Of a stretch of DNA of 64,000 nt, positions 1 to 64,000 are shown one piece after another. The stretch lies in the NCBI GenBank assembly GCA_963734995.1, contig CAVTJD010000005.1, positions 462,014 through 526,013 on the forward strand. Direction: 5' to 3'. Position numbers and translations under genes: made by a program. The notes under the pieces were generated by a model, which was given only the letters and a program-made list of their open reading frames with translations, was not told the origin of the DNA and did not search any database. This DNA comes from an uncultured Chloroflexia bacterium (GTDB lineage Bacteria > Chloroflexota > Limnocylindria > Limnocylindrales > CSP1-4). The stretch's first letter is position 1, and each line of letters begins with the position of its first letter.

Positions 1-674
1 TGCGCCAGGTCGCGGCCGCCGGGGAAGGTGATCTGATCCTCCTGGTCGCCGACCGGGGCGAGGTCGTGAACGACGTGCTCGGCCGGCTGCGGCTGGAGCT
101 CGGTGGCCGCCTCGGGCTGGCCGACCCCGACGAGCTTGCCTACTGCTGGGTCCACCGCTTCCCGATGTACCAGTGGGATGCGGAGCATCATCGCTGGGAC
201 GCCACCCACAACCCGTTCAGCGGCGTCGTCCCCGAGGACGAGACCCTGCTCACGACCGCGTCCGGTGACCTTGACGTTCGATCGCCCGAGGATCCCGCCG
301 GCCGCGCTCGCGCCATGCAGTACGACATCGCGCTCAACGGCTGGGAGCTGGGCGGTGGGTCGGTCCGGATCTGGCAGCGCGATCTGCTCGCCCGTAGCTT
401 CAACCTCCAGGGCTATTCCCTGGAGCAGATGCGCGAGCGGTTCGGGGCGATGCTGGAGGCGTTCGAGTACGGGGCGCCGCCGCACGGCGGGATCGCGCTG
501 GGCATCGACCGCTGGGCGGCGCTGCTGGGCTATCAGACCAACATCCGCGAGGTCATGGCGTTCCCCAAGACCCAGTCGGGCTCCGATCTCATGCTCGAGG
601 CGCCGTCGGCGCCGGACGAGGAGCAGTACGCGGAGCTCGGGCTGCGGTTCGTGGGCCTACCGACCAGGGACTGA
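1..674 (+). CDS. aspS: aspartate--tRNA ligase, C-terminal part (5' end outside window)
   Basis: The frame is open from the window start. It shows class II aaRS motifs (GGGSVRIWQRD, FEYGAPPHGGIALGIDRW, MAFPKTQSG). The stop is at 672-674. Confidence 0.9.
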   Translation, partial: RQVAAAGEGDLILLVADRGEVVNDVLGRLRLELGGRLGLADPDELAYCWVHRFPMYQWDAEHHRWDATHNPFSGVVPEDETLLTTASGDLDVRSPEDPAGRARAMQYDIALNGWELGGGSVRIWQRDLLARSFNLQGYSLEQMRERFGAMLEAFEYGAPPHGGIALGIDRWAALLGYQTNIREVMAFPKTQSGSDLMLEAPSAPDEEQYAELGLRFVGLPTRD

Positions 675-751
675 GCGGCCCACGCGCCGCGCGCCCGGCA
701 TCGACCGGTGACGGCGCCCACGCCGCGGCAGAGCCGGGTGTCAGCCGGCCG

Positions 752-1449
752 TCATCCGCTGGGCCGGCGGTCCGGCTCCTCGAGCGGCGCATCATCGGGC
801 TGATCGGCGGCGGCGGCGCCCCACTCGTGCGCGTGCGGGTCGGCGGGTTGGGGCGGACCGTCGAACGGCGGCAGGTCGGCCCTCGTGACGCTGATGTCGT
901 GGACCACGCCCGGATCCCCGCTGTCCACGACGCGGATCGGAACCCCTGCCGAGGTCAGGCCGGCGAACAGCCCGTCGGACGCGTCGTCCGGCTGGGACGT
1001 GCGGTCGGCGAACGCGCGGAGGGCGTCGAGGTGACGGATCGGGATGAGGACGGGCCAGCCGGGCTGTACGCCCCAGGCGGCGCGGATCACGGCGGTCCGA
1101 TCCTCGCCGTGGGCGGCGATCAGCGTGGTCACGGTCTCGGCGTCAACCCAGGCCAGACGTGCCGGCCAGATGAGCGCGGCCTCGGTCTCGGTCACCAGGC
1201 GTGCGGCGGCCTCCATGCCATCGACGATCCGGGCGACCGGCTCGAGCTCCGGATCGGCCGGGTCGATCAGCGTCACCTCGGCGTTGGCCAGTGCCCGGGC
1301 CACGGCGCCCTCGGGATCGGGCGCCCGTACCAGGACCGGCGTCGCGCCCCCCGCCCAGGCGGCGTCCACGAGGCGTCGGACGGCGGGCGTGCCGTCCGCA
1401 TCGGCGAGGGCGGAGTCGGGTGCCGCGGCGAGGATGACGGCGGCGACGG

Positions 1450-1453
<4 letters not shown>
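752..1453 (-). CDS. MobA/MocA-like NTP-transferase family protein (degenerate glycine-rich loop)
   Basis: The N-terminus MTVAAVILAAA... fits the MobA-like nucleotidyltransferase fold. It is only the in-frame C-terminal part of the listed 752..2896 shadow ORF. The ATG at 1453-1451 overlaps the kinase stop (ATGA). Confidence 0.6.
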
Positions 1454-4632
<3,179 letters not shown>

Positions 4633-4874
4633 GGCTGGCAGGCGGAACCCCGGGCGATGATGCGATGGCGCTCCGCTTCCGCAGTGTGGATCGATCCGGC
4701 GCGGCGGGCGATGGGTCAGTCAGGTGGCACGAACGGGGGGTTCCATCCGTGCCATTCGTGCCCCCGCGTGGATCCATGCCGCGAGCTCGCGCCCATCGAT
4801 TGGCGTGCGATTCGGTGTCCGAGGCCTGCCCGGAATCGCCTGGATCGCCGGCATGTGCGACACTGCGCCGGCCC

Positions 4875-6824
4875 ATGACCGACGCTCCCGGCTCCGCCAT
4901 GCCCGCCTCGACCGCTCCGAACCCGTCGTCTCCCGCGGCGACCTCGGTCGTGCGCCACGACCTGCGCAACGTCGCCATCGTCGCTCACGTCGACCACGGC
5001 AAGACCACCCTGGTCGACGCGATGCTCCGCCAGACGGGCGTGTTCCGCGCCAACCAGGAGCTCGTCGATCGGGTCATGGACTCGATGGATCTCGAGCGCG
5101 AGAAGGGGATCACGATCCTGGCCAAGCAGACCACGATCGATGTCGGCGAAGTCCGGCTCAACATCGTGGACACGCCGGGCCACGCGGACTTCGGCGGCGA
5201 GGTCGAGCGCAGCCTGCTGATGGTCGACAGCGTTCTGCTCCTGGTCGATGCGGCCGAGGGTCCGCTGCCGCAGACGCGCTACGTCCTCCAGAAGGCGATG
5301 GCCCGCCGTCTGCCGGTGGTGGTTGCGCTCAACAAGATCGATCGCTCCGATGCCCGGCCGGCCGACGTGCTCGACGACGTGTACGAGCTGTTCATCGACC
5401 TGGGAGCGGACGAGCACCAGATCGAGTTCCCGGTGGTCTACACGAACGCCAAGGCGGGCACGGCGACCCTCGATCCGTCGTCCCCGGGCACGGACCTCCA
5501 GCCGTTGCTGGACATCCTGGTGCGCGTGACGCCGGCGCCCGTGTACGAGCCCGATCATCCACTCCAGCTGCTGGTCACCAACCTGTCGGCGAACGACTAC
5601 GTCGGCCGGATGGCCGTGGGCCGGATCCGCAACGGCACCATTCGCCCCGGCCAGCGCATCGCCGTCGTGCGCGAGGAAGCCGACGACACGGCGGGCGCCG
5701 TGGAGCCGGGGCGGACGGTGACCCTCACCGGGACGGTGACCAGCCTCCAGACGGCGCGCGGGATGGACCGCATCGAGATCGACGAGGCGGGCCCGGGCGA
5801 GATCGTGTCGGTCGCCGGTCTGCCCGAGGTGACGATCGGGGACACGGTCACCGATCCTGCCGACCCGCGACCGCTGCCACGGCTCGACGTGGACGCGCCC
5901 ACGCTCCGGATGACGTTCGGGGTCAACACCTCGCCGCTCGGCGGCCGGGACGGACGGTTCGTCACCTCGCGCCAGATCCGGGCGCGCCTGGACCGTGAGG
6001 TGCTGGGGAACGTCTCGATCGAGGTGCACCCGACCGAGTCCGGTGACCAGTTCGAGGTCCGCGGCCGGGGCGAGCTCCAGCTGGCGGTGCTGATCGAGCA
6101 GATGCGCCGCGAAGGCTACGAGCTCACGGTCAGCCGACCCGAGGTCATCCTGCGCACGATCGATGGCGAGGTCCAGGAGCCGTACGAGCGAGTCACGATC
6201 GACATCCCGCCCGACTTCATCGGCGAGGTGCAGCAGGCGTTGGCCGGGCGCCGGGGCCGGCTGGAGCAGATGACGACCGACGCCGACGGGCGGGTGCGGA
6301 TGGACTTCGTGCTGCCGGTGCGCGGGTTGATCGGCTACCGCGGGCAGCTGCTCACCGACACGCGCGGCACCGCGTTGCTTCACCAGATCGGCGAGGGCTA
6401 CGGGCCGTGGGCCGGTGAGGTGACCCACCGGACCAGCGGCGTGCTGGTGAGCGACCGCTCGGGCGTGTCCAATGCGTACGCGCTGTTCAACCTCCAGGAC
6501 CGCTCCGAGCTGTTCGTGGGCGCCGGGGTCGAGGTCTACGAGGGGATGATCGTGGGCGAGAACGCGCGGTCGGGCGACATGGACGTCAACCCGACGAAGG
6601 AGAAGAAGCTCACCAACATCCGGACCCACGCCCATGACGAGGCGCTGCGCCTGACGCCGCCGCGGCCGCTCACGCTCGAGAGCGCGATCGAGTTCATCGG
6701 CGCCGACGAGCTGGTCGAGGTCACCCCGTCGGCGATCCGGCTGCGCAAGCGGCTGCTGCGCAAACACGAGCGAGAGCGCGAGCGGGGCCGGGCCTACGAG
6801 CGAGCGAAGGGCGCGACCGACTGA
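4875..6824 (+). CDS. typA: translational GTPase TypA/BipA
   Basis: It has a G-domain ([27 protein letters not shown]) and EF-G-like domains. The start is taken at an in-frame ATG downstream of the listed ORF start (4665). Confidence 0.9.
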
Positions 6825-6901
6825 AGGCACGCCGAGCCCGACTGAAGCGGATCCGCGCCCGACTGAAGGCACGCCGAGCCCGGCTGAAGGCGATCCGCGC
6901 C
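6818..6901. repeat. 4 x 21-bp (2 x 42-bp) tandem repeat beginning inside the typA stop codon
   Basis: The units are cgactgaaggcacgccgagcc / cgactgaagcggatccgcgcc, repeated twice. It contains the perfect palindrome GCGGATCCGC. Confidence 0.85.
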
Positions 6902-6963
6902 CCGCTGGCGGGGGGCCGGCGGGCAGGGCGAACCCGCCGGCCGGGGGATCGCGAGCAGCGGAC

Positions 6964-6969
6964 TACAAT
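6964..6969 (+). promoter_or_regulatory. TACAAT -10-like hexamer 9 nt upstream of the cysteine desulfurase ATG (leaderless-type promoter candidate)
   Basis: The sequence is ggacTACAATcgcccgacgATG. No SD-like sequence lies between it and the ATG. Confidence 0.4.
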
Positions 6970-6978
6970 CGCCCGACG

Positions 6979-8154
6979 ATGCCGATCTACCTCGACCACG
7001 CCGCGACGACCCCGCTGCGACCGGAGGTTCGCGACGCGATGCTGCCGTACCTGGGGGTGGTGTTCGGCAACCCATCCTCGCAGCACGCGTTCGGGCGCGA
7101 GGCGCGTGAGGCGCTCGATGATGCCCACGCCAGGCTGGCGGCGGCGATCGGTGGCGAGGCGCGCGAGATCGTGTTCACCAGCGGTGGCACCGAGGCCATC
7201 AACCTCGCGCTCAAGGGCGCCGCGTGGGCTGGTCGGGCCAGGGGTCATCGGATCGTCACGTCGCCGGTCGAGCACCATGCGGTGAGCCACGCGCTGGCCC
7301 ACCTCGAGAAGTTCGGGTTCGAGGTCGTCAGCGTCCCGGTCGACCGCTACGGACGCGTCGATCCGGCCGATGTCGAGCACGCGATCACCGACCGGACGAT
7401 CGCGGTCTCGGTGATGCTCGCCAACAACGAGGTGGGCACCGTCCAGCCCGTGGCCGAGCTGGCCGAGGCGGTCCACGCGCGACGGGGCGTGCTGTTCCAC
7501 GTGGACGCCGTGCAGGGGGCGCCGTGGCTGCCGCTCGACGTGAGCACCCTGGGCGCGGACCTCGTCTCGCTGGCAGCCCACAAGGCAGAGGGGCCGAAGG
7601 GCACCGGCGCGCTGTGGATCCGGCGCAGCACGCACATCCTGGCGCAGCAGCACGGTGGCTCGCAGGAACGCCACCGGCGCGCCGGAACGGAGAACCTGGC
7701 CGGTGCGGTGGGCATGGCCGTCGCATTCGAGCTCCGGGCGGCGGAACGTGAAGCGACGGTCGAGGCGGTGCGCCGTCGTCGCGACCGGCTCATGGCCGCG
7801 CTGGTCGAGATCGACGGCGTGGAGCCGACCGGGCACCCCGTCGATCGCCTGCCCCACATCGCGTCCGTCATCGTCCACGGCAGCGACGGCGGTGCGATCA
7901 CGGTGGCGCTCGATCTCGAGGGGATCGCCGCGTCGACCGGCTCGGCGTGCACCAGCGGCTCGAACGACGTCAGCCACGTGCTGGCCGCGATGGGCTACCC
8001 GGACGACGAGGCCCGGGGCGCGCTCCGGCTCAGCCTGGGACGAACCACGACGGATGCCGAGATCGACGACGCCGCGCGCTTGGTGCCGGCGGTGATCCGC
8101 CGGCTGCAGCAGGCCGAGGCAGCGGAGCGGGCCGGGTCGGTGCCGGTCGGCTGA
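6979..8154 (+). CDS. cysteine desulfurase (NifS/IscS family, PLP-dependent)
   Basis: It starts IYLDHAATTP, has the PLP-lysine region SLAAHKAEGPKG and the active-site Cys region STGSACTSG. It is followed by mnmA, which is its sulfur acceptor. Confidence 0.9.
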   Translation: MPIYLDHAATTPLRPEVRDAMLPYLGVVFGNPSSQHAFGREAREALDDAHARLAAAIGGEAREIVFTSGGTEAINLALKGAAWAGRARGHRIVTSPVEHHAVSHALAHLEKFGFEVVSVPVDRYGRVDPADVEHAITDRTIAVSVMLANNEVGTVQPVAELAEAVHARRGVLFHVDAVQGAPWLPLDVSTLGADLVSLAAHKAEGPKGTGALWIRRSTHILAQQHGGSQERHRRAGTENLAGAVGMAVAFELRAAEREATVEAVRRRRDRLMAALVEIDGVEPTGHPVDRLPHIASVIVHGSDGGAITVALDLEGIAASTGSACTSGSNDVSHVLAAMGYPDDEARGALRLSLGRTTTDAEIDDAARLVPAVIRRLQQAEAAERAGSVPVG

Positions 8155-8335
8155 TCCTCGGTGGGGACGCACTCGTCGGCGGGGGCAGCACACGTCCACG
8201 CTCGGCGAGCACGCCGGCGGCGGGGGCACTCGTTGTCGCGAGACGCACGTCGGCGCGAAACCCCGGTGTTCCGGTAGGCTCAGGCCGACCCGGTGACGGA
8301 CGCGAGCCCGCGTCACACCCAGCGAGGAGGGAGCG

Positions 8336-10294
8336 GTGTCCGACGCGACCAGGCCCATCGATCCATCGCTCATGGACCTGGGCATCCCGCCATCGGAGGA
8401 CTTCTACCGGCACGCGAACGGCGGCTGGCTCGACGACAATCCGGTGCCACCCGCCTACGGCTCGTGGGGTGCGTTCCACGAGGTGAACGAGCGCAACACG
8501 ACGCTGCTCCACCGGCTGCTCGAGGACGCAGCCGCGTCGCCCGGGGCGCCCGGCAGCCCGGAGCGGATGGTGGGCGACTACTTCGCTGCCGGCATGGACG
8601 AGGCGGCGATCGCCGCGGCCGGCATCGAGCCGCTGCGCCCGTATCTCGACCGGCTCGACGCGCTGACGAGCGTCGAGGACGCACGGTCGCTGCTGGTCGA
8701 TCTCCGCAACGACGGCTTCGACCTGCTGTTCGCGCTCCACGCGGAGGCGGACTTCGAGGATTCCGAGGCGTACCTCGCCTATGTCGGGCAGGGCGGCCTG
8801 GGACTCCCCGAGCGCGACTACTACCTGCGAGACGACGATCGATCGACCGCGCTCCGAACGGCGTACCTGGCACACGTGGCGGCCCAGCTGGCAAACCTGG
8901 GCGCGAACCCCGATGAGGCGGCCATGGCGGCCGACGCGATCCTGGCCTTCGAGCGCCGCCTGGCCGACGCGTCATATCCGATCGAGAAGCTGCGCGACCC
9001 GAGGATCGTGCTCAACCGCCACGCGGTCGATACGCTCGACGAGCTGATGCCGCAATTCGGCCTGATGGCTCACGTGCGTGGCGCGGGCGTGACGTCGGAC
9101 AGCGTCAGCGTCGACAACGCGGGCTTCTTCTCCGCGCTCGATGAGCTGCTCGACGCGACCCCGATCGACACCCTGCGCCAGTACATCCGCTGGCATCTGG
9201 TCCGTCAGTGTGCGTCGTCGCTGCCCGAGGCATTCGAGACCGAGGCGTTCAACTTCTACGGCAAGCTGCTCGGCGGTCAGAAGGAGCAGCTGCCGCGCTG
9301 GCGCCGCGTGCTCGATGCCGCCACGAACGACATCGGGGAGCAGGTTGCCCGGCTGTATGTGGCTGAGGCGTTTTCGCCCCAGGCCAAGGCTCGCTGCGAG
9401 ACCCTCGTCGGCCACCTCCGCTCGGCCATGGGCCGGGCGATCCGGAACGCGACCTGGATGACCGACCCGACGCGCGAGGAGGCGCTGGCCAAGCTCGCCG
9501 GGTTCAGCCACAAGATCGGCTACCCGGAGCGATGGCGTGACTACACGGGCCTGGACATCGGCCGGACGTCGTTCGTCGCCAACCGCATCGCCGCCTCGGC
9601 GTTCGAGCACCGGCGGCTCATGGACCGGCTGGGCCAGCCGGTCGACAAGGGCGAGTGGGCGATGCCCGCTCACATGGTCAACGCCTACTACCACCCGCTG
9701 CGCAACGAGATCGTGTTCCCGGCCGGGATCCTGCAGGCGCCGTTCTTCTACCCCGACGCCGATGATGCCGTGAACTACGGCGGGATCGGGACCGTGATCG
9801 GCCATGAGGTCACCCACGGCTTCGATGACCGGGGGAGCCGGTTCGACGCGGTGGGCCATCTCCGGGACTGGTGGAGCGACGAGGATCGGGCGGAGTTCGA
9901 GCGCCGTGCGGCGCTGATCGTCGACCAGTTCAACGGCTTCACGGTCGCGGACGACGTCCACGTCAACGGCCAGCTGACGCTGGGCGAGAACATCGCCGAT
10001 CTGGGCGGGATCGAGATCGCGCTCGATGCGTTGCACGAGGCGATCGCTGACGCCGGGCCGCCGATCGACGGGCTGACGCCGGACCAGCGGTTCTTCCTTG
10101 CGTACGGTGCGATCTGGCGCATGAACTACACCGACGAGTACGCCCGGCTGCTGGTCAACGTCGATCCCCATGCGCCGTCGCGCTACCGGGTCAACGGGCC
10201 GCTGGCGAACGTGCGCGCATTTGCCGCCGCGTTCGCTGTCCCGGAGACATCGCCCATGGTGCGTCCGGCGGAGCTCCGGGCGAAGATCTGGTAG
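8336..10294 (+). CDS. M13 family metallopeptidase (neprilysin/PepO-like endopeptidase)
   Basis: It has the zinc motif [14 protein letters not shown], a NAYY motif and GENIADLGG. It has a GTG start with a GAGGAGGGAG RBS. Confidence 0.9.
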
Positions 10295-10360
10295 CGGACG
10301 AACGGCCCGCGCCGGGGCCGGCGCACGCGGACGAACGGCCCGCGCCGGGGCCGGCGCACC
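10295..10360. repeat. perfect 2 x 33-bp tandem duplication directly after the peptidase stop; each copy has a GGCCC-n6-GGGCC hairpin
   Basis: The unit cggacgaacggcccgcgccggggccggcgcacg occurs twice. It is a possible terminator or REP-like element. Confidence 0.8.
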
Positions 10361-10367
10361 CGGGCCG

Positions 10368-10373
10368 TACAAT
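10368..10373 (+). promoter_or_regulatory. TACAAT -10-like hexamer 7 nt upstream of the mnmA ATG (leaderless promoter candidate)
   Basis: The sequence is ccgTACAATccggcccATG. Confidence 0.4.
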
Positions 10374-10380
10374 CCGGCCC

Positions 10381-11565
10381 ATGAGCCGGATCCTGGTCGC
10401 CATGTCGGGCGGCGTCGACAGCTCCGTCGCGGCGGCCCTGCTCCACCAGCAGGGGCACGAGGTCGTGGGCGTGTGGATGCGCCTGCACGATGTCGCCGAC
10501 AGCTACTCCGAGTTCCGCAAGAGCTGTTGCTCGGCCGATGCCGCCGACGATGCGCGGCGGGTGGCCGCGCGCCTGGGCATCCCGTTCTACGTCATGAACC
10601 TCGAGCGGGAGTTCGCCGCGGGCGTGATCGAGCCGTTCGTCGCCGCCTATCTCGGCGGGCGGACGCCCAGCCCGTGCGTTGACTGCAACAGCTACGTCAA
10701 GTTCGGTGCCCTGCTCGGCCGTGCCCGCCAGCTGTACCAGTGCGACGCGGTCGCGACCGGGCACTACGCTCGGCGCGTGGTGATCGACACCGCCGACGGG
10801 CCCCGGGCCAGGCTGGCCCGTGCCGAGGACGCCGACAAGGACCAGACCTACTTCCTGTACGGGCTGCGCCAGGATCAACTCTGGCACAGCCGGTTCCCGC
10901 TGGGCGACCTGACCAAGGGCGAGGTCCGCGACATCGCGCGCGGCCTGGGGCTGGTGACCGCGGACAAGCCCGAGAGCCAGGAGATCTGCTTCGTCCCGGG
11001 GGGCGACTACCGGGACGAGCTTCGCGAGCGCGGTGGCTGGACGCCGAGCCGCGGGCCGATCTACGACGCCGATGGGAGCAGGGTGGGGGAGCATGGGGGC
11101 GCCGCGGGGTTCACGGTGGGCCAGCGCAAGGGCCTGGGCGTGGCGCTCGGTGAGCCGCGGTTCGTCTCCCGCGTCGACCCGGCGACCAACGCCATCGTGC
11201 TCGGGCGGCGCGAGGACCTCGAGACCCGGGATATCGTGGTCGAGGATGGCGCATTCGTGGCCGGTGAGCCCCCGGCCGGCCGCGATGAGCGAGGTGCCTG
11301 GCGACCGTTCCGGGCGCAGGTCCGGATCCGCCATCGGGCGCCGCTGGTGGAGGCGACGGTTCAGCCGGCGAGCGACAGCGAGCCGGCCAGAGGCGGACGG
11401 TGGCTGATCGAGACAGACCGCCCGGTGTGGGCGGTTGCCCCCGGTCAGGCGTGCGTGCTGTACGCCGACGCGGTGTGCCTGGGTGGCGGGCGGATCGCGC
11501 GACCGCCGGCCGACGTCGTCACCGAGACACGCGAGATGCCGGGCGTCGTGGGCGCGCCCGCGTGA
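10381..11565 (+). CDS. mnmA: tRNA 2-thiouridine(34) synthase MnmA
   Basis: It has the PP-loop [10 protein letters not shown] and conserved Cys residues. It sits next to the cysteine desulfurase. Confidence 0.9.
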
Positions 11566-11567
11566 CC

Positions 11568-11843
11568 ATGGGTCCCGCCCTCCCGCTCGCCCTCCTCGTC
11601 GGCCTCGTCCACACCGCCCTGTACGTGCTGATCCGCGGCAACGCCGGCGGGCGCCTGCCGTTGACCTACCTGGCCGCGGTCCTGGGCGCGTGGGCCGGCG
11701 CGTCGATCGGGAGCCGGCTCGGGATCGATCTGCTCGCGATCGGCGATTTCCCGCTGATCCCGGCGTCGCTGCTCGCCTGGCTGGGGATCGGGATCGTCGC
11801 CGTGCTGGCCACGCTCGGGCCGCAATCCTCGAAGGCCCGCTGA
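11568..11843 (+). CDS. small hydrophobic membrane protein (hypothetical)
   Basis: It has two predicted TM segments. The start is 2 nt after the mnmA stop. There is no recognisable family. Confidence 0.35.
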   Translation: MGPALPLALLVGLVHTALYVLIRGNAGGRLPLTYLAAVLGAWAGASIGSRLGIDLLAIGDFPLIPASLLAWLGIGIVAVLATLGPQSSKAR

Positions 11844-11846
11844 TCG

Positions 11847-12068
11847 ATGCGCGGACACCCGCCGGAGACCCCCGATCCGGGCGCTGACGAGGCGCTGTCG
11901 ATGTCTGCCGTGGTCGCCGATCTGGCCGAACTCGTGAGCGGCGATACCCGGCGCTCGCGACGGTTCCTCGGCGGCGTCGTGGCCGGTGCCCTCATCGGCG
12001 CGGCGGTGGCCGGCAGCGCGCTGCTCCGCCGGTCACCCGCGAGGCGCCGGGAGGATTCGACCCGGTAG
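11847..12068 (+). CDS. small hypothetical protein with one hydrophobic segment
   Basis: The ATG is 4 nt after the previous stop. The protein is low-complexity, so it is weakly supported. Confidence 0.25.
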   Translation: MRGHPPETPDPGADEALSMSAVVADLAELVSGDTRRSRRFLGGVVAGALIGAAVAGSALLRRSPARRREDSTR

Positions 12069-12172
12069 TCACCGCCGCGCGGTTGCCGGCGTCACCGGTC
12101 GGCGCGGGATTCACCACCCCCATCGCCGGGCCGACGGTCGTTGCCCACCACCCGTTCGCTACCATTGCCGCG

Positions 12173-14965
12173 ATGTCGAGCCCCACCTCCGACCCGCCCA
12201 TCCCGTACCTGCCAGCGGCAGAGATCCGGCACCGGTTCCTCGAGTTCTTCGCCGAGCGGGGCCACACGATCGTGCCCAGCGCCAGCCTGGTGCCGGCGGG
12301 CGATCCCACGCTCCTGTTCACCAACGCCGGCATGGTTCAGTTCAAGGACGCGCTGACCGGGGTGGAGAAGCGCGACTACGTGCGGGCGGTCGACTACCAG
12401 CGGGTGCTGCGGGTGGCTGGCAAGCACAACGACTTCGAGGAGGTCGGCCGGACGCCGCGCCACCACACGCTGTTCGAGATGCTCGGCAACTGGAGCTTCG
12501 GCGACTACTTCAAGCGCGACGCGATCCTGTGGGCGTGGCAGTTCCTGACGCGTGACCTGGGCATCCCGGGCGACCGGCTCGCCGCCACGACGTACACCAC
12601 CGACGATGACGCGTACGCGGTCTGGCGCGACGAGATCGGCCTGCCACCCGAGCGGCTGGTCCGCTGGGGCGACTTCCCCGCCGGTGACGAGAAGAACTGG
12701 TGGCGGATGGGCGACATCGGGCCCTGCGGACCGTGCTCGGAGCTCCATTACGATCGCGGCGCGCACCTGTCCGAGGGACCCGAGTGCGTGCCCGACCACA
12801 GCGAGCAGTGTCCCCGCTGGCTCGAGGTCTGGAACCTGGTGTTCATGGAGTTCGAGCTCCATCCTGACCGGAGCCTGACGCCGCTTCCGGCGCCCGGCGT
12901 CGACACGGGCCTGGGCCTCGAGCGGATCGCATCCGTCGTCCAGGGCGTGGCCAGCAACTACGACACCGACCTGTTCGCGCCGATCCACGCACGGATGCGC
13001 GAGCTGCTGGGCCACGACCCGGAGTCGTTCGAGCAGGAACGCTTCAGCTACCAGGTGATCGCCGACCACTCGCGCGCGGTGACGTTCCTGGTGGCTGACG
13101 GCGTGCTGCCGGCCAACGAGGGTCGCGGCTACGTGCTGCGCCGCATCCTGCGCCGTGCCGTGCGCCATGGCCGCCTCCTGGGCCGGACCGAGCCGTTCCT
13201 GGGCGAGACGGCGAAGGTCGTGATCGACACCATGAGCGACGCCTACCCGCATCTGGCCGAGCGCCGCACGGAGATCCTGGGCGCGATCGAGCGCGAGGAG
13301 CGCCAGTTCAACCGGACGCTCGAGGCCGGGACGGCGATGCTGGAGGAGGCGCTGATCCCGCTGACTTCGGCGGAGCGCGTGGTCGGACGTCAGGCGGACA
13401 CGCTCCCGGCCGATGCGCCGGTGCTGCCGGGCGAGGTCGCGTTCCGGCTCCACGACACCTACGGGTTCCCGGTCGATCTCACGGTCGAGCTCGCGGCCGA
13501 GTACGGGGTGCGGACCGATCTGGCCGGGTTCGAGGACGCGCTGGCCGAGCAACGGGAGCGGAGCCGGAGCGGGACCAGGGCCGAGCTGGCCCGCACGGCG
13601 GAGCTCACCTCGCGCTACAACGGGCTGCTCGGACGGACCGGACCGACCGAGTTCCTGGGCTACGAGACGACGGCGGCGGACGGCCGCGTGGTCGCCATCC
13701 TGCGCGACGGCATCGAATACGAGACACTCGCCGCGGTACCCGAGATCGAGCTCCGCGCCGGCGCGGCGGCACGGGCGGAGCTCATCCTCGATCGCACGCC
13801 GTTCTACGCGGAGAGCGGTGGCCAGGTGGCCGACACGGGCGCGATCCGGACACCCGCCGGCGAGCTGCTGTTCGAGGTCGACGACGTCCAGCGGGTGGCC
13901 GGCACGCAGACCGCGGGTCTCACGGTGCACCGCGGCGTGCTCCACGGCAGGGTGGCCGTCGGTGACACCGTGCGGGCCGAGGTCGACGCCGAGCGGCGCG
14001 CACGGACGATGCGCAACCACACCGGCACTCACCTGCTGCACCGTGCGTTGCGCGACGTGGTGGGGGAGCGGGCGCGCCAGGCGGGCTCGCTCGTGCACCC
14101 CGACTACCTGCGCTTCGACTTCCCGTTCGAGCGCGCGCTGACCACCGAGGAGCTGGCCGCGATCGAGGCCGAGGTCCGGCGGGTCGTGCGCGAGGACCGC
14201 CCGGTCACGATCGAATGGATGACGATGGCCGAGGCCCGGGACGCCGGCGCGGACGCGTTCTTCGATGAGAAGTACGGCGACCGGGTGCGGACCATCCGGG
14301 TCGACGGTTTCAGCCACGAGCTGTGCGGCGGGACCCACTGCGGGGCGAGCGGCCAGGTCGGCAACTTCGTGATCACCGGCGAGCGCAGCATCGGCTCCGG
14401 GATGCGCCGCATCGAGGCCGTGACCGGGGACGGTGCCGACCGCCTCATGGACGAGCGGTTCGCGACGCTCGAGCGGGCGGCGGTCGCGGCGGGCGCGCGC
14501 GGGCCGGAGGCGCTCGAGGAGCGGATCACCGCGCTCCAGGACGAGCTGCGCGAGGCGAAGCGACGGCTCAGGTCCGGCGCGGCCGGCGGGCGGCCGAAGT
14601 CGGGCGATCTGGCGGCGCGCGCCGAGGAGCCCGTGCCCGGCATCCGCTTCGTCGGGTGGAGCGGCGACCTGGAGTCGATCGATGCGCTCAAGAGCCTGGC
14701 CAGGGACGTTCGCGGGGCGCTGCCGAGCGGGATCATCGCGCTTGGGCTGGACGCGGACGAGCCGCAGCTGTTCGTGACCGTGAGCGACGATCTGGTCGAG
14801 CGTGGCATCGCGGCCGGGCGGCTCGTCCAGGAGGCAGTGGCGTCGATCGAGGGACGAGGAGGAGGACGACCGCAGATGGCCCAGGGAAAGGGCACCCATC
14901 GGGAGGGGCTCGGGGAGGCGATCGCGGCCGTGCGTGCCGCGGTGGTCCGGGCCGTGACGGCGTGA
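12173..14965 (+). CDS. alaS: alanine--tRNA ligase
   Basis: The class II AlaRS N-terminus (FLEFFAERGHTIVPSASLVP...FTNAGMVQFKD) is present, as are the editing domain and the C-terminal C-Ala domain. A TACCAT hexamer lies 9 nt before the ATG. Confidence 0.95.
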   Translation: MSSPTSDPPIPYLPAAEIRHRFLEFFAERGHTIVPSASLVPAGDPTLLFTNAGMVQFKDALTGVEKRDYVRAVDYQRVLRVAGKHNDFEEVGRTPRHHTLFEMLGNWSFGDYFKRDAILWAWQFLTRDLGIPGDRLAATTYTTDDDAYAVWRDEIGLPPERLVRWGDFPAGDEKNWWRMGDIGPCGPCSELHYDRGAHLSEGPECVPDHSEQCPRWLEVWNLVFMEFELHPDRSLTPLPAPGVDTGLGLERIASVVQGVASNYDTDLFAPIHARMRELLGHDPESFEQERFSYQVIADHSRAVTFLVADGVLPANEGRGYVLRRILRRAVRHGRLLGRTEPFLGETAKVVIDTMSDAYPHLAERRTEILGAIEREERQFNRTLEAGTAMLEEALIPLTSAERVVGRQADTLPADAPVLPGEVAFRLHDTYGFPVDLTVELAAEYGVRTDLAGFEDALAEQRERSRSGTRAELARTAELTSRYNGLLGRTGPTEFLGYETTAADGRVVAILRDGIEYETLAAVPEIELRAGAAARAELILDRTPFYAESGGQVADTGAIRTPAGELLFEVDDVQRVAGTQTAGLTVHRGVLHGRVAVGDTVRAEVDAERRARTMRNHTGTHLLHRALRDVVGERARQAGSLVHPDYLRFDFPFERALTTEELAAIEAEVRRVVREDRPVTIEWMTMAEARDAGADAFFDEKYGDRVRTIRVDGFSHELCGGTHCGASGQVGNFVITGERSIGSGMRRIEAVTGDGADRLMDERFATLERAAVAAGARGPEALEERITALQDELREAKRRLRSGAAGGRPKSGDLAARAEEPVPGIRFVGWSGDLESIDALKSLARDVRGALPSGIIALGLDADEPQLFVTVSDDLVERGIAAGRLVQEAVASIEGRGGGRPQMAQGKGTHREGLGEAIAAVRAAVVRAVTA

Positions 14966-14994
14966 CCAGCCCGGCCCGGTTCGGGATCGGCTAG

Positions 14995-16257
14995 ATGGCA
15001 TTCCTGCGACGGCTCTGGGCGAGGGACGAGGAACCGGTACCCGCCGCGTGCACGGCGCTCGACATCGGCACCGAGTACGCGAAGGCGCTGGTGTTCGAGA
15101 TCGACGACACCGGACACGGGACCGTGGTCGGGGCCGGGCGCAAGCGCCAGGGTCTGTCGCACATGCAGTCGGGCACGGTGGCGGACATCGCCGCCGTCGT
15201 CGACAACTGCTCGGTCGCGCTCCAGGAGGCCGAGGAGATGGCCGGCTTCCGACCGACGCAGGTCGTGATCGGGATCGCGGGCGAGCTGGTGAAGGGGTTC
15301 ACGACCACGCTCACCCAGGAGCGGAAGAAGCCCGAGCAGGCGATCGCCGATGCGGAGCTGGTGAAGCTCATCGACAGCGTGCAGCGCGAGGCGATCCGCG
15401 AGGCGGAGCGGTCGATCACCTGGGAGACCGGGCTGCCACACGTCGACGTCCGGCTCGTGCACAGCGCGATCGTGGGCGCCTCGATCGACGGCTATGCGCT
15501 GACCAACCCCGTCGGCTTCCAGGGCCGCCACGTGAAGATCGGGATCTTCAACGCGTTCGCGCCGCTGGTCCACCTGGGTGCCCTCCAGTCCGTCGCCAGC
15601 CAGCTGGACCTGGAGCTGCTCGAGGTGGTCGCCGAGCCGTACGCGGTCGCACGCGTGCTGGGCGCCGAGCAGGTTCGCCAGGCGGGCGCGCTGTTCATCG
15701 ATGTCGGCGGCGGGACCACGGACGTGGCGCTGGTACGGCAGGGCGGGATCGAGGGCACGCGCATGTTCGCCCTGGGCGGCCGCGCGTTCACCAAGTCGAT
15801 CGCCGACCGGCTCGATCTGCCGTTCCCGCGGGCCGAGGCCCTCAAGGTCGACTACGCCCGCGGGCTGGACATCGAGCAGCGCAGCGAGATCGCCGAGATC
15901 GTCCGCGACGACGTGGCCGTGTGGGCCGCCGGCGTGGAGCTGGTGATGGAGGAGCTGGCTGCGGGCGAGATGCTGCCGTCGCGGATCCATCTCTGTGGCG
16001 GCGGCTCGCGCCTGCCCGAGGTCCGCGAGGCGCTCGCGTCCGAGCGGTTCTGGAAGCGCCTGTCGTTCGCCCGGCCGCCCGAGGTCTCGATCATGTCGCC
16101 CGACCAGATCGAGACCATCTCGGATGCGACCGACCTGCTGGTCGATCAGCAGGACGTGACCCCGCTGGGTCTCGCCTACCAGGCGATCGAGCTCCACACG
16201 ACCGAGGATCCGCTCGATGCCGCGCTGCGCCGCGTGCTGCGCGCGATGAAGGTCTAG
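14995..16257 (+). CDS. actin/HSP70-fold ATPase, FtsA/PilM-like
   Basis: It has two actin-like phosphate motifs (ALDIGTEYAKALVFE; LFIDVGGGTTDVALV) and an FtsA-like C-terminal half (IHLCGGGSRLPEV). Confidence 0.7.
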   Translation: MAFLRRLWARDEEPVPAACTALDIGTEYAKALVFEIDDTGHGTVVGAGRKRQGLSHMQSGTVADIAAVVDNCSVALQEAEEMAGFRPTQVVIGIAGELVKGFTTTLTQERKKPEQAIADAELVKLIDSVQREAIREAERSITWETGLPHVDVRLVHSAIVGASIDGYALTNPVGFQGRHVKIGIFNAFAPLVHLGALQSVASQLDLELLEVVAEPYAVARVLGAEQVRQAGALFIDVGGGTTDVALVRQGGIEGTRMFALGGRAFTKSIADRLDLPFPRAEALKVDYARGLDIEQRSEIAEIVRDDVAVWAAGVELVMEELAAGEMLPSRIHLCGGGSRLPEVREALASERFWKRLSFARPPEVSIMSPDQIETISDATDLLVDQQDVTPLGLAYQAIELHTTEDPLDAALRRVLRAMKV

Positions 16258-16378
16258 GCGGATGCCCGCTCGCCCGCCCGTGGCGGCGTCCATGGAGGCC
16301 CCGGCGGGCCATCGTCGGCGGGCGGCGCAGCGGGTTCGACCGGCGGATCGCCGCCGGTCGGGGTAGGCTCGGGCCGGC

Positions 16379-18163
16379 ATGGCCACCATCGTCTATCTCG
16401 ACGCCGAGGACGAGATCACCTCGGCCGCCTCGCGAATCCGCGAGGCGGCCGATGCACGCGTCGGCCTGGTGCTCCCGTTCGGCTCACGCGTCGCGACCTC
16501 GCGGATCAACTTCCGGCTGCTGGCCCGGGAGGCGATGGACAGGGAGCGGCGCCTGGACATCATCGCGCCCGATGCGTCGGCACGCGCCCTGGCCGCCTCG
16601 GCCGGCCTGCCGGTGTTCGCATCGGTCGCCGAGTACGAGCAGGCGCTCGAGGGCGGCGACGCCGCGACGGCGGCCGGTGCGGCGGCTGCCGCGACCGGCG
16701 CGTTCGCGACCGGTGCAGCGATGGGCGGAGCCGCTGACGCGTCATCGCCCAGCGTCCCGGATGGCGGCACGGCCGACCGTGCCGCCGACACGCAGCCGCC
16801 CGACGCAGGATCCGCGGCCGTCGAGACCGAGACCGGCCGCGGCTACCGCGACCTGCCGATCGCCCGACCGGGACGCCGCGTTCCCGTGCGCGCGCTGCTG
16901 ATCGCGCTCCTTGTCGTGCTCGTGCTCGGCGGAGGCGTCGCTGTCGGCGGGTATCTGCTGCTGCCATCGGCGGAGATCACCATCACGCCGCACATCGAGC
17001 CGGTCGGTCCGATCTCGTTCGATGTCCACGCCGACCCGTCGGCGACCTCGGTCGACGCGGAGGCGGGCGTCATCCCCGCGCAGACGCTGACGATCCCCGT
17101 CTCGTCAGAGGGCGAGTTCCCGGCGACCGGGAAGCGGGTCGAGCAGACGGCAGCCCAGGGTGGCGTGCGCTGGACCAACTGCGACCCGACCGCGGCCTAC
17201 ACGATCCCGGCCGGCACCGTGGTCAAGACATCCGATGGTATCGGGTTCACGACCGACGAGCAGGTGTTCCTGCCGGTAGCAGCGCTGAGCGGGACGCCGC
17301 CCAATGTCAAGGTGAAATGCCAGACGAGCGAGGTCAGCGTGACGGCGGCCAAGGACGGCCCCGACGGCAACGTCGATGCGGGCGCGATCAAGGTCGTGCC
17401 GGCACGCTACAACCGCACCGTGATCAGTGTCACCAACCCCGCCGCCACCAAGGGTGGCAGCCGCACCGAGTTCGCCAGGATCAAGCAGGCGGATGTGGAC
17501 GCGGCGGTCGAGCAGCTGACCAAGGACATCGAGGCCCAGTTCGCCGCCGAGGTCGAGAACCCCTCACGGGTGCCGCCCGGCACCACGGCCTTCCCCGACA
17601 CCGCGGTCCTCGGTGACCCTGCTCCCGAGGTCGATCCGGCCACGCTGGTGGGTCAGGAGGTCGACTCGTTCACGCTCCGGATGACCGCGCAGGGGACCGT
17701 GCTCGCGGTCGACCCGGCCCCGGTGGAGTCGATCGCGCGCCAGCGCCTGAACGATCAGGTCGACGCGGGCTATGACCTCGTCGATGGCTCGACGACCGTG
17801 GAGGTCGGTGACGGCGAGGTGGTCGGGGGGGTGGTGACGTTCCCCGTCACCGGATCGGCCAGGGAGCTCCGCCCGGTCGACGGCCCGGCGCTGGAGGCCC
17901 AGGTGCTGGGCCTGTCCGAGGAGGATGCCCGCAACCTGCTCAGTCCCTACGGCGACGTGACGATCGTGCTGTGGCCCGACTGGGTGCATGCCGTGCCCTC
18001 GATCGACCAGCGGGTCACGCTCACGGTCAACGATCCGGTGGACACCGGCCCGTTGGCTTCGCCGGCTGCCTCGGCGTCGCCCGCCTCCGAGCCGCCGGCG
18101 TCGCCCGCATCGGCGTCGCCCGAGGGCGTGGTCGAAGGTCAGCCGGTACCATCCGCCGGATGA
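16379..18163 (+). CDS. single-pass membrane protein: ~170-aa cytoplasmic N-domain, TM helix, large beta-rich extracytoplasmic domain, Pro/Ala/Ser-rich tail
   Basis: A TM segment (LLIALLVVLVLGGGVAVGGYLLL) follows the N-terminal domain. No known family is recognised. The stop overlaps the ruvX start (ATGA). Confidence 0.6.
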   Translation: MATIVYLDAEDEITSAASRIREAADARVGLVLPFGSRVATSRINFRLLAREAMDRERRLDIIAPDASARALAASAGLPVFASVAEYEQALEGGDAATAAGAAAAATGAFATGAAMGGAADASSPSVPDGGTADRAADTQPPDAGSAAVETETGRGYRDLPIARPGRRVPVRALLIALLVVLVLGGGVAVGGYLLLPSAEITITPHIEPVGPISFDVHADPSATSVDAEAGVIPAQTLTIPVSSEGEFPATGKRVEQTAAQGGVRWTNCDPTAAYTIPAGTVVKTSDGIGFTTDEQVFLPVAALSGTPPNVKVKCQTSEVSVTAAKDGPDGNVDAGAIKVVPARYNRTVISVTNPAATKGGSRTEFARIKQADVDAAVEQLTKDIEAQFAAEVENPSRVPPGTTAFPDTAVLGDPAPEVDPATLVGQEVDSFTLRMTAQGTVLAVDPAPVESIARQRLNDQVDAGYDLVDGSTTVEVGDGEVVGGVVTFPVTGSARELRPVDGPALEAQVLGLSEEDARNLLSPYGDVTIVLWPDWVHAVPSIDQRVTLTVNDPVDTGPLASPAASASPASEPPASPASASPEGVVEGQPVPSAG

Positions 18164-18646
18164 GCCGCATCCTGGGCATCGACCTCGGCACGCGACGCAT
18201 CGGTCTGGCGGTCGCTGACGCGGGCATCGGCATCGCCACCCCGCTGACCACCATCCCGCGCGGCTCATCGTCCCATGGCCGATGCCGAGGCGATCGGCCG
18301 GATCTGCGACCGGCAGCAGGTCACAGAGCTCATCGTCGGGCTCCCGATCGATGCCGGCGGCGACGAGGGATCGATGGCGATCGCGGCCCGCGCCTGGGCG
18401 GATGAGATCGGCGGGCTCACCGGCTTGCCGGTCACGCTCCGTGACGAGCGATTGTCCTCGTTCGAGGCCGAGCGCCGGCTGGGTCGCATGCCCCGCGGCC
18501 GGTCGGGAGGACCTCCGTCGCGCGCCCAGCGCAACGCCTTTCGGGCACGGATCGATCGCGAGGCCGCGGCCATCATCCTGCAGGACGAGCTCGACGGTCG
18601 GCGCGCCGCGGCGACCGTCGCCGGTGCGCCGCCGGAGGGTCGGTGA
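18160..18646 (+). CDS. ruvX: Holliday junction resolvase-like RuvX/YqgF, interrupted by a +1 frameshift near 18265-18277
   Basis: The N-terminus MSRILGIDLGTRRIGLAVAD...PLTTIPRG is in one frame. The remainder (ADAEAIGRICDRQQVTELIVGLPIDAGGDEGSMA...DERLSS) is in the +1 frame. Removing one C from a CCC run restores the frame. Confidence 0.8.
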
Positions 18647-20049
18647 GCGTTCGCGGGGGGCGGCCCCCGCGGGACCAGTACGGCCGCGAGCCCCAGGCGA
18701 CGCCGATCCATTCCCCGGCACCGACGCGCCAGACGAACCCCTACCGGCGCACCGGCCGCTACGGACGCGGACCGGGCGACCAGCGGCGGTACTCGGCCTA
18801 CGGTGACGGGAACGGGGGCCTGGGAGGTGTTCTTCGCTTCCTCGTGTTCCTGGTCGTGCTGTCGGCCGCGGTGCTGGTCCTGATGGCCACCGTCGCCCGA
18901 CCGCTCGTCCGTGCGGTGATCGTGCCGTGGGCCTGGGACAATCCGGGCGCCCTGCAGATCGGGTTCGTATCCGACCTCGTTCGCGAGGACCTCGGCCCGG
19001 CGCTCACCGATCCCGCCGGCACGGATCCCACGATCGTGGAGTTCACCGTCGAGTCCGGTGATACCCCGGCCACGCTCGCGCCGAGGCTGGAGGAGGCGGG
19101 GATCATCCGGAGCCAGCGCGCCTTCCTCTACCTCGCCCGGCAGGACGACCTCACGCCCAGGCTCACCGCCGGGCGGTTCTCGCTCGCCCTCAACCTCACG
19201 CCCGGCCAGGTGGTGAACGGGCTGGTCGAGAACCGGATCGTGGTCCAGACGGTCCCGGTCACCTTCCGCGAGGGCCTGCGGGTCGAGCAGATGACCGCGA
19301 AGCTGGAGACGCTCTCGGGCACGAGCGTGGATCCCAAGACCTTCTATGACCTCGCGATGCACCCCACCGACGAGCTGCTGGGCGACTACCCGTGGCTGCT
19401 CGACACGTCGGTCCGGCCCAAGGGCGCCTCGCTCGAGGGTTTCCTCTATCCGGCGACCTACGACCTGCGCGTCGGCGACTCGAAGGCCACGACGGCCGAG
19501 GACCTGATCCGGATGATGCTCGACGCGTTCTACGCGCGGGTGGGCCAGGACCGGCTGGACGTTCCCGAATCACGGGGGCTCAGCTTCCATGAGGTGCTGA
19601 CGCTGGCCTCGATCGTGGAGCGGGAGGCGGTGGTCGATGAGGAGCGGCCGCTCATCGCGGGCGTTTACCAGAACCGCCTCAACCGGAAGAAGTGGCCGAC
19701 GGGCCTGCTCCAGTCCGATCCGACGATCTTCTACACCAACGACACGCTGCAGCTGGACAAGCTCGCCTTCGAGAAATGGCCGACCTACGTGTTCTGGGAC
19801 ACGCTCAAGGAGCAGCTGCCCGTACCGCTCCCCGACGCGCTGGCCGGCTACAACACCTACACGAGCAAGGGGCTGCCGCCCGGTCCGATCTGCTCCCCGT
19901 CGCTGCCCTCGATCGAGGCCGCGCTGCAGCCGAACACCAAGACCGGCTACCTGTTCTTCATCGCGAAGGGGGACGGCAGCGGGACGAGCGCGTTCGCGAA
20001 GACGAAGGCGCAGCACGACAAGAACGTTGCCAAGTATGGCGGCAACTGA
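18643..20049 (+). CDS. mltG: endolytic murein transglycosylase MltG (YceG family)
   Basis: It has an N-terminal TM helix and a YceG domain. The GTG start overlaps the ruvX stop (GTGA). Confidence 0.85.
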   Translation: MSVRGGRPPRDQYGREPQATPIHSPAPTRQTNPYRRTGRYGRGPGDQRRYSAYGDGNGGLGGVLRFLVFLVVLSAAVLVLMATVARPLVRAVIVPWAWDNPGALQIGFVSDLVREDLGPALTDPAGTDPTIVEFTVESGDTPATLAPRLEEAGIIRSQRAFLYLARQDDLTPRLTAGRFSLALNLTPGQVVNGLVENRIVVQTVPVTFREGLRVEQMTAKLETLSGTSVDPKTFYDLAMHPTDELLGDYPWLLDTSVRPKGASLEGFLYPATYDLRVGDSKATTAEDLIRMMLDAFYARVGQDRLDVPESRGLSFHEVLTLASIVEREAVVDEERPLIAGVYQNRLNRKKWPTGLLQSDPTIFYTNDTLQLDKLAFEKWPTYVFWDTLKEQLPVPLPDALAGYNTYTSKGLPPGPICSPSLPSIEAALQPNTKTGYLFFIAKGDGSGTSAFAKTKAQHDKNVAKYGGN

Positions 20050-20059
20050 CCGCCGATCG

Positions 20060-21292
20060 ATGACCACACGAGTGCTGCCGCACCCGGCCGATTTCGCGGC
20101 GCCGCCCGACGTCGCCACCCGTCGCGGCTGGCTGGAGGCGGACGCGGCCGCCCGTCCGGCGCGTCTGGCGGCGCTGCGCGAGCGGATGACCGCGGAGGGC
20201 GTCGAGGTCTACCTCGGCGCGCGCCGCGAGCACATGCGCTGGCTGACCGGGTTCGCGCTGGCCGAGGGCGAGGAGAAGGTCGCCGGTCACTCGGGGCAGT
20301 TCCTGGTCGGGGCCGAGGCGGTGATCGTCGTCACGGACTCTCGCTACACGGTCCAGGCGCGACGGGAGGCGCCCGACGCCTCGGTCGAGGAGATCGGCTA
20401 CGACCTGGCAGCTGCCTGGCCGGGGCTCCTGGAACGGCTCGGCGGACGCCGGGTCGCCGTCGAGGCGGCAGCCGTGTCGCATGCCCTCTGGCGCCGCCTC
20501 GAGGCCGCCGCCCCGACGGTGGAGCTCGTCCCAGCGGATGGCTGGCTGGAAGGGCCGCGAGCGGTCAAGACGGACGCCGAGCTGGAGCGGGTGGCCGCCG
20601 CCGCGGCCGTCGCCGACAGGGCCCTCGCGGCGCTGCTGCCGGAGATCCGCGCGGGCGTCACCGAGCATGACCTCGCGCTCCGCCTGGAGTGGCTGATGCG
20701 CACCGGCGGCGCCGAGGCCCTGGCGTTCGACGTCGCCTGCCTGGCCGGTCCCGAGGCGGCGCTGCCCCACGGCTCACCCGGCGAGCGGCCCGTCCTCGTC
20801 AATGCCGTCCTGCTGTTCGATTTCGGCGCCCAGGTCGAGGGTTACCGCAGCGACATGACGCGCACCCTGTTCGTGGGTGAGCCGACGGCCCGCGATCTCG
20901 ACCTGTACGACCTCGTCGCGAGGGCGCAGCAGGCATCGATCGATGCGGTGACCGCCTCGGTCGCCCGGGCGCGAGCCGGGGAGCCGATGGTGTCCGGCCG
21001 CGCGGCCGATGCGGCCGCGCGGCAGGTGATCGAGGCCGCCGGCCACGCCGCCCATTTCGGTCATGGCGTGGGTCACGGGATCGGGCTGGCGACCCACGAG
21101 CAGCCGAGCCTGTCGCCGTCGGCATCCGACGAGCCGCTGCCCAGCCCCACCGTGTTCTCGGTGGAGCCCGGCGTGTACCTGCCGGGCGAGACGGGGGTGC
21201 GGATCGAGGATCTGCTCCACGTCGACGTGGCGCGCGGCGTTGCGCAGCGCGTCACGGCGTTTCCGCGTGACGTCCTGGTGCTGCCCGCCTGA
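20060..21292 (+). CDS. M24 family Xaa-Pro aminopeptidase
   Basis: It has a creatinase N-domain and M24 motifs (HGVGHGIGLATHE). Confidence 0.85.
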   Translation: MTTRVLPHPADFAAPPDVATRRGWLEADAAARPARLAALRERMTAEGVEVYLGARREHMRWLTGFALAEGEEKVAGHSGQFLVGAEAVIVVTDSRYTVQARREAPDASVEEIGYDLAAAWPGLLERLGGRRVAVEAAAVSHALWRRLEAAAPTVELVPADGWLEGPRAVKTDAELERVAAAAAVADRALAALLPEIRAGVTEHDLALRLEWLMRTGGAEALAFDVACLAGPEAALPHGSPGERPVLVNAVLLFDFGAQVEGYRSDMTRTLFVGEPTARDLDLYDLVARAQQASIDAVTASVARARAGEPMVSGRAADAAARQVIEAAGHAAHFGHGVGHGIGLATHEQPSLSPSASDEPLPSPTVFSVEPGVYLPGETGVRIEDLLHVDVARGVAQRVTAFPRDVLVLPA

Positions 21293-21413
21293 GCGGGACG
21301 GGCTGAGCGTCGGGGCATCGGGCTCTGGTAGCATCCCGGGACACGCAATCGATCCCGCGCGGGAGCTCGCACGCTTCGCGAACCGCTCGCCGCGACACCG
21401 GAGCAGCCATCTC

Positions 21414-21971
21414 ATGATCAGCACCGGCGATCTGCGCAAGGGCGTCGTCATCGAGCTCGACGGCGACCTGTGGCAGATCCTCGACTACCACCACATCAAG
21501 ATGGGCCGCGGCTCGGCCCAGGTCCGGATCAAGCTGCGCAACGTCAAGAAGGGCAGCACGGTCGAGAAGTCGTTCCAGGCCGGTGACCGCTGGCCGCGTG
21601 CGCAGATCGACAAGCGCCCCGTCCAGTTCCTGTACCGCGATGGCGACGAGTTCCACTTCATGGAGACCGAGTCGTACGAGCAGTTCAGCCTGGGGGCCGA
21701 CCAGCTCGATGATGCCGTGGGCTTTCTCAAGGACGGCATGATGCTCGACCGGACCAGCTACCAGGGGGAGACGCTGGGCGTCGAGCTGCCGGTGACCGTG
21801 GACCTGGTCGTGGCCGAGACCGACCCCGGCTTTGCCGGCGACACCGCCCAGGGTGCGCGCAAGAACGCGACCATGGAGACCGGGCTGGTCGTGACCGTGC
21901 CCCTGTTCGTCAATCAGGGCGACACGCTGCGGATCGATACCAGGACGGGCGAATACCAGACCCGTCTGTAG
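21414..21971 (+). CDS. efp: elongation factor P (Arg at the loop-tip modification position)
   Basis: The 185-aa protein aligns full length with EF-P. The loop HIKMGRGSAQVR aligns with E. coli FVKPGKGQAFAR, putting R where K34 sits. Confidence 0.9.
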   Translation: MISTGDLRKGVVIELDGDLWQILDYHHIKMGRGSAQVRIKLRNVKKGSTVEKSFQAGDRWPRAQIDKRPVQFLYRDGDEFHFMETESYEQFSLGADQLDDAVGFLKDGMMLDRTSYQGETLGVELPVTVDLVVAETDPGFAGDTAQGARKNATMETGLVVTVPLFVNQGDTLRIDTRTGEYQTRL

Positions 21972-21992
21972 CGCCCCGGGCGCGAAGGCCCG

Positions 21993-23474
21993 TCAGGCCG
22001 GGAGCTGGCAGATCCGGTCCATGACGGCCTCCACGCCATGCTGGATCGCCAGCGCCTCGCTGCTGGTGCGCCCGATCGCCGTCATGCCCATTCGGCCGTC
22101 GATCGCGAGCCCGGACAGCATGTGGAGCACGGCGCCGGTGTGGGTCTCGTGCGTGAACAGCAGGTCCGCCTTGCGCAGGGCCTCGATCACCCGGGTCGGA
22201 TCGAGCCCCAGCCACAGCGGATCGACCAGGTTGTCGGTCGCCCCGTAGCACCGCGCCGAGCCGTCCTCGTAGGCGACCCACGTGCCGCGCGCGGCGTCGT
22301 ACCGGCCCGGGATCAGGTTCCGCATCGCTGAGTACGGGTGGGTCGTGCCGCCCTTGCGCAGGTTGATCTCGATCGCGTACACATCCCAGTCGCCCGCCTC
22401 GTTCGTGGCGGCAACGAAGTCCACCGCGACCCGTCCGAGCGCGCCGGCCCGGGCCAGCCGCTCGCCGATCGCCAGGGCGTGCGCCGCCAGGATCGGGGCG
22501 TAGGCGGGATCGGCGGGGAACCGGCAGCCGAGGTAGATCTGTGAATCCCTCCCGCCCAGGACCTGCTCGTGGGTGGCGAGGACCTGGACCGAGCCATCGG
22601 GCCGGATGTCGAACTGGGCGCTGGGGCTCGAGAACCGGGTGCCGCCGATGCGCTCCTCGACGATGCCGCCGGCACGCAGGTCGGCGAGGTACCACTCGGG
22701 CAGCGTCTCGAGCGTGGCCCGGAGCCACATCCGGGCGTCCACGGCTGCGTCCATCGGACGCAGGTCGATCACCTGGTTCCCGTCACCGGCGCCGCTGTCG
22801 TCATGCTTGATGACGACGCCCTCGACGGCCGGCCGCCGATCGCGGATCTCGCCCACCGCATCGATCAGGTCATCGACGGTGCGCACATCCTCGACGCCCA
22901 CCGGCACGGGCACGCCAGCCTCGCGGAACAGGCGCCGGCCCTCGCTCTTGAAGCCGAGGTGGCGGAGCTCCGGCCGCGTGCCGTTGATGGGGATGTCGAG
23001 CGCGAGCGCCAGCCGCGTCTCGTGGTCGGTGACGTTCCACGCCTCGATCAGTGCTGGCCGTCCGCGGACCAGGGCGCGGATCTGCGAGAGTCGCTCGGGA
23101 TCGTCCGCAAGCTTGCAGGCGACCGGGTTGAGCGTTCCGTCATCCACGTCGAGCACGTCGAACCGGGCGTCCTGCTGCATGTCCTCGCGCATCAGCGAGG
23201 TGTAGTAGTCGAGAATCTCCGGCGCCGGCGAGCGCGTGGACACGTAGATGACCTCGCACGCGGGGATGCGCGCCGAGACCAGCAAGCCGTTGAGATAGCG
23301 GTGCTCGAGCGAGAACACGCGGTCGCGGTAGTGCGACAGGAGCGACTCCGAGATGCTGTACGAGGGGAGCACCACGAGCACGTGGTCGACCGTCGAGCCC
23401 TGCCGGTTGGCGCCGAGCGCGGGACCCAGCTTTGCCTGCAGTCGATCGAACGCGTCAGGCATCGCCTCGGCCAT
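21993..23474 (-). CDS. ATP-grasp domain protein (pre-ATP-grasp N-domain; putative carboxylate-amine/peptide ligase)
   Basis: The central ATP-grasp region is FREAGVPVPVGVEDVRTVDDLIDAVGEIRDRRPAVEGVVIKHDDSGAGDG. The C-terminal motif is VDFVAATNEAGDWDVYAIEINLRKGG. Confidence 0.65.
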   Translation of the reverse strand: MAEAMPDAFDRLQAKLGPALGANRQGSTVDHVLVVLPSYSISESLLSHYRDRVFSLEHRYLNGLLVSARIPACEVIYVSTRSPAPEILDYYTSLMREDMQQDARFDVLDVDDGTLNPVACKLADDPERLSQIRALVRGRPALIEAWNVTDHETRLALALDIPINGTRPELRHLGFKSEGRRLFREAGVPVPVGVEDVRTVDDLIDAVGEIRDRRPAVEGVVIKHDDSGAGDGNQVIDLRPMDAAVDARMWLRATLETLPEWYLADLRAGGIVEERIGGTRFSSPSAQFDIRPDGSVQVLATHEQVLGGRDSQIYLGCRFPADPAYAPILAAHALAIGERLARAGALGRVAVDFVAATNEAGDWDVYAIEINLRKGGTTHPYSAMRNLIPGRYDAARGTWVAYEDGSARCYGATDNLVDPLWLGLDPTRVIEALRKADLLFTHETHTGAVLHMLSGLAIDGRMGMTAIGRTSSEALAIQHGVEAVMDRICQLPA

Positions 23475-23620
23475 CGGGAAACTCCTCGCTCAGCTCGTCG
23501 GCATCGTACAGGCACCGTCCCGTGCGGAGAACCACCCGCACGGCGTGCAGGACCGGCGCCGGCACCCGTTCGCACCCCGGGTCGGACCCGGGCCGGTGGT
23601 GGCGCGGGTACGATGGCCAG

Positions 23621-25057
23621 GTGAGCCCCGCGTCCGAGCCGCCCGACCGGCGCCTGCCTTCCTGGGATGCCGTTCCCGACAACCACGATGCTCCGGTAGC
23701 CGGCCGGCGAGATCCTGTGCCGGCGGGCACCTTCGGGCTGCGAGTGCGGTCGGTGTCGGAGGTCACGCGCACCATCCGCGAGCTCGTGCGGTCCGATGAC
23801 GGGCTGCGCGAGGTATGGGTCGAGGGAGAGGTGGGGCGCGTCACCGTGTCCACGGCCGGACACGCCTACTTCACGCTCAAGGATGCGCGGGCGCAGCTCC
23901 AGTCCGTGTGGTTCCGGGACGATCGGGTGCGATCGCCGTTCCAGCCCCAGACCGGGCTCCAGGTCGTCGCGCACGGGCGGATCGACCTGTTCGAGCCGCA
24001 GGGCGCGCTGCAGCTCTACGTCGACTCGCTCCAGCCGTGGGGGTTCGGCGACCTCGCGATCCGGTTCGAGCAGCTCAAGGCGAAGCTGGCTGCCGAGGGC
24101 CTGTTCGAGGCGACGCGCAAGCGGTCGCTGCCGATCCGACCCGCGGGAATCGCCGTCGTCACCTCGCCGACGGGTGCCGTGTGGCGCGACGTGTGCAACG
24201 TGCTCGCCCGGCGCTGGCCGCTGACCCGTGTCGTCCTCGTCTCGTGCCAGGTCCAGGGCGAGGGCGCCCCCGCGAGCATCGTGGCCGCGCTCCGCCGCCT
24301 GGACCGGTGGCGCGCCGAGCTGGCGGCAGCGGGCCGGGGCGACGAGGCGCCCGCGGTCACCATCGTGGCCCGCGGGGGAGGGTCGCTCGAGGATCTGTGG
24401 GCGTTCAACGACGAGCGCGTCGTGCGGGCGATCGTCGAGCACGAGGTACCGGTCGTGTGCGGCGTGGGGCACGAGACCGACGTGACGCTGGCTGACTTTG
24501 CGGCCGACGTGCGAGCCCCCACGCCGTCGGCGGCGGCCGAGCTGGTGGTGCCCGACCGAACGGACATGGCAGCGTCGATGGTGGCGGTCGCGCAGCGGGC
24601 GGCCGGCGCCGTGGCCGTTCGGCTTGCGGCGGCGCGGCGCGATGTGGCCGCCGAGCGTCGGGCGCTGGACCGTCTCGAGCCGCGGGCACAGCTGGCCGCG
24701 TCACGCGAACGGGCCGGGCTGCTGCTCGATCGTGCGGCCCGAGTCCTGGACGATCGACTGAACGTGGCCAGGACGAGCCAGGAGCGTCTCGCCGCGAGGC
24801 TCACACCGGTCATCGACCGCCGCCTCACTTGGGCTCGGACGGGCCTGGCTGCCGCGCAGGCCTCGCTCGCCGCGCTCGCTCCCGATGCGGTCCTCCGGCG
24901 GGGCTACGCGATCGCACGCCGGGCGGGCGACGAGCGGATCCTGCGCGAGCCGGCCGAGGCGCCGCGGGGCACGGCCCTCGAGATCGCGCTGTGGCATGGC
25001 ACCTTGGCTGCAACGAGCGACGGGCCGCGATCGTCGAAGTCACCGGAGGGATCATGA
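23621..25057 (+). CDS. xseA: exodeoxyribonuclease VII large subunit
   Basis: It has the OB-fold N-region (VWVEGEVGRVTVSTAGHAYFTLKD) and the catalytic region. The start is uncertain; GTG 23621 and GTG 23717 are the in-frame candidates. Confidence 0.85.
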   Translation: MSPASEPPDRRLPSWDAVPDNHDAPVAGRRDPVPAGTFGLRVRSVSEVTRTIRELVRSDDGLREVWVEGEVGRVTVSTAGHAYFTLKDARAQLQSVWFRDDRVRSPFQPQTGLQVVAHGRIDLFEPQGALQLYVDSLQPWGFGDLAIRFEQLKAKLAAEGLFEATRKRSLPIRPAGIAVVTSPTGAVWRDVCNVLARRWPLTRVVLVSCQVQGEGAPASIVAALRRLDRWRAELAAAGRGDEAPAVTIVARGGGSLEDLWAFNDERVVRAIVEHEVPVVCGVGHETDVTLADFAADVRAPTPSAAAELVVPDRTDMAASMVAVAQRAAGAVAVRLAAARRDVAAERRALDRLEPRAQLAASRERAGLLLDRAARVLDDRLNVARTSQERLAARLTPVIDRRLTWARTGLAAAQASLAALAPDAVLRRGYAIARRAGDERILREPAEAPRGTALEIALWHGTLAATSDGPRSSKSPEGS

Positions 25058-25234
25058 CGAGGATCGCGTGCCACCCGGGTGTCCGGTCGCCGGACGCCGG
25101 CGTGCGGGACAGGCTCCTGGGTCGCGCGACCGTCGCGAGTCGTCGCGACGGGCCATCGGCGGCCGCATGGCTATGATCGTCGCCGGCCGTCCCGAGCAGT
25201 CGGGCGCCGATGCCACCACGCAGGAGGATCGATC

Positions 25235-25543
25235 GTGACCGATGCCACGCAGCCGCCGCTCCCCGATGACCCGGGCAAGGGCGGTGACGTGGACCGGCTC
25301 GCGTTCGACGAGGCGTTCGCCGAGCTCCAGCGTGTGGTGGGGCTGCTCGAGGCCGGGGAACAGTCCCTCGAGTCGACGATCACCCAGTACGAGCGGGCGG
25401 TCGCGCTCCAGCGTCGGTGTGAGCGTCTGCTGGGCGAGGCGGAGCTGCGCGTGCAGCAGCTGATGAAGCAGCCGGGCGGTGATGTGGCCGTCGTCGAGGT
25501 TCAGCCGGGTGACGCGGGTGACGAGACGGGGGATGGCGGATGA
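25235..25543 (+). CDS. xseB: exodeoxyribonuclease VII small subunit
   Basis: It contains FDEAFAELQRVVGLLEAGEQSLESTITQYERAVALQRRCERLL. It has a GTG start with an AGGAGG RBS. The listed ORF (25079) starts further upstream. Confidence 0.8.
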   Translation: MTDATQPPLPDDPGKGGDVDRLAFDEAFAELQRVVGLLEAGEQSLESTITQYERAVALQRRCERLLGEAELRVQQLMKQPGGDVAVVEVQPGDAGDETGDGG

Positions 25544-25568
25544 TCGTGCTACTATCCGGTATCCAATA

Positions 25569-27719
25569 ATGAGCAGCAACGGGAGGGGCCCGACCGCCGT
25601 GCCGATCCTGGACCGCCTCGAAGGCCCGGCCGACCTGCGGGGGCTGACGGACGCCGAGCTCGCGCAGCTGGCGTCGGAGATCCGCGAGACGATCATCCGG
25701 ACAGTCGCGGTGACCGGCGGCCATCTCGGCTCGTCGCTGGGCGTGGTGGAGATCACGCTGGCGCTGCACCGGCTGCTGGAGTCACCGCGCGATCGGATCG
25801 TGTGGGACACGGGTCACCAGGCGTACGCGCACAAGCTCCTCACCGGGCGTCTCGAGCGCTTCCACACGCTGCGCCAGATCGACGGGGTGGGTGGCTTCCC
25901 GCGGCGGTCCGAGTCGCCGCACGATGTGTTCGACGGCGGTCATGCCGGCACGGGGCTGTCGATCGCCGAGGGCCTCGCCACGGCCAGGGATCTGCGCCAC
26001 TCGCTGGAGCGGATCGCGGTCGTGGTGGGCGATGCGGCGCTCCTCTCGGGTCTGTCGCTCGAGGCGCTCAACGACATCGGGCACCGCCAGAGCCAGCTGC
26101 TGATCGTGCTCAACGACAACGAGATGTCGATCAGCCCCTCGGTGGGTGCGCTGTCCAAGTACCTGTCCGAGATCAAGCTCTCGGTCGCCTGGCGCCAGGG
26201 CAAGACCGCCTGGGACGGGGCCACGGAGCAGATCCCCCTGGTCGGCTCGCGGCTGGTCGAGCTGTCGCGCCGCTTCCGGCAGTCGGTGGTCTCGTTCGCG
26301 CAGCCGGGCCAGCTGTTCGAGGATCTGGGCATCACCTACATCGGCGTGATGCCGGGTCACGACCTGCGGTTGCTGGAGGAGACGTTCCGGCGCGCGCTGG
26401 CGCTCAACGGACCCGTGATCGTTCACGTGCGCACGCAGAAGGGCAAGGGCTACCGACCCGCGGAGACCGATCAGGTCTCGTTCCACGGTGCGGCGCTGCC
26501 GCCGATCGCGGTCCCCGAGACCGATGCGCATGACCGGCTGCCCGCGCGGCTGCCCGGGAACGGCGACAGCATGACGTCGGCCGCAGCGGGCGGATCGGCG
26601 ATCACGCTCGGGCGTGCCGCTGACGAGGGTGCGCCCCCGTCGGCGTCGGTGATGGCCGACCGCCGGACGCCCGTGCACACGAGCGAGGGCACGGCCGAGC
26701 CATCCGCCGCGCAGGCCGCCGAGCCCGAGCGGACCCCGAACTACACGGCGTTCTTCGCCCGTGAGCTGGTGGATCTCGCGGCCGACGACCGGCGGATCGT
26801 GGCGATCACGGCCGGCATGCCCACCGGCACCGGCCTGGCCCGGTTCCAGGCGGTCTACCCGGACCGCTTCATCGATGTCGGCATCGCCGAGCAGCACGCC
26901 GTCACCCTCGCCACGGGATTGGCCCTGGGCGGGATGCGGCCGGTCGTGGCGCTGTACTCGACGTTCCTGCAGCGGGCGTTCGACCAGACCGTGCACGACG
27001 TGTGTCAGAACGACGCCCCCGTCCTCCTGGCGGTCGATCGTGCGGGGCTGGTGGGTGAGGACGGCACCAGCCACCAGGGCATGTTCACCATCCCGGCCCA
27101 GCGCATGCTGCCGAACCTGGTCATCGCGAGTCCCCGGGATGAGCAGGAGCTCCGCTCGCTGCTCCGGACCGCGCTCGCGCAGGAGCATCCGTTCGCGCTG
27201 CACTATCCGCGCGATGCGGGCTATGGCGTGGCCGCGCGCGATCCCGAGGTGCTCCCCATCGGACGCGGCGAGGTGCTGCGCGAGGGTGACGATCTGCTGT
27301 TCGTCGCCTTCGGCCCGATCGCGCACCGGGCGGTCGAGGTCGCCGAGCGGCTGGCCACCCGCGGCTGGTCCGTGGGCGTGATCAACGCCCGATTTGCCAA
27401 GCCCCTCGATCGGCAGCTGATCCTCGAGCACGCCCGTGGCAAGCGGCTGGTCGTGACGTTCGAGGAGAGCGTCGTCAGCGGCGGCTTTGGCAGCGCGGTG
27501 CTGGAGGCGTTCGAGGAGGCGCGACTCACCGATGCCGCGTATCGAGCGGTGCCGGTCCGCCTGATCGGGATCCCGGGCGACCGGTTCGTGGATCACGGCT
27601 CGGTCGCCGACCTCCGCCGGCTGATCCGGCTCGACGTCCCGGGCCTGACCGTGCAGGTCGAGGCGGCGCTGGCACAGCTGGGTGTCGGCCCCGGCGTGGC
27701 CCAGGGCGAGTCGCGGTAG
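25569..27719 (+). CDS. dxs: 1-deoxy-D-xylulose-5-phosphate synthase
   Basis: It has the TPP-binding motif GDGA...N and a transketolase-like C-terminal half. A ~60-aa low-complexity insertion lies between domains I and II. Confidence 0.95.
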   Translation: MSSNGRGPTAVPILDRLEGPADLRGLTDAELAQLASEIRETIIRTVAVTGGHLGSSLGVVEITLALHRLLESPRDRIVWDTGHQAYAHKLLTGRLERFHTLRQIDGVGGFPRRSESPHDVFDGGHAGTGLSIAEGLATARDLRHSLERIAVVVGDAALLSGLSLEALNDIGHRQSQLLIVLNDNEMSISPSVGALSKYLSEIKLSVAWRQGKTAWDGATEQIPLVGSRLVELSRRFRQSVVSFAQPGQLFEDLGITYIGVMPGHDLRLLEETFRRALALNGPVIVHVRTQKGKGYRPAETDQVSFHGAALPPIAVPETDAHDRLPARLPGNGDSMTSAAAGGSAITLGRAADEGAPPSASVMADRRTPVHTSEGTAEPSAAQAAEPERTPNYTAFFARELVDLAADDRRIVAITAGMPTGTGLARFQAVYPDRFIDVGIAEQHAVTLATGLALGGMRPVVALYSTFLQRAFDQTVHDVCQNDAPVLLAVDRAGLVGEDGTSHQGMFTIPAQRMLPNLVIASPRDEQELRSLLRTALAQEHPFALHYPRDAGYGVAARDPEVLPIGRGEVLREGDDLLFVAFGPIAHRAVEVAERLATRGWSVGVINARFAKPLDRQLILEHARGKRLVVTFEESVVSGGFGSAVLEAFEEARLTDAAYRAVPVRLIGIPGDRFVDHGSVADLRRLIRLDVPGLTVQVEAALAQLGVGPGVAQGESR

Positions 27720-27836
27720 CGACGTCCGCCGGGGGTCGACCCCTCCGCCCTGATCCCGCTCCGCCCGCCCTGGCGCCGAGGCTCGGGCCCCTCGGTCGGT
27801 TGATCCGGGTGAAGGCGGGTGTGCCACGATAGCGAC

Positions 27837-28661
27837 ATGCCGACCACGCATCCCCGCCGTCAGCGCCTGGACCAGCTGCTCGTCGATCGCGGGCTGGCCG
27901 AGACACGCGCCCGCGCCCAGGCCCTGGTGCTCGCGGGGCACGTGCGGGTGGGCGCCGGGGATGCCGCCCGCGCCGATCTGAAGGCGGGCGATCTCGTGGC
28001 GCACGACGCACCGGTGACGGTCGCTCCGGGCCGGCGCTGGGTCAGCCGCGGGGCGCACAAGCTGCTGGCCGCGCTCGATGCGTTCGAGGTCACCTGCGAC
28101 GGGTGCGTGGCGCTCGACGTGGGGGCCTCGACCGGCGGCTTCACCGAGGTGCTGCTGGCCCGAGGCGCACGCCTCGTGTACGCCATCGACGTCGGTCGCG
28201 GGCAGCTGGCGGACCGGCTCCGGCGCGATGATCGGGTGATCTCGATGGAGCGCGTGAACGCCCGGTCGCTCGACTCGACGACGCTGCCCGAGCCCGTGGA
28301 TCTCGCGGTCATCGACGTGTCGTTCATCTCCCTGGCGCTCGTGCTCGGACCCGTCCGATCGACGCTGCGCGACGGTCGCGGCCCGATCATCGCGCTGGTC
28401 AAGCCGCAGTTCGAGGCCGGCCGCGAGGATTCGCGCGGCGGCGTCGTGCGCGACCCGGCCGTCCATCGCCGGGTGCTGGAGGAGGTCATGGGCAGGGCCG
28501 CGGCGCTCGGTCTCGGGGCACGGGCGGTGATCCCGTCGCCGATCCAGGGTCCGGAAGGCAACCGGGAGTTCCTGGTCCATCTCCAGGCGGGACCGTCATG
28601 CGCGGAGATCGGCGAGCGCATCACCGAGGCGGTGTCACTGGCGTGGGAGGCGGGTCGATGA
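27837..28661 (+). CDS. tlyA: TlyA family rRNA (cytidine-2'-O)-methyltransferase
   Basis: It has an S4-like N-terminus and a FtsJ-like MTase domain (LDVGASTGGFTEVLL). Confidence 0.85.
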   Translation: MPTTHPRRQRLDQLLVDRGLAETRARAQALVLAGHVRVGAGDAARADLKAGDLVAHDAPVTVAPGRRWVSRGAHKLLAALDAFEVTCDGCVALDVGASTGGFTEVLLARGARLVYAIDVGRGQLADRLRRDDRVISMERVNARSLDSTTLPEPVDLAVIDVSFISLALVLGPVRSTLRDGRGPIIALVKPQFEAGREDSRGGVVRDPAVHRRVLEEVMGRAAALGLGARAVIPSPIQGPEGNREFLVHLQAGPSCAEIGERITEAVSLAWEAGR

Positions 28662-29500
28662 CCGTGCGCCGGATCGGGTTTGCCTACAACCCGACCATCG
28701 AGGAGGCGATCGACCTGCGGGAGCGCGCCGCCGGCTGGTGCCGCATGCGCGGGGTGGAGCAATGGGCCGCGGCCGCGGGTGACACCGACGGGCTGCGCGC
28801 GCAGCTGCCGTCCACGGACATCCTGGTCGTGCTCGGTGGTGACGGGACGTTCCTGCGCGCGATCCAGGCCGTCGTCGAGATCGACGTGCCGATCCTGGGC
28901 ATCAACCTGGGCAAGGTCGGGTTCCTGTCCAAGGCGGAGGCCCACGAGCTCGAGACGATGCTCGAGAAGCTGCGCGGCGGGGCGTTCGTGATCCGCGAGC
29001 GGATGGCGCTCTCGGGTGCCGTGCTGCCCGCCGGCCGGCCCGCCGGGAGCCGGTTCACCGCGCTCAATGACATCGTGATCGCGCGGGGATCGCTGGCAAG
29101 GGTGGTGCGGATGGCGGTGTCGATCGACGAATCGCACCTCGCCACCTTCGTCGCGGATGGTCTGGTCGTGGCCAGCCCCACCGGTTCGACCGGCTACTCG
29201 TTCTCGGCCGGCGGCCCGATCCTGGATCCCCAGAGCCGCAACCTCGTCGTGACGCCGATCGCCGGCTACCTGTCCGCGATCCGGTCGGTCGTGGTGTCGC
29301 CGCGCCAGGTCGTCCGCTGCCGCGTGCTCGACGCGCACGAGGCGCTGGTGTCGATCGACGGCCGTGAGGACCGTCGGATCGAGGTGGGTGACGTGGTCGA
29401 GGTGTGCGCGCTCGAGCGCCCGGTGCGGTTCGTGGAGCCGGCCGGGAGCCAGCCGTTCTGGGACCTGCTGCGGACCAAGGTCGAGCTGCTGCCGTTCTGA
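28658..29500 (+). CDS. nadK: NAD kinase
   Basis: It has the GGDGT motif and NDIVI, and the ATGA overlap with tlyA. Confidence 0.9.
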   Translation: MTVRRIGFAYNPTIEEAIDLRERAAGWCRMRGVEQWAAAAGDTDGLRAQLPSTDILVVLGGDGTFLRAIQAVVEIDVPILGINLGKVGFLSKAEAHELETMLEKLRGGAFVIRERMALSGAVLPAGRPAGSRFTALNDIVIARGSLARVVRMAVSIDESHLATFVADGLVVASPTGSTGYSFSAGGPILDPQSRNLVVTPIAGYLSAIRSVVVSPRQVVRCRVLDAHEALVSIDGREDRRIEVGDVVEVCALERPVRFVEPAGSQPFWDLLRTKVELLPF

Positions 29501-29502
29501 CG

Positions 29503-31239
29503 ATGGAGACCGTGGCGAGTCAGTCGATCTCCGAGCGCACCGGCAGGCTGCTCGAGCTGACGGTCGTGGATCTCGCGCTGATCGATCGCCTGCGCCTCGC
29601 GCTCCAGCCCGGGTTCAACGTGCTGACCGGCGAGACCGGGGCCGGCAAGAGCCTGCTGATCGATGCGCTGGGGCTGGCGCTGGGGGCGCGCGCGGACACG
29701 ACGCTGGTCCGGCACGGCGCAGATGGCGCGCGCGTGGAGGCGTTGTTCGATCGCGCCCCGGAGCCGATGATCGCGGTACGCGAGGTGAGCGCCGCGGGGC
29801 GGTCGACGGCGCGCCTCGACGACGAGACGGTGACCGCCGGACGGCTGGCCACGGCCGTCGGGCCGCTGGTCGAGATCCACGGCCAGCACGACCAGCAGCG
29901 GCTGCTCGACGAGGACTGGCAGCGCGACCTGCTCGACGCCTATGGCGGACACGAGGACCTGCGGCTCGCGGTGGCCGCGGCGGTCGAGCGGTGGCGCGCG
30001 AACCGCGCGGCGATGGCCGAGCTGGCGATCGATCCCCGTGAGCTGGTGCGCCGCGTGGAGGTGCTGCGGCACGAGGCTGCCGAGATTGCCGGTGCCCGGC
30101 TCAGGCCCGGCGAGGCCGACGAGATCACGCGGGCGCTCGCCGCAGCGCAGCACTCGGAGCAGATCGCGTCCGGTGCCGCCGCCGTTCGGGAGTCGCTGCA
30201 GGGCGAGGGCCGCGGGGTCCGCGATGCGCTGGCGGCGACCGAGCGCGAGCTGCGGGGTCTCGCGCGGCTCGACGAACGCTGGGCGCCGCTGGCCGATCGG
30301 ATTGCCGGGCTCGAGGCGGAGGCCGAGGACGTCGTTGCCGAGGTGCGGGCCCTGGCCGAGACCGTGGACCACGACCCGGCCTCGCTCAGCCGCCTGGAGG
30401 ACCGGCTGGGCGAGATCCATCGGCTGCTCCGTCGTTACGGCGATGACGAGGCCGCGGTGATCGCGCACGGGGAGCAGGCGGAGGCCGAGGCGACGCGGCT
30501 GCGAGGCATGGACGAGGAGCGGGCAGCCCGTGGGGTCGAGGACGGCCGGCTGCTGGCCGACGTCGGCAAGGCGTGCGCGGCGCTCTCGTCGCGCCGCATG
30601 GCCACCGCACGGGAGCTCGGCGAATCGGTCGCGGCCGTCCTGGCCGAGCTCGGCTTCCCGGCGGACGCGTTCGCCGTGGCCGTGGGCCACCGTCCCGCGG
30701 CGCGCGACGACCCGGCGGTCGAGATCGACGGGGATGCGGTCGTGTTCGATGGCACCGGCATCGATGCCGTCGTGTTCACGTTCCGCCCCAACCCCGGCGA
30801 ACCGGCCCGGCCGCTGGCCCGGATCGCATCCGGCGGCGAGCTGTCGCGGGTCGCGCTGGCGGTCAAGCAGGTCCTGGCGGAGGCGGATGCCACCCCCACG
30901 CTCGTGTTCGACGAGATCGACACGGGGATAGGTGGGCGGAGCGCGGACCCGGTCGGTCGCAGCCTGTGGACGCTGGCCAGGGATCACCAGGTGCTGTGCG
31001 TCACCCATCTTCCCCAGATCGCGGCCTATGCGGACGCGCACTACCGCATCGAGAAGATCGAACGGGACGGCCGGACCGTGACCGAGGTTGCCCGCCTGGA
31101 CCGTACCGAGCGCGAGACGGAGCTGGCGGTGATGATCGGTGGCGCGGCCGGCGGCGCGGCGGCGCGCGAGTCGGCCCGGGAGCTGCTCGACCGGGCGCAG
31201 GCGTGGCGCGGCACGCGGCTGGCCGATGCCCGCGCCTGA
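29503..31239 (+). CDS. recN: DNA repair protein RecN
   Basis: It has the Walker A motif GETGAGKS, a coiled-coil region and the C-terminal signature (ELSRVALAVK...LVFDEIDTGIGG). Confidence 0.9.
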   Translation: METVASQSISERTGRLLELTVVDLALIDRLRLALQPGFNVLTGETGAGKSLLIDALGLALGARADTTLVRHGADGARVEALFDRAPEPMIAVREVSAAGRSTARLDDETVTAGRLATAVGPLVEIHGQHDQQRLLDEDWQRDLLDAYGGHEDLRLAVAAAVERWRANRAAMAELAIDPRELVRRVEVLRHEAAEIAGARLRPGEADEITRALAAAQHSEQIASGAAAVRESLQGEGRGVRDALAATERELRGLARLDERWAPLADRIAGLEAEAEDVVAEVRALAETVDHDPASLSRLEDRLGEIHRLLRRYGDDEAAVIAHGEQAEAEATRLRGMDEERAARGVEDGRLLADVGKACAALSSRRMATARELGESVAAVLAELGFPADAFAVAVGHRPAARDDPAVEIDGDAVVFDGTGIDAVVFTFRPNPGEPARPLARIASGGELSRVALAVKQVLAEADATPTLVFDEIDTGIGGRSADPVGRSLWTLARDHQVLCVTHLPQIAAYADAHYRIEKIERDGRTVTEVARLDRTERETELAVMIGGAAGGAAARESARELLDRAQAWRGTRLADARA

Positions 31240-31286
31240 CGGCGACCCGCAACGGGCCGCAGCGGCGCGAACGTGGGGCTGGCCCG

Positions 31287-32255
31287 ATGACCCGGCCCGC
31301 CGCGGACCTGGACCGGACGATCGAGGAGTACCTGACCTTCCTGCGGGTCGAGCGCGGGGTGGCCGAGGCCACGATCCGGGCCTATCGCGGCGACCTGGTC
31401 GACTTCGCGATGAGCCGAGGGGCCGCCGCCCGCTGGGCGGCCGGACCCGAGACGGCGCATCGCTATCTCGCCGCCCGGGCGCGCCGTGGCCGCCCTCGCG
31501 ATCCGGGGCTTGCGCCAACCAGCCTGCGGCGTCGTGCGGCGGCGATCCGGGGCTTCTACCGGTTCGCCTACGGCGAGGGCGCGATCGACGTCGACATCGC
31601 GGCGCACCTGGAGCTGCCGCGCCAGCCCCGGCTGCTGCCCGAGACGCTCACGGTCAACGAGGTCGAGCGGCTGCTCGAGGCGGCCGGCGGCGAGATCGAC
31701 CCGGGGACGAACCCCTCGGACGCCGACGGCACGGCAACCGCGGTCCGCAACCGTGCCCTGATCGAGCTGCTGTACGCGGCCGGCCTCCGCGTCTCGGAGG
31801 CACTGGGGCTGAACCTCGACCACCTCAACCTGCCGGCGGCGTTCGTGCGCGTGATCGGCAAGGGCGATCGGGAGCGTCTGGTTCCGGTGGGCGACGTGGC
31901 CGTCGAGTGGCTGGGTCGCTACCTCGCCTGGCCACGTCCCGTGTGGCAGGCGGCGTCGGGCCTGCCGGACGGGCCTACCCAGCCGCTGTTCCTGACCGCC
32001 CGGGGATCGCGGCTCGGACGCCAGCAGGCCTGGGCGGCGGTGAAGGCCGCCGCGGCCGCGGCCGGCCTGGGCGACCGGGTGTCACCCCATACGCTGCGCC
32101 ATTCGTTCGCGACGCATCTGCTCGAGGGCGGTGCTGACCTGCGCGTCGTCCAGGAGCTCCTCGGACATGCCAGTATCTCCACCACACAGCTGTACACGCA
32201 CCTGACCGGTGAGCGGATCCGCGAGGTGTATGCCCGGGCACATCCGCGGGCATAG
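31287..32255 (+). CDS. xerD: site-specific tyrosine recombinase XerD/XerC
   Basis: It has the catalytic residues in context (...HTLRHSFATHLLEGGADLRVVQELLGHASISTTQLYTH). Its position downstream of recN is typical of the housekeeping xerD. Confidence 0.85.
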   Translation: MTRPAADLDRTIEEYLTFLRVERGVAEATIRAYRGDLVDFAMSRGAAARWAAGPETAHRYLAARARRGRPRDPGLAPTSLRRRAAAIRGFYRFAYGEGAIDVDIAAHLELPRQPRLLPETLTVNEVERLLEAAGGEIDPGTNPSDADGTATAVRNRALIELLYAAGLRVSEALGLNLDHLNLPAAFVRVIGKGDRERLVPVGDVAVEWLGRYLAWPRPVWQAASGLPDGPTQPLFLTARGSRLGRQQAWAAVKAAAAAAGLGDRVSPHTLRHSFATHLLEGGADLRVVQELLGHASISTTQLYTHLTGERIREVYARAHPRA

Positions 32256-32272
32256 GGAGGTCGTACGGGGAC

Positions 32273-33139
32273 ATGAGCTACACGGACACGCTGCTCGCCT
32301 CGGGCGAGCGAATCCTGCGCAGGTCCCGGCAGCACTGGTTCGTGATGGTCTGGAATGCTCGCTGGGCGATCGTGGCCGTCATCGCTGCGCTGGGCCTGCT
32401 GATCGTCCGGCTCGCGGTGGGTGGCCAGAGCGCGATCCTCGACATCCTGGGCTACGTGACCGTGGCCCTGTTCGTGATCGGGCTGGTCGTCATCGCCTGG
32501 GGCTGGATCCGCTATCAGAACGAGGAGTTCGTGATCACCAGCCGCCGGATCATCCACGTGTCGGGCGTGGTCAACAAGAAGGCCTCGGACTCGTCGCTGG
32601 AGATGATCAACGACGCGGTGCTCACCGAATCGATGTTCGGGCGCATGTTCGGGTTCGGTGATCTCGAGGTCCTGACGGCGGCCGAGAGCGGTATCGACAA
32701 CCTGATGATGCTGCGCGACGCGAAGGCGTTCAAGAAGGCGATGATCGAGGCCAAGCACGAGCTGGCGCTCGAGCTGGAACGTCCGACGGCGCCCCCGATC
32801 CGGTCGACCGGATCGGGAACCGCGGTGAGTGCAGCGACCGCAGCCGGGCAGCCCACGCCAACGCCGACACCAGCGCCGACCCTTACCGGTGACGAGCCGG
32901 CGGCGGACACGGCGATCCCGGGCTGGGGCACGAGCGAGGCATCACCGGCGACACCCGGGCCGGGAGCCGGTGCGTCACCGGCATCCGCGCCCCAGGCAGC
33001 CCCGCCGGTCGCATCCGCTGGCCAGAGCAGTGGCGCGGTGGCGGATGCGCTCGACCGCCTGGCCGACCTGCACGATCGCGGAGTCGTGACCGACGAGGAG
33101 TTCGAGGCGAAGAAGCGGGAGCTGCTCGACCGGCTCTAG
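32273..33139 (+). CDS. membrane-bound bacterial PH-domain (YdbT-like) protein with C-terminal SHOCT domain
   Basis: It has two TM helices and a PH-like domain. The SHOCT motif is LDRLADLHDRGVVTDEEFEAKKRELLDRL. Confidence 0.6.
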   Translation: MSYTDTLLASGERILRRSRQHWFVMVWNARWAIVAVIAALGLLIVRLAVGGQSAILDILGYVTVALFVIGLVVIAWGWIRYQNEEFVITSRRIIHVSGVVNKKASDSSLEMINDAVLTESMFGRMFGFGDLEVLTAAESGIDNLMMLRDAKAFKKAMIEAKHELALELERPTAPPIRSTGSGTAVSAATAAGQPTPTPTPAPTLTGDEPAADTAIPGWGTSEASPATPGPGAGASPASAPQAAPPVASAGQSSGAVADALDRLADLHDRGVVTDEEFEAKKRELLDRL

Positions 33140-33198
33140 GGCTCGGGCCCGGTACCATACGCGGGTCCCAGGTTCCCCAGCGTGAGGCCAGGCTGCCC

Positions 33199-33833
33199 TT
33201 GCTCGACATCCAGCCGATCGACTTCGTCTGATCGCGATCTTCCTGCTGGTCGCGTTCCCGGTCCACGAGTTCGCGCATGCCGCGACCGCGTATACGCTCG
33301 GTGACGCGACCGCGAAGCTATTCGGACGCCTGACCCTCAATCCGGTCGCGCATTTCGACCCGATGGGCGGCCTGATGACCGTGATCTCGATCCTGTTCAG
33401 CCCGATCCTGTTCGGCTGGGCGAAGCCGACCCCGGTCAATCCGGCCAACCTGAGGGATCGACGGAATGGCGAGCTGTACGTTGCGCTGGCCGGCCCGATC
33501 TCGAACCTGTTGATGGCGGTTCTCGGGTGCGTTCGTCTCTGCGCCGCTCTGCTCGCCGCAGTACGCGGGCGGCTCTTCCACGTCGGGCTCTACACGGGTC
33601 TGTTCCTGTTCGTGTTGTTCAACGTGGCCCTGGCGTTCTTCAACCTGATCCCGATCCCGCCGCTCGACGGCTCGGTCGTGCTGTTCCGGTTCCTGTCGCC
33701 GAGCCAGGTGTGGCAGATCCGGCCCTTCCTGGCGCAGTACGGCATGTTCATCGTGATCGCCGCCGTGCTGGTGCTCGGGGCAGGCCCTGGGCACGCTGAT
33801 CTTCAATGTCTGCAGTGTCCTGGTGGGCGCTAA
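33199..33833 (+). CDS. small site-2 protease (peptidase M50) family protein; N-terminal start in a different frame (frameshift ~33225-33232)
   Basis: HEFAHA (HExxH) and NLIPIPPLDG motifs are present. The HExxH frame has no ATG/GTG/TTG back to the upstream stop. A TTG at 33199 in the +1 frame gives MLDIQPIDFV, and a single C insertion after ttcgtc (gtctga -> gtcctga) would join the two frames. Confidence 0.7.
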
Positions 33834-34303
33834 GGCCCGCCAGCTCCGTGTGCATCTCGTTGCCCGAGTGCATCCGGAGGAGCGTGTCGCGCTGGCAGCC
33901 TGGCTGCGACCGGCCGAGCTGGCGCTGTTCGACGGCATGCACGTCGCCGACCAGCGTCACGGGCTGGACGTGATGGCGTTCCTGCGGCGGACGGGCGTGC
34001 GCGACCGCGACGTGCTGGTCGCAGGCCTGCTCCATGACTGCGCCAAGGGCGACACGGGCGCCGGGCCGCGGATCGCGTGGTCGCTGGGCGAGGGGTTCGG
34101 CGGCTGGGTGGTCGACGTCGCACGATGGGTGCCCGGCTGGAGCGGCCCGCTCGACCGGCTCCGCGATCATGCCGAGGCCTCGGCGGCGATGCTCGAGACG
34201 GCAGGCCTGTCGTCGCTTGCCGTCGACCTCGTTCGATCACCAGGCAGCCCCGCGCGACACGCAGTATGGGGCCCGCTTCCACGCCGCGGACGAGGCGAGC
34301 TGA
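33823..34303 (+). CDS. HD-domain phosphohydrolase family protein (3' end/frame uncertain; runs in frame into scpA without a stop)
   Basis: The HD motif is MHVADQRHGLDV...LVAGLLHDCAKG. It has a GTG start. The alternative frame ends in a TGA overlapping the scpA ATG. Confidence 0.6.
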
Positions 34304-35169
34304 TGACGATCGCCGCATCGCCGTCGATCGCGTTCGGGGATGGGCGGCGACCCGAGGCCGCCACGCGGGTGACGCTGCCCGCGTTCGACGGGCCGCTGGC
34401 GCTGCTGCTGACGCTCATCGAGGCGCGCCAGCTCGACGTGCTGACCGTGCCCCTGGGTGCGCTCGCCGAGGCCTATCTGGACGCCCTCGCGACGCTCGAC
34501 GAGGACCGGATGGGGAACGTGTCGGCGTTCGTGGCGATCGCCAGCCAGCTGATCCTGATCAAGTCGCGAGCCCTGCTGCCGAGGCACACGGACGATGGCG
34601 CGGTCGCGCTGCCGGACGACGGCCCCGACCCCGAGGCCGAGCTCCGGGCGCGGCTCATCCTGTACCGCGCCTTCCGTGACGCGGGCGCGCTGCTGCTCGA
34701 CGAGGCGCAGCGGCGCGTGGGCCTGTTCCATCGCGAGGCAGGCACGGCACGGGTCGCCGGGCTTGCCGGTGCGCGGCCGGCCGAGACCGAGCCGCTCTCC
34801 GTCGCGCTGCTCACCGACGCGCTCGACGGCCTGGCCCGGATCGTTCCGCCGCCCCCACCACCGCCCGAGACGATCCGCCGGACCGTGACCCTGACCTCGC
34901 GAGCGGCGATCATTCGCGACGCGCTGCGCGGCGCCCCGGCGATCGTCCTGCAGGAGCTGCTGCACGGCGTCCGCGATCGGGTCGTGGTCGCGGTCACCTT
35001 CCTGGCCATGCTTGAGCTCATGAAGCGACGCGAGATCGTGGTCGAGCAGGCCGAGCCGTGGGGCCCGATCGTCGCGCGCCGGACCACGGCGGAGGAGCGG
35101 GCCGCTGCCGGGCTGCCGACCGTCGACGAGGAGGCGCCGCTGGACGAGTCGCTGGGGTCGTTCGCATGA
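34303..35169 (+). CDS. scpA: segregation and condensation protein A
   Basis: It contains PAFDGPLALLLTLIEARQLDVLTVPLGALAEAYLDAL. Confidence 0.85.
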   Translation: MTIAASPSIAFGDGRRPEAATRVTLPAFDGPLALLLTLIEARQLDVLTVPLGALAEAYLDALATLDEDRMGNVSAFVAIASQLILIKSRALLPRHTDDGAVALPDDGPDPEAELRARLILYRAFRDAGALLLDEAQRRVGLFHREAGTARVAGLAGARPAETEPLSVALLTDALDGLARIVPPPPPPPETIRRTVTLTSRAAIIRDALRGAPAIVLQELLHGVRDRVVVAVTFLAMLELMKRREIVVEQAEPWGPIVARRTTAEERAAAGLPTVDEEAPLDESLGSFA

Positions 35170-36017
35170 GCGGGCGGGAGCCGATGGATGAGGGCGACGA
35201 CGTGATGGCGGGTGGAGAGCCCCCGAGAGCCGAGGACGCCGCGGGCCGCCAGGACACCGTCGGCAACGAGGACGCCGTCGCTCGCGAGGACGCCCCTGAC
35301 GAGGCGGGCGGCGAGGCGGGCGCGGCCGGGGATGTGGCCGCTGTCGAGCTCACGGAGGCGCAGCTCGAGGCCCTGCTGTTCGTGGCCGAGAAGCCCCTGT
35401 CCCGTCGCGAGATCGCCACGCTCAGCGGCACCGACCGGGCGACCGTGGACGAACGGCTGGGCGACCTCGAGGTATCGCTCGGCTCGCGTGGCATCCGGCT
35501 CATCCTGACCGACGATCGCGTGGAGCTGGCGACCGCGCCCGAGGCCGGCGCGCTGATCGCGCGCTACGTCGGCGCGGATGCCGTGCGGCTGTCACCGGCG
35601 GCCCTCGAGACGCTCGCGATCGTCGCCTACCGCCAGCCCGTGACCCGCGCCGTGATCGAGCGCATCCGCGGCGTCGATTCCGACTACACGGTGCGCACGC
35701 TGCTCCACCGACGGCTGATCGTGGAGCTGGGCCGTTCCGACGGGCCCGGTCGGCCGTACCTGTACGGCACGGGGTTCGAGTTCCTCGAGCGGTTCGGGCT
35801 GACCTCGCTGGAGGAGCTGCCACCGCTCGATGTCGAGGTGGCGTCGCGGCTGGTGGACGAGCAGGCGGGTTCGGTCGCGGACCTGGAGCCGGGCATCGAG
35901 ACGCCCGGTGCCGAGGACACCGACACCGATGAGCCCGCCGTCGAGCCGGACGCACCCGAGGAGCCGCGGACAGCCGGACTGGCCCCCGACGCGGCAACCG
36001 ATCAGGCCGACGGCTGA
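35166..36017 (+). CDS. scpB: segregation and condensation protein B
   Basis: It contains LEALLFVAEKPLSRREIA and winged-helix repeats. It has the ATGA overlap with scpA. The N- and C-terminal extensions are acidic. Confidence 0.85.
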   Translation: MSGREPMDEGDDVMAGGEPPRAEDAAGRQDTVGNEDAVAREDAPDEAGGEAGAAGDVAAVELTEAQLEALLFVAEKPLSRREIATLSGTDRATVDERLGDLEVSLGSRGIRLILTDDRVELATAPEAGALIARYVGADAVRLSPAALETLAIVAYRQPVTRAVIERIRGVDSDYTVRTLLHRRLIVELGRSDGPGRPYLYGTGFEFLERFGLTSLEELPPLDVEVASRLVDEQAGSVADLEPGIETPGAEDTDTDEPAVEPDAPEEPRTAGLAPDAATDQADG

Positions 36018-36021
36018 AGCG

Positions 36022-36801
36022 GTGCCGGCCGAGCGGATCTCGAAGGTGCTCGCGGCCGCGGGTGTCGGCTCGCGCCGGGCCGCGGACGTGCTGGTTGCCG
36101 CCGGTCGCGTGACCGTCGACGGACGGGTCGCGACGCTCGGTGAGAAGGTCGATCCGTCGGTGCAGGAGGTGGCCGTCGACGGCCGCAGCGTCCAGCGGCA
36201 CCCCGGCCGGTCGATCTACCTCGCGCTCCACAAGCCTGCCGGCGTCACCTCGACGGTCCGGGACCGCCATGCGGCGACGACGGTCATCGAGCTCGTGCCG
36301 GCGGACCTCGCGGTCGGTGCCCGGCTGTTCCCGGTGGGTCGGCTCGACCAGGATTCCGAGGGGCTGATCCTGCTCACCGACGACGGCGACTGGGCCGAGC
36401 GGGTGCTGCATCCGCGGTACGAGGTCGAACGGGAGTACGCCGTGGCGCTCAGCAGCCCGCTGACGCGTGACCAGATGCAGCGGCTGGAGGCCGGCGTGCG
36501 CCTCACGGAGGGAACGGCCAGCGTGACCGGGCTGCGCCCGCAGACGCGGACCGAGGACCGACGGCTGGACGAGATCCTCGAGCCACCGCCGGATCCCAGG
36601 CTGGCGTGGGTACGGGTGACGATCCACCAGGGCTGGAAGCGCCAGCTCCGCCGGATGTTCGTCGAGGTCGGTGCGCCCGTACGGCGGCTCGTACGGGTCC
36701 GGATCGGGACGCTGCGTCTCGACACCCTCGCCACGGGTGACACGCGCCCATTGACACGCGCCGAGGTTCGCCGGCTGTCGGCCGTCGCTCGAGGCGACTG
36801 A
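36022..36801 (+). CDS. rluB: pseudouridine synthase (RluB/RsuA family, S4 domain)
   Basis: It has an S4 domain (ERISKVLAAAGVGSRRAAD) and the RsuA catalytic region (FPVGRLDQDSEGLILLTDDG). It has a GTG start. Confidence 0.85.
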   Translation: MPAERISKVLAAAGVGSRRAADVLVAAGRVTVDGRVATLGEKVDPSVQEVAVDGRSVQRHPGRSIYLALHKPAGVTSTVRDRHAATTVIELVPADLAVGARLFPVGRLDQDSEGLILLTDDGDWAERVLHPRYEVEREYAVALSSPLTRDQMQRLEAGVRLTEGTASVTGLRPQTRTEDRRLDEILEPPPDPRLAWVRVTIHQGWKRQLRRMFVEVGAPVRRLVRVRIGTLRLDTLATGDTRPLTRAEVRRLSAVARGD

Positions 36802-36849
36802 TGCAACCAGCCCGACCGGGGACCCGGCCGTGGCCGGTATCCTGCGGGC

Positions 36850-38520
36850 ATGCCCAGCACACCGGCTCCGCGCAGCGCACGACCCGGCGGTAGCCGCACG
36901 ACGGCGCGAAGGAGGCGTTCCGGGATCGTGGTCGCGCTCGATGGACCCGCCTCATCGGGCAAGAGCAGCGTGGGCGCTGCTGCGGCCGGCCGGCTCGGCC
37001 TCCGCTTCCTCGACACCGGGCTGCTGTATCGGGCGCTGACCGCGCTGGCGCTGCGCGAGAACGTGGCGACCGGCGACGCGGTCGGGCTCGTCGAGCTCGT
37101 GGATCGGATCAGCCTCACCGATGACGGGACCGGGCGCCTCACCCGGGTGATGATCGATGGCGCCGATGCCACCGGCGAGGCCCGCGGCCCGGCGGTCGAC
37201 GCAGCTGTGTCGGCCGTGTCTCGCCTGGCCCCGGTGCGATCCGCGCTGCTGGCGCGTCAGCGCGAGCTCGCGAAAACCGGCGACATCGTGGTCGCCGGGC
37301 GCGACATCGGAACGATCGTGCTGCCCGACGCCGATCTCAAGCTGTTCCTCGACGCGTCGGTGGAAGAGCGGGCGGCGCGGCGGATCGAGGAACGGGGGCT
37401 CGATCCCGCAGGGAAGGAGGCGGCAGCGGTTCGCGAGCAGCTTCGCGCCCGCGATGCACAGGATCGGTCGCGCCTGGTGGCGCCGCTCCGCGCGGCCGAC
37501 GACGCGACCATCATCACCACGGACGGGTACGCGTTCGAGCACACGATCGACGTCGTCACCGACGCGATCTCGGCGGCAGAGGCGGCGCTGAGACCGCGGC
37601 GCAATGCGACCAGGGAGGCGCAGCCACCCGGCGATGCACCATTGGCGAATGGCGCGCCCCCGACGCCCTCGCCGTCGGACCCGCCCCCGGCTGCCCCCTC
37701 GGCCTCGCCGCCGCCCGCGCCGACGGCTTCGCCGAGCCCGCCGGCCAGGGACTCGAAGCGTCCCACCGTGTTCGAGGTCGCGATGCGCCTCGACAACGAC
37801 CAGACCCTGCTGATCCGGATGATCGCGCTCATCTCGCGCATCGGTGCCCGTCTGTTCGCGAACGTCCGGGTCGAGGGCCTGGGCCGGATCCCCAGGACGG
37901 GCCCGGTGATCCTGGCGATCAACCATGCCTCGAACCTGGACTCGTTCGTGACCGGAGCCTGGATCACCCCCGCGCTGCGCCGGCGCCGGATCCACTGGCT
38001 GGGCAAGCGCGAGCTGTTCGAGTGGCCCGTGTTCGGCTGGCTGACCGCCCGCGGGGGCGTCCATCCGGTGGAGCGGGGAGCGGCTGACGTCGAGGCCTAC
38101 CGGCTGGCAACCAGGATCCTCGAGCGGGGGTACGTGCTGCTCATCTTCCCCGAAGGCACGCGCAGCCCGACCGGTGGCCTCCAGGAGGCCAGGGACGGGA
38201 TGGCGGCGCTCGCCATGCGCACGGGTGCCACCGTCGTGCCCATCGGCGTCAACGACTCGGACCGCGTCTGGCCGAAGCATCGCAAGATCCCGCTGCCGAT
38301 CCCGCGACGCACCGTGCGGGTCCGCGTCGGTGAGCCGTTCAAGGTCGCCGACCTCATCCCGGACGGGACCGATCGCCGGGCAGCCAAGCGGCTCGCCACC
38401 AGCGCGATCATGGGCCGCATCGCCGCGCTGCTCGAGCCACGGCAGCGGGGCTTCTACGCCGATGCGGTTCCCGCGTCCGACGATGGTGACGCCGGCACCA
38501 CGGACACCCCATCGGGCTGA
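36850..38520 (+). CDS. cmk: fusion protein: cytidylate kinase (N-terminal) :: Pro-rich linker :: 1-acyl-sn-glycerol-3-phosphate acyltransferase (PlsC/LPLAT, C-terminal)
   Basis: The Cmk P-loop is IVVALDGPASSGKSSV. The linker is PPTPSPSDPPPAAPSASPPPAPTASPSPP. The LPLAT motifs are NHASNLD and FPEGTRS. It is a single continuous ORF. Confidence 0.85.
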   Translation: MPSTPAPRSARPGGSRTTARRRRSGIVVALDGPASSGKSSVGAAAAGRLGLRFLDTGLLYRALTALALRENVATGDAVGLVELVDRISLTDDGTGRLTRVMIDGADATGEARGPAVDAAVSAVSRLAPVRSALLARQRELAKTGDIVVAGRDIGTIVLPDADLKLFLDASVEERAARRIEERGLDPAGKEAAAVREQLRARDAQDRSRLVAPLRAADDATIITTDGYAFEHTIDVVTDAISAAEAALRPRRNATREAQPPGDAPLANGAPPTPSPSDPPPAAPSASPPPAPTASPSPPARDSKRPTVFEVAMRLDNDQTLLIRMIALISRIGARLFANVRVEGLGRIPRTGPVILAINHASNLDSFVTGAWITPALRRRRIHWLGKRELFEWPVFGWLTARGGVHPVERGAADVEAYRLATRILERGYVLLIFPEGTRSPTGGLQEARDGMAALAMRTGATVVPIGVNDSDRVWPKHRKIPLPIPRRTVRVRVGEPFKVADLIPDGTDRRAAKRLATSAIMGRIAALLEPRQRGFYADAVPASDDGDAGTTDTPSG

Positions 38521-38576
38521 CGCCGAGGCGAAGGATCGCGGCGCGATCGACGGACGTGTGCGAACATCGACCGGCC

Positions 38577-39548
38577 ATGGGAAGCGTCCACCAGGTCCGT
38601 ATCGCGAAACGAACGGGGTTCTGCTACGGAGTCCGCGAGGCCATCGACAAGGCCAAGGAGTCCGCGGCGGCCGGGCAGCTGACGCATACCCTGGGCCAGG
38701 TCGTCCACAACGAGGGCGTGATCCGCGACCTCCAGAACATCGGGGTCCGGAGCGTGGATTCGCTCGACGACGTGGATCACGGCGCGGCCGTCGTCATCCG
38801 CGCACACGGCGTCAAGCCCGAGGTGTTCGAGCGAGCCGAGTCGCGCGGCCTGGATGTGATCGACGGCACGTGCACCTGGGTGATCCAGGAGCAGCGTCAG
38901 CTCCAGGAGCTGGTCGAGGACGGCTACACGATCGTCCTGCTGGGCACCCCCAGGCATCCCGAGGTGGTCGGTCTCCTGGGGTTCGCGCCGGATGCCATCG
39001 TGGTCGACGAGGAGGAGGACTGGGATCGGATCCCGCGTCGCAAGCGGATGGCGCTCATCACCCAGTCGACGCAGCCGCCCTGGAAGTTCGAGAAGCTGGC
39101 CGCCTTCCTCGTCGCTCGAGCCCATGAGCTCAAGATCGTGAACACCGTCTGCCCGGTCACGATCCGGCGCCAGGAGGACACCCTCGAGACGGCACGGGAC
39201 GTGGATCTGATGGTGGTCGTGGGCGGCCGTCACTCGGCGAACACCAAGGAGCTCACCCGGCTGTGCCAGATCGTCGGCACGCGCGCGGTCCAGATCGAGA
39301 ACGCCAGCGATCTCGACGACGCGGCCGTGTTCGAGGACGTCGGCGTGGTCGGCGTCACCGGTGGCACGTCGACCCCGATCGAGGATCTGCGCGACGTCGC
39401 CGAGCAGATCCTGCGTATCGCCGGCACCCCGGAGGCCGCCGACCGGGCCGCCGAGCTCGCACGGGGCGCCCTGGATGCCGCCGCGCACCCCGCCGGCCGG
39501 ACGACCTCGCTGCCCAGCCTGACCGCGACGCCCGCCGGCGCCGCCTGA
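38577..39548 (+). CDS. ispH: 4-hydroxy-3-methylbut-2-enyl diphosphate reductase
   Basis: It starts MGSVHQVRIAKRTGFCYGV, contains the conserved Cys residues, and has VVGGRHSANTKEL. Confidence 0.9.
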   Translation: MGSVHQVRIAKRTGFCYGVREAIDKAKESAAAGQLTHTLGQVVHNEGVIRDLQNIGVRSVDSLDDVDHGAAVVIRAHGVKPEVFERAESRGLDVIDGTCTWVIQEQRQLQELVEDGYTIVLLGTPRHPEVVGLLGFAPDAIVVDEEEDWDRIPRRKRMALITQSTQPPWKFEKLAAFLVARAHELKIVNTVCPVTIRRQEDTLETARDVDLMVVVGGRHSANTKELTRLCQIVGTRAVQIENASDLDDAAVFEDVGVVGVTGGTSTPIEDLRDVAEQILRIAGTPEAADRAAELARGALDAAAHPAGRTTSLPSLTATPAGAA

Positions 39549-39653
39549 TCGCCATGATCGGCCGCTCCGTTGCCCTGTCGGTGGTCGTCGTCGCGGGCCG
39601 AATCCTCGGGCCGATGGCTCGCGGGCGCGTCGGCTCGGCCCTCGGAGGGTCTC

Positions 39654-41219
39654 GTGGCTAGATCGCGCGGGCTCCCGGTGGTCGCGTTCGTGGGTCGACC
39701 CAACGTAGGCAAGAGCACCCTGTTCAACCGGGTCGTGGGCGACGCGCGGGCGGCGATCGTCGAGGACCGGGCACGCACGACGCGCGACCGCCTGTACGGC
39801 GACGCCGAGTGGAACGGCCGCCGGTTCGTCGTCGTGGACACGGGCGGCCTGGAGATCTCGACCGACGACCCGATCGAGGCGCAGGTGCAGCTCCAGGCGC
39901 GGCTCGCGATCAACGAGGCGGACGTGATCGTGTTCATGGTCGACGCGGCGTCGGGGCCGACGCCGGCGGACGCGGACGCGGCCGAGCTGCTGCGCCGCAC
40001 GACGAAGCCGGTGCTCGTGGCCGCCAACAAGGCCGACAACGAGCGACGCGAGCTCGATGCCGCCGAGTTCTACGCGTTCGGCTGGGAGGAGACGTTCGCG
40101 ATCTCCGCCGGGCACGGGCGCGGTGTCGCGGATCTCCTCGACGCGGTGGTCTGGGCGCTGCCGCCGGAGAGCGAGGCCGAGCTGGCGCGCAAGGCCCGGG
40201 AGGCCGAGGCGGAGGCGTGGGCGGCCGATGTCGCGGCGGGCCGGCTGGTGCCGTATGCCACCGGGGACGATGGGGAGGCGGCCGACGAGGGCGAGGGGGC
40301 AGGGGAGGGGCTCGACGAGGCGGTGGACGAGGCCGATGCCGCGCGCTGGGACGCGCTGATGGCAGCCGAGGACGACGAGCCACCGGCCATCGCGTTCGTG
40401 GGCCGGCCCAACGTCGGCAAGTCGAGCCTGCTCAACGCGCTGCTGGGCGAGACCCGCACCATCGTGTCGGAGGTGCCGGGGACCACGCGCGACGCCATCG
40501 ACACCACCATCCCGTGGGGTCGCAGCGAGGTCGTCCTGATCGACACCGCGGGCATCCGCAAGCGGGGCAAGGTCGCGTCCGGCGCGACCGCCGACCGGTA
40601 TTCGACGCTGCGGGCGCTCAAGGCGATCTCGCGCGCCGACGTGGCCGTGCTCGTGCTCGATGCGGTCGAGGGCCTGACGGCGCAGGACGCGCACGTCGCG
40701 GGCTACGTCGTCGAGGAGGGCCGTGGGCTGGTCATCGCGGTCAACAAGTGGGACATCGTCGAGGACAAGACCCACCGCACGTTCGACGAGTTCGCCGCCG
40801 ACCTGCGCCGCGAGCTGCCGTTCATCGACTACGCCCCGGTGGTCTCGATCAGCGCCAAGACCGGGCAGCGCGTGGGCCGCGTGCTGGAGCTCGCCGTCGA
40901 CGTCTGGGGCGAGCGTCGCAAGCGGATCCCGACGGGCGAGCTCAATCGCCTCGTCGCGGCGGCCGTCGAGCGCACACCACCGGCGATGGTCCGCGGCCGC
41001 CGCTCCAAGATCCGCTACGCCACCCAGGCCGGCGTCGCCCCGCCCACGTTCGTGTTCTTCGCCACCGACCCGGCCTCGCTGCACTTCTCGTACCGGCGCT
41101 ACCTCGAGAACCGGCTGCGTGACGCCTACGGTTTCGACGGCACGCCGGTGCGGCTCGTATTCCGGGAGCAGATCCGCGAGAAGCGCTCACGCAGCAAGGC
41201 CCGCCCCCGGCGTCGCTGA
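39654..41219 (+). CDS. der: ribosome biogenesis GTPase Der (EngA)
   Basis: It has two tandem G-domains (GRPNVGKSTLFN twice) and a KH-like C-terminus. An acidic insertion lies between the G-domains. It has a GTG start with a GGAGGG RBS. Confidence 0.9.
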   Translation: MARSRGLPVVAFVGRPNVGKSTLFNRVVGDARAAIVEDRARTTRDRLYGDAEWNGRRFVVVDTGGLEISTDDPIEAQVQLQARLAINEADVIVFMVDAASGPTPADADAAELLRRTTKPVLVAANKADNERRELDAAEFYAFGWEETFAISAGHGRGVADLLDAVVWALPPESEAELARKAREAEAEAWAADVAAGRLVPYATGDDGEAADEGEGAGEGLDEAVDEADAARWDALMAAEDDEPPAIAFVGRPNVGKSSLLNALLGETRTIVSEVPGTTRDAIDTTIPWGRSEVVLIDTAGIRKRGKVASGATADRYSTLRALKAISRADVAVLVLDAVEGLTAQDAHVAGYVVEEGRGLVIAVNKWDIVEDKTHRTFDEFAADLRRELPFIDYAPVVSISAKTGQRVGRVLELAVDVWGERRKRIPTGELNRLVAAAVERTPPAMVRGRRSKIRYATQAGVAPPTFVFFATDPASLHFSYRRYLENRLRDAYGFDGTPVRLVFREQIREKRSRSKARPRRR

Positions 41220-41261
41220 CCGCGCTAGGCTCCGGCCCGCCGCGATCTGCCTGCCCAGCGT

Positions 41262-42032
41262 TCAGCCCGACGTGGGAGCCTTGATCACGAGCGTTGGGTC
41301 ATTGACGCGCGTCACGTCGATCGACACGTCGGCGTGCTCGCCGGACGGCTGGGTGCCGCTGAACTCCATCGCCACCAGGTAGCCACCGTCGGTCGCAACC
41401 CAGACGTCGAGGCTGCCGTCGGCCGGGAAGTCCGTGGCGTTGAGCTTGCTGGCCAGCGTCGCATCGAGGTGGTAGTGAGCCGCCTGCACGCCGTTCTTCT
41501 CCTTGGTGTCCAGGAGCTCCAGGTTGCTGCCGTACTGACCCAGCGAGAAGCCCGAGATGATCGTGTCGGGGGCCAGAGCGTCGAACACCGACATCATCGC
41601 GTCGGCTCCGGCCGGGACCGGCGCCCAGGTGCTGCCCTGCTTGATCCATGAGCCCTGACCCTTGATGGTGATGAACTCCATGGACTGCTGGCCGCCCAGG
41701 ATGTAGTGCGACGCTGCAACCGGCTTCTTCGTCGCCTCGACCGTGAGCTTCTGCTGCTCGGAGCCGGTGGCGACGGTGAGCTCCATGTGGTACGAGTCCA
41801 GCTGGGAGACGTCGCCGGCAGCCAAGCCCAGATCCAGCGGATTCATGGAGGGCATCTCGCCTGCCGACGCCGGCGCGTCGGAGGCCGCAATGGACGGTGC
41901 CTCGGACGCCGCCATTGACGGCGCAGCGCTGGCCTCGCTCGGGGCCGAGGCGGGGGCGGAAGTTGCGCTGCCGCTGCCACAGGCCGCCAGGGCCATTGCG
42001 GCGATCAGGAACAGTGCGCCGCGGGTTCGCAT
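41262..42032 (-). CDS. secreted lipoprotein of unknown function
   Basis: The signal peptide MRTRGALFLIAAMALAACGS has a lipobox LAAC. It has an AAGGAGGA RBS. The listed ORF (to 42293) has a long upstream extension that is not used. Confidence 0.7.
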   Translation of the reverse strand: MRTRGALFLIAAMALAACGSGSATSAPASAPSEASAAPSMAASEAPSIAASDAPASAGEMPSMNPLDLGLAAGDVSQLDSYHMELTVATGSEQQKLTVEATKKPVAASHYILGGQQSMEFITIKGQGSWIKQGSTWAPVPAGADAMMSVFDALAPDTIISGFSLGQYGSNLELLDTKEKNGVQAAHYHLDATLASKLNATDFPADGSLDVWVATDGGYLVAMEFSGTQPSGEHADVSIDVTRVNDPTLVIKAPTSG

Positions 42033-42323
42033 CGGCGTCCTCCTTCGAGAAGCGTATCCATGCCGCGACCGGCCGAGCGCTGGGACAGCCGATCGATGGC
42101 ACAGGGGTCGAGAATCCGACCAATGGTCTTGGTTCACCGTCCGTTCGGCCGGCGGTGCGCGAGCGGAGACCGCCGTACGCGGCTCCGAATCGTCAGCGCT
42201 TCCACCCCTGCCGTCAAGGTTATGGGACGCTCGCGGCCAATGCGAGACGGGATGCCGGCCGGCGTCCCTGGTGCGAGACCCGGTGCGGATCACCGCTGGG
42301 GCGGGTGGTAGACTCGTCGCCCT

Positions 42324-42400
42324 CGGGGCGTGGCGCAGCCTGGTAGCGCACCTGAATGGGGTTCAGGAGGTCGAGCGTTCGAATCGCTCCGCCCCGACCA
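42324..42400 (+). tRNA. tRNA-Pro (anticodon GGG)
   Basis: It folds by hand into a cloverleaf. The acceptor stem CGGGGCG/CGCCCCG is perfect, and the D-arm, the anticodon stem CCTGA/TCAGG and the T-arm GAGCG-TTCGAAT-CGCTC all pair. The anticodon loop is ATGGGGT, with U33, anticodon GGG and G37. The encoded CCA end is present. A TAGACT -10 sits just upstream. Confidence 0.9.
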
Positions 42401-42474
42401 TCGATCTGAGCACGAATTGGCCCCTGCGGGCGGTTCCGCAGGGGCTTTCGTTTGGGTGGGCCGTCTCGTTGACC

Positions 42475-42999
42475 TCAGATGTCCAGGCCGGGCAGTCCGT
42501 TGGTGCCGAGCACGAGCGAGATCGCTCCGCCGTGATGCACGTCGTGCTCCATTAGGTGCCAGATCACCCATCCGCGCGTGGTGGATCGGTCCCCGCCACG
42601 TTGGGGGATCCGGGCGACGATGTCCTCCTCCGTCCACCGCTCGAGGCAGTCCTCGACCAGTCGCCAGGTCACATCCAAGGCGTTGACGAGCTCGGTCGCC
42701 GTCCGAGGCTGGGTCTCGTCATCCTCCCAGCCCGCATCCTCGAGCGGCAGGCCGGGAACGGTGGTCCGCGTAACCCGGAACACGTCGCGGACGCCCTGGT
42801 CACCCTCGCCGAGCACATCGTGGAGCCAGTACGCGCGGGCCCCGGCCATGTGGCCGGCGATCTGCCAGATCGCCCATTCGCCAGGACCGGCCCGGAGCGC
42901 GAGCTGCTCCGGGCTGAGATCCGCGATGGCGGCCAGCAGATGTCGCTGATGCGCCGCCCAACCCTCGCGGAACGGCTGGAGCAAAGGGGCAATCGGCAT
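42475..42999 (-). CDS. DinB/YfiT-like (DinB_2) metal-dependent hydrolase family protein
   Basis: It has His-rich motifs (WQIAGHM, HLMEHDVHHGG). The alternative start is at 43023. Confidence 0.7.
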   Translation of the reverse strand: MPIAPLLQPFREGWAAHQRHLLAAIADLSPEQLALRAGPGEWAIWQIAGHMAGARAYWLHDVLGEGDQGVRDVFRVTRTTVPGLPLEDAGWEDDETQPRTATELVNALDVTWRLVEDCLERWTEEDIVARIPQRGGDRSTTRGWVIWHLMEHDVHHGGAISLVLGTNGLPGLDI

Positions 43000-43176
43000 G
43001 GTCGCCAGACTACATCGGGCCACTCGACATCAGGACCTGACGTCCAATCGTGCGCGTTCGGGTGACCTGCGCGCTGCTCGTCGGCGCCGGCGGGCTGGGC
43101 GAGGCAGCATCGACGGTTGGACGCGCCACGACGGACGTCATGACCGCACAATCGGTGGCGTGAGGATGGCCGCCGC

Positions 43177-44154
43177 ATGATGTCCGACCCGACCACGACA
43201 GCCCGTCCGATCGTCGCCGTCAACCCGGCCTCGTCCCGGCTGCACGGCCCGGCCGGAAGACGGCGCCTCGACCGGATTCTGGCCGAGGTGCAACGTGCGG
43301 TCGGTGTGCGCAACGGTCGCGAGCCGGACGTGCTGGCAGAGGGCAGCGCCGAGGCGATGGCGGAAGGCGTCGCGGCGGCCGTGACTGACGGGGCCCATCT
43401 CGTGGTGGCCGTCGGCGGGGATGGGACGGTGCGTGATCTGGCGGGCGTCCTCGCGGGCACGGACGTGCCGCTCGCCATCATCCCGGTCGGGACGGCCAAC
43501 CTGTTCGCGGCGTCGTTGCGGATCCCGATGCGACCGGACCGAGCGGCCGAGATCATCGAGACCGCGCAGCTTCGCCGGGTGGACCTGGGCCGGGTCCGGT
43601 TCGGGGCGCTCGATGGCGAGGGCGGCGACGCTGCGTCGCGCCTGTTCACGGTGGGTGCCGGGATCGGGTTCGATGCGCGTGTCATGGCGAGGGCGAGCGA
43701 GGGATCGAAGCGCCGCCTCGGGCGATACGCGTACTTCGCGGCGGCCGCTCGAGAGCTGGCACAGGCCAGGGCGGCATCGATGCGCGTCGTTGCCGATGGC
43801 CGGGAGCTCGAGGTCGCGGCGTTCGAGGTGCTGGTGGCGAACAGCGGGGAGCTGATCCCGGGCGTGCTGCGGCCTGCGCGACGGATCCGGCCGGATGACG
43901 GTCGGCTGGATGTGTTCATCGTCGAGGGCGACGGCCTGCTCGACGCGGCCCGCGGGGCGTGCGAGGCGATCGTGCGGCGGGACACCGGTGGATCTCGCAG
44001 TGGCCGATCACGGCGGCTCGAGGTCCGCTCGATCCGGGTCAGCGGCCCGGCCGACGAGCCCGTGGAGGTCGACGGGGACGTGGTCGGGATGGGCTGGTTC
44101 GAGGCAGAGTGCGTGCCCCAGTCACTGCGCGTGCTGGCACCTGGACGCACCTGA
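43177..44154 (+). CDS. diacylglycerol kinase catalytic-domain (YegS/DgkA-like lipid kinase) protein
   Basis: It contains the motif AVGGDGTVRDLAGVL...IIPVGTANLFA. Confidence 0.8.
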   Translation: MMSDPTTTARPIVAVNPASSRLHGPAGRRRLDRILAEVQRAVGVRNGREPDVLAEGSAEAMAEGVAAAVTDGAHLVVAVGGDGTVRDLAGVLAGTDVPLAIIPVGTANLFAASLRIPMRPDRAAEIIETAQLRRVDLGRVRFGALDGEGGDAASRLFTVGAGIGFDARVMARASEGSKRRLGRYAYFAAAARELAQARAASMRVVADGRELEVAAFEVLVANSGELIPGVLRPARRIRPDDGRLDVFIVEGDGLLDAARGACEAIVRRDTGGSRSGRSRRLEVRSIRVSGPADEPVEVDGDVVGMGWFEAECVPQSLRVLAPGRT

Positions 44155-44256
44155 GCGGGTCCCGAACCCGCGGCATGGCCGCATCCCGCCCGCTGGCGGG
44201 CAGTACGCTTGCGGGACGCGATCGGCGGGAGGCCGGTTGCGGAGGGAGGTTGGTCG

Positions 44257-45180
44257 ATGGTGTGGCAGGGAGCCGGCGGTTCCGGCGAGGGCGGTGACCC
44301 GGAGGAGGAGACCAGGACCGACTGGGGTGGTCCCGGTGCGCCGCTGCCGAGCCAGCCAACAGCCGGGGTGCCCGGACAACCAACCGCTCCGATCCCGTCC
44401 GGCCCGCCGGCGCCGCCTGCGGGACCGGCGTCCGCGCCACCGCCGCCCGGGCCACCCAACGCACCGATCCCGCCACCGGCCGCGCCCGCACCGCCACCGG
44501 CAGGCAGCGGCCCGTGGGGAGCGCCGGTGGCGGTGCCCACCTATCACCCACTGGCCGTCCCCGGGGCGCCCGGGCTCATCTACGCGGGCGCTCTGCCCAG
44601 GTTCGCCGCCTACATCGTCGACTACCTGCTCCTGTTCCTGATCTCGCTCCCGATCCTTGCGATCACGTCGGGCGCAGGAACGCTGGGCGGCGCCGGGCTC
44701 GCGGTGGCGCTGGTGGGGATCGTGATCGACGCCGCGTACTTCACGCTCCTGTGGTCGAGCTCCTGGCGCGCGACGCCGGGCATGCGCCTGCTCAAGCTCC
44801 AGATCGGTGACGCGACCACCGGCGGGCAGCTCAGCCAGGGACAGGCCTTCCGGCGCTGGCTCGTCTTCGGGACATGGATCCCATCGTTGATCCTCGAACC
44901 CACGCTGTCCGGGCTCGCCTCGCTGATCCTGCTGGGCTGGTTGCTGATCCTGCTTGCGACGATCGCGACGAGCCCCACTCGACAGGGGCTCCACGACCGG
45001 TTCGCCGGAACGGCGATCGTCCAGCCCGTCGATGGCCAGACAAGCGGGTTGTTCATCGGTTGCCTGGTGATCGCCGCCATCGTGGTGCTCGTGTTCGTTG
45101 CCAGCATCGCAGGGCTGATCTTCCTGGGCGGCCAGGTCTCGAGCATCCTGTCCGAGGTTGGCACGTCGGTCCAGCCGTAG
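44257..45180 (+). CDS. RDD family membrane protein with Pro-rich N-terminal region
   Basis: It has the RDD architecture (LPRFAAYIVDYLL...R...GLHDRFAGT) and 3 TM helices. The alternative start is at 44209. Confidence 0.7.
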   Translation: MVWQGAGGSGEGGDPEEETRTDWGGPGAPLPSQPTAGVPGQPTAPIPSGPPAPPAGPASAPPPPGPPNAPIPPPAAPAPPPAGSGPWGAPVAVPTYHPLAVPGAPGLIYAGALPRFAAYIVDYLLLFLISLPILAITSGAGTLGGAGLAVALVGIVIDAAYFTLLWSSSWRATPGMRLLKLQIGDATTGGQLSQGQAFRRWLVFGTWIPSLILEPTLSGLASLILLGWLLILLATIATSPTRQGLHDRFAGTAIVQPVDGQTSGLFIGCLVIAAIVVLVFVASIAGLIFLGGQVSSILSEVGTSVQP

Positions 45181-45217
45181 CCCCTGCCGCCGTCCCGGTC
45201 ATCGGTAGACTGGACAG

Positions 45218-46723
45218 GTGAGCGAACCGGCCCGCGCATCCCTCGATCCAGAGCAGGTCGATGGCCTCAACGACATGGATCCGGAGGCATTCCGGGTGGC
45301 CGCGCACGCCGTGGTCGATCGGATCGCGGACTACCTGGCGGGGGTTGAGGCATACCCTGTCCTGCCCACGATCGAGCCGGGAACCATCGGCCCCCAGCTG
45401 CCGGCGACCGCACCCGAGATGCCCGAGCCGATGGACGCGATCCTCGCCGATGTCGATCGGCTGGTCCTGCCCAACGCGACGCACTGGCAGCACCCCGGCT
45501 TCTTCGCCTACTTCTCGACGTCCGCGTCGGGTGCCGGGATCCTCGGGGAGATGCTGACCGCGGCCCTGGGCCAGAACCCGATGCTGTGGCGGACATCGCC
45601 CATCGGCACCGAGCTCGAGACCGTCGTGGTGGACTGGCTGCGCGCCGCGCTGGGGCTGCCGGATGCGTTCGGAGGGATGCTCACCGACACCGCATCCACA
45701 TCCACGCTCATCTCGCTGGCGGCCGCGCGCGAAGCCGCCGGGCTCAACGCCGCGGAGGATGGTCTGTCCCGACTGGGCACCGCCCAGCCGCGGGTCTACG
45801 CCTCGGCTGAGGCGCACAGCTCCGTCGACAAGGCATGCATGACGCTGGGGCTGGGCCGAGCGGCGCTGGTCAGGATCCCGGTGAACGATGCATACGAGAT
45901 GGACGTGGAGGCCCTCCAGGCGGCGATCGACGAGGACCGCTCGGCGGGTCGGCGGCCGGTCGCCATCGTCGCCACCATCGGCACCACGTCCTCGACCTCG
46001 GTGGACCCGGTGAGCGCGATCGCCGACGTCGCCGCTCGCGAGGGCCTGTGGCTGCACGTCGACAGCGCGTACGCGGGGGCGACCGCGTTGCTGCCGGATC
46101 GCCGAGCGCCGTTCGCGGGCTGGGAACGCGCGGACTCGATCGTCGTCAACCCGCACAAGTGGCTGTTCACGCCCCTCGACGCCTCGCTGCTGCTGTCGCG
46201 GCGGATGGAGCAGCTTCGGGCCGCGTTCAGCCTGGTGCCCGAGTACCTGCGGACGCTCGACCGGGAGCAGCCCGTGCTCGACTACAACGAGTATCAGCCG
46301 CAGCTCGGCCGCCGGATGCGCGCGCTCAAGCTGTGGATGCTCGTTCGCTGGTTCGGGCTCGACGGCCTGCGCCGGCGGCTCGCGTTTCATCTGGCGCTGG
46401 CGGGCGAGTTCGCGGGCTGGGTCGACGGCGACCCCGATTGGGAACGCCTGGCACCGGTCCCGTTCTCGACCGTGTGCTTCCGCTACCGGCCGGCTGCGCT
46501 CGCCGGTCGCGAGGGCGAGGGCGACGTGCCGGACCTGCTCGATGAGCTCAACGAGCGCCTGCTCAACGCGGTCAATCGCAACGGCGAGGTGTTCCTGTCC
46601 CACACCCGGCTTCGCAACCGGTTCACGATCCGCCTCGCCGTCGGCAACCTGCGGACGCAGCAGCGGCACGTGGAGCGGGCCTGGGCGCTGCTCCGCGCGG
46701 AGGCCGCCAGGCTCGATCCCTGA
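45218..46723 (+). CDS. group II PLP-dependent decarboxylase (aromatic-L-amino-acid/DABA decarboxylase family)
   Basis: It has the PLP-lysine motif NPHKWLFTPLD and HVDSAYAG. It is the expected size for the family. Confidence 0.85.
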   Translation: MSEPARASLDPEQVDGLNDMDPEAFRVAAHAVVDRIADYLAGVEAYPVLPTIEPGTIGPQLPATAPEMPEPMDAILADVDRLVLPNATHWQHPGFFAYFSTSASGAGILGEMLTAALGQNPMLWRTSPIGTELETVVVDWLRAALGLPDAFGGMLTDTASTSTLISLAAAREAAGLNAAEDGLSRLGTAQPRVYASAEAHSSVDKACMTLGLGRAALVRIPVNDAYEMDVEALQAAIDEDRSAGRRPVAIVATIGTTSSTSVDPVSAIADVAAREGLWLHVDSAYAGATALLPDRRAPFAGWERADSIVVNPHKWLFTPLDASLLLSRRMEQLRAAFSLVPEYLRTLDREQPVLDYNEYQPQLGRRMRALKLWMLVRWFGLDGLRRRLAFHLALAGEFAGWVDGDPDWERLAPVPFSTVCFRYRPAALAGREGEGDVPDLLDELNERLLNAVNRNGEVFLSHTRLRNRFTIRLAVGNLRTQQRHVERAWALLRAEAARLDP

Positions 46724-46765
46724 CCCCCATCCATCCAGCGACGATCCACGAGGAGGCGACCCACC

Positions 46766-47137
46766 ATGACCGATGCCGCAGCACAGCCGATCGAGGTCCT
46801 GTACTTCTACCGCACGAAGTGGGGGATGCACGACGAGTTCGTGGCCCTGTTCCGCAAGAACCACTGGCCGATCCTGCGCGAGCTCGAGAAGGCCGGGCGG
46901 TTCACGAACGTGGAGCTGTGGGCACCCAGGTTCCACGGTGACGGTCGCGCGGACTGGGACGTGCTGGTGTCGATCACGTACCGGGACTGGGCGGCGATGC
47001 AGGAGCACGCCGACGCGGAGATCGCGCTACGGCTGTACCCGGACCAGGAGACGTTCCGGGCCGAGGAGCAACGCAGGTTCGAGATCCTCGACGCGCACTG
47101 GGACGTCGTGCTCGAGAACCAGGCGCTCGAGCGGTAG
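46766..47137 (+). CDS. small conserved hypothetical protein (possibly dimeric alpha/beta-barrel, NIPSNAP-like)
   Basis: It is a clean ORF with no low-complexity stretches. A hairpin overlaps its stop. Confidence 0.5.
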   Translation: MTDAAAQPIEVLYFYRTKWGMHDEFVALFRKNHWPILRELEKAGRFTNVELWAPRFHGDGRADWDVLVSITYRDWAAMQEHADAEIALRLYPDQETFRAEEQRRFEILDAHWDVVLENQALER

Positions 47138-47153
47138 CCGGGAACGGCTACCG
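47132..47153 (+). terminator. perfect 9-bp stem / GGAA-loop hairpin overlapping the stop codon (intrinsic terminator candidate, no U-tract)
   Basis: The hairpin is CGGTAGCCG-GGAA-CGGCTACCG. Confidence 0.5.
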
Positions 47154-47169
47154 CTTGGCGTCGCCGCGC

Positions 47170-47302
47170 GCCGAGCCCCGCGAGCCGAGCCCCGCGAGCC
47201 GAGCGCCGCGAGCCCGGGGCTGAGCGCGGGGCGCCGGCGTCCGGCAGTTACGGCCCACCCGGACGGATGCCGCAGTCACGGCCCACCCGGACGGATGCCG
47301 CA
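47170..47302. repeat. intergenic repeat block: 3 x 14-bp (gccgagccccgcga) followed by 2 x 28-bp (g.tacggcccacccggacggatgccgca)
   Basis: These are direct tandem repeats that can be seen by eye. Confidence 0.8.
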
Positions 47303-47416
47303 AGCTCGGTGACCCGGACTGACGCCGCATGCTCGGCCAACCCGCGATAATGGGCTCAGCGCACCCGCCGACCGTGGGGCGTCCATCACCGCCTGACCAT
47401 CGGAGGCCGACGCCGA

Positions 47417-47806
47417 GTGCCGTCCATCACCGAGCTCACCCGCATCGAACCCGTCCATCTCGACCGGCTCGAGAAGCAGGGAATCTTCACCACCGGGATC
47501 CTGCTCGAGGTCTCGGAGACGCCGACCCGACGTCAGTCGCTGGCCGACCACGTGGCGGCCACGCCCAACGACGTGGCCCGCTGGCGTGACGAGGCGTTGA
47601 TGCTCAACCTGGCCGGGTTCGGGGGAACGGAGCACCAGCTGTTCATCCAGGCCGGCATCGAGGGCCTGCGGGATGTGCTCTCGCTGGACCTCGACGCGTT
47701 CCGGTTCCAGCTGGGCCGTGCCGCACAGGAGCTCAAGTGGGAGCTGCCGCCGGAGCTCATGATCGATACCTGGTGGGAGCAGGCGCGGACGCTCGAGGAG
47801 GCTTGA
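47417..47806 (+). CDS. hypothetical protein (HhH-like, possibly DUF4332 family)
   Basis: It has a GTG start with a GGAGG RBS. A GATAAT hexamer lies ~65 nt upstream. Confidence 0.5.
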   Translation: MPSITELTRIEPVHLDRLEKQGIFTTGILLEVSETPTRRQSLADHVAATPNDVARWRDEALMLNLAGFGGTEHQLFIQAGIEGLRDVLSLDLDAFRFQLGRAAQELKWELPPELMIDTWWEQARTLEEA

Positions 47807-47909
47807 GCCGCCGCGGCGATACGGACGCCGGCCCGAGATGGCCGCGCGCCGTGCGCTTCCGCGCCCGATCGCCCGGTCGTGCGGGCCACCAGCTACCATC
47901 AGCCGCCTG

Positions 47910-48620
47910 ATGGTGCGCATCCGCGAGGCCCTGATCACGCTGCTGCTGGGCGTCGCCACGACCCTGGTGGTGATCGCGCTGGCGATCCTGCCGTTCCTCA
48001 ACCCGGTCTGGGTCGGGTTCGAGCAGGGCCGCGCACAGGCGGCGGCGTGGACCGGGTTCGAGCCGGGCGAGCTGCGGACGGTGACCGATGCGATCCTCTC
48101 CGACCTCGTCCTCGGACCGCCGACCTTCGATGTCGCCCTCAACGGCCAGCCGGTGCTGAGCGAGCGCGAGCGCCAGCACATGCGCGATGTCCGGGGCGTG
48201 TTCGCAGGCTTCTATGCGCTGGCGATCGCCGGGGCAGCGGTGCTGGCGGTGGCATTCGCGACCAGCCGGACGCCGGAGGCTCGCGCGCGCCTGTGGCGCC
48301 GTCTCGGCCTGATCGGCCGCGTGATCGCCGTGGGCACGGTCGCGGTCGGCATCGCCGGGGTCGCGTTCTTCGACACCGCGTTCGAGCTGTTCCACGAGCT
48401 GTTCTTCCCGCCCGGGAGCTTCCTGTTCGATCCGCGCACGGACCGCCTCGTGCAGCTGTTCCCCGAGACGTTCTGGGTCGAGACGACGATCGGGGTGGGT
48501 GTCGTCGTCGTGGTGCTCGGCGTCGGGCTGGCCTGGCTCGGCGGGCGTCGTGCGACGGCGATCGAGACCCGACGGACGCCCGGACCGGGGCGGGTCGCGT
48601 CGACGGCACCGGTGCGATGA
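47910..48620 (+). CDS. TIGR01906/DUF1461 family integral membrane protein (lipoprotein intramolecular transacylase Lit-like)
   Basis: It contains the signature ELFHELFFPPGSFLFDPRTDRLVQLFPETFW and 4 TM helices. The stop overlaps the next start (ATGA). The alternative start is at 47838. Confidence 0.65.
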   Translation: MVRIREALITLLLGVATTLVVIALAILPFLNPVWVGFEQGRAQAAAWTGFEPGELRTVTDAILSDLVLGPPTFDVALNGQPVLSERERQHMRDVRGVFAGFYALAIAGAAVLAVAFATSRTPEARARLWRRLGLIGRVIAVGTVAVGIAGVAFFDTAFELFHELFFPPGSFLFDPRTDRLVQLFPETFWVETTIGVGVVVVVLGVGLAWLGGRRATAIETRRTPGPGRVASTAPVR

Positions 48621-49771
48621 ACCAGGGCGGGCTGCCGATCGCGCGCCTGCTCGGGATCGAGATCCGGGTGTCGCTCGCGTGGGTCGTGATGCTGGCGGTC
48701 GTGACCGTGGTCGGGACCGATCTCGCGTCCACCCGCGAGCCGACGCTGCACCCTGTCGCGCAGTGGGTCGTGGGGGCCGGCGTCGCGATCCTGTTCCTCG
48801 TCTCGGTGATGGTCCATGAGCTCGCGCACGCGCTGGTGGGCCGCCGGCGGGGCGTGCCGGTGACCTCGGTGCTGCTGGGCTTCGTCGGTGGCCTGGCGCC
48901 GCTCTCGATCCGGGCGCCGCGACCGCGTGACGAATTGGCCATCGCCGCGGCCGGGCCGTTGCTGTCGCTGGCTGCCGGCCTGGTGCTGCTCGTGGCCGGG
49001 CTGGTGGTGGCCGCGCCGTCTGGCATGGTCGCCGTCCTCGCCGATGTGCTGGTCGTGATCGGGGCGCTGAACCTGACCCTCGCGTGCCTCAGCCTGGTTC
49101 CGGCTCTCCCGATCGACGGTGGACGCGTGGTCCGCGCGCTGGCCTGGGCCGGTACCGGCGATCGCGATCGGGCGAGCCTGATCACGGCTCGCGCCGGCAG
49201 GCTCGTCGGCTGGGTCATCGTCGCGATCGGGGTCGCGCTCGCGCTCGCCAATCTCGTGCTCGAGGGCCTGGTGGCGGTTGCCCTGGGTTGGCTGCTCACG
49301 ACCAGCGGCCGGTCGGTCGAACGCCGGGTTGCGATGGAGCGGCTGCTGCGTGGCGTGCACGTCGAGGATGCGATGGACAGGGAGGTGGGCTCGATCGCGC
49401 CGCAGCTCACCATCGACACCTTCGCGGATCGGCTCCAGGGCCCCGACGGGATGGCGGCGTTGCCGGTCGTCGACGGCGATACCGTGGTGGGGATCGTGGG
49501 TCGCCGCCGGCTCATGGGGCTCGGACGCCGGCGGTTCGGCGGCACCCGGGTGAGCGAGGTGATGGCCAGCCCACCGCAGACGCCGCTGCTGGCGCCCGAC
49601 GATTCGCTGTGGGACGCGCTCGAGCTGCTGAGTACCGGGAGCCTGGACGCGCTGGCCGTGGCCGATCACGGACGGCTGGCGGGCATGCTGACCCGGGACG
49701 GCGTCGCGACGCTCGTTCGCTCGCTGGCGGCGCGCCAGGCAACCGGCTCGACGGGAGAGGCCGCCCGATGA
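48617..49771 (+). CDS. site-2 protease family (M50) membrane metalloprotease with tandem CBS domains
   Basis: HELAHAL and LSLVPALPIDGG motifs are present. There is a C-terminal CBS pair. Confidence 0.8.
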   Translation: MNQGGLPIARLLGIEIRVSLAWVVMLAVVTVVGTDLASTREPTLHPVAQWVVGAGVAILFLVSVMVHELAHALVGRRRGVPVTSVLLGFVGGLAPLSIRAPRPRDELAIAAAGPLLSLAAGLVLLVAGLVVAAPSGMVAVLADVLVVIGALNLTLACLSLVPALPIDGGRVVRALAWAGTGDRDRASLITARAGRLVGWVIVAIGVALALANLVLEGLVAVALGWLLTTSGRSVERRVAMERLLRGVHVEDAMDREVGSIAPQLTIDTFADRLQGPDGMAALPVVDGDTVVGIVGRRRLMGLGRRRFGGTRVSEVMASPPQTPLLAPDDSLWDALELLSTGSLDALAVADHGRLAGMLTRDGVATLVRSLAARQATGSTGEAAR

Positions 49772-49805
49772 CACGCAGACAGGCTCGATGGCGGGAAGGG
49801 GTGCG

Positions 49806-51207
49806 ATGACGGGTGGGCTGCTCCCGGTCGAGGCCGCGCAGGCCACGGTGCTTGCCGGTGTCGAGCCACTCGCCGGGATCGAGCGCGTCGCGCCCGAGAC
49901 AGCCCTTGGCAGGGCGCTGGCCGAGGCCGTGTTCGCGAGCACCTCGCTGCCTCCGTGGGACAACTCGGCGATGGACGGGTACGCGATCCGGGCGGCCGAT
50001 GTGGCCGAGGCGCGCGACAGCCGGCCGATCCGCCTGACGGTCGTGGGCGAATCGCGCGCCGGGGTCACCCCTGACGCACGGGTGCTCGCCGGGACGGCGA
50101 TCCGGATCGCGACGGGGGCGCCGATGCCCGACGGTGCGGACGCGGTGGTCCCGGTGGAGCTCACGACGCCGCTCGATGCCTCGGGCAATCCCGGACCTCG
50201 CGGACGCGACGCGACCGGTCCGCTCCCGGCGGCGTGCCTCGTCCACGAGCGAGTGGCCGCCGGTGGCGCGGTCCGCGCCGCGGGGAGCGACGTGGTGGCC
50301 GGCGCGGAGGTGGTGGCCGCGGGCCTGCCGGTGACGCCGGCCGTGGTCGCCCTGGCCGCGGGCTGCGGCGCAGCGACCGTGGCGGTTCGGCGCCGGCCGG
50401 TGGTGGCCGTGCTGGCCACGGGCGATGAGCTCCGGGCCCCGGGCGCCGATCTCGGGCCGGCGGGCATCCCCGATGCCAACGGCCCCGGCCTGCGGGCGCT
50501 GGTCACCGAGGCGGGCGCGGTCCCGCTCGACCTGGGGATCGCCGTCGATGATCTCGCGGATGTGGAGCGGCGGCTCAGGCGCGGTGTCGCCGGCGCCGAC
50601 CTCGTGATCGTGTCGGGCGGTGTGTCGGTCGGCCCGTACGACCACGTTCGAACGGCGTTCGATGCGATCGGCCACATCGACCTGTGGCGGGTGGCCGTCC
50701 AGCCGGGCAAGCCGTTCGCCTTCGGACGCGCGGATGGATCGCGTGGCGGCGCGGACGTGCAGCGTGGCGGCCCGGATGGATCGCGTGGCGGTCCGGATGG
50801 ATCGCGTGGCGGGGCGGGGGAGGACGCGTCGCCGGTGCTGCTGTTCGGGCTGCCGGGCAACCCGGTGTCGGCGTTCGTCACGTTCGAGCTGTTCGTGCGG
50901 CCGGTGATCCGCCGTCTCGCGGGGCACCGTCAGCTCCACCGGTCCGTGGACCGGGCGGTGCTCGAGGAGCCGGTCACCAAGAGTCTCGGACGGCGCGGCG
51001 TACCAGCGGGTGACCGCGCTTCGAGAGCCGGACGGCACGCCGATGCGCAATGACCGGGGCAGGGTCAGGGTCCGCCTGGCGGGCGGGCAGGGGAGTCACG
51101 TCCTGTCGGCGCTCGCGGCCGCGGATGCGCTGGCGGTGATCCCCGAGCCGCTCGAGCGGGTCGCCGCCGGGACCGACGTCGAGCTGCGCTGGCTGGATCG
51201 CGGCTGA
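49806..51207 (+). CDS. moeA: molybdopterin molybdotransferase MoeA, interrupted by a +1 frameshift near 50990-51002
   Basis: The N-terminus (SLPPWDNSAMDGYA), GTGD and GLPGNPVSA are in frame 0. The conserved C-terminus (RLAGGQGSHVLSALAAADALAVIPE) is in the +1 frame (listed ORF 51010..51207). The ATG at 49806 has a GGAAGGGG RBS. Confidence 0.85.
50731..50814. repeat. 4 x 21-bp in-frame tandem repeat inside moeA encoding (A/P)DGSRGG heptads
   Basis: The unit cggatggatcgcgtggcgg.. is repeated four times. Confidence 0.8.
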
Positions 51208-51326
51208 GCGCCGTGCGCACCACCGGGCACGACCGAGGACCGGGGAGGACCGCAGCGCAGGGTGACCCGCCGGGGCACCCGGCCGAAGCCCGGATCAATC
51301 GCTAGGATTTGCCAGCAGGAGGATCG

Positions 51327-51917
51327 ATGGATCGGACCGACGTCCCCCGCGCCGAGCGGCGCCGCCTGAGCCACCTCGATCGACGAGGCCGTCCGCGCAT
51401 GGTCGACGTGAGCGCCAAGCCGCCCACTGCCCGCCGTGCCGTCGCCGAAGCCGAGGTCGCCGTCTCCGCCGAGACGCTGAGCCTGGTGATCGATGGCGGT
51501 GGCGAGAAGGGCGACGTGCTCACGGTTGCGGAGCTCGCGGGCGTGATGGGCGGCAAGCGGACGGCCGAGCTGATCCCGCTGTGCCACCCGCTGCCGCTGA
51601 CCGACCTGGTCGTCGCGATCACCCCGGACCGCGCCGGCTCGCTGCTCAAGATCCGGGCCGAGGCCGCGACGACCGCCCCGACCGGCGTCGAGATGGAGGC
51701 GCTGACGGCGGCCTCGATCGCCGCGCTGACCGTGTACGACATGGTCAAGGGCGTGGAGCGCGGCGTCGAGATCCGGGGCGTCAGGCTGGTCTCCAAGACC
51801 GGCGGCAAGAGCGGCGACTGGCACCGGCCTGCCGGCACGTCGAGTGCCGGCCGACCCCGCCGCCGGGCGGGCGATCGCGTCGCCGGTCGCGTGAGCAAGC
51901 GCAAGGCGTCGGGTTGA
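51327..51917 (+). CDS. moaC: cyclic pyranopterin monophosphate synthase MoaC (with ~30-aa basic C-terminal extension)
   Basis: It contains LSHLD...MVDVSAKP and GGKSG. It has an AGGAGGA RBS. Confidence 0.85.
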
Positions 51918-52468
51918 CCGGCGATCCGGCGGCCGGCACGGCCAGAACGGCCCTCGTCATCACCGTCAGCGACCGGGTCGCGGCCGGGCGCCGCGAGGAT
52001 GCCTCCGGGGAGGCCGTGGCGGCGCGGCTGGCGGCGCTCGGGCACACGATCGAGCGCCGCTCGGTCGCCGACGAAGCCTGGGCCATCGAGCAGGCGCTGA
52101 TCGACGGGGCGGCGTCGTTCCCGCTGGTCATCACCACCGGTGGCACCGGGCTGACGCCGCGCGACGTGACCCCGCAGGCGACGCTCGCCGTGCTCGACTA
52201 CGAGGTACCGGGGATCGCCGAGGCGATGCGCGCCGACGGCCGGCGGTCGACGCCGTTCGCGGCGCTGTCGCGCGGGCTGGTCGGGGTCCGAGGGCGGACA
52301 CTGATCGCGAACCTGCCCGGGTCGCCGAAGGGCGCCATCGAATCGCTCGAGACCCTGATCCCGATCCTGGACCACGCGCTCGAGACGCTCGCGGGCCCGT
52401 TCGACCACGGGGCCGCCCGTGCGGCCGGACGTCGAGACCTCCCGCCGGGATCCGCGGAGGACGCCTGA
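51914..52468 (+). CDS. mog: molybdopterin adenylyltransferase Mog/MoaB family
   Basis: It contains ALVITVSDR and TTGGTG. It has a TTG start with a TTGA overlap. Confidence 0.8.
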
Positions 52469-52471
52469 CCG

Positions 52472-54592
52472 ATGCTCGAGCCGTTCGCCCACGTCCCCCT
52501 GTACCCGCTGGTGCTACCCCTGTTCTGGGGCGCCGCCGGGTTCTTCGCGCTGGCCATGGCGCGCCATCTGCGGGTGTTCGCGGCTGTCGGCGCGACGGCC
52601 CCCACCGAGCATCCCTGGCGGCGCCTCGCCGGCGTCGGCCGGTACGCCCTGCTCCAGGTCCGGATGTTCCGCGACCCGCCCGCCGGCCTGATGCATTTCA
52701 GCATCTTCTGGGGCTTCGTCCTGCTCACGATCGGCACCGCCAACATCGTCACCGTCGGCCTGATCGAGGCCGTCGTCGCCTATCCGCTCGACGGGCTGCT
52801 GTGGGCGTTCGTCAACGCGCTCCAGAACGTCATCGCGCTGGTCGTCCTGGCGGCCGTGGGCTACGCGTTCCTGCGGCGGCTCGTCATCAAGCCCGAGCGC
52901 CTGTCGCTCAATCGCGATGCGCTGCTGATCCTGGTCCTCATCGGCGGCATCGTGGCGGCCGAGCTCGGGGCGCAGGTGTTCGAGGTGGCGGCACGCGGCG
53001 AGGTCCCGGGCGCGTTCGTGGCCAACGCGATCGGCGGGCTGCTGACGGGGCTCGATCCGTCGATCAGCCAGGCCGTGTTCGCGGTGCTGTGGTGGACGCA
53101 CATGCTGCTGGTCGCGGCGTTCCTCGCCTACCTGCCGTTCTCCAAGCACCTTCACATCGCGACGGCGATCCCCAACGTCGCGCTGCGCAAGCTCCGGCCG
53201 CGAGGCGAGCTGCCCGCGATGGACCTCGAAGCCGAGGACGCCACGTATGGGCATCCGGACGATCGCCGATCTGAGCTGGAAGGACCTGCTCGACGGCTTC
53301 ACCTGCACCGAATGCGGTCGGTGCCAGCAGGCGTGCCCCGCGCACGCCACCGGCAAGCCGCTCAACCCCAAGAACCTGATCATGGACATCCGCCACGAGG
53401 CGGTCGCGGCCGAGGCAGGGCTGCCGCTGATCCCCAACTCGCCGTCGGTTCGCACGCCTTCGGACTCGACGACACGCTCCAGCCCGCGGCGCTCGACCGG
53501 CCGCTGGTCGACGTGGCGATCCCGTACGACGCGGTCTGGGACTGCGTGACCTGCGGCGCCTGCGTCGAGGCGTGCCCGGTGACGATCGAGCACGTGGACA
53601 AGATCGTCGGGCTGCGGCGCAACCTGGTGCTCGAGGACTCCCGGTTCCCGCAGGAGGTGACGGCCGCGTTCCGGGGGATGGAGTCGGTCGGCAACCCGTG
53701 GGGTCAGCCGCCGTCGGCGAGGCTCGACTGGGCCAGGGGGCTGCCGTTCGAGGTCCGGACCGTCGCCCAGGTCCAGGCCGCCGGTGAGCTGGACGCGCTC
53801 GAGGTGCTGTACTGGGTGGGCTGCGCCGCCGCCTTCGACGACCGCAACCGGAAGGTCGCCCGCGCCGTCGCCACCTGCCTCGACGCCGCGGGTATCTCGT
53901 TCGCGGTGCTGGGCCAGGAGGAGAGCTGCACCGGCGACCCGGCGCGGCGGATGGGCAACGAGTACGTGTTCCAGATCCTGGCCGGGCAGAACGTCGAGAC
54001 CCTCAACCGCTACCGGATGGGGGAGCGAACGATCGTGACCGCGTGCCCGCACTGCTTCAACACGATCGGCAACGAGTACGGCCAGCTGGGCGGTGACTTC
54101 AGCGTCCGCCACCACTCGGCGTACCTGTCGTCGCTGGTGGCCTCGGGTCGCCTGCGGATCGGACCCGATGGGCTGCCGGGACGCTCGGTCACCTACCACG
54201 ACAGCTGCTACCTCGCCCGCTACAACGGTGTCATCGACGCGCCGCGCGACGTGCTGGGCGCGATCCCCGGCGTCGAGCTGCGCGAGATGGAGGCGAGCGG
54301 GCGGCAGACGTTCTGCTGCGGCGCCGGCGGCGGCCGGATGTGGATGGAGGAGACCCGCGGCACGCGGATCAACGCCGAGCGCACCCGCCAGGTGCTCGAG
54401 ACCGGCGCCGAGGTGCTGGCCACCGCCTGCCCGTTCTGCATGACGATGCTCCGCGACGGGCTGTCCGATGCCGGGCGCGCCGAGGGCGAGGACGCGGTGA
54501 CGGCCCAGGACATCAGCGAGCTGCTGGCCGCCTCGATCGTGCCGTTCGCCGGCCGCAACGTCCCCGAGGATCGCCGGCTGCCGGTGGTCTGA
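52472..54592 (+). CDS. membrane-anchored (Fe-S)-binding oxidoreductase (N-terminal polytopic domain + 2x[4Fe-4S] + two CCG domains; HdrD/GlpC-like), carrying two compensating frameshifts (~53249 and ~53450)
   Basis: The first ferredoxin motif [12 protein letters not shown] is only in the alternate frame (listed ORF 53247..53549). The second motif [12 protein letters not shown] and the CCG motifs (CCGAGGG) are in the main frame. Confidence 0.8.
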
Positions 54593-54628
54593 GTCTCCGG
54601 GCGCGCTCGGCGCCGCCGCCGGACACGG

Positions 54629-54647
54629 CTATACACTGGGTGTATAG
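54629..54647. promoter_or_regulatory. perfect inverted repeat CTATACAC-TGG-GTGTATAG overlapping a TATAGT -10, 8 nt upstream of the padR GTG (candidate PadR operator / leaderless promoter)
   Basis: It is an AT-rich palindrome in a GC-rich context. Confidence 0.55.
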
Positions 54648-54656
54648 TGCGCGGCG

Positions 54657-55232
54657 GTGTCAGTCCGTCATGCGCTTCTGGGTCTGCTCGAGCCCGCGCC
54701 GCGGCACGGCTACGAGCTCAAGCATCTGTTCGATGGCTACTTCGCCCCGGACCGCCCGCTCGCCTTCGGGCAGGTGTACGCGACGCTCGCCCGCCTGACG
54801 CGGGACGGGGAGGTCGTGGTCGCCTCGATCGACCAGGACGAGGGACCCGAACGCAAGGTGTACGCGATCACGGAGGCGGGGGAGCGGGTGCTCGATGCGT
54901 GGCTGACCGAGCCGTCGGATCCGGAGCCGCACCTCCAGGCCGTGCTGTTCACCCGGGTGACGTTGGCCGTGCTGACGGGTCGGTCCGTGGTCGAGCTGCT
55001 CGATCGGCAGCGACACGCGCACCTGGCCCGGATGCGGGAGCTGACCGCGCTTCGACGCACGGCACCGCCGGCGGTGGCGCTGCTCGCCGACTACGCGCTG
55101 TTCCATCTCGAGGCCGACCTGCGCTGGATCGAGGTCACCGCCACCCGGGCAGCAGATCTTGCCACCCAGCTGCCGGGTCTGACCGCCGGCGCCGCCGCTG
55201 CACCGATGCCACCCACGGAGGGTCACCAATGA
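54657..55232 (+). CDS. PadR family transcriptional regulator
   Basis: It has the PadR wHTH region (LLGLLEPAPRHGYELKHLFDGYF...GQVYATLARLTRDGEV). Confidence 0.85.
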   Translation: MSVRHALLGLLEPAPRHGYELKHLFDGYFAPDRPLAFGQVYATLARLTRDGEVVVASIDQDEGPERKVYAITEAGERVLDAWLTEPSDPEPHLQAVLFTRVTLAVLTGRSVVELLDRQRHAHLARMRELTALRRTAPPAVALLADYALFHLEADLRWIEVTATRAADLATQLPGLTAGAAAAPMPPTEGHQ

Positions 55233-55975
55233 TCGAGACCACGTTCGACCCGGGCGAGACGCGGGCCGTGGGCCACCCGATGGACGCGGCGAACACCGGT
55301 TCGGCCGTCATGATCGATGCCGTCGGGCTCGAGAAGCGGTTCGGCATGACCGAGGCGCTGCGCGGCGTCGACCTCAGCCTGGCGGCCGGCGAGGTCGTGG
55401 CGGTGATGGGGCCCAGCGGCTCGGGCAAGTCGACGTTGCTCCACTGCGTGGCCGGGATCCTGCGGCCGGACGCCGGCCGGGTCACGTTCGCGGGGCGCCG
55501 GATCGACGACCTGCGCGAGGCAGAGCGGAGCCGGCTTCGGCGGACCGAGTTCGGGTTCGTGTTCCAGTTCGGGCAGCTGGTCCCGGAGCTGCCGGCGATC
55601 GAGAACATCGCGCTGCCGATGCTGCTCGACGGTGTCCACTGGCGCGAGGCGCTCGATCGGGCAGCGGGCTGGTTCCCGCGGCTCGATCTGGAAGGGCTCG
55701 AGCAGCGCCGCCCGGGTGAGCTCTCCGGCGGACAGGCACAGCGGATCGCGGTCGCCCGTGCCCTGGCGACGGGGCCGCGCGTGCTGTTCGCGGACGAGCC
55801 GACGGGCTCGCTCGACTCGCTCGCGGGCGAGCAGGTGATGGAGCTGCTGACCGACGTTGCGAGGTCGGCCGGCACGTCGGTCCTGCTGGTCACCCACGAG
55901 CCGCGGATCGCCGCCTACGCCGATCGCGAGGTCATCGTCCGGGACGGGCGGATCGCGCCCGACTCTCCCCGATGA
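55229..55975 (+). CDS. ABC transporter ATP-binding protein (MacB/LolD-type)
   Basis: It has Walker A (GPSGSGKST), the signature (LSGGQAQRIAVARAL) and Walker B (LFADEPTGSLD). It has the ATGA overlap with padR. Confidence 0.9.
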   Translation: MIETTFDPGETRAVGHPMDAANTGSAVMIDAVGLEKRFGMTEALRGVDLSLAAGEVVAVMGPSGSGKSTLLHCVAGILRPDAGRVTFAGRRIDDLREAERSRLRRTEFGFVFQFGQLVPELPAIENIALPMLLDGVHWREALDRAAGWFPRLDLEGLEQRRPGELSGGQAQRIAVARALATGPRVLFADEPTGSLDSLAGEQVMELLTDVARSAGTSVLLVTHEPRIAAYADREVIVRDGRIAPDSPR

Positions 55976-58288
55976 TCCGGCTCGGCTGGCGGCTGTCGCT
56001 CGCGGGGGGACGGTCGGGCGCCCTCGCCACGTCGCTGACCGCGCTGGCCGTGGCGTTCGGCACCGCCATCCTGCTGTTCGCGCTCTCGTTCGAGCCGGCG
56101 CTGGCCACCCGCTACGACCATTCGGCATGGCGCGACACGGGGGGCATGCTGGACCCGGCCACGGGCAACCAGGGTCTCATGCTGTCGCGGACCGACGATC
56201 ACTGGCAGGGGCGGCCGCTGGTCGCGCATGGACGTCGCCGCGCTGTCCGCGGACGCGCCGGTGCCGCCCGGTCTCGATCACGTGCCCGGCCCCGGCGAGG
56301 TCTACCTGTCCCCGGCGCTGGACGCCCTGGTCGCTGTAGAGCCGTGGGCCGAGCTCGGCGCCCGGTTCGGGCCGGCGACGGGGACGATCGGCGAGGCCGG
56401 GCTGATGGCTCCCGACGAGCTGGCGGCGGTGGTTGGACGCGAGCCCGAGGCCCTCCGGGCCGACGGCGCCCGGATCGTCACGGCGCTCGATGGGACCGGG
56501 CATATCCCGACCCCCACCAACCCGCTGATCGAGGTGCTGGTGGTGGTTGCCGTGGTCGGCGCGCTGACGCCGGTCGCGGTGTTCGTGGCCACGGCGACCC
56601 GGCTGTCCGCTGCGCGCCGGGAGCAGCGCCTGGCGGCCCTGCGCCTGGTGGGCGCGACACCGGGCCAGGTCGCCGTGCTCGCGGCGATCGAGGCGCTGAC
56701 CGCGACGGTGCCCGGCGCGCTGGGTGGCGTGCTCCTGTTCCTCGCCCTGCGCCCGCTGGTCGCCCTGATCCCGCTCAACCAGGCCAGCTGGTTCCCCAAC
56801 GCGATCGCGCCGCCGATCGCCCCAGCCGCCGCGCTGCTGCTCGTCGTCCAGGTGGTCGGCGTCGGCGCCGCGGTCGTCGCCCTGCGACGCGTGTCCGTCT
56901 CGCCGCTGGGCGTGAATCGACGGGCCCGCCGGCGACCCCTGCGCCGGATCCGCCTGCTGCCGGTCACAGCCTGCTTCGCGGTGTTCGTGGCCGTCGTCCT
57001 CCGGATCGCCGCGTCGAGCACGGGCATCGGGGACCTCATGCTGTGGACCCTGGTCGGCAGCTTCCTGGGGATCATCGTGGGCATCGGGCTCGCCGGTCCA
57101 TGGATCACGATGCTCGTCGGGACCGTCGTCACGCGGCTGGCCCGCGGGCCGGTCGGGCTGCTGGCGGGGCGCCGGCTGACCGACGACCCACGGAGCGCCT
57201 ACGGCGCCATCGGCGGGATGGTCATGGCGGTGTTCGTCGGCAGCACCTATCTCTCGATCGCATCGTTCGCGACCACCACCGGTGTCGCCGGTTTCGAGGA
57301 CCTGGCGGTCCGCCCCGACGTGCTGATGGCGACGGTCCCCGCGCAGCGTGCCGATGTCGCCGCAGCCGGGCTGCGGGCGGCCGCCGACGCTGGAGCGAGC
57401 GAGGTTGTCGAGCTGCGCGAGGTGCTGATCGACAGCGACAACGGGTTGCAGAAGGGAGTCGTGGCGTCGTGCTCGTCGCTCGCCCGGGTGGTCTCCGCCC
57501 CATCCATGACGTGCGGCGATGGCACGGTCCACCTGGGTCCCGGCGGGATCGCGTTCGGAGAGGCGATGATCCAGACCTTCCGGTTCCTGGGCGGCGTCGG
57601 CCTCCCGGTCACGGCCCCGGCTCCCGAGGTGACGCTGCGCGTCCAGCCCACCGGTATCGACCACTACGTTGCGCCGGACGCGACGGCCGGGCCGCGGCTC
57701 GGGTTGCCCGCGGTGATCATCGAGCCGGCGGCCTTCCCCGACGGTGGAGCGTCGTTCGCCCCGACGCGCATCGCCGCCCTCACCGATGGCTCGCCCGCGA
57801 GCGTGGAGCGGGTGAGGACGGCGCTCGAGGTCGCGATGCCGACGGCGGTCGTGGCCACGGTCGGGGAGACGCTGACCGACAGCTCGGCAGCGGTGGTCGA
57901 GCTGGGCAGGATCGTGTCGATGGGCGTCGTCGTGGCGATGCTGCTCGCGGGTGCGAGCCTTGCGATCGCCGCCGCGAGCGGGCTCGTCGAGCGGCGCCTC
58001 CCGTTCGCGCTGCTCCGTCTGGGCGGCGTGTCGGTCCGGCGGCTCCAGGCCGTGCTCCTGCTCGAGGCGGCCGCGCCGCTGGTGACCGTGGCGTTGCTGT
58101 CGGCGGTGCTGGGCGCGGCGGTGGCGCAGGTCCTGCTCCACGCGATACCCAGCGGCGGGTCACCGCCACCTGACCCGGGCGTCGTGGTGTTGCTCGCGAT
58201 CGCGACCGCGGGCGCGATGAGCGTGGTGCTGACCGCGATGCCGCTGGTGGGCCGCGTCACCGCGACGGAGGCGACCCGGTTCGAGTAG
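55972..58288 (+). CDS. ABC transporter permease, FtsX-like (two FtsX/MacB-type domains), with +1 frameshift near 56205-56230
   Basis: The N-terminal TM is in frame A (listed ORF 55972) and the remainder in frame B (listed ORF 56228..58288). It has the ATGA overlap with the ATPase. Confidence 0.8.
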
Positions 58289-58374
58289 CCGGGCGGCCCA
58301 CGGGCCGGCCGACGTCGCGAGCAGCGACGAGCGTGAGTGAACCCCGCGCGGGATCGGTCCGGTGTGCCGGAAGC

Positions 58375-58599
58375 TCAGCCCTTGAGGGCCGCTCCGCAGC
58401 TGATGCACTTGCGATCGGTCCACAGGTTGCCCATGCCACACCGCGGGCACACCTTCATGCCCTCGGTGGAGGTGGCAAACGGGGACTCAGGGGGCGTCGC
58501 CTCGGCTGCGTCCTGCGCCATCCGAGTACGAATCACGACAACGGAGGCGATCACGATGAACACCGCGATCACCAGCGCGAGCAGATACGTCAGTTCCAT
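58375..58599 (-). CDS. small membrane protein with C-terminal zinc-ribbon (CPRCG...CISCG)
   Basis: It has an N-terminal TM helix, a CxxC...CxxC motif and a GGAAGGGA RBS. Confidence 0.5.
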   Translation of the reverse strand: MELTYLLALVIAVFIVIASVVVIRTRMAQDAAEATPPESPFATSTEGMKVCPRCGMGNLWTDRKCISCGAALKG

Positions 58600-58757
58600 G
58601 ACCGCGTCCCTTCCGGTTCGGGACCCGGACCCCCGGTGGCCGTGTCAGCCCCGTACCGGCCGTGGCTGCAGCGTAGTCGGGCCAGCGCCGAATGTCACGC
58701 CTGACGATCGGGGCATGCGGCGGTGGCCGGGCACAACCGCGTGGGGGCGCTGCTAGG

Positions 58758-59945
58758 ATGGCGGCGGTGTCCACGAACCCCCCGATCCACGGCTCGATCC
58801 GGCTCACCGAGGACCAGGTCCTCCTGCGCGACGCCGTGCGGGAGCTCGCCGACGAGCAGGTGGCGCCGCGCGCAGCCGAGATCGACAGGACCGGCGAGTG
58901 GCCCGACGACATCCGCCGGTTGCTGGCGAGTCACGACGTGTTCGGCATCCCGTTCGAGGAGCGTCACGGTGGCCTCGGCGCCGACCTGCTGGCGCTGTGC
59001 CTCGTGATCGAGCAGCTGAGCCGAGCCTGCGCCACGAGCGGGCTGATGGTCGCCGTGCAGTCCCTGGGCGCCATCCCGATCCAGGTGGCGGGCACCGCCG
59101 AGCAGCAGGATCGCTGGCTCCCGGGGCTGGCGTCGGGCGACAAGCTCATCGCGTTCGGGCTGACCGAGGCGGACGCGGGATCGGACCCGTCGGCCCTCCG
59201 AACCCGTGCCGAGCGCGACGGCGACGAGTACGTGATCAACGGCACGAAGCGGTTCATCAGCCACGCCAGCGTGGCGGACTACGTGGTCGTGTTCGCGATC
59301 ACCAACCCGGACGCCGAGAAGCCGACGCGTCGCCTGTCCGCGATCCTGGTCGAGACCGATCGCCCCGGGTTCAAGGTCACCCGCCTCGAGCACAAGATGG
59401 GGATCCGCGGGTCTCCGACCGCGGAGCTGGCGTTCGACAGCCTTCGGGTCCCGGTCGGCAACCGGCTCGGTGACGAAGGGCAGGGCTTCGCGATCGCGAT
59501 GCAGACCTTCGAGCGATCGCGTCCCGGGATCGCCGCCCAGGCGGTGGGCATCGCGCAGGGCGCGCTCGAGGCCGCGACGCGCTACGCCGCCGAGCGCCGG
59601 CAGTTCGGCCGGCCGATCGGCGAGCTGCAGATGATCCAGGCGATGCTCGCCGACATGGACGCGGCCACCGAGGCCGCCCGACAGCTGCTGTACACGGCGT
59701 GCCAGGAGATCGATGCCGGGGCGCCGGACGCCGCCCGCTGGGCGGCCATCTGTAAACTCGTCGCGGGGGACACGGCGATGCGGGTCACCACCGACGCGGT
59801 CCAGGTCTTTGGTGGCTACGGATACGTCGACGAATACCCGGTCGAGCGCATGATGCGCGACGCCAAGATCACCCAGCTGTACGAGGGGACCCAGCAGATC
59901 CAGCGGCTGATCGTCGCGCGGGCGCTGCTCGCCCGGCACGCGTGA
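58758..59945 (+). CDS. acyl-CoA dehydrogenase (short/branched-chain type)
   Basis: It has ACAD N, middle and C-terminal domains, including the catalytic region YEGTQQIQRLIVAR. Confidence 0.9.
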   Translation: MAAVSTNPPIHGSIRLTEDQVLLRDAVRELADEQVAPRAAEIDRTGEWPDDIRRLLASHDVFGIPFEERHGGLGADLLALCLVIEQLSRACATSGLMVAVQSLGAIPIQVAGTAEQQDRWLPGLASGDKLIAFGLTEADAGSDPSALRTRAERDGDEYVINGTKRFISHASVADYVVVFAITNPDAEKPTRRLSAILVETDRPGFKVTRLEHKMGIRGSPTAELAFDSLRVPVGNRLGDEGQGFAIAMQTFERSRPGIAAQAVGIAQGALEAATRYAAERRQFGRPIGELQMIQAMLADMDAATEAARQLLYTACQEIDAGAPDAARWAAICKLVAGDTAMRVTTDAVQVFGGYGYVDEYPVERMMRDAKITQLYEGTQQIQRLIVARALLARHA

Positions 59946-60041
59946 CGCGGCGCGAGCCTCGCCCGACACTCATCAACGCCGGCGCGCGATCACCTCGGAC
60001 GATGCCGCCGGACCCGCAGCCCAGCCAGGAGCATTGAGCGC

Positions 60042-60845
60042 GTGCGTATCCTCGTCCTGACCAAGCCCGTTCCCGATCCGGCGGCGGGATCCGAGCGGCT
60101 GGGGCCTGACTTCCGGCTCGACCGGGCGGCCTCGCCGGCGGTCGTCAACGGCAACGACGAGTACGCGCTCGAGGCCGCCCTCCAGCTCGCCGAGGCGCAC
60201 GGCGGCGAGGTCGCGATCCTGACCATGGCCCCGCCCAATGCCACCGAGACGATGCGCAAGGCGCTCGCCATGGGGGCGCTGCGGGGTGTGCTGGTCACGG
60301 ACCCCGCGCTCGCCGGCGCTGACGTGCCGACCACGATCCGGGTGCTGGCCGCCGCCGCCGCGCGCGAGACGTTCGACCTCCTGCTGGCCGGCCTCGACAC
60401 GTCCGACGGCACGGGTGGCGCCGTGGCGGCCGGCGTCGCGCTTCGGCTCGGGCTGCCGCTGCTGTCCGCGGCCGGCGCCATCGAACCCGATCCCGCGGCC
60501 GGAACCGTCCGTGTCCGGCGGCTGAGCGCCAGGGGCTACGACCTGATCGAGGCGCCGATGCCCGCCGTCATCTCGTGCACGCAGGCCCTGGGCGCGCCGC
60601 GGTATCCGTCGCTCAAGGGGATCATGGCCGCTCGCTCGCGCGAGATCGCCGTGCTCGGGCTCGCGGACCTCGGCGCGGACGGTGCGGACGATCCGGGCCT
60701 GGCGCCCGCCGATGGCGCGTGGGCCACGCGGGTGCTCGCCGCCGACCCGCCACCGACGCGCGCCGCCGGTCGCGTCGTGAGCGCACCCGCCGCCGACGCG
60801 GCCCGCGAGATCGCCGACTTCCTCGCCGACCGGAGGCTCATCTGA
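60042..60845 (+). CDS. etfB: electron transfer flavoprotein subunit beta
   Basis: It starts with GTG as MRILVLTKPVPD and has EtfB/FixA topology. Confidence 0.85.
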   Translation: MRILVLTKPVPDPAAGSERLGPDFRLDRAASPAVVNGNDEYALEAALQLAEAHGGEVAILTMAPPNATETMRKALAMGALRGVLVTDPALAGADVPTTIRVLAAAAARETFDLLLAGLDTSDGTGGAVAAGVALRLGLPLLSAAGAIEPDPAAGTVRVRRLSARGYDLIEAPMPAVISCTQALGAPRYPSLKGIMAARSREIAVLGLADLGADGADDPGLAPADGAWATRVLAADPPPTRAAGRVVSAPAADAAREIADFLADRRLI

Positions 60846-61822
60846 TGGCGCCGCTCATCGTGGTCGTGGGCGAGGTCGTGGACGGGTCGCTCTCGAAGCT
60901 GTCGGCCGAGGTTGCGACCCTGGGACGCTCGCTCGCGGAGACGGGGGGCGGGAGCGCCATCGGGCTGATCGTCGATGCGGCGCCGGCCACGGCCGCGACC
61001 GAGCTCGCGGGCTACCTCCCGCGGGTCGACGCCGTGACCGCACCCGCCACCGCGGACGAGGCCTGGGCGCCGCACGCGCTGGCCGAGGTCGAGCGCCTGG
61101 CGGCCGGCGGCGCGACGCACATGCTGCTGGGCGCCACGACCGATGGCCGCGACCTGGCCGGCCTCGTCGTCGGGCGGCTCGGCTGGGGGCTGCTCGCCAA
61201 CGCGGACGGCGTCAGCTGGGATGGGGATGGACCGGTCGTCGGGGCGAGCGTGCTCGGCGGCAAGGCCACCACCCGCAGCACGTTCACCGGCGGCACCGGC
61301 GTGATCACCATCCGGCCCGGGGCGGTCACCGCGCAGCCTGCGGCGACGCCCGGGGCGGTCGAGGCGCGCGGGGCCGCAGGACCCCCGCCGCTGCCTGCAC
61401 CCAGGGTGCTCGAGCGGGTCACCGAGGCGGGTGCCGAGGCGTCGCTCGAGGACGCTCGCATCGTGGTCGTGGGTGGCCGCGGGATCGGCGGCCCGGAGGG
61501 CTTCGGCCTGGTGGAGGAGCTCGCCCAGGAGCTGGGTGGCGTCGTCGGCGCGACCCGGGCCTCGGTCGATGCCGGCTGGATCGCCTACGCCCGCCAGATC
61601 GGCCAGACCGGCAAGATCGTCAAGCCCGCCCTGTATCTCGGCCTCGGCGTGTCCGGCGCGATGCAGCATCGCGTGGGCATGCAGACCGCCGAGGCGATCA
61701 TCGTGGTCAACAAGGATCCCGACGCGCCGATCGCCGAGATCGCGGACCTGTTCGTGGTGGGCGACCTGTTCGACGTCGGCCCAGCCCTCGCCGCCGAGCT
61801 TCGCTCGCGTCGCGGCGGCTGA
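60845..61822 (+). CDS. etfA: electron transfer flavoprotein subunit alpha
   Basis: It has the FAD-binding C-terminus (VVGGRGIG...PALYLGLGVSGAMQH). Its ATG overlaps the etfB TGA. Confidence 0.85.
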   Translation: MAPLIVVVGEVVDGSLSKLSAEVATLGRSLAETGGGSAIGLIVDAAPATAATELAGYLPRVDAVTAPATADEAWAPHALAEVERLAAGGATHMLLGATTDGRDLAGLVVGRLGWGLLANADGVSWDGDGPVVGASVLGGKATTRSTFTGGTGVITIRPGAVTAQPAATPGAVEARGAAGPPPLPAPRVLERVTEAGAEASLEDARIVVVGGRGIGGPEGFGLVEELAQELGGVVGATRASVDAGWIAYARQIGQTGKIVKPALYLGLGVSGAMQHRVGMQTAEAIIVVNKDPDAPIAEIADLFVVGDLFDVGPALAAELRSRRGG

Positions 61823-61858
61823 CGGTCGGCGGGTCGGACGGGGACGGGGCCACACACG

Positions 61859-62503
61859 ATGCCGCTGGGCGTGGCGGTCTGGCTCATCATCCTGGCCGTT
61901 CTGGTCGTGGGCTTCCTGATCGTGTTTCGACGCATGTCGGTGCTCGTGGCGAGGACGCGCGATCTCGAGCGCTTCCAGCGTGCGACCGGGTCACTCGATG
62001 CGAGGCTGGCCGGTGTCGTCGATCCGCTGGTGACGAGCCTCGACGAGATCCGCCGGCGAGCGGGCGATCCGAACGCGCTGCGAGAGCGGGTCGAGCCGTC
62101 GCGGGCCGATCTCGGGGCGATGGCCGCCGAGGCGGCGCAGCTCCGCGCGCCGGCAGGCCTGGCCGAGCTGAGCTCGGCGCTGACCCACGAGATCGAGCGG
62201 GCGGGGCGAGCCGTCGACATGGTCGAGCACGGGCTCGACGTCCTGGTCACCGGTCGCAGCGGGCGCGAGCTGGAGGCCCAGACGGCGCTCAAGCGGGGCA
62301 CGCTCAACCTTCGTCACGCTCGGGAGGCCAGCGGACGGCTGGTCGCTCAGATCGCCACCATCCGCCCCGCCGATCTGCTCGAGCGCACGGCCGGCGGGCC
62401 GCGTCACGCGGTCACCGACTCGGGCGCCACGACACGCGTCCAGCCGACCTACCTGGTGGACGACTGGGAGCCCGACGATTCGGCTCAACACCCCCGCATG
62501 TAG
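61859..62503 (+). CDS. hypothetical protein with N-terminal TM anchor
   Basis: It is a clean ORF of non-repetitive composition with no recognisable family. Confidence 0.45.
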   Translation: MPLGVAVWLIILAVLVVGFLIVFRRMSVLVARTRDLERFQRATGSLDARLAGVVDPLVTSLDEIRRRAGDPNALRERVEPSRADLGAMAAEAAQLRAPAGLAELSSALTHEIERAGRAVDMVEHGLDVLVTGRSGRELEAQTALKRGTLNLRHAREASGRLVAQIATIRPADLLERTAGGPRHAVTDSGATTRVQPTYLVDDWEPDDSAQHPRM

Positions 62504-62558
62504 TGGTATGCTCGCGCCACACCACTAGGGATTGTGGTGGCGAGGAGTCGGAGGGCTC

Positions 62559-63044
62559 ATGCGCTGTCCCCAGTGCGGCACCCGCGACACGCGTGTCGTG
62601 GACTCGCGGGACCTGGATGAGGCGACGACGATCCGGCGACGCCGGGAATGTCCTGCGTGCTCGACCCGGTTCACCACCTACGAGCGTGTCGAGGCGGCGC
62701 GCCTCGTGGTCGTCAAGCGCGAGGGAGCGCGGCAGGAGTTCGATCGCGACAAGCTGGCGGCCGGGCTCGCCAAGGCCCTGACCCGACGCCCGGTGGCCGA
62801 CGATGCCGCGGCACGCGCGGCCGACGCGATCGAGGCCGAGCTGCGCGCCTCCGGCCTGTCGGAGATCCCGAGCTCGCGGATCGGCGCCATGGCGATGGAC
62901 CGCCTGCGAGCGCTGGACCACATCGCGTACATCCGGTTCGCGTCCGTCTACCAGAGCTTCGAGGATCTCGCCGATCTGAAGCGCGAGGTCGACTCGCTGT
63001 TCGCCGAGGGCCGGGCGCCGAGAAAGGGGAGCATCAGCGCGTGA
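62559..63044 (+). CDS. nrdR: transcriptional repressor NrdR
   Basis: It has the zinc ribbon [17 protein letters not shown]...[13 protein letters not shown] and an ATP-cone. Confidence 0.9.
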
Positions 63045-63652
63045 GCGTGCTCTCGGACCGCGACATTCGCGCGGAGCTCGAGGCGGGACGCGTCAGGATC
63101 GACCCGTACGACCCCGCCGACCTGCAGCCATCGTCGGTCGATCTCCATCTCGATCGGCGATTTCGCGTGTTCCGGAACAACCGCTATGCGTACATCGATC
63201 CCCGGGCGCCGCAGCCGGATCTGACCGAGCTGCTCAGCGTGGACGACGAGGAGCCGTTCATCCTCCATCCGGGCGAGTTCGTGCTGGGCCAGACCCTGGA
63301 GTGGGTCGAGCTCCCGGGTGACCTGGTGGCCAGGCTCGAGGGCAAGAGCTCGATGGGTCGCCTCGGGTTGCTCATCCACTCCACCGCCGGCTACGTCGAT
63401 CCCGGCTGGAAGGGCACCCTCACGCTCGAGCTCTCGAACGTCGCCAACCTTCCGATCGCGCTGTACGTCGGGATGCGGATCGGGCAGATCAGCTTCTTCC
63501 GCATGAGCTCCGAGGTCGACCGGCCGTACGGCTCACCCGAGCTGGGGTCGAAGTACCAGGGGCAGTCCGAGCCCACGGCATCGGCGTTCCATACCGACTT
63601 CGATCGCGGCCGGAAGCTGCCGCAGGCAGAGGAGGAACCGTCACGGGGCTGA
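63041..63652 (+). CDS. dcd: dCTP deaminase
   Basis: It contains SSVDLHLD and the trimeric dUTPase-like fold motif [17 protein letters not shown]. Its GTG overlaps the nrdR TGA. Confidence 0.85.
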
Positions 63653-63654
63653 AC

Positions 63655-64000
63655 GACGCCGTCCACTGGCGCACCGAGCTCGGCGGCGGCACGACGGTCG
63701 CCCTGATCCAGGCGGGCACCTTCAGATCCGACGCCGGTGCCCTGTTCGGGCCGGTTCCCTGGATCCTGTGGCGACCCTGGGGCGAGGCCGAGCTCGACGA
63801 GAACCGCCGGCTGCTCCAGGCGCTCAACTGCCTGCTCGTCGAGACGCCCGCCGGCCGGGTGCTGATCGAGACCGGCATCGGCGAGCGGTTGGACGAGAAG
63901 AACCGCGCGATGCGCGACTATCGCGGCCAGCCGATCGTGCCGGCCATGCGCGAGGCCGGGTTCGACCCCGCGACCGTGGACGTGGTCGCGATGAGCCACC
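63655..64000 (+). CDS. MBL-fold metallo-hydrolase (lactonase-like), 3' end outside window; no canonical start codon found
   Basis: The N-terminal pattern (GTFRSDAGALFGPVPWILW...RVLIETGIG) is typical of MBL-fold quorum-quenching-lactonase-like proteins. The frame is open to the window end. Confidence 0.5.

Follow-up and report, generated by a model that had tools for sequence, protein, structure and literature searches.

What are the two genes that lie between alaS and ruvX in this genome, and what might they do for the cell? A preliminary description of the 64-kb stretch of DNA analysed here (the window) had placed two plus-strand genes there, within an alaS–ruvX–mltG operon, and had described the first (ORF1) as an actin-fold ATPase of the FtsA/PilM type and the second (ORF2) as a membrane protein that it could not place in a familiar family. 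We examined both genes, their relatives and their neighbourhoods, and propose, at roughly even odds (a probability of about 0.5), that they constitute a housekeeping module of the Limnocylindria, a membrane-spanning scaffold that links the cytoplasm to the envelope for wall growth or division.

Two coupled genes in a housekeeping operon

The coordinates of both genes were upheld (Table 1), and their third-codon-position GC (0.94 for ORF1 and 0.89 for ORF2) is similar to that of the flanking housekeeping genes. The ORF2 stop codon (TGA, 18161–18163) overlaps the start codon of ruvX (ATG, 18160–18162) in the ATGA junction that had been described, and the ruvX stop and mltG start share positions 18643–18646, such that the pair does sit within an operon with overlapping or very short junctions. 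The spacer between ORF1 and ORF2 contained neither Rfam families nor terminators; in relatives its median length is 10 nt, with lengths of 60–207 nt in a subset only. Because the spacer is typically so short, the downstream genes overlap, and no plus-strand terminator was found across the cluster, we consider ORF1 and ORF2 to be coupled. In the window, ruvX carries a frameshift near 18265–18275, with Pfam RuvX profile positions 2–36 matched by 18160–18405 and positions 39–133 matched in another frame by 18275–18646; the gene is intact in relatives.

Table 1. Positions in the window of the genes and of the features of ORF1 and ORF2.
Feature	Position	Strand	Basis or remark
alaS (alanyl-tRNA synthetase)	12170–14965	+	Pfam tRNA-synt_2c, 610 bits, plus tRNA_SAD and DHHA1
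ORF1, 420 aa, divergent FtsA-family actin-like ATPase	14995–16257	+	Profile matches and hhalign
ORF1 N-terminal basic/aromatic segment, MAF[LW]RR[ILF]W..	14995–15033	+	Kept across loci
ORF1 phosphate-1 motif, ALDIGTEYAK	15055–15084	+	DIGTEYAK invariant in family; pairs with FtsA LEIGTAKV
ORF1 insert at FtsA subdomain 1C position, ~aa 96–166	15280–15492	+	Alignment
ORF1 phosphate-2 motif, DVGGGTTD	15700–15723	+	Invariant; pairs with FtsA DIGGGTMD
ORF1 adenosine-binding motif, GGGS	15997–16008	+	Pairs with FtsA TGGAA
ORF1 C-terminal amphipathic helix, DPLDAALRRVLRAMKV	16207–16254	+	Candidate membrane-targeting or partner-binding helix
ORF1–ORF2 spacer, 121 nt	16258–16378	+	
ORF2, 594 aa, single-pass membrane protein, N terminus inside and C terminus outside	16379–18163	+	
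ORF2 cytoplasmic alpha/beta domain, aa 1–92	16379–16654	+	Best-conserved part of ORF2
ORF2 disordered Ala/Gly/Pro-rich linker, aa 93–169	16655–16885	+	pLDDT 29–47
ORF2 transmembrane helix, aa 170–195	16886–16963	+	Hydropathy; helix modelled at aa 170–193
ORF2 outer domain, aa 196–555, beta-rich, baseplate-wedge-like	16964–18043	+	
Baseplate_J core of ORF2, aa 253–364, with GPxGNV and NPxATxGG	17135–17470	+	Pfam PF04865
ORF2 Pro/Ala/Ser-rich disordered tail, ending PVPSAG	18044–18160	+	pLDDT <50
ruvX (YqgF-type nuclease)	18160–18646	+	Start within ORF2 stop; Pfam RuvX in two frames
mltG (YceG-like endolytic transglycosylase)	18643–20049	+	Pfam YceG, 231.6 bits; TIGR00247, 158 bits

The pair is conserved across the Limnocylindria

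ORF2 relatives are encoded in 486 species genomes, and our analyses of synteny and taxonomy covered the best 80 of these 486 matches. All 80 loci were from Chloroflexota metagenome-assembled genomes, mostly labelled Limnocylindrales, and each had the order alaS–ORF1–ORF2–ruvX–mltG wherever the contig was long enough, as did the most distant representatives, with 35% ORF2 identity. In each related locus that reached that far alaS lay immediately 5′ of ORF1, and alaS, ruvX, mltG, pepP and efp were the neighbours in all loci. Thus, orthologous pairs are conserved between alaS and ruvX in related genomes, as the preliminary description had proposed to check, and the recurrence of the pair in the same order across the 80 best-matching loci is far beyond chance. 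No true fusion of the two genes was found; the two long proteins in the databases were frameshift chimeras.

ORF1 is the most conserved gene of the neighbourhood, with 78–95% identity across 77 loci and a median identity of 87.6% (compared with 80.6% for AlaS and 67.3% for EF-P), and its identity exceeded that of AlaS in 62 of 63 loci; it is under strong purifying selection. Our literature search found no paper on the two genes, which are an undescribed pair found across the class Limnocylindria (uncultured soil and freshwater Chloroflexota).

ORF1, a probable offshoot of the FtsA branch

Several lines of comparison place ORF1 in the actin superfamily, nearest to FtsA. It matched the Pfam FtsA profile (PF14450) with 61 bits over aa 234–373 (cut-off 31.8), hhalign aligned its aa 19–402 with E. 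coli FtsA at 98% probability, and FtsA was its best match by NCBIfam, PDB-sequence and Foldseek searches, ahead of EutJ, PilM and MreB. The two phosphate motifs and the adenosine motif (in which G335–G337 are invariant and S338 nearly so) bear out the earlier call of an actin-fold ATPase, and with three invariant motifs ORF1 probably binds ATP. Along nearly its full length it has the fold and the order of domains of FtsA (TIGR01174, PF14450; structures 1E4F, 4A2A and 7Q6F), with which it also shares the ATP-binding motifs and a C-terminal amphipathic helix. It has no insert at the position of actin/MreB subdomain 1B and has one at the 1C position that may correspond to FtsA subdomain 1C. The helix (LDAALRRVLRAMKV) has a hydrophobic moment of 0.68 and a charge of +3 (E. 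coli FtsA anchor, 0.57 and +3), lines up with the membrane anchor in each of five FtsAs, and is near-invariant in ~70 loci. A helix that binds lipid alone is not usually so constant, and this one may bind a protein instead.

The same comparisons set ORF1 apart from canonical FtsA, for which we used a panel of five proteins from five phyla (E. coli, B. velezensis, Leptospira, C. jejuni and S. aureus). The FtsA model TIGR01174 gave ORF1 110.1 bits over model positions 3–257 of 371, below its cut-off of 175.85, and gave a distant orthologue 94.7 bits, whereas the panel scored 273–536 bits over positions 1–371. ORF1 is 21–28% identical to the canonical FtsAs, and in pairwise BLAST it scored 44–70 bits against the panel, compared with 112–268 bits among the panel members themselves. 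Relative to all five, ORF1 has an 18-residue deletion of the subdomain 2B hairpin (the region of E. coli R286), and its conserved N-terminal extension has no counterpart in any of them. The insert of ~70 aa aligns with gaps to FtsA subdomain 1C and is ~14 residues longer; when isolated, it matched neither SHS2_FTSA nor any other Pfam family. The AF2 model of ORF1 is poor (pLDDT 53.6), including at the insert, and because of this the case for a 1C-like insert is made by alignment only. Moreover, all of the canonical FtsA examples that we fetched adjoin ftsZ or ftsQ, and neither gene was present in the window or in any related locus examined; the operon of ORF1 is instead that of alaS, ruvX and mltG. 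The sub-cut-off score, the hairpin deletion and the lack of an ftsZ or ftsQ neighbour led us to reject ORF1 as a canonical or ordinary FtsA, and we regard it as most likely a specialised line that split off within the FtsA branch of the actin superfamily.

An offshoot might still do the work of FtsA. If ORF1 were the sole FtsA of this lineage, a Z-ring tether that had moved out of the dcw cluster and diverged, then ORF2 could be a late-divisome stand-in for FtsN or FtsQ/DivIB. Full-length homology to FtsA as the closest family, the anchor-like helix, a degree of conservation that fits an essential cytoskeletal protein, and the JGI label 'cell division protein FtsA' on the homologues all speak for this possibility, as do the parallel between a single-pass partner and the FtsA–FtsN pairing and the presence of PDB 7q6i among the top structural matches. 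We nevertheless regard it as appreciably less probable than a separate module, given the gap in TIGR01174 scores, the missing hairpin, the absence of ftsZ and ftsQ, and an ORF2 that carries neither a POTRA nor a SPOR domain. In addition, ftsA adjoins ftsZ in other Chloroflexota (PMC10608941), and because they keep this arrangement a canonical ftsA copy is plausible in this class too.

Other actin-fold families fit ORF1 less well. PilM structures were the next-best structural matches after FtsA, weak PilM matches appeared in both Pfam and NCBIfam, and an FtsA-like actin-fold ATPase encoded beside a single-pass membrane protein is the PilM–PilN arrangement, which together raise the prospect of an inner-membrane platform for a type IV pilus, competence or secretion machine. 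The cytoplasmic N terminus of PilN binds PilM. ORF2, however, begins with a folded 92-aa domain and a long linker rather than a short free peptide, and its outer domain is baseplate-like rather than of the PilN/PilO ferredoxin-like fold. The PilM scores of ORF1 fell below their cut-offs (TIGR01175, 25.6 bits against 133; PF11104, 20.4 against 27), and no pilN, pilO, pilQ, pilT, pilB, pilin or other pilus genes were found near the pair, which had housekeeping neighbours in all loci. We therefore rejected PilM as an identity for ORF1 and consider a pilus-type platform improbable. MreB was likewise rejected (TIGR00904, 29.2 bits against a cut-off of 365.75, with a Pfam MreB_Mbl match confined to aa 195–270). 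Weak matches to EutJ and DnaK models over the 2A region speak for a non-cytoskeletal ATPase of the Hsp70/EutJ type, one that acts like a chaperone or reactivates enzymes. This is a very improbable reading of a protein that scores far higher as FtsA (110 compared with 54 bits), aligns over its full length with FtsA only, lacks a substrate-binding domain, ends in an amphipathic helix and is paired with a dedicated membrane partner.

ORF2 joins a cytoplasmic domain to a baseplate-wedge-like outer domain

Much of the topology that had been described for ORF2 (one transmembrane helix, a beta-rich outer domain and a Pro/Ala/Ser tail) agreed with our analysis and with an AF2 model of mean pLDDT 81.7, whereas the single cytoplasmic domain of ~170 aa resolved into a 92-aa fold and a linker of ~75 aa. 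The fold is modelled as a four-stranded alpha/beta domain, structurally closest to STAS-type and CoA-ligase subdomains. The linker is only 21% identical among homologues and varies in length; long, variable and disordered, it looks like a tether. A basic cluster (RPGRRVPVR) lies N-terminal to the transmembrane segment, with the top 19-residue hydropathy window (Kyte–Doolittle 2.74) beginning at aa 172. At the other end of the protein, the P-x-P-S-G ending is kept in closer relatives only.

ZipA, the FtsZ membrane tether of gammaproteobacteria, has a small globular cytoplasmic domain, a long disordered linker and one transmembrane helix. ORF2 resembles it in tethering a small cytoplasmic domain to one transmembrane helix in this way; in ZipA, unlike ORF2, the helix is at the N terminus (the reversed order) and there is no large outer domain, and we detected no sequence or fold relation between the two. 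MreB–RodZ offers a parallel to the pair: a cytoplasmic actin homologue is coupled to an adaptor in which a globular domain in the cytoplasm and a linker lead to a single transmembrane helix and, outside, to a beta-rich domain. Because MltG is in the operon, a tie to peptidoglycan growth is plausible here too. However, ORF1 is of the FtsA rather than the MreB type, the RodZ C-terminal domain is unrelated to the ORF2 outer domain, and RodZ itself was rejected for ORF2 because the N-terminal domain of ORF2 is alpha/beta (STAS-like) and not helix-turn-helix.

ORF2, which had been left without a family, did match a known one in profile searches. Baseplate_J (PF04865) matched with 35.1 bits at profile positions 17–113 of 255 (cut-off 21.1), PHROG 6 (baseplate wedge subunit) matched at 2.1e-13, and 2052 ORF2 homologues have the same Pfam content. 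Within the Baseplate_J core G327, N331, V332, N353, G359 and G360 are invariant. The outer domain is also structurally similar to solved wedge proteins, with Foldseek alignments that cover nearly the whole wedge protein, and it shares with the J/gp47/gp6 wedges (PF04865; 8KEA, 9G8S and 9KI1) a beta-barrel core and the GPxGNV and NPxxTxGG motifs. We conclude that remote homology links the ORF2 outer domain to the baseplate wedge of phages and contractile injection systems (the gpJ/gp47/gp6 type). No POTRA, SPOR or PASTA domain was matched by Pfam, even at E values up to 10 on isolated regions of the outer domain. The two findings that the preliminary description had said would make the pair unremarkable, an ordinary FtsA and a plain PASTA or POTRA protein beside it, were thus not obtained. 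The beta-barrel domain of Streptomyces lividans GlxA (PF21110; 4UNM) gave ORF2 22 bits, below the threshold of 27; ORF2 has no counterpart of the kelch-propeller catalytic domain of GlxA, a radical copper oxidase.

The baseplate homology raises the possibility that ORF2, or the pair, is a prophage or contractile-injection remnant, or that it came in recently on mobile DNA and plays no core role in the cell. Beyond the Baseplate_J domain and the structural match to wedge proteins, the evidence runs against this origin. The outer domain had no tblastn match in 50,697 phage genomes, with only ~110 residues being detectable by profiles, and the pair had no relatives in viral contigs and no phage, viral-contig or defence-system signal. 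Sheath, tube, gp25 and gpI genes were absent near the pair in the window and in related loci, and base composition, GC and codon bias were like those of the flanks. The pair also occupies the same position in the best 80 loci of the 486 genomes, with strong conservation, and ORF2 is membrane-anchored through a transmembrane helix and has a cytoplasmic domain, both of which are absent from baseplate proteins. We consequently disfavour a phage remnant as highly improbable and, in view of the housekeeping neighbours and the lack of phage-genome or viral-contig matches, rejected ORF2 as a working component of a phage or injection-system baseplate.

A proposed scaffold between cytoplasm and envelope

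In the housekeeping module that we propose, the C-terminal amphipathic helix of ORF1 would hold it against the cytoplasmic side of the membrane, where it would probably assemble into oligomers or filaments. ORF2 would be its dedicated single-pass partner, as FtsN is for FtsA. The 92-aa domain of ORF2, at the end of a flexible linker, would touch ORF1 or the polymer that ORF1 forms, and the transmembrane helix would carry the link to an outer domain whose fold was seemingly taken over from phage baseplate wedges (gpJ/gp6). A nucleotide-driven cytoplasmic scaffold might thereby be tied to the envelope, following the same logic as FtsA–FtsN, PilM–PilN and MreB–RodZ. Judging from fold, topology and operon context, an envelope or division role is likely, and the module would most likely act with MltG, the co-transcribed enzyme that cuts glycan strands, in positioning or regulating peptidoglycan growth or division. 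The link between MltG and the pair is one of operon membership only, in an operon that also contains alaS and ruvX, which are unrelated to the envelope.

A bolder version of the proposal, which we put forward as speculation, is that the pair is an unrecognised essential cytoskeleton, in which an FtsA-derived filament and a domesticated baseplate-wedge ring or lattice outside the membrane organise wall synthesis or division in the Limnocylindria. Such a cytoskeleton would replace, or add to, the classical FtsA–FtsN or MreB–RodZ systems; if it exists, it would mark the first time that a phage baseplate protein had been taken into the core cell biology of bacteria.

A fixed pair in the alaS–mltG operon

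Almost all genes in the window (GC content ~72%) lie on the + strand, and between 8.3 and 22 kb their order is M13 peptidase, mnmA, alaS, ORF1, ORF2, ruvX, mltG, Xaa-Pro peptidase and efp. Three adjustments aside, the preliminary description was correct in the coordinates and general features that it gave for ORF1 (an FtsA-like actin-fold ATPase) and ORF2 (a single-pass membrane protein). Third-position GC was 0.94 for ORF1 and 0.89 for ORF2, similar to that of the neighbors. The ORF2 stop codon overlaps the ruvX start (ATGA), the ruvX/mltG junction is also an overlap, and searching 11–22.5 kb with Rfam and a terminator scan revealed no Rfam family and no terminator-like site on the + strand. 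The same searches gave no Rfam match and no terminator in the ORF1–ORF2 spacer (16258–16378), which is 121 nt in the window and 60–207 nt in a minority of relatives (median, 10 nt).

Positions of the operon genes (nucleotides of the window) and of the parts of ORF2 (residues)
Feature	Position	Strand	Length	Remarks
alaS	12170–14965	+
ORF1	14995–16257	+	420 aa
ORF2	16379–18163	+	594 aa
ruvX	from 18160	+
mltG	18643–20049	+
ORF2 alpha/beta domain	N-terminal 92 aa			pLDDT 92–96 (AF2)
ORF2 disordered linker	about aa 94–169			AF2
ORF2 helix	aa 170–193			sole strongly hydrophobic segment, preceded by basic residues
ORF2 outer domain	about aa 197–555			mostly beta (AF2)
ORF2 C-terminal tail				Pro/Ala/Ser, disordered (AF2)

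In this assembly, ruvX (18160–18646) is broken by a one-base frameshift near 18265–18275 (sequence TCGTCCCATGGCC), such that its N-terminal 36 residues and its C-terminal 123 residues match Pfam RuvX in different frames. The gene was intact, with 152–176 codons, in every relative examined. The frameshift is probably a sequencing error of the homopolymer type, although it could mark a real pseudogene. Because ruvX is intact in relatives and frameshifted here, the proposed co-translation of ORF2 with ruvX holds for the lineage and is in doubt for the window itself.

The ORF1/ORF2 pair is a fixed component of the operon, vertically inherited and under strong selection. ORF2 had 2052 homologues in a 90%-clustered database, of which the named ones all came from Chloroflexota or Candidatus Limnocylindrales MAGs, and an exhaustive search returned 326 representative clusters at E values up to 1e-30, with identical architecture in all of the best 150 representatives listed. 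The top 120 ORF1 homologues were 84–95% identical. When one genome per species was scanned, 486 genomes encoded an ORF2 relative, and the best 80 of the 486 were all Chloroflexota MAGs. Among these 80, every locus of sufficient length kept alaS, ORF1, ORF2, ruvX and mltG in this order on one strand, which answers the question, raised in the preliminary description, of whether related genomes conserve the pair between alaS and ruvX. Even the most distant representatives that we reached (35% identity for ORF2, 71% for ORF1) retained this order. To reach beyond Limnocylindria, metagenomes were screened for INFRLLARE in low-GC codons, which turned up one chance match, inside a phosphoglycerate mutase gene. 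Median identity to the window proteins was 87.6% for ORF1, 80.6% for AlaS, 78.5% for MnmA, 67% for RuvX and EF-P, 59% for MltG and 46.6% for ORF2, with ORF1 exceeding AlaS in 62 of 63 loci and EF-P in all 35.

Two apparent fusions in public databases, ORF1–ORF2 and ORF2–ruvX (P0186, 692 aa, and P0012, 720 aa), proved to be frameshift chimeras from error-prone MAG assemblies, in which the reading enters Arg/Pro-rich out-of-frame stretches and later regains frame; we therefore dropped gene fusion as evidence of interaction.

ORF1 is a divergent branch of the FtsA family

An HMM search of ORF1 against Pfam and NCBIfam, which had been suggested as a check, found the FtsA family to be the best match, at a score below the cut-off of TIGR01174, the NCBIfam FtsA equivalog model. 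In Pfam, FtsA (PF14450) scored 61 bits against a cut-off of 31.8, followed by weaker matches to MreB, EutA, PilM and HSP70. The NCBIfam ranking was headed by TIGR01174 (110 bits; cut-off, 175.85), well ahead of EutJ (54), MreB (29) and PilM (26). The best matches among PDB sequences were the FtsAs of Vibrio, Xenorhabdus and E. coli (2.5e-15 to 7.6e-11), and hhalign aligned residues 19 to 402 of the ORF1-family profile with E. coli FtsA at 98% probability and 28% identity. The ORF1 AF2 model, built on an alignment of 18 homologues that were 84–95% identical, was poor (pLDDT 53.6), and the Foldseek ranking obtained from it (FtsA for the top 12, then PilM, EutJ and MreB) is suited to rough use only.

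For comparison we used the FtsAs of E. coli, B. velezensis, Leptospira, C. jejuni and S. aureus, a canonical panel spanning five phyla in which every gene is annotated as adjoining ftsZ or ftsQ. A plasmid collection searched for a further comparison protein contained no Chloroflexota FtsA. The canonical proteins scored 273–536 bits with TIGR01174 and covered the full model, whereas ORF1 and one distant orthologue covered only positions 3–257. In all-versus-all BLAST, canonical FtsAs matched each other at 112–268 bits but matched ORF1 at only 44–70 bits. In alignment with canonical FtsAs, ORF1 also lacks the 2B hairpin (an 18-residue deletion), is ~14 residues longer at 1C and carries a conserved N-terminal extension, MAF[LW]RR[ILF]W. 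Its C-terminal helix, LDAALRRVLRAMKV, lines up with the membrane-targeting helices of FtsA, has a hydrophobic moment of 0.68 and a net charge of +3 (0.57 and +3 in E. coli FtsA), and is near-identical across ~70 loci. The ATP-binding motifs are invariant. Within the FtsA family, ORF1 thus forms a separate and divergent branch; it is not a canonical FtsA.

Such a protein might be the only FtsA of the class, which we consider unlikely: other Chloroflexota keep ftsA beside ftsZ (PMC10608941), and ORF1 lies far outside the canonical range. For these two reasons we favor the reading that ORF1 is a second, specialized FtsA-like paralogue.

ORF2 carries a baseplate-like outer domain

The AF2 model of ORF2 was good (mean pLDDT 81.7). 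We place the N terminus inside because basic residues precede the one strongly hydrophobic helix. The ~170-aa N-domain of the preliminary description is indeed cytoplasmic, but AF2 divides it into a 92-aa domain and a linker.

The preliminary description had left ORF2 without a family, yet residues 253–364 match Pfam Baseplate_J above threshold, and PHROGs assigned the same region to a baseplate wedge family. Because Baseplate_J is not an envelope family, this match makes ORF2 more unusual, not less. The entire outer domain may be wedge-like, as the Foldseek alignments of the predicted structure span 340–380 columns of wedge proteins of 348–404 residues; their high rmsd indicates a different domain arrangement. 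The GPxGNV and NPxATxGG motifs are invariant. The homology to baseplate proteins is remote.

We reject an origin from a phage or by mobile insertion, given the fixed synteny and the searches of mobile sequences, in which tblastn against 50,697 phage genomes found no match to the ORF2 outer domain, viral contigs yielded no ORF2 relative, and a defense-system search gave no match.

Two further features of ORF2 vary with distance. In closer relatives the Pro/Ala/Ser-rich tail is followed by a conserved terminal P-x-P-S-G/A (window 18044–18160; alignment A1), perhaps a signal for processing or for spanning the wall; the tail is entirely absent from more distant relatives. Cysteines 268 and 314 of the outer barrel (window about 17180 and 17318) are invariant in 20 closer relatives and substituted further out, a sequence pattern consistent with a lineage-specific extracytoplasmic disulfide.

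Other genes in the window

A single 556-aa ORF at 36850–38520 joins a cytidylate kinase domain (aa 28–240) to a PlsC-type acyltransferase domain (aa 339–467), and is either a cmk–acyltransferase fusion or two genes merged by sequencing error. At 21993–23474, on the - strand, lies a gene for a 493-aa ATP-grasp protein of the peptide-ligase type with a PGM1-like C-terminal domain; it is one of only three - strand candidates in a codon-bias gene call of the whole window and the sole one within 5–32 kb. At its 3′ end it apparently overlaps xseA at that gene's annotated start; no domain matches the first ~100 residues of xseA. The 448-aa scpA ORF (33823–35169) has its ScpA domain limited to aa 198–414, implying either a long N-terminal extension or a true start further downstream, and is immediately preceded by a short M50-peptidase-like ORF (33363–33833) that matches only the C-terminal part of the family model.

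A possible mechanism and its significance

Beyond the demonstrated folds, topology, operon coupling and selection of the pair, ORF1 would bind ATP, be held at the membrane by its C-terminal helix, perhaps with help from its N-terminal segment, and probably oligomerize as other FtsA-family proteins do. A contact with ORF1 would most obviously be made by the conserved, tethered N-terminal domain of ORF2; this domain might instead attach to the invariant tail of ORF1 itself. The transmembrane helix would then relay this link to the baseplate-like outer domain; in phages, the baseplate fold is an oligomerizing scaffold. Co-transcription with mltG points, if weakly, to a role in peptidoglycan growth or division; the operon also contains alaS and ruvX, which weakens the argument.

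Pairing an actin homologue with a single-pass envelope protein is a known theme: FtsA–FtsN, MreB–RodZ and PilM–PilN play central parts in division, shape and surface machines. The logic of ORF1/ORF2 matches theirs, although on the features tested it belongs to none of the three, and what is new is the architecture of the partner, ORF2. A full-text literature search found nothing on the pair. The two families carry the database names 'FtsA domain-containing', 'cell division protein FtsA', 'rod shape-determining protein', 'baseplate J/gp47 family protein' and 'hypothetical'. Because JGI names ORF1 homologues 'cell division protein FtsA' and NCBI names some 'cell division FtsA domain-containing protein' or 'rod shape-determining protein', tallies of ftsA or mreB across Chloroflexota may wrongly include this family.

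Another pair of this kind would broaden the theme, the more so as the partner is built in a new way and conservation exceeds that of a tRNA synthetase, and the outer domain of ORF2 would exemplify a phage baseplate fold co-opted into housekeeping. Limnocylindria abound in soils and lakes; their cell biology is, to our knowledge, almost uncharted, and the ORF1/ORF2 pair offers a concrete, testable way into it.

Follow-up and report, generated by a model that had tools for sequence, protein, structure and literature searches.

Nine one-base frame breaks in six conserved genes of a Limnocylindria contig, most likely errors in the consensus of a long-read metagenome assembly

Six conserved genes in the stretch of DNA analysed here (64,000 nucleotides from an uncultured soil bacterium, called the window throughout) are interrupted by nine one-base insertions or deletions. 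These indels very probably arose as errors in the consensus of a long-read metagenome assembly, most likely one built from Nanopore reads only, and not as mutations of the organism. The initial annotation had already proposed consensus errors and not pseudogenes. That proposal now gains strong but indirect support, since the contrast in frameshift rate between assembly classes of related loci, the undecayed ancestral frames beyond the breaks and the megabase length of the source contig together make consensus errors a well supported explanation. Each one-base error would shift the reading frame, so that gene callers emit truncated, fused or internally garbled proteins; the six genes themselves are most likely unbroken.

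The affected genes encode RuvX, a small site-2 protease (S2P), an HD-domain protein, MoeA, an Fe-S oxidoreductase and an FtsX-type permease (Table 1), and of the nine events, each of exactly one base, six add a base and three remove one. Placement relied on DNA alignments with relatives, on frameshift-aware protein-to-DNA alignment and on the frames of Pfam domain matches; offset tracking in pairwise blastn comparisons, which is noisy in variable regions, was used as support only. When support was counted strictly, with homologues restricted to those that are themselves in one frame, it came to 29/29 at each Fe-S site, 20/20 for moeA, 5/5 for ruvX, 4/4 for the HD gene and 3/4 for the extra base of S2P, an agreement far above what chance would give. 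After repair, the six proteins align end to end with their homologues. It had been claimed earlier that the named conserved genes each need one base added or removed, at a density of one event per 8-10 kb: all of them are broken by a one-base frame change as placed, but S2P carries three events and not one, and the actual density is higher: one event per 4.2 kb in the span where breaks were reported and, for the window as a whole, one per 7 kb.

Table 1. Interrupted genes of the window and the one-base events placed in them (+1, extra base; -1, missing base).
Gene	Position	Strand	Events
ruvX (YqgF-type resolvase)	18160..18646	+	+1 within 18256-18280, best placement CCC 18272-18274 (~18271)
Small site-2 protease (S2P, Peptidase_M50; Pfam M50 match)	33199..33833	+	-1 at ~33228/9; +1 in GGGG 33777-33780; -1 at ~33830, just before TAA 33831
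HD-domain gene	33823..34303	+	+1, A34236 or T34237 in CGATCACC
moeA (molybdopterin molybdotransferase)	49788..51207	+	+1 at 50999/51000 (GGC-G-TAC)
Fe-S oxidoreductase (two 4Fe-4S motifs and CCG domains)	52472..54592	+	compensating pair: +1 at 53249-53252, -1 at 53455/6
FtsX-type ABC permease	55972..58288	+	+1 within 56215-56226, best placement GTC-G-CGC ~56224

The Pfam RuvX profile is matched over its positions 2-36 in the frame of 18160 and over positions 37-133 in the next frame; the extra base of ruvX is seen with six homologues in the protein-to-DNA alignment and in the DNA alignment too. In S2P, the first missing base leaves the HExxH motif in a different frame from the TTG start at 33199. 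A canonical start codon was looked for in the frame of this motif and none is present, and the GTG starts of three relatives (L083, L084 and L106) align with the TTG of the window in the other frame. The basis of this N-terminal event is few homologues. The last two events of S2P replace its final 17-18 residues: the extra base (33774-33780) appears with four homologues in the protein-to-DNA alignment, and the missing base before the TAA is supported by L083 and L084 in the DNA alignment and by three loci in the offset analysis. A mid-gene pair in S2P (33528-33599) was rejected, as its placement differs by homologue and it falls in a variable loop.

As given, the HD gene runs past its own TGA (34301-34303) and on into scpA, which starts with the ATG at 34303, and the resulting ORF, ending at 35169, bears both the HD and the SMC_ScpA Pfam matches; this fusion of HD and ScpA appears to be artificial. 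The HD/scpA junction had been listed as a further candidate, and the extra base is borne out there by all four homologues, whose tails match the one restored after correction at 34237, HQAAPRDTQYGARFHAADEAS. The Pfam matches of moeA are split between MoeA_N and MoCF in one frame and MoeA_C in the next, and the event is found in the DNA alignments with L001, L002, L004, L161 and L162. Between the paired events of the Fe-S gene, 67-69 codons are out of frame, including the motif CxxCxxCxxxCP; the Pfam Fer4 families match the alternative frame, and the frame of the first 4Fe-4S motif differs from that of the rest of the gene. The DNA alignments agree with both events, and a lengthening of GG to GGG would be the most parsimonious reading of the extra base. 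The FtsX match of the permease lies in the downstream frame, and its extra base is seen with L010 and L004; these homologues are few and all those available for the permease carry frameshifts of their own, so this event stands outside the strict count.

The rest of the window reads normally. About 30 further genes that could be tested are unbroken and free of in-frame stops; larger lesions and in-frame stops were looked for in all ~35 tested genes of the window and none was found. Domain coverage is full-length and in a single frame throughout the first 18 kb, in ispH and der and in the region of 58-64 kb. Several other candidate breaks were rejected. Apparent frameshifts at 46.7, 52.4 and 59.9 kb, produced by chaining of tblastn HSPs, are false and lie at gene boundaries, because off-frame ORFs, read from stop to stop, are long in a genome of 72% G+C. 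A frame switch in the GC3 plot at 11.5-12.2 kb comes from two short, distinct genes that precede alaS. The isolated events suggested for dxs, xseA and moaC are each supported by only 1-2 of 17-27 homologues and lie in linkers or at termini.

Conservation continues across the breaks. Identity to homologues in the ancestral frame is at least as high after each break as before it, except in ruvX (64% after versus 73% before) and in the very short terminal segments of S2P; it reaches 82% beyond the break versus 76% before it in moeA, and 76% versus 72% in the HD gene. The segment between the two events of the Fe-S gene, read in the ancestral frame, is 93% identical to L161 and L162, versus 88-90% in its flanks, and the DNA still perfectly encodes the 4Fe-4S cysteine motif in the other frame. 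L161 (a short-read JGI contig) and L162 (a long ENA contig), which are 99.5% identical to each other, are the closest relatives, and moeA and the Fe-S gene are intact in both; the padR-ABC-FtsX module is not present in either. All nine lesions are private to the assembly of the window, the single-frame homologues being intact at each site. A second assembly of the same species was looked for and none was found, the best relatives being ~83% identical in DNA.

The frameshift rate of related loci depends on how they were assembled. Among the relatives (Limnocylindria, Chloroflexota), 17 loci of MFD MAGs, which are Nanopore-only, contain 55 high-confidence frameshifts in 172 kb (0-26 per locus, the worst having 26 in 12.5 kb), and 82 loci from short-read or other assemblies contain one in 347 kb; the loci were sorted into the two classes by record title, the platform of each individual "other" contig being presumed. 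By the identical test, the window has 7 high-confidence events in 40 kb. The corresponding rates per 10 kb are 3.2 for the MFD loci, 0.03 for the short-read and other loci and, in its tested coding sequence, 1.75 for the window; the frameshift rate thus tracks assembly technology and not clade. The window also matches the Nanopore-only class in its excess of insertions over deletions (6:3, versus 38:17 in the MFD loci, about 2:1) and in the clustering of its events (4 of 8 gaps shorter than 600 nt, versus 60%), and the positions of the frameshifts in the Nanopore-only relatives all differ from those of the window. The MFD MAGs were assembled from Nanopore reads only, with Flye in meta/nano-hq mode followed by one round of Medaka, and the MFD-LR catalogue was itself examined for this kind of consensus indel (PMC12313526). 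It is established that indels in Nanopore consensus sequences lead to frameshifts and that near-finished genomes need about 40-fold coverage (PMC9262707).

The lesions resemble those described in Nanopore-only consensus sequences (PMC9262707), for which IDEEL-type length ratios and short-read or homology polishing are in use: single-base indels split conserved ORFs, their density varies highly between contigs and they are lacking in short-read assemblies of relatives. The uncorrected Fe-S ORF (706 aa) is identical to a public protein (P0007; NCBI/ENA) encoded on a single contig of 1,068,228 bp. We infer that the source of the window is a long-read assembly, the reads of which would not back the indels. 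Clustering is stronger than uniform placement would give (P about 0.001), with local patches at 33.2-34.3 kb and 51.0-56.2 kb, for which a local drop in read depth or the presence of mixed strains may be responsible.

The initial annotation had placed the events mostly in C/G runs, which does not hold: one event falls in a run of four (GGGG in S2P), for two a placement in a run of three is possible (CCC in ruvX and GGG 53249-53251 in the Fe-S gene), and the rest fall in runs of 1-2. Miscounting of C or G homopolymer lengths is an unlikely source of the errors, even if G or C makes up 7 or 8 of the 9 inserted or missing bases and 5 or 6 events can be written as a change of one base in a run of 1-4 identical bases, counting contractions from two bases to one at ~33228, 33830 and 53455 besides the CCC, GGGG and GGG sites. 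A G+C content of 72% gives such figures by chance, and runs are not enriched around the events: no event of the window has a longest nearby run outside the range of 2-4 bases, and the mean longest run within 4 nt is 2.6 at the events of the window versus 2.5 at random positions, and 2.3 versus 2.4 for the 55 events of the Nanopore-only relatives. Moreover, a run of four is touched by one event only, none of the 91 runs of at least five bases in the window is affected within the ~40 kb of tested coding sequence, and a change of run length does not describe the events in the HD gene, moeA and the FtsX permease. Homopolymer-length miscalls as the mechanism are thus not supported, and the consensus errors would not be classical long-homopolymer miscalls. 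The location of the events outside long homopolymers, the best-known error mode of Nanopore sequencing, counts against reading them as errors; classic descriptions stress such homopolymers, whereas the window, whose platform we infer, and the Nanopore-only relatives share a lack of homopolymer enrichment and a 2:1 excess of insertions. Enriched 4-mers were looked for near the 55 events of the Nanopore-only relatives and none remained after correction for 96 tests. Two events of the window fall in GATC, which occurs 784 times in it, so this is at chance level.

Genuine frameshift pseudogenes occur in decaying genomes such as those of Mycobacterium leprae and host-restricted Salmonella, where small indels interrupt conserved genes, sometimes several per gene, as here. 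Recent mutations that left young pseudogenes in all six genes, with the frame restored by a compensating indel in two cases, would account for single genes with several lesions (three in S2P and two in the Fe-S gene, a multiplicity expected also of a truly dead gene, which counts against the error reading), for the two +1/-1 pairs and for the clustering of events in neighbouring genes; the loss of FtsX would be tolerable, since the padR-ABC-FtsX module is accessory. We nevertheless regard this as very unlikely. Decay in the form of nonsense codons, larger deletions or a fall in conservation past the break was sought in the window and, the indels apart, none of any kind was found; unlike the pseudogenes of decaying genomes, these lesions are not shared with relatives. 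The core genes ruvX and moeA would be broken while moaC and moaB, operon partners, are intact, and the supposed compensation in the Fe-S gene would still destroy the cluster-binding motif. In addition, this is a free-living clade, and such frameshifts are essentially missing from its short-read assemblies, whereas its Nanopore-only assemblies show many, at unrelated positions. That only some indels are real, for example the pairs in the S2P tail and the Fe-S gene as compensated frameshifts that have become fixed in a Limnocylindria population in nature, is highly improbable; if so, the protease would have a new C-terminal tail and the Fe-S protein would lack one cluster. Programmed ribosomal frameshifting or transcriptional slippage could also restore full-length products from the sequence as given, by a one-base shift of the kind known from prfB, dnaX and the transposases of the IS3 family, where the sites are conserved and slippery or stimulatory signals are recognisable. 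Nothing specific speaks for it here, and the chance of it is minimal. Six unrelated genes, none known for recoding, would need shifts in both directions; a slippery heptamer, a site stimulated by a stop codon or an enriched motif was seen at none of the nine sites of the window. This reading seems effectively refuted because the shift sites are not conserved: no homologue has them, and at each of them the relatives keep a single frame.

Taken as consensus errors, the nine indels almost certainly amount, on the sequence comparisons made here, to an ordinary data-quality warning and not to biology, useful for quality control only. Without repair of the frames, this contig would yield wrong pseudogene counts, gene-content calls and selection analyses, and wrong pathway calls for molybdenum cofactor synthesis, RuvX and ScpA. 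Several Nanopore-only genomes that serve as species representatives of the clade are far worse than the window, and comparisons of Limnocylindria built on Nanopore-only MAGs need frameshift-aware gene calling or polishing. The skewing of downstream analyses foreseen in the initial annotation is already public: the garbled Fe-S ORF is the representative of its own protein cluster, with most of its Fer4 Pfam matches gone.

Six genes in the window carry a total of nine one-base events that break the reading frame, and the DNA alignments with relatives contain a one-base gap at each site. The events were detected by three-frame translation, Pfam searches and DNA alignment with relatives, and were placed by frameshift-aware protein-to-DNA alignment. 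The Pfam RuvX profile is divided between two frames, with positions 2-36 in the first and 37-133 in the next; MoeA_C is in a different frame from MoeA_N and MoCF, which share one; and in the Fe-S oxidoreductase the first 4Fe-4S motif is off-frame with respect to the remainder of the gene.

One-base events in window coordinates (+1, extra base; -1, missing base; S2P, small site-2 protease)
Gene	Event	Position	Remark or basis
ruvX	+1	within 18256-18280	frameshift-aware alignment
S2P, event 1	-1	~33228	between TTG start (33199) and HExxH motif; frameshift-aware alignment
S2P, event 2	+1	33777-33780	in GGGG; frameshift-aware alignment
S2P, event 3	-1	directly ahead of TAA stop at 33831	
HD gene	+1	34236/7	own TGA read through, ORF continues into scpA
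moeA	+1	50999/51000	
Fe-S oxidoreductase, event 1	+1	53249-53252	
Fe-S oxidoreductase, event 2	-1	53455/6	
FtsX	+1	within 56215-56226	L010 and L004

Every gene that the initial annotation had named as frame-broken is confirmed as such, and so is its candidate at the HD/scpA junction. It was right that S2P is broken, but there are three events in that gene instead of one; likewise events are frequent, but the proposed density of roughly one per 8-10 kb was too low, nine events giving one per 4-7 kb. Six bases are extra and three are missing. The events are clustered, with four in 1.0 kb (33.2-34.2 kb), four in 5.2 kb (51.0-56.2 kb) and none found in 1-18, 34.3-50.9 or 56.3-64 kb; gaps shorter than 600 nt account for four out of eight (P ~0.001 under uniform placement). 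Two +1/-1 pairs, spaced by 54 and ~206 nt, enclose a garbled stretch after which the frame is restored.

In a stricter census, restricted to homologues with an unbroken frame of their own, support for the events is complete at both Fe-S sites (29/29 homologues each), in moeA (20/20), in ruvX (5/5) and in the HD gene (4/4), and is 3/4 for the S2P insertion. FtsX was left outside this census since no frameshift-free homologue is long enough, and its event rests on two relatives' loci, L010 and L004. The other testable genes of the window have no consistent frameshift and no in-frame stop against single-frame homologues; full-length Pfam matches in a single frame cover ispH, der and the first 18 kb, and the stretch at 58-64 kb is likewise intact. 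A frame switch at 11.5-12.2 kb, considered as a further break, was rejected as two small genes. Dxs has a low-complexity linker of roughly 85-95 residues between conserved domains (26500-26800), which is highly variable among relatives and a source of spurious frameshift calls by the aligner.

The window has a G+C content of 72% and nearly every gene on the + strand, in the order alaS, ruvX, mltG, pepP, efp, xseA, dxs, tlyA, nadK, recN, xerD, small S2P, HD gene, scpA, scpB, rluB, cmk, ispH, der, moeA, moaC, moaB, Fe-S oxidoreductase, padR, ABC ATPase and FtsX. The nearest public loci belong to uncultured Limnocylindria (Chloroflexota); many are MFD metagenome-assembled genomes (MAGs) and others JGI metagenome contigs. 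The closest are L161, a 5.9-kb JGI contig, and L162, a long ENA contig (ERZ25039533 contig_34444, 1.09 Mb), which are 99.5% identical to each other and each share ~83% DNA identity with the window. In both, moeA, moaC, moaB and the Fe-S gene are intact; breakage of these genes is therefore not a general trait of the lineage, and L162 indicates that clean long-read contigs occur. The padR/ABC ATPase/FtsX permease module (54648-58288) is present in L001, L004 and L010 but absent from these two loci, which continue past the Fe-S gene with a small gene on the reverse strand and an acyl-CoA dehydrogenase; the module is apparently an accessory cassette, subject to gain or loss in this group.

Comparison with relatives makes it very probable, in line with the initial annotation, that the nine indels are consensus errors of a long-read assembly and not mutations of the organism. 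At the level of sequence comparison there is no decay besides the indels, ancestral-frame identity to the closest intact homologues being as high past each break as ahead of it: 93% between the Fe-S pair versus 88-90% in the flanks, 82% beyond the moeA break versus 76% before, and 76% versus 72% for the HD gene; exceptions are ruvX (64% past the break, 73% ahead of it) and the very short end segments of S2P. The CxxCxxCxxxCP cluster motif, which the Fe-S pair would scramble, is perfectly encoded in the other frame. The same aligner and a high-confidence filter (at least 8/15 identical residues on each side) were applied to every fetched relative. The 17 loci of MFD MAGs, which are Nanopore-only, gave 55 frameshifts in 172 kb of aligned coding sequence (3.2 per 10 kb; 0 to 26 per locus), whereas 82 other loci (short-read MAGs and metagenome contigs from JGI and elsewhere) gave one in 347 kb (0.03 per 10 kb). 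The window gave seven in 40 kb (1.75 per 10 kb), two of its nine events being too close to gene ends for the filter. The relatives' events lie at positions other than the window's (L001, for example, is broken in moeA and FtsX at sites of its own), and the MFD profile is close to that of the window, with insertions to deletions of 38:17 against 6:3 and 60% of gaps below 600 nt against 4/8.

Within the same clade, frameshifts are many in conserved genes of the public Nanopore-only species-representative MAGs L003 (CAVXNF010000006.1; 26 high-confidence events in 12.5 kb), L025 (8 in 9.5 kb), L012, L001 and L004; L002, L017 and L021 have none, a very large spread in quality. For the MFD-LR MAGs, Nanopore reads were the sole input to assembly by Flye (meta, nano-hq), followed by a single round of Medaka, and the authors examined lower-coverage MAGs for Nanopore-associated errors (PMC12313526). 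Indels in Nanopore consensus sequences are documented to shift the frame of gene calls, near-finished genomes needing about 40-fold coverage (PMC9262707). The frame breaks are most likely an instance of this well-known problem of assemblies made from long reads alone, and no feature of the biology.

That the genes are genuine recent pseudogenes would account for those hit several times; it is very unlikely, leaving unexplained the lack of other decay, the core genes affected and the contrast between assembly technologies. Programmed frameshifting is effectively excluded, since conservation of the shift sites is seen in none of the homologues. Classical homopolymer miscalls, mostly in C/G runs, were the form of error favoured by the initial annotation. 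Several events can be written as a change of one base in a short run relative to L161, L162 and the homologous protein P0091 (GG to GGG at 53249-53251, CC or GG to a single base at 53455, GGG to GGGG at 33777-33780), and short runs are ubiquitous in a 72% G+C genome; the HD, moeA and FtsX events are not expressible in this way. Run-length statistics contradict that reading and make it improbable: the mean longest run within 4 nt is 2.6 at the window's events versus 2.5 at random positions, and 2.3 versus 2.4 in MFD relatives, and none of the window's 91 runs of at least five bases has a frame-breaking indel within the tested genes. Around the 55 MFD events no motif is over-represented.

The indels are most likely residual long-read errors concentrated in poorly supported patches of consensus, for which low depth or mixed strains would be the likely causes. 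A gene caller would then split ruvX, moeA and FtsX, fuse HD to ScpA, begin the S2P ORF downstream of the catalytic HExxH motif and give it a false tail, and report an Fe-S ORF of full length in which 69 residues are garbled. The repaired Fe-S protein, used as a query, retrieved P0007 (706 aa), which is identical to the uncorrected ORF and is recorded in NCBI and ENA on one contig of 1,068,228 bp, a size typical of the relatives' Flye-style 'contig_N' records such as L162. The garbled ORF (52472-54592) is verbatim a cluster representative in a public protein collection. P0007 matches only CCG and Fer4_8, versus seven families in intact homologues, most Fer4 families being lost. The frame error has already spread into protein resources. 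The earlier warning that gene-level analyses would be skewed holds, and this contig and related public MAGs should be polished or frame-corrected ahead of any such analysis.

As assembled, moeA contains an in-frame tandem repeat (50728-50817; 21 nt x 4.3 copies) encoding the reiterated peptide DGSRGG(A/P), an insertion versus more distant homologues. Intergenic tandem repeats occur between typA and cysteine desulfurase (21/42 nt; 6812-6902), between M13 peptidase and mnmA (33 nt x 2.1, 97% matches; 10294-10363) and upstream of the gene at 47351 (14 and 28 nt; 47164-47344). GATC is found 784 times in the whole window (~1 per 82 nt) against roughly 160 predicted from base composition alone, an excess that is probably an effect of codon usage (ATC, GAC/GAT) in a high-G+C genome.
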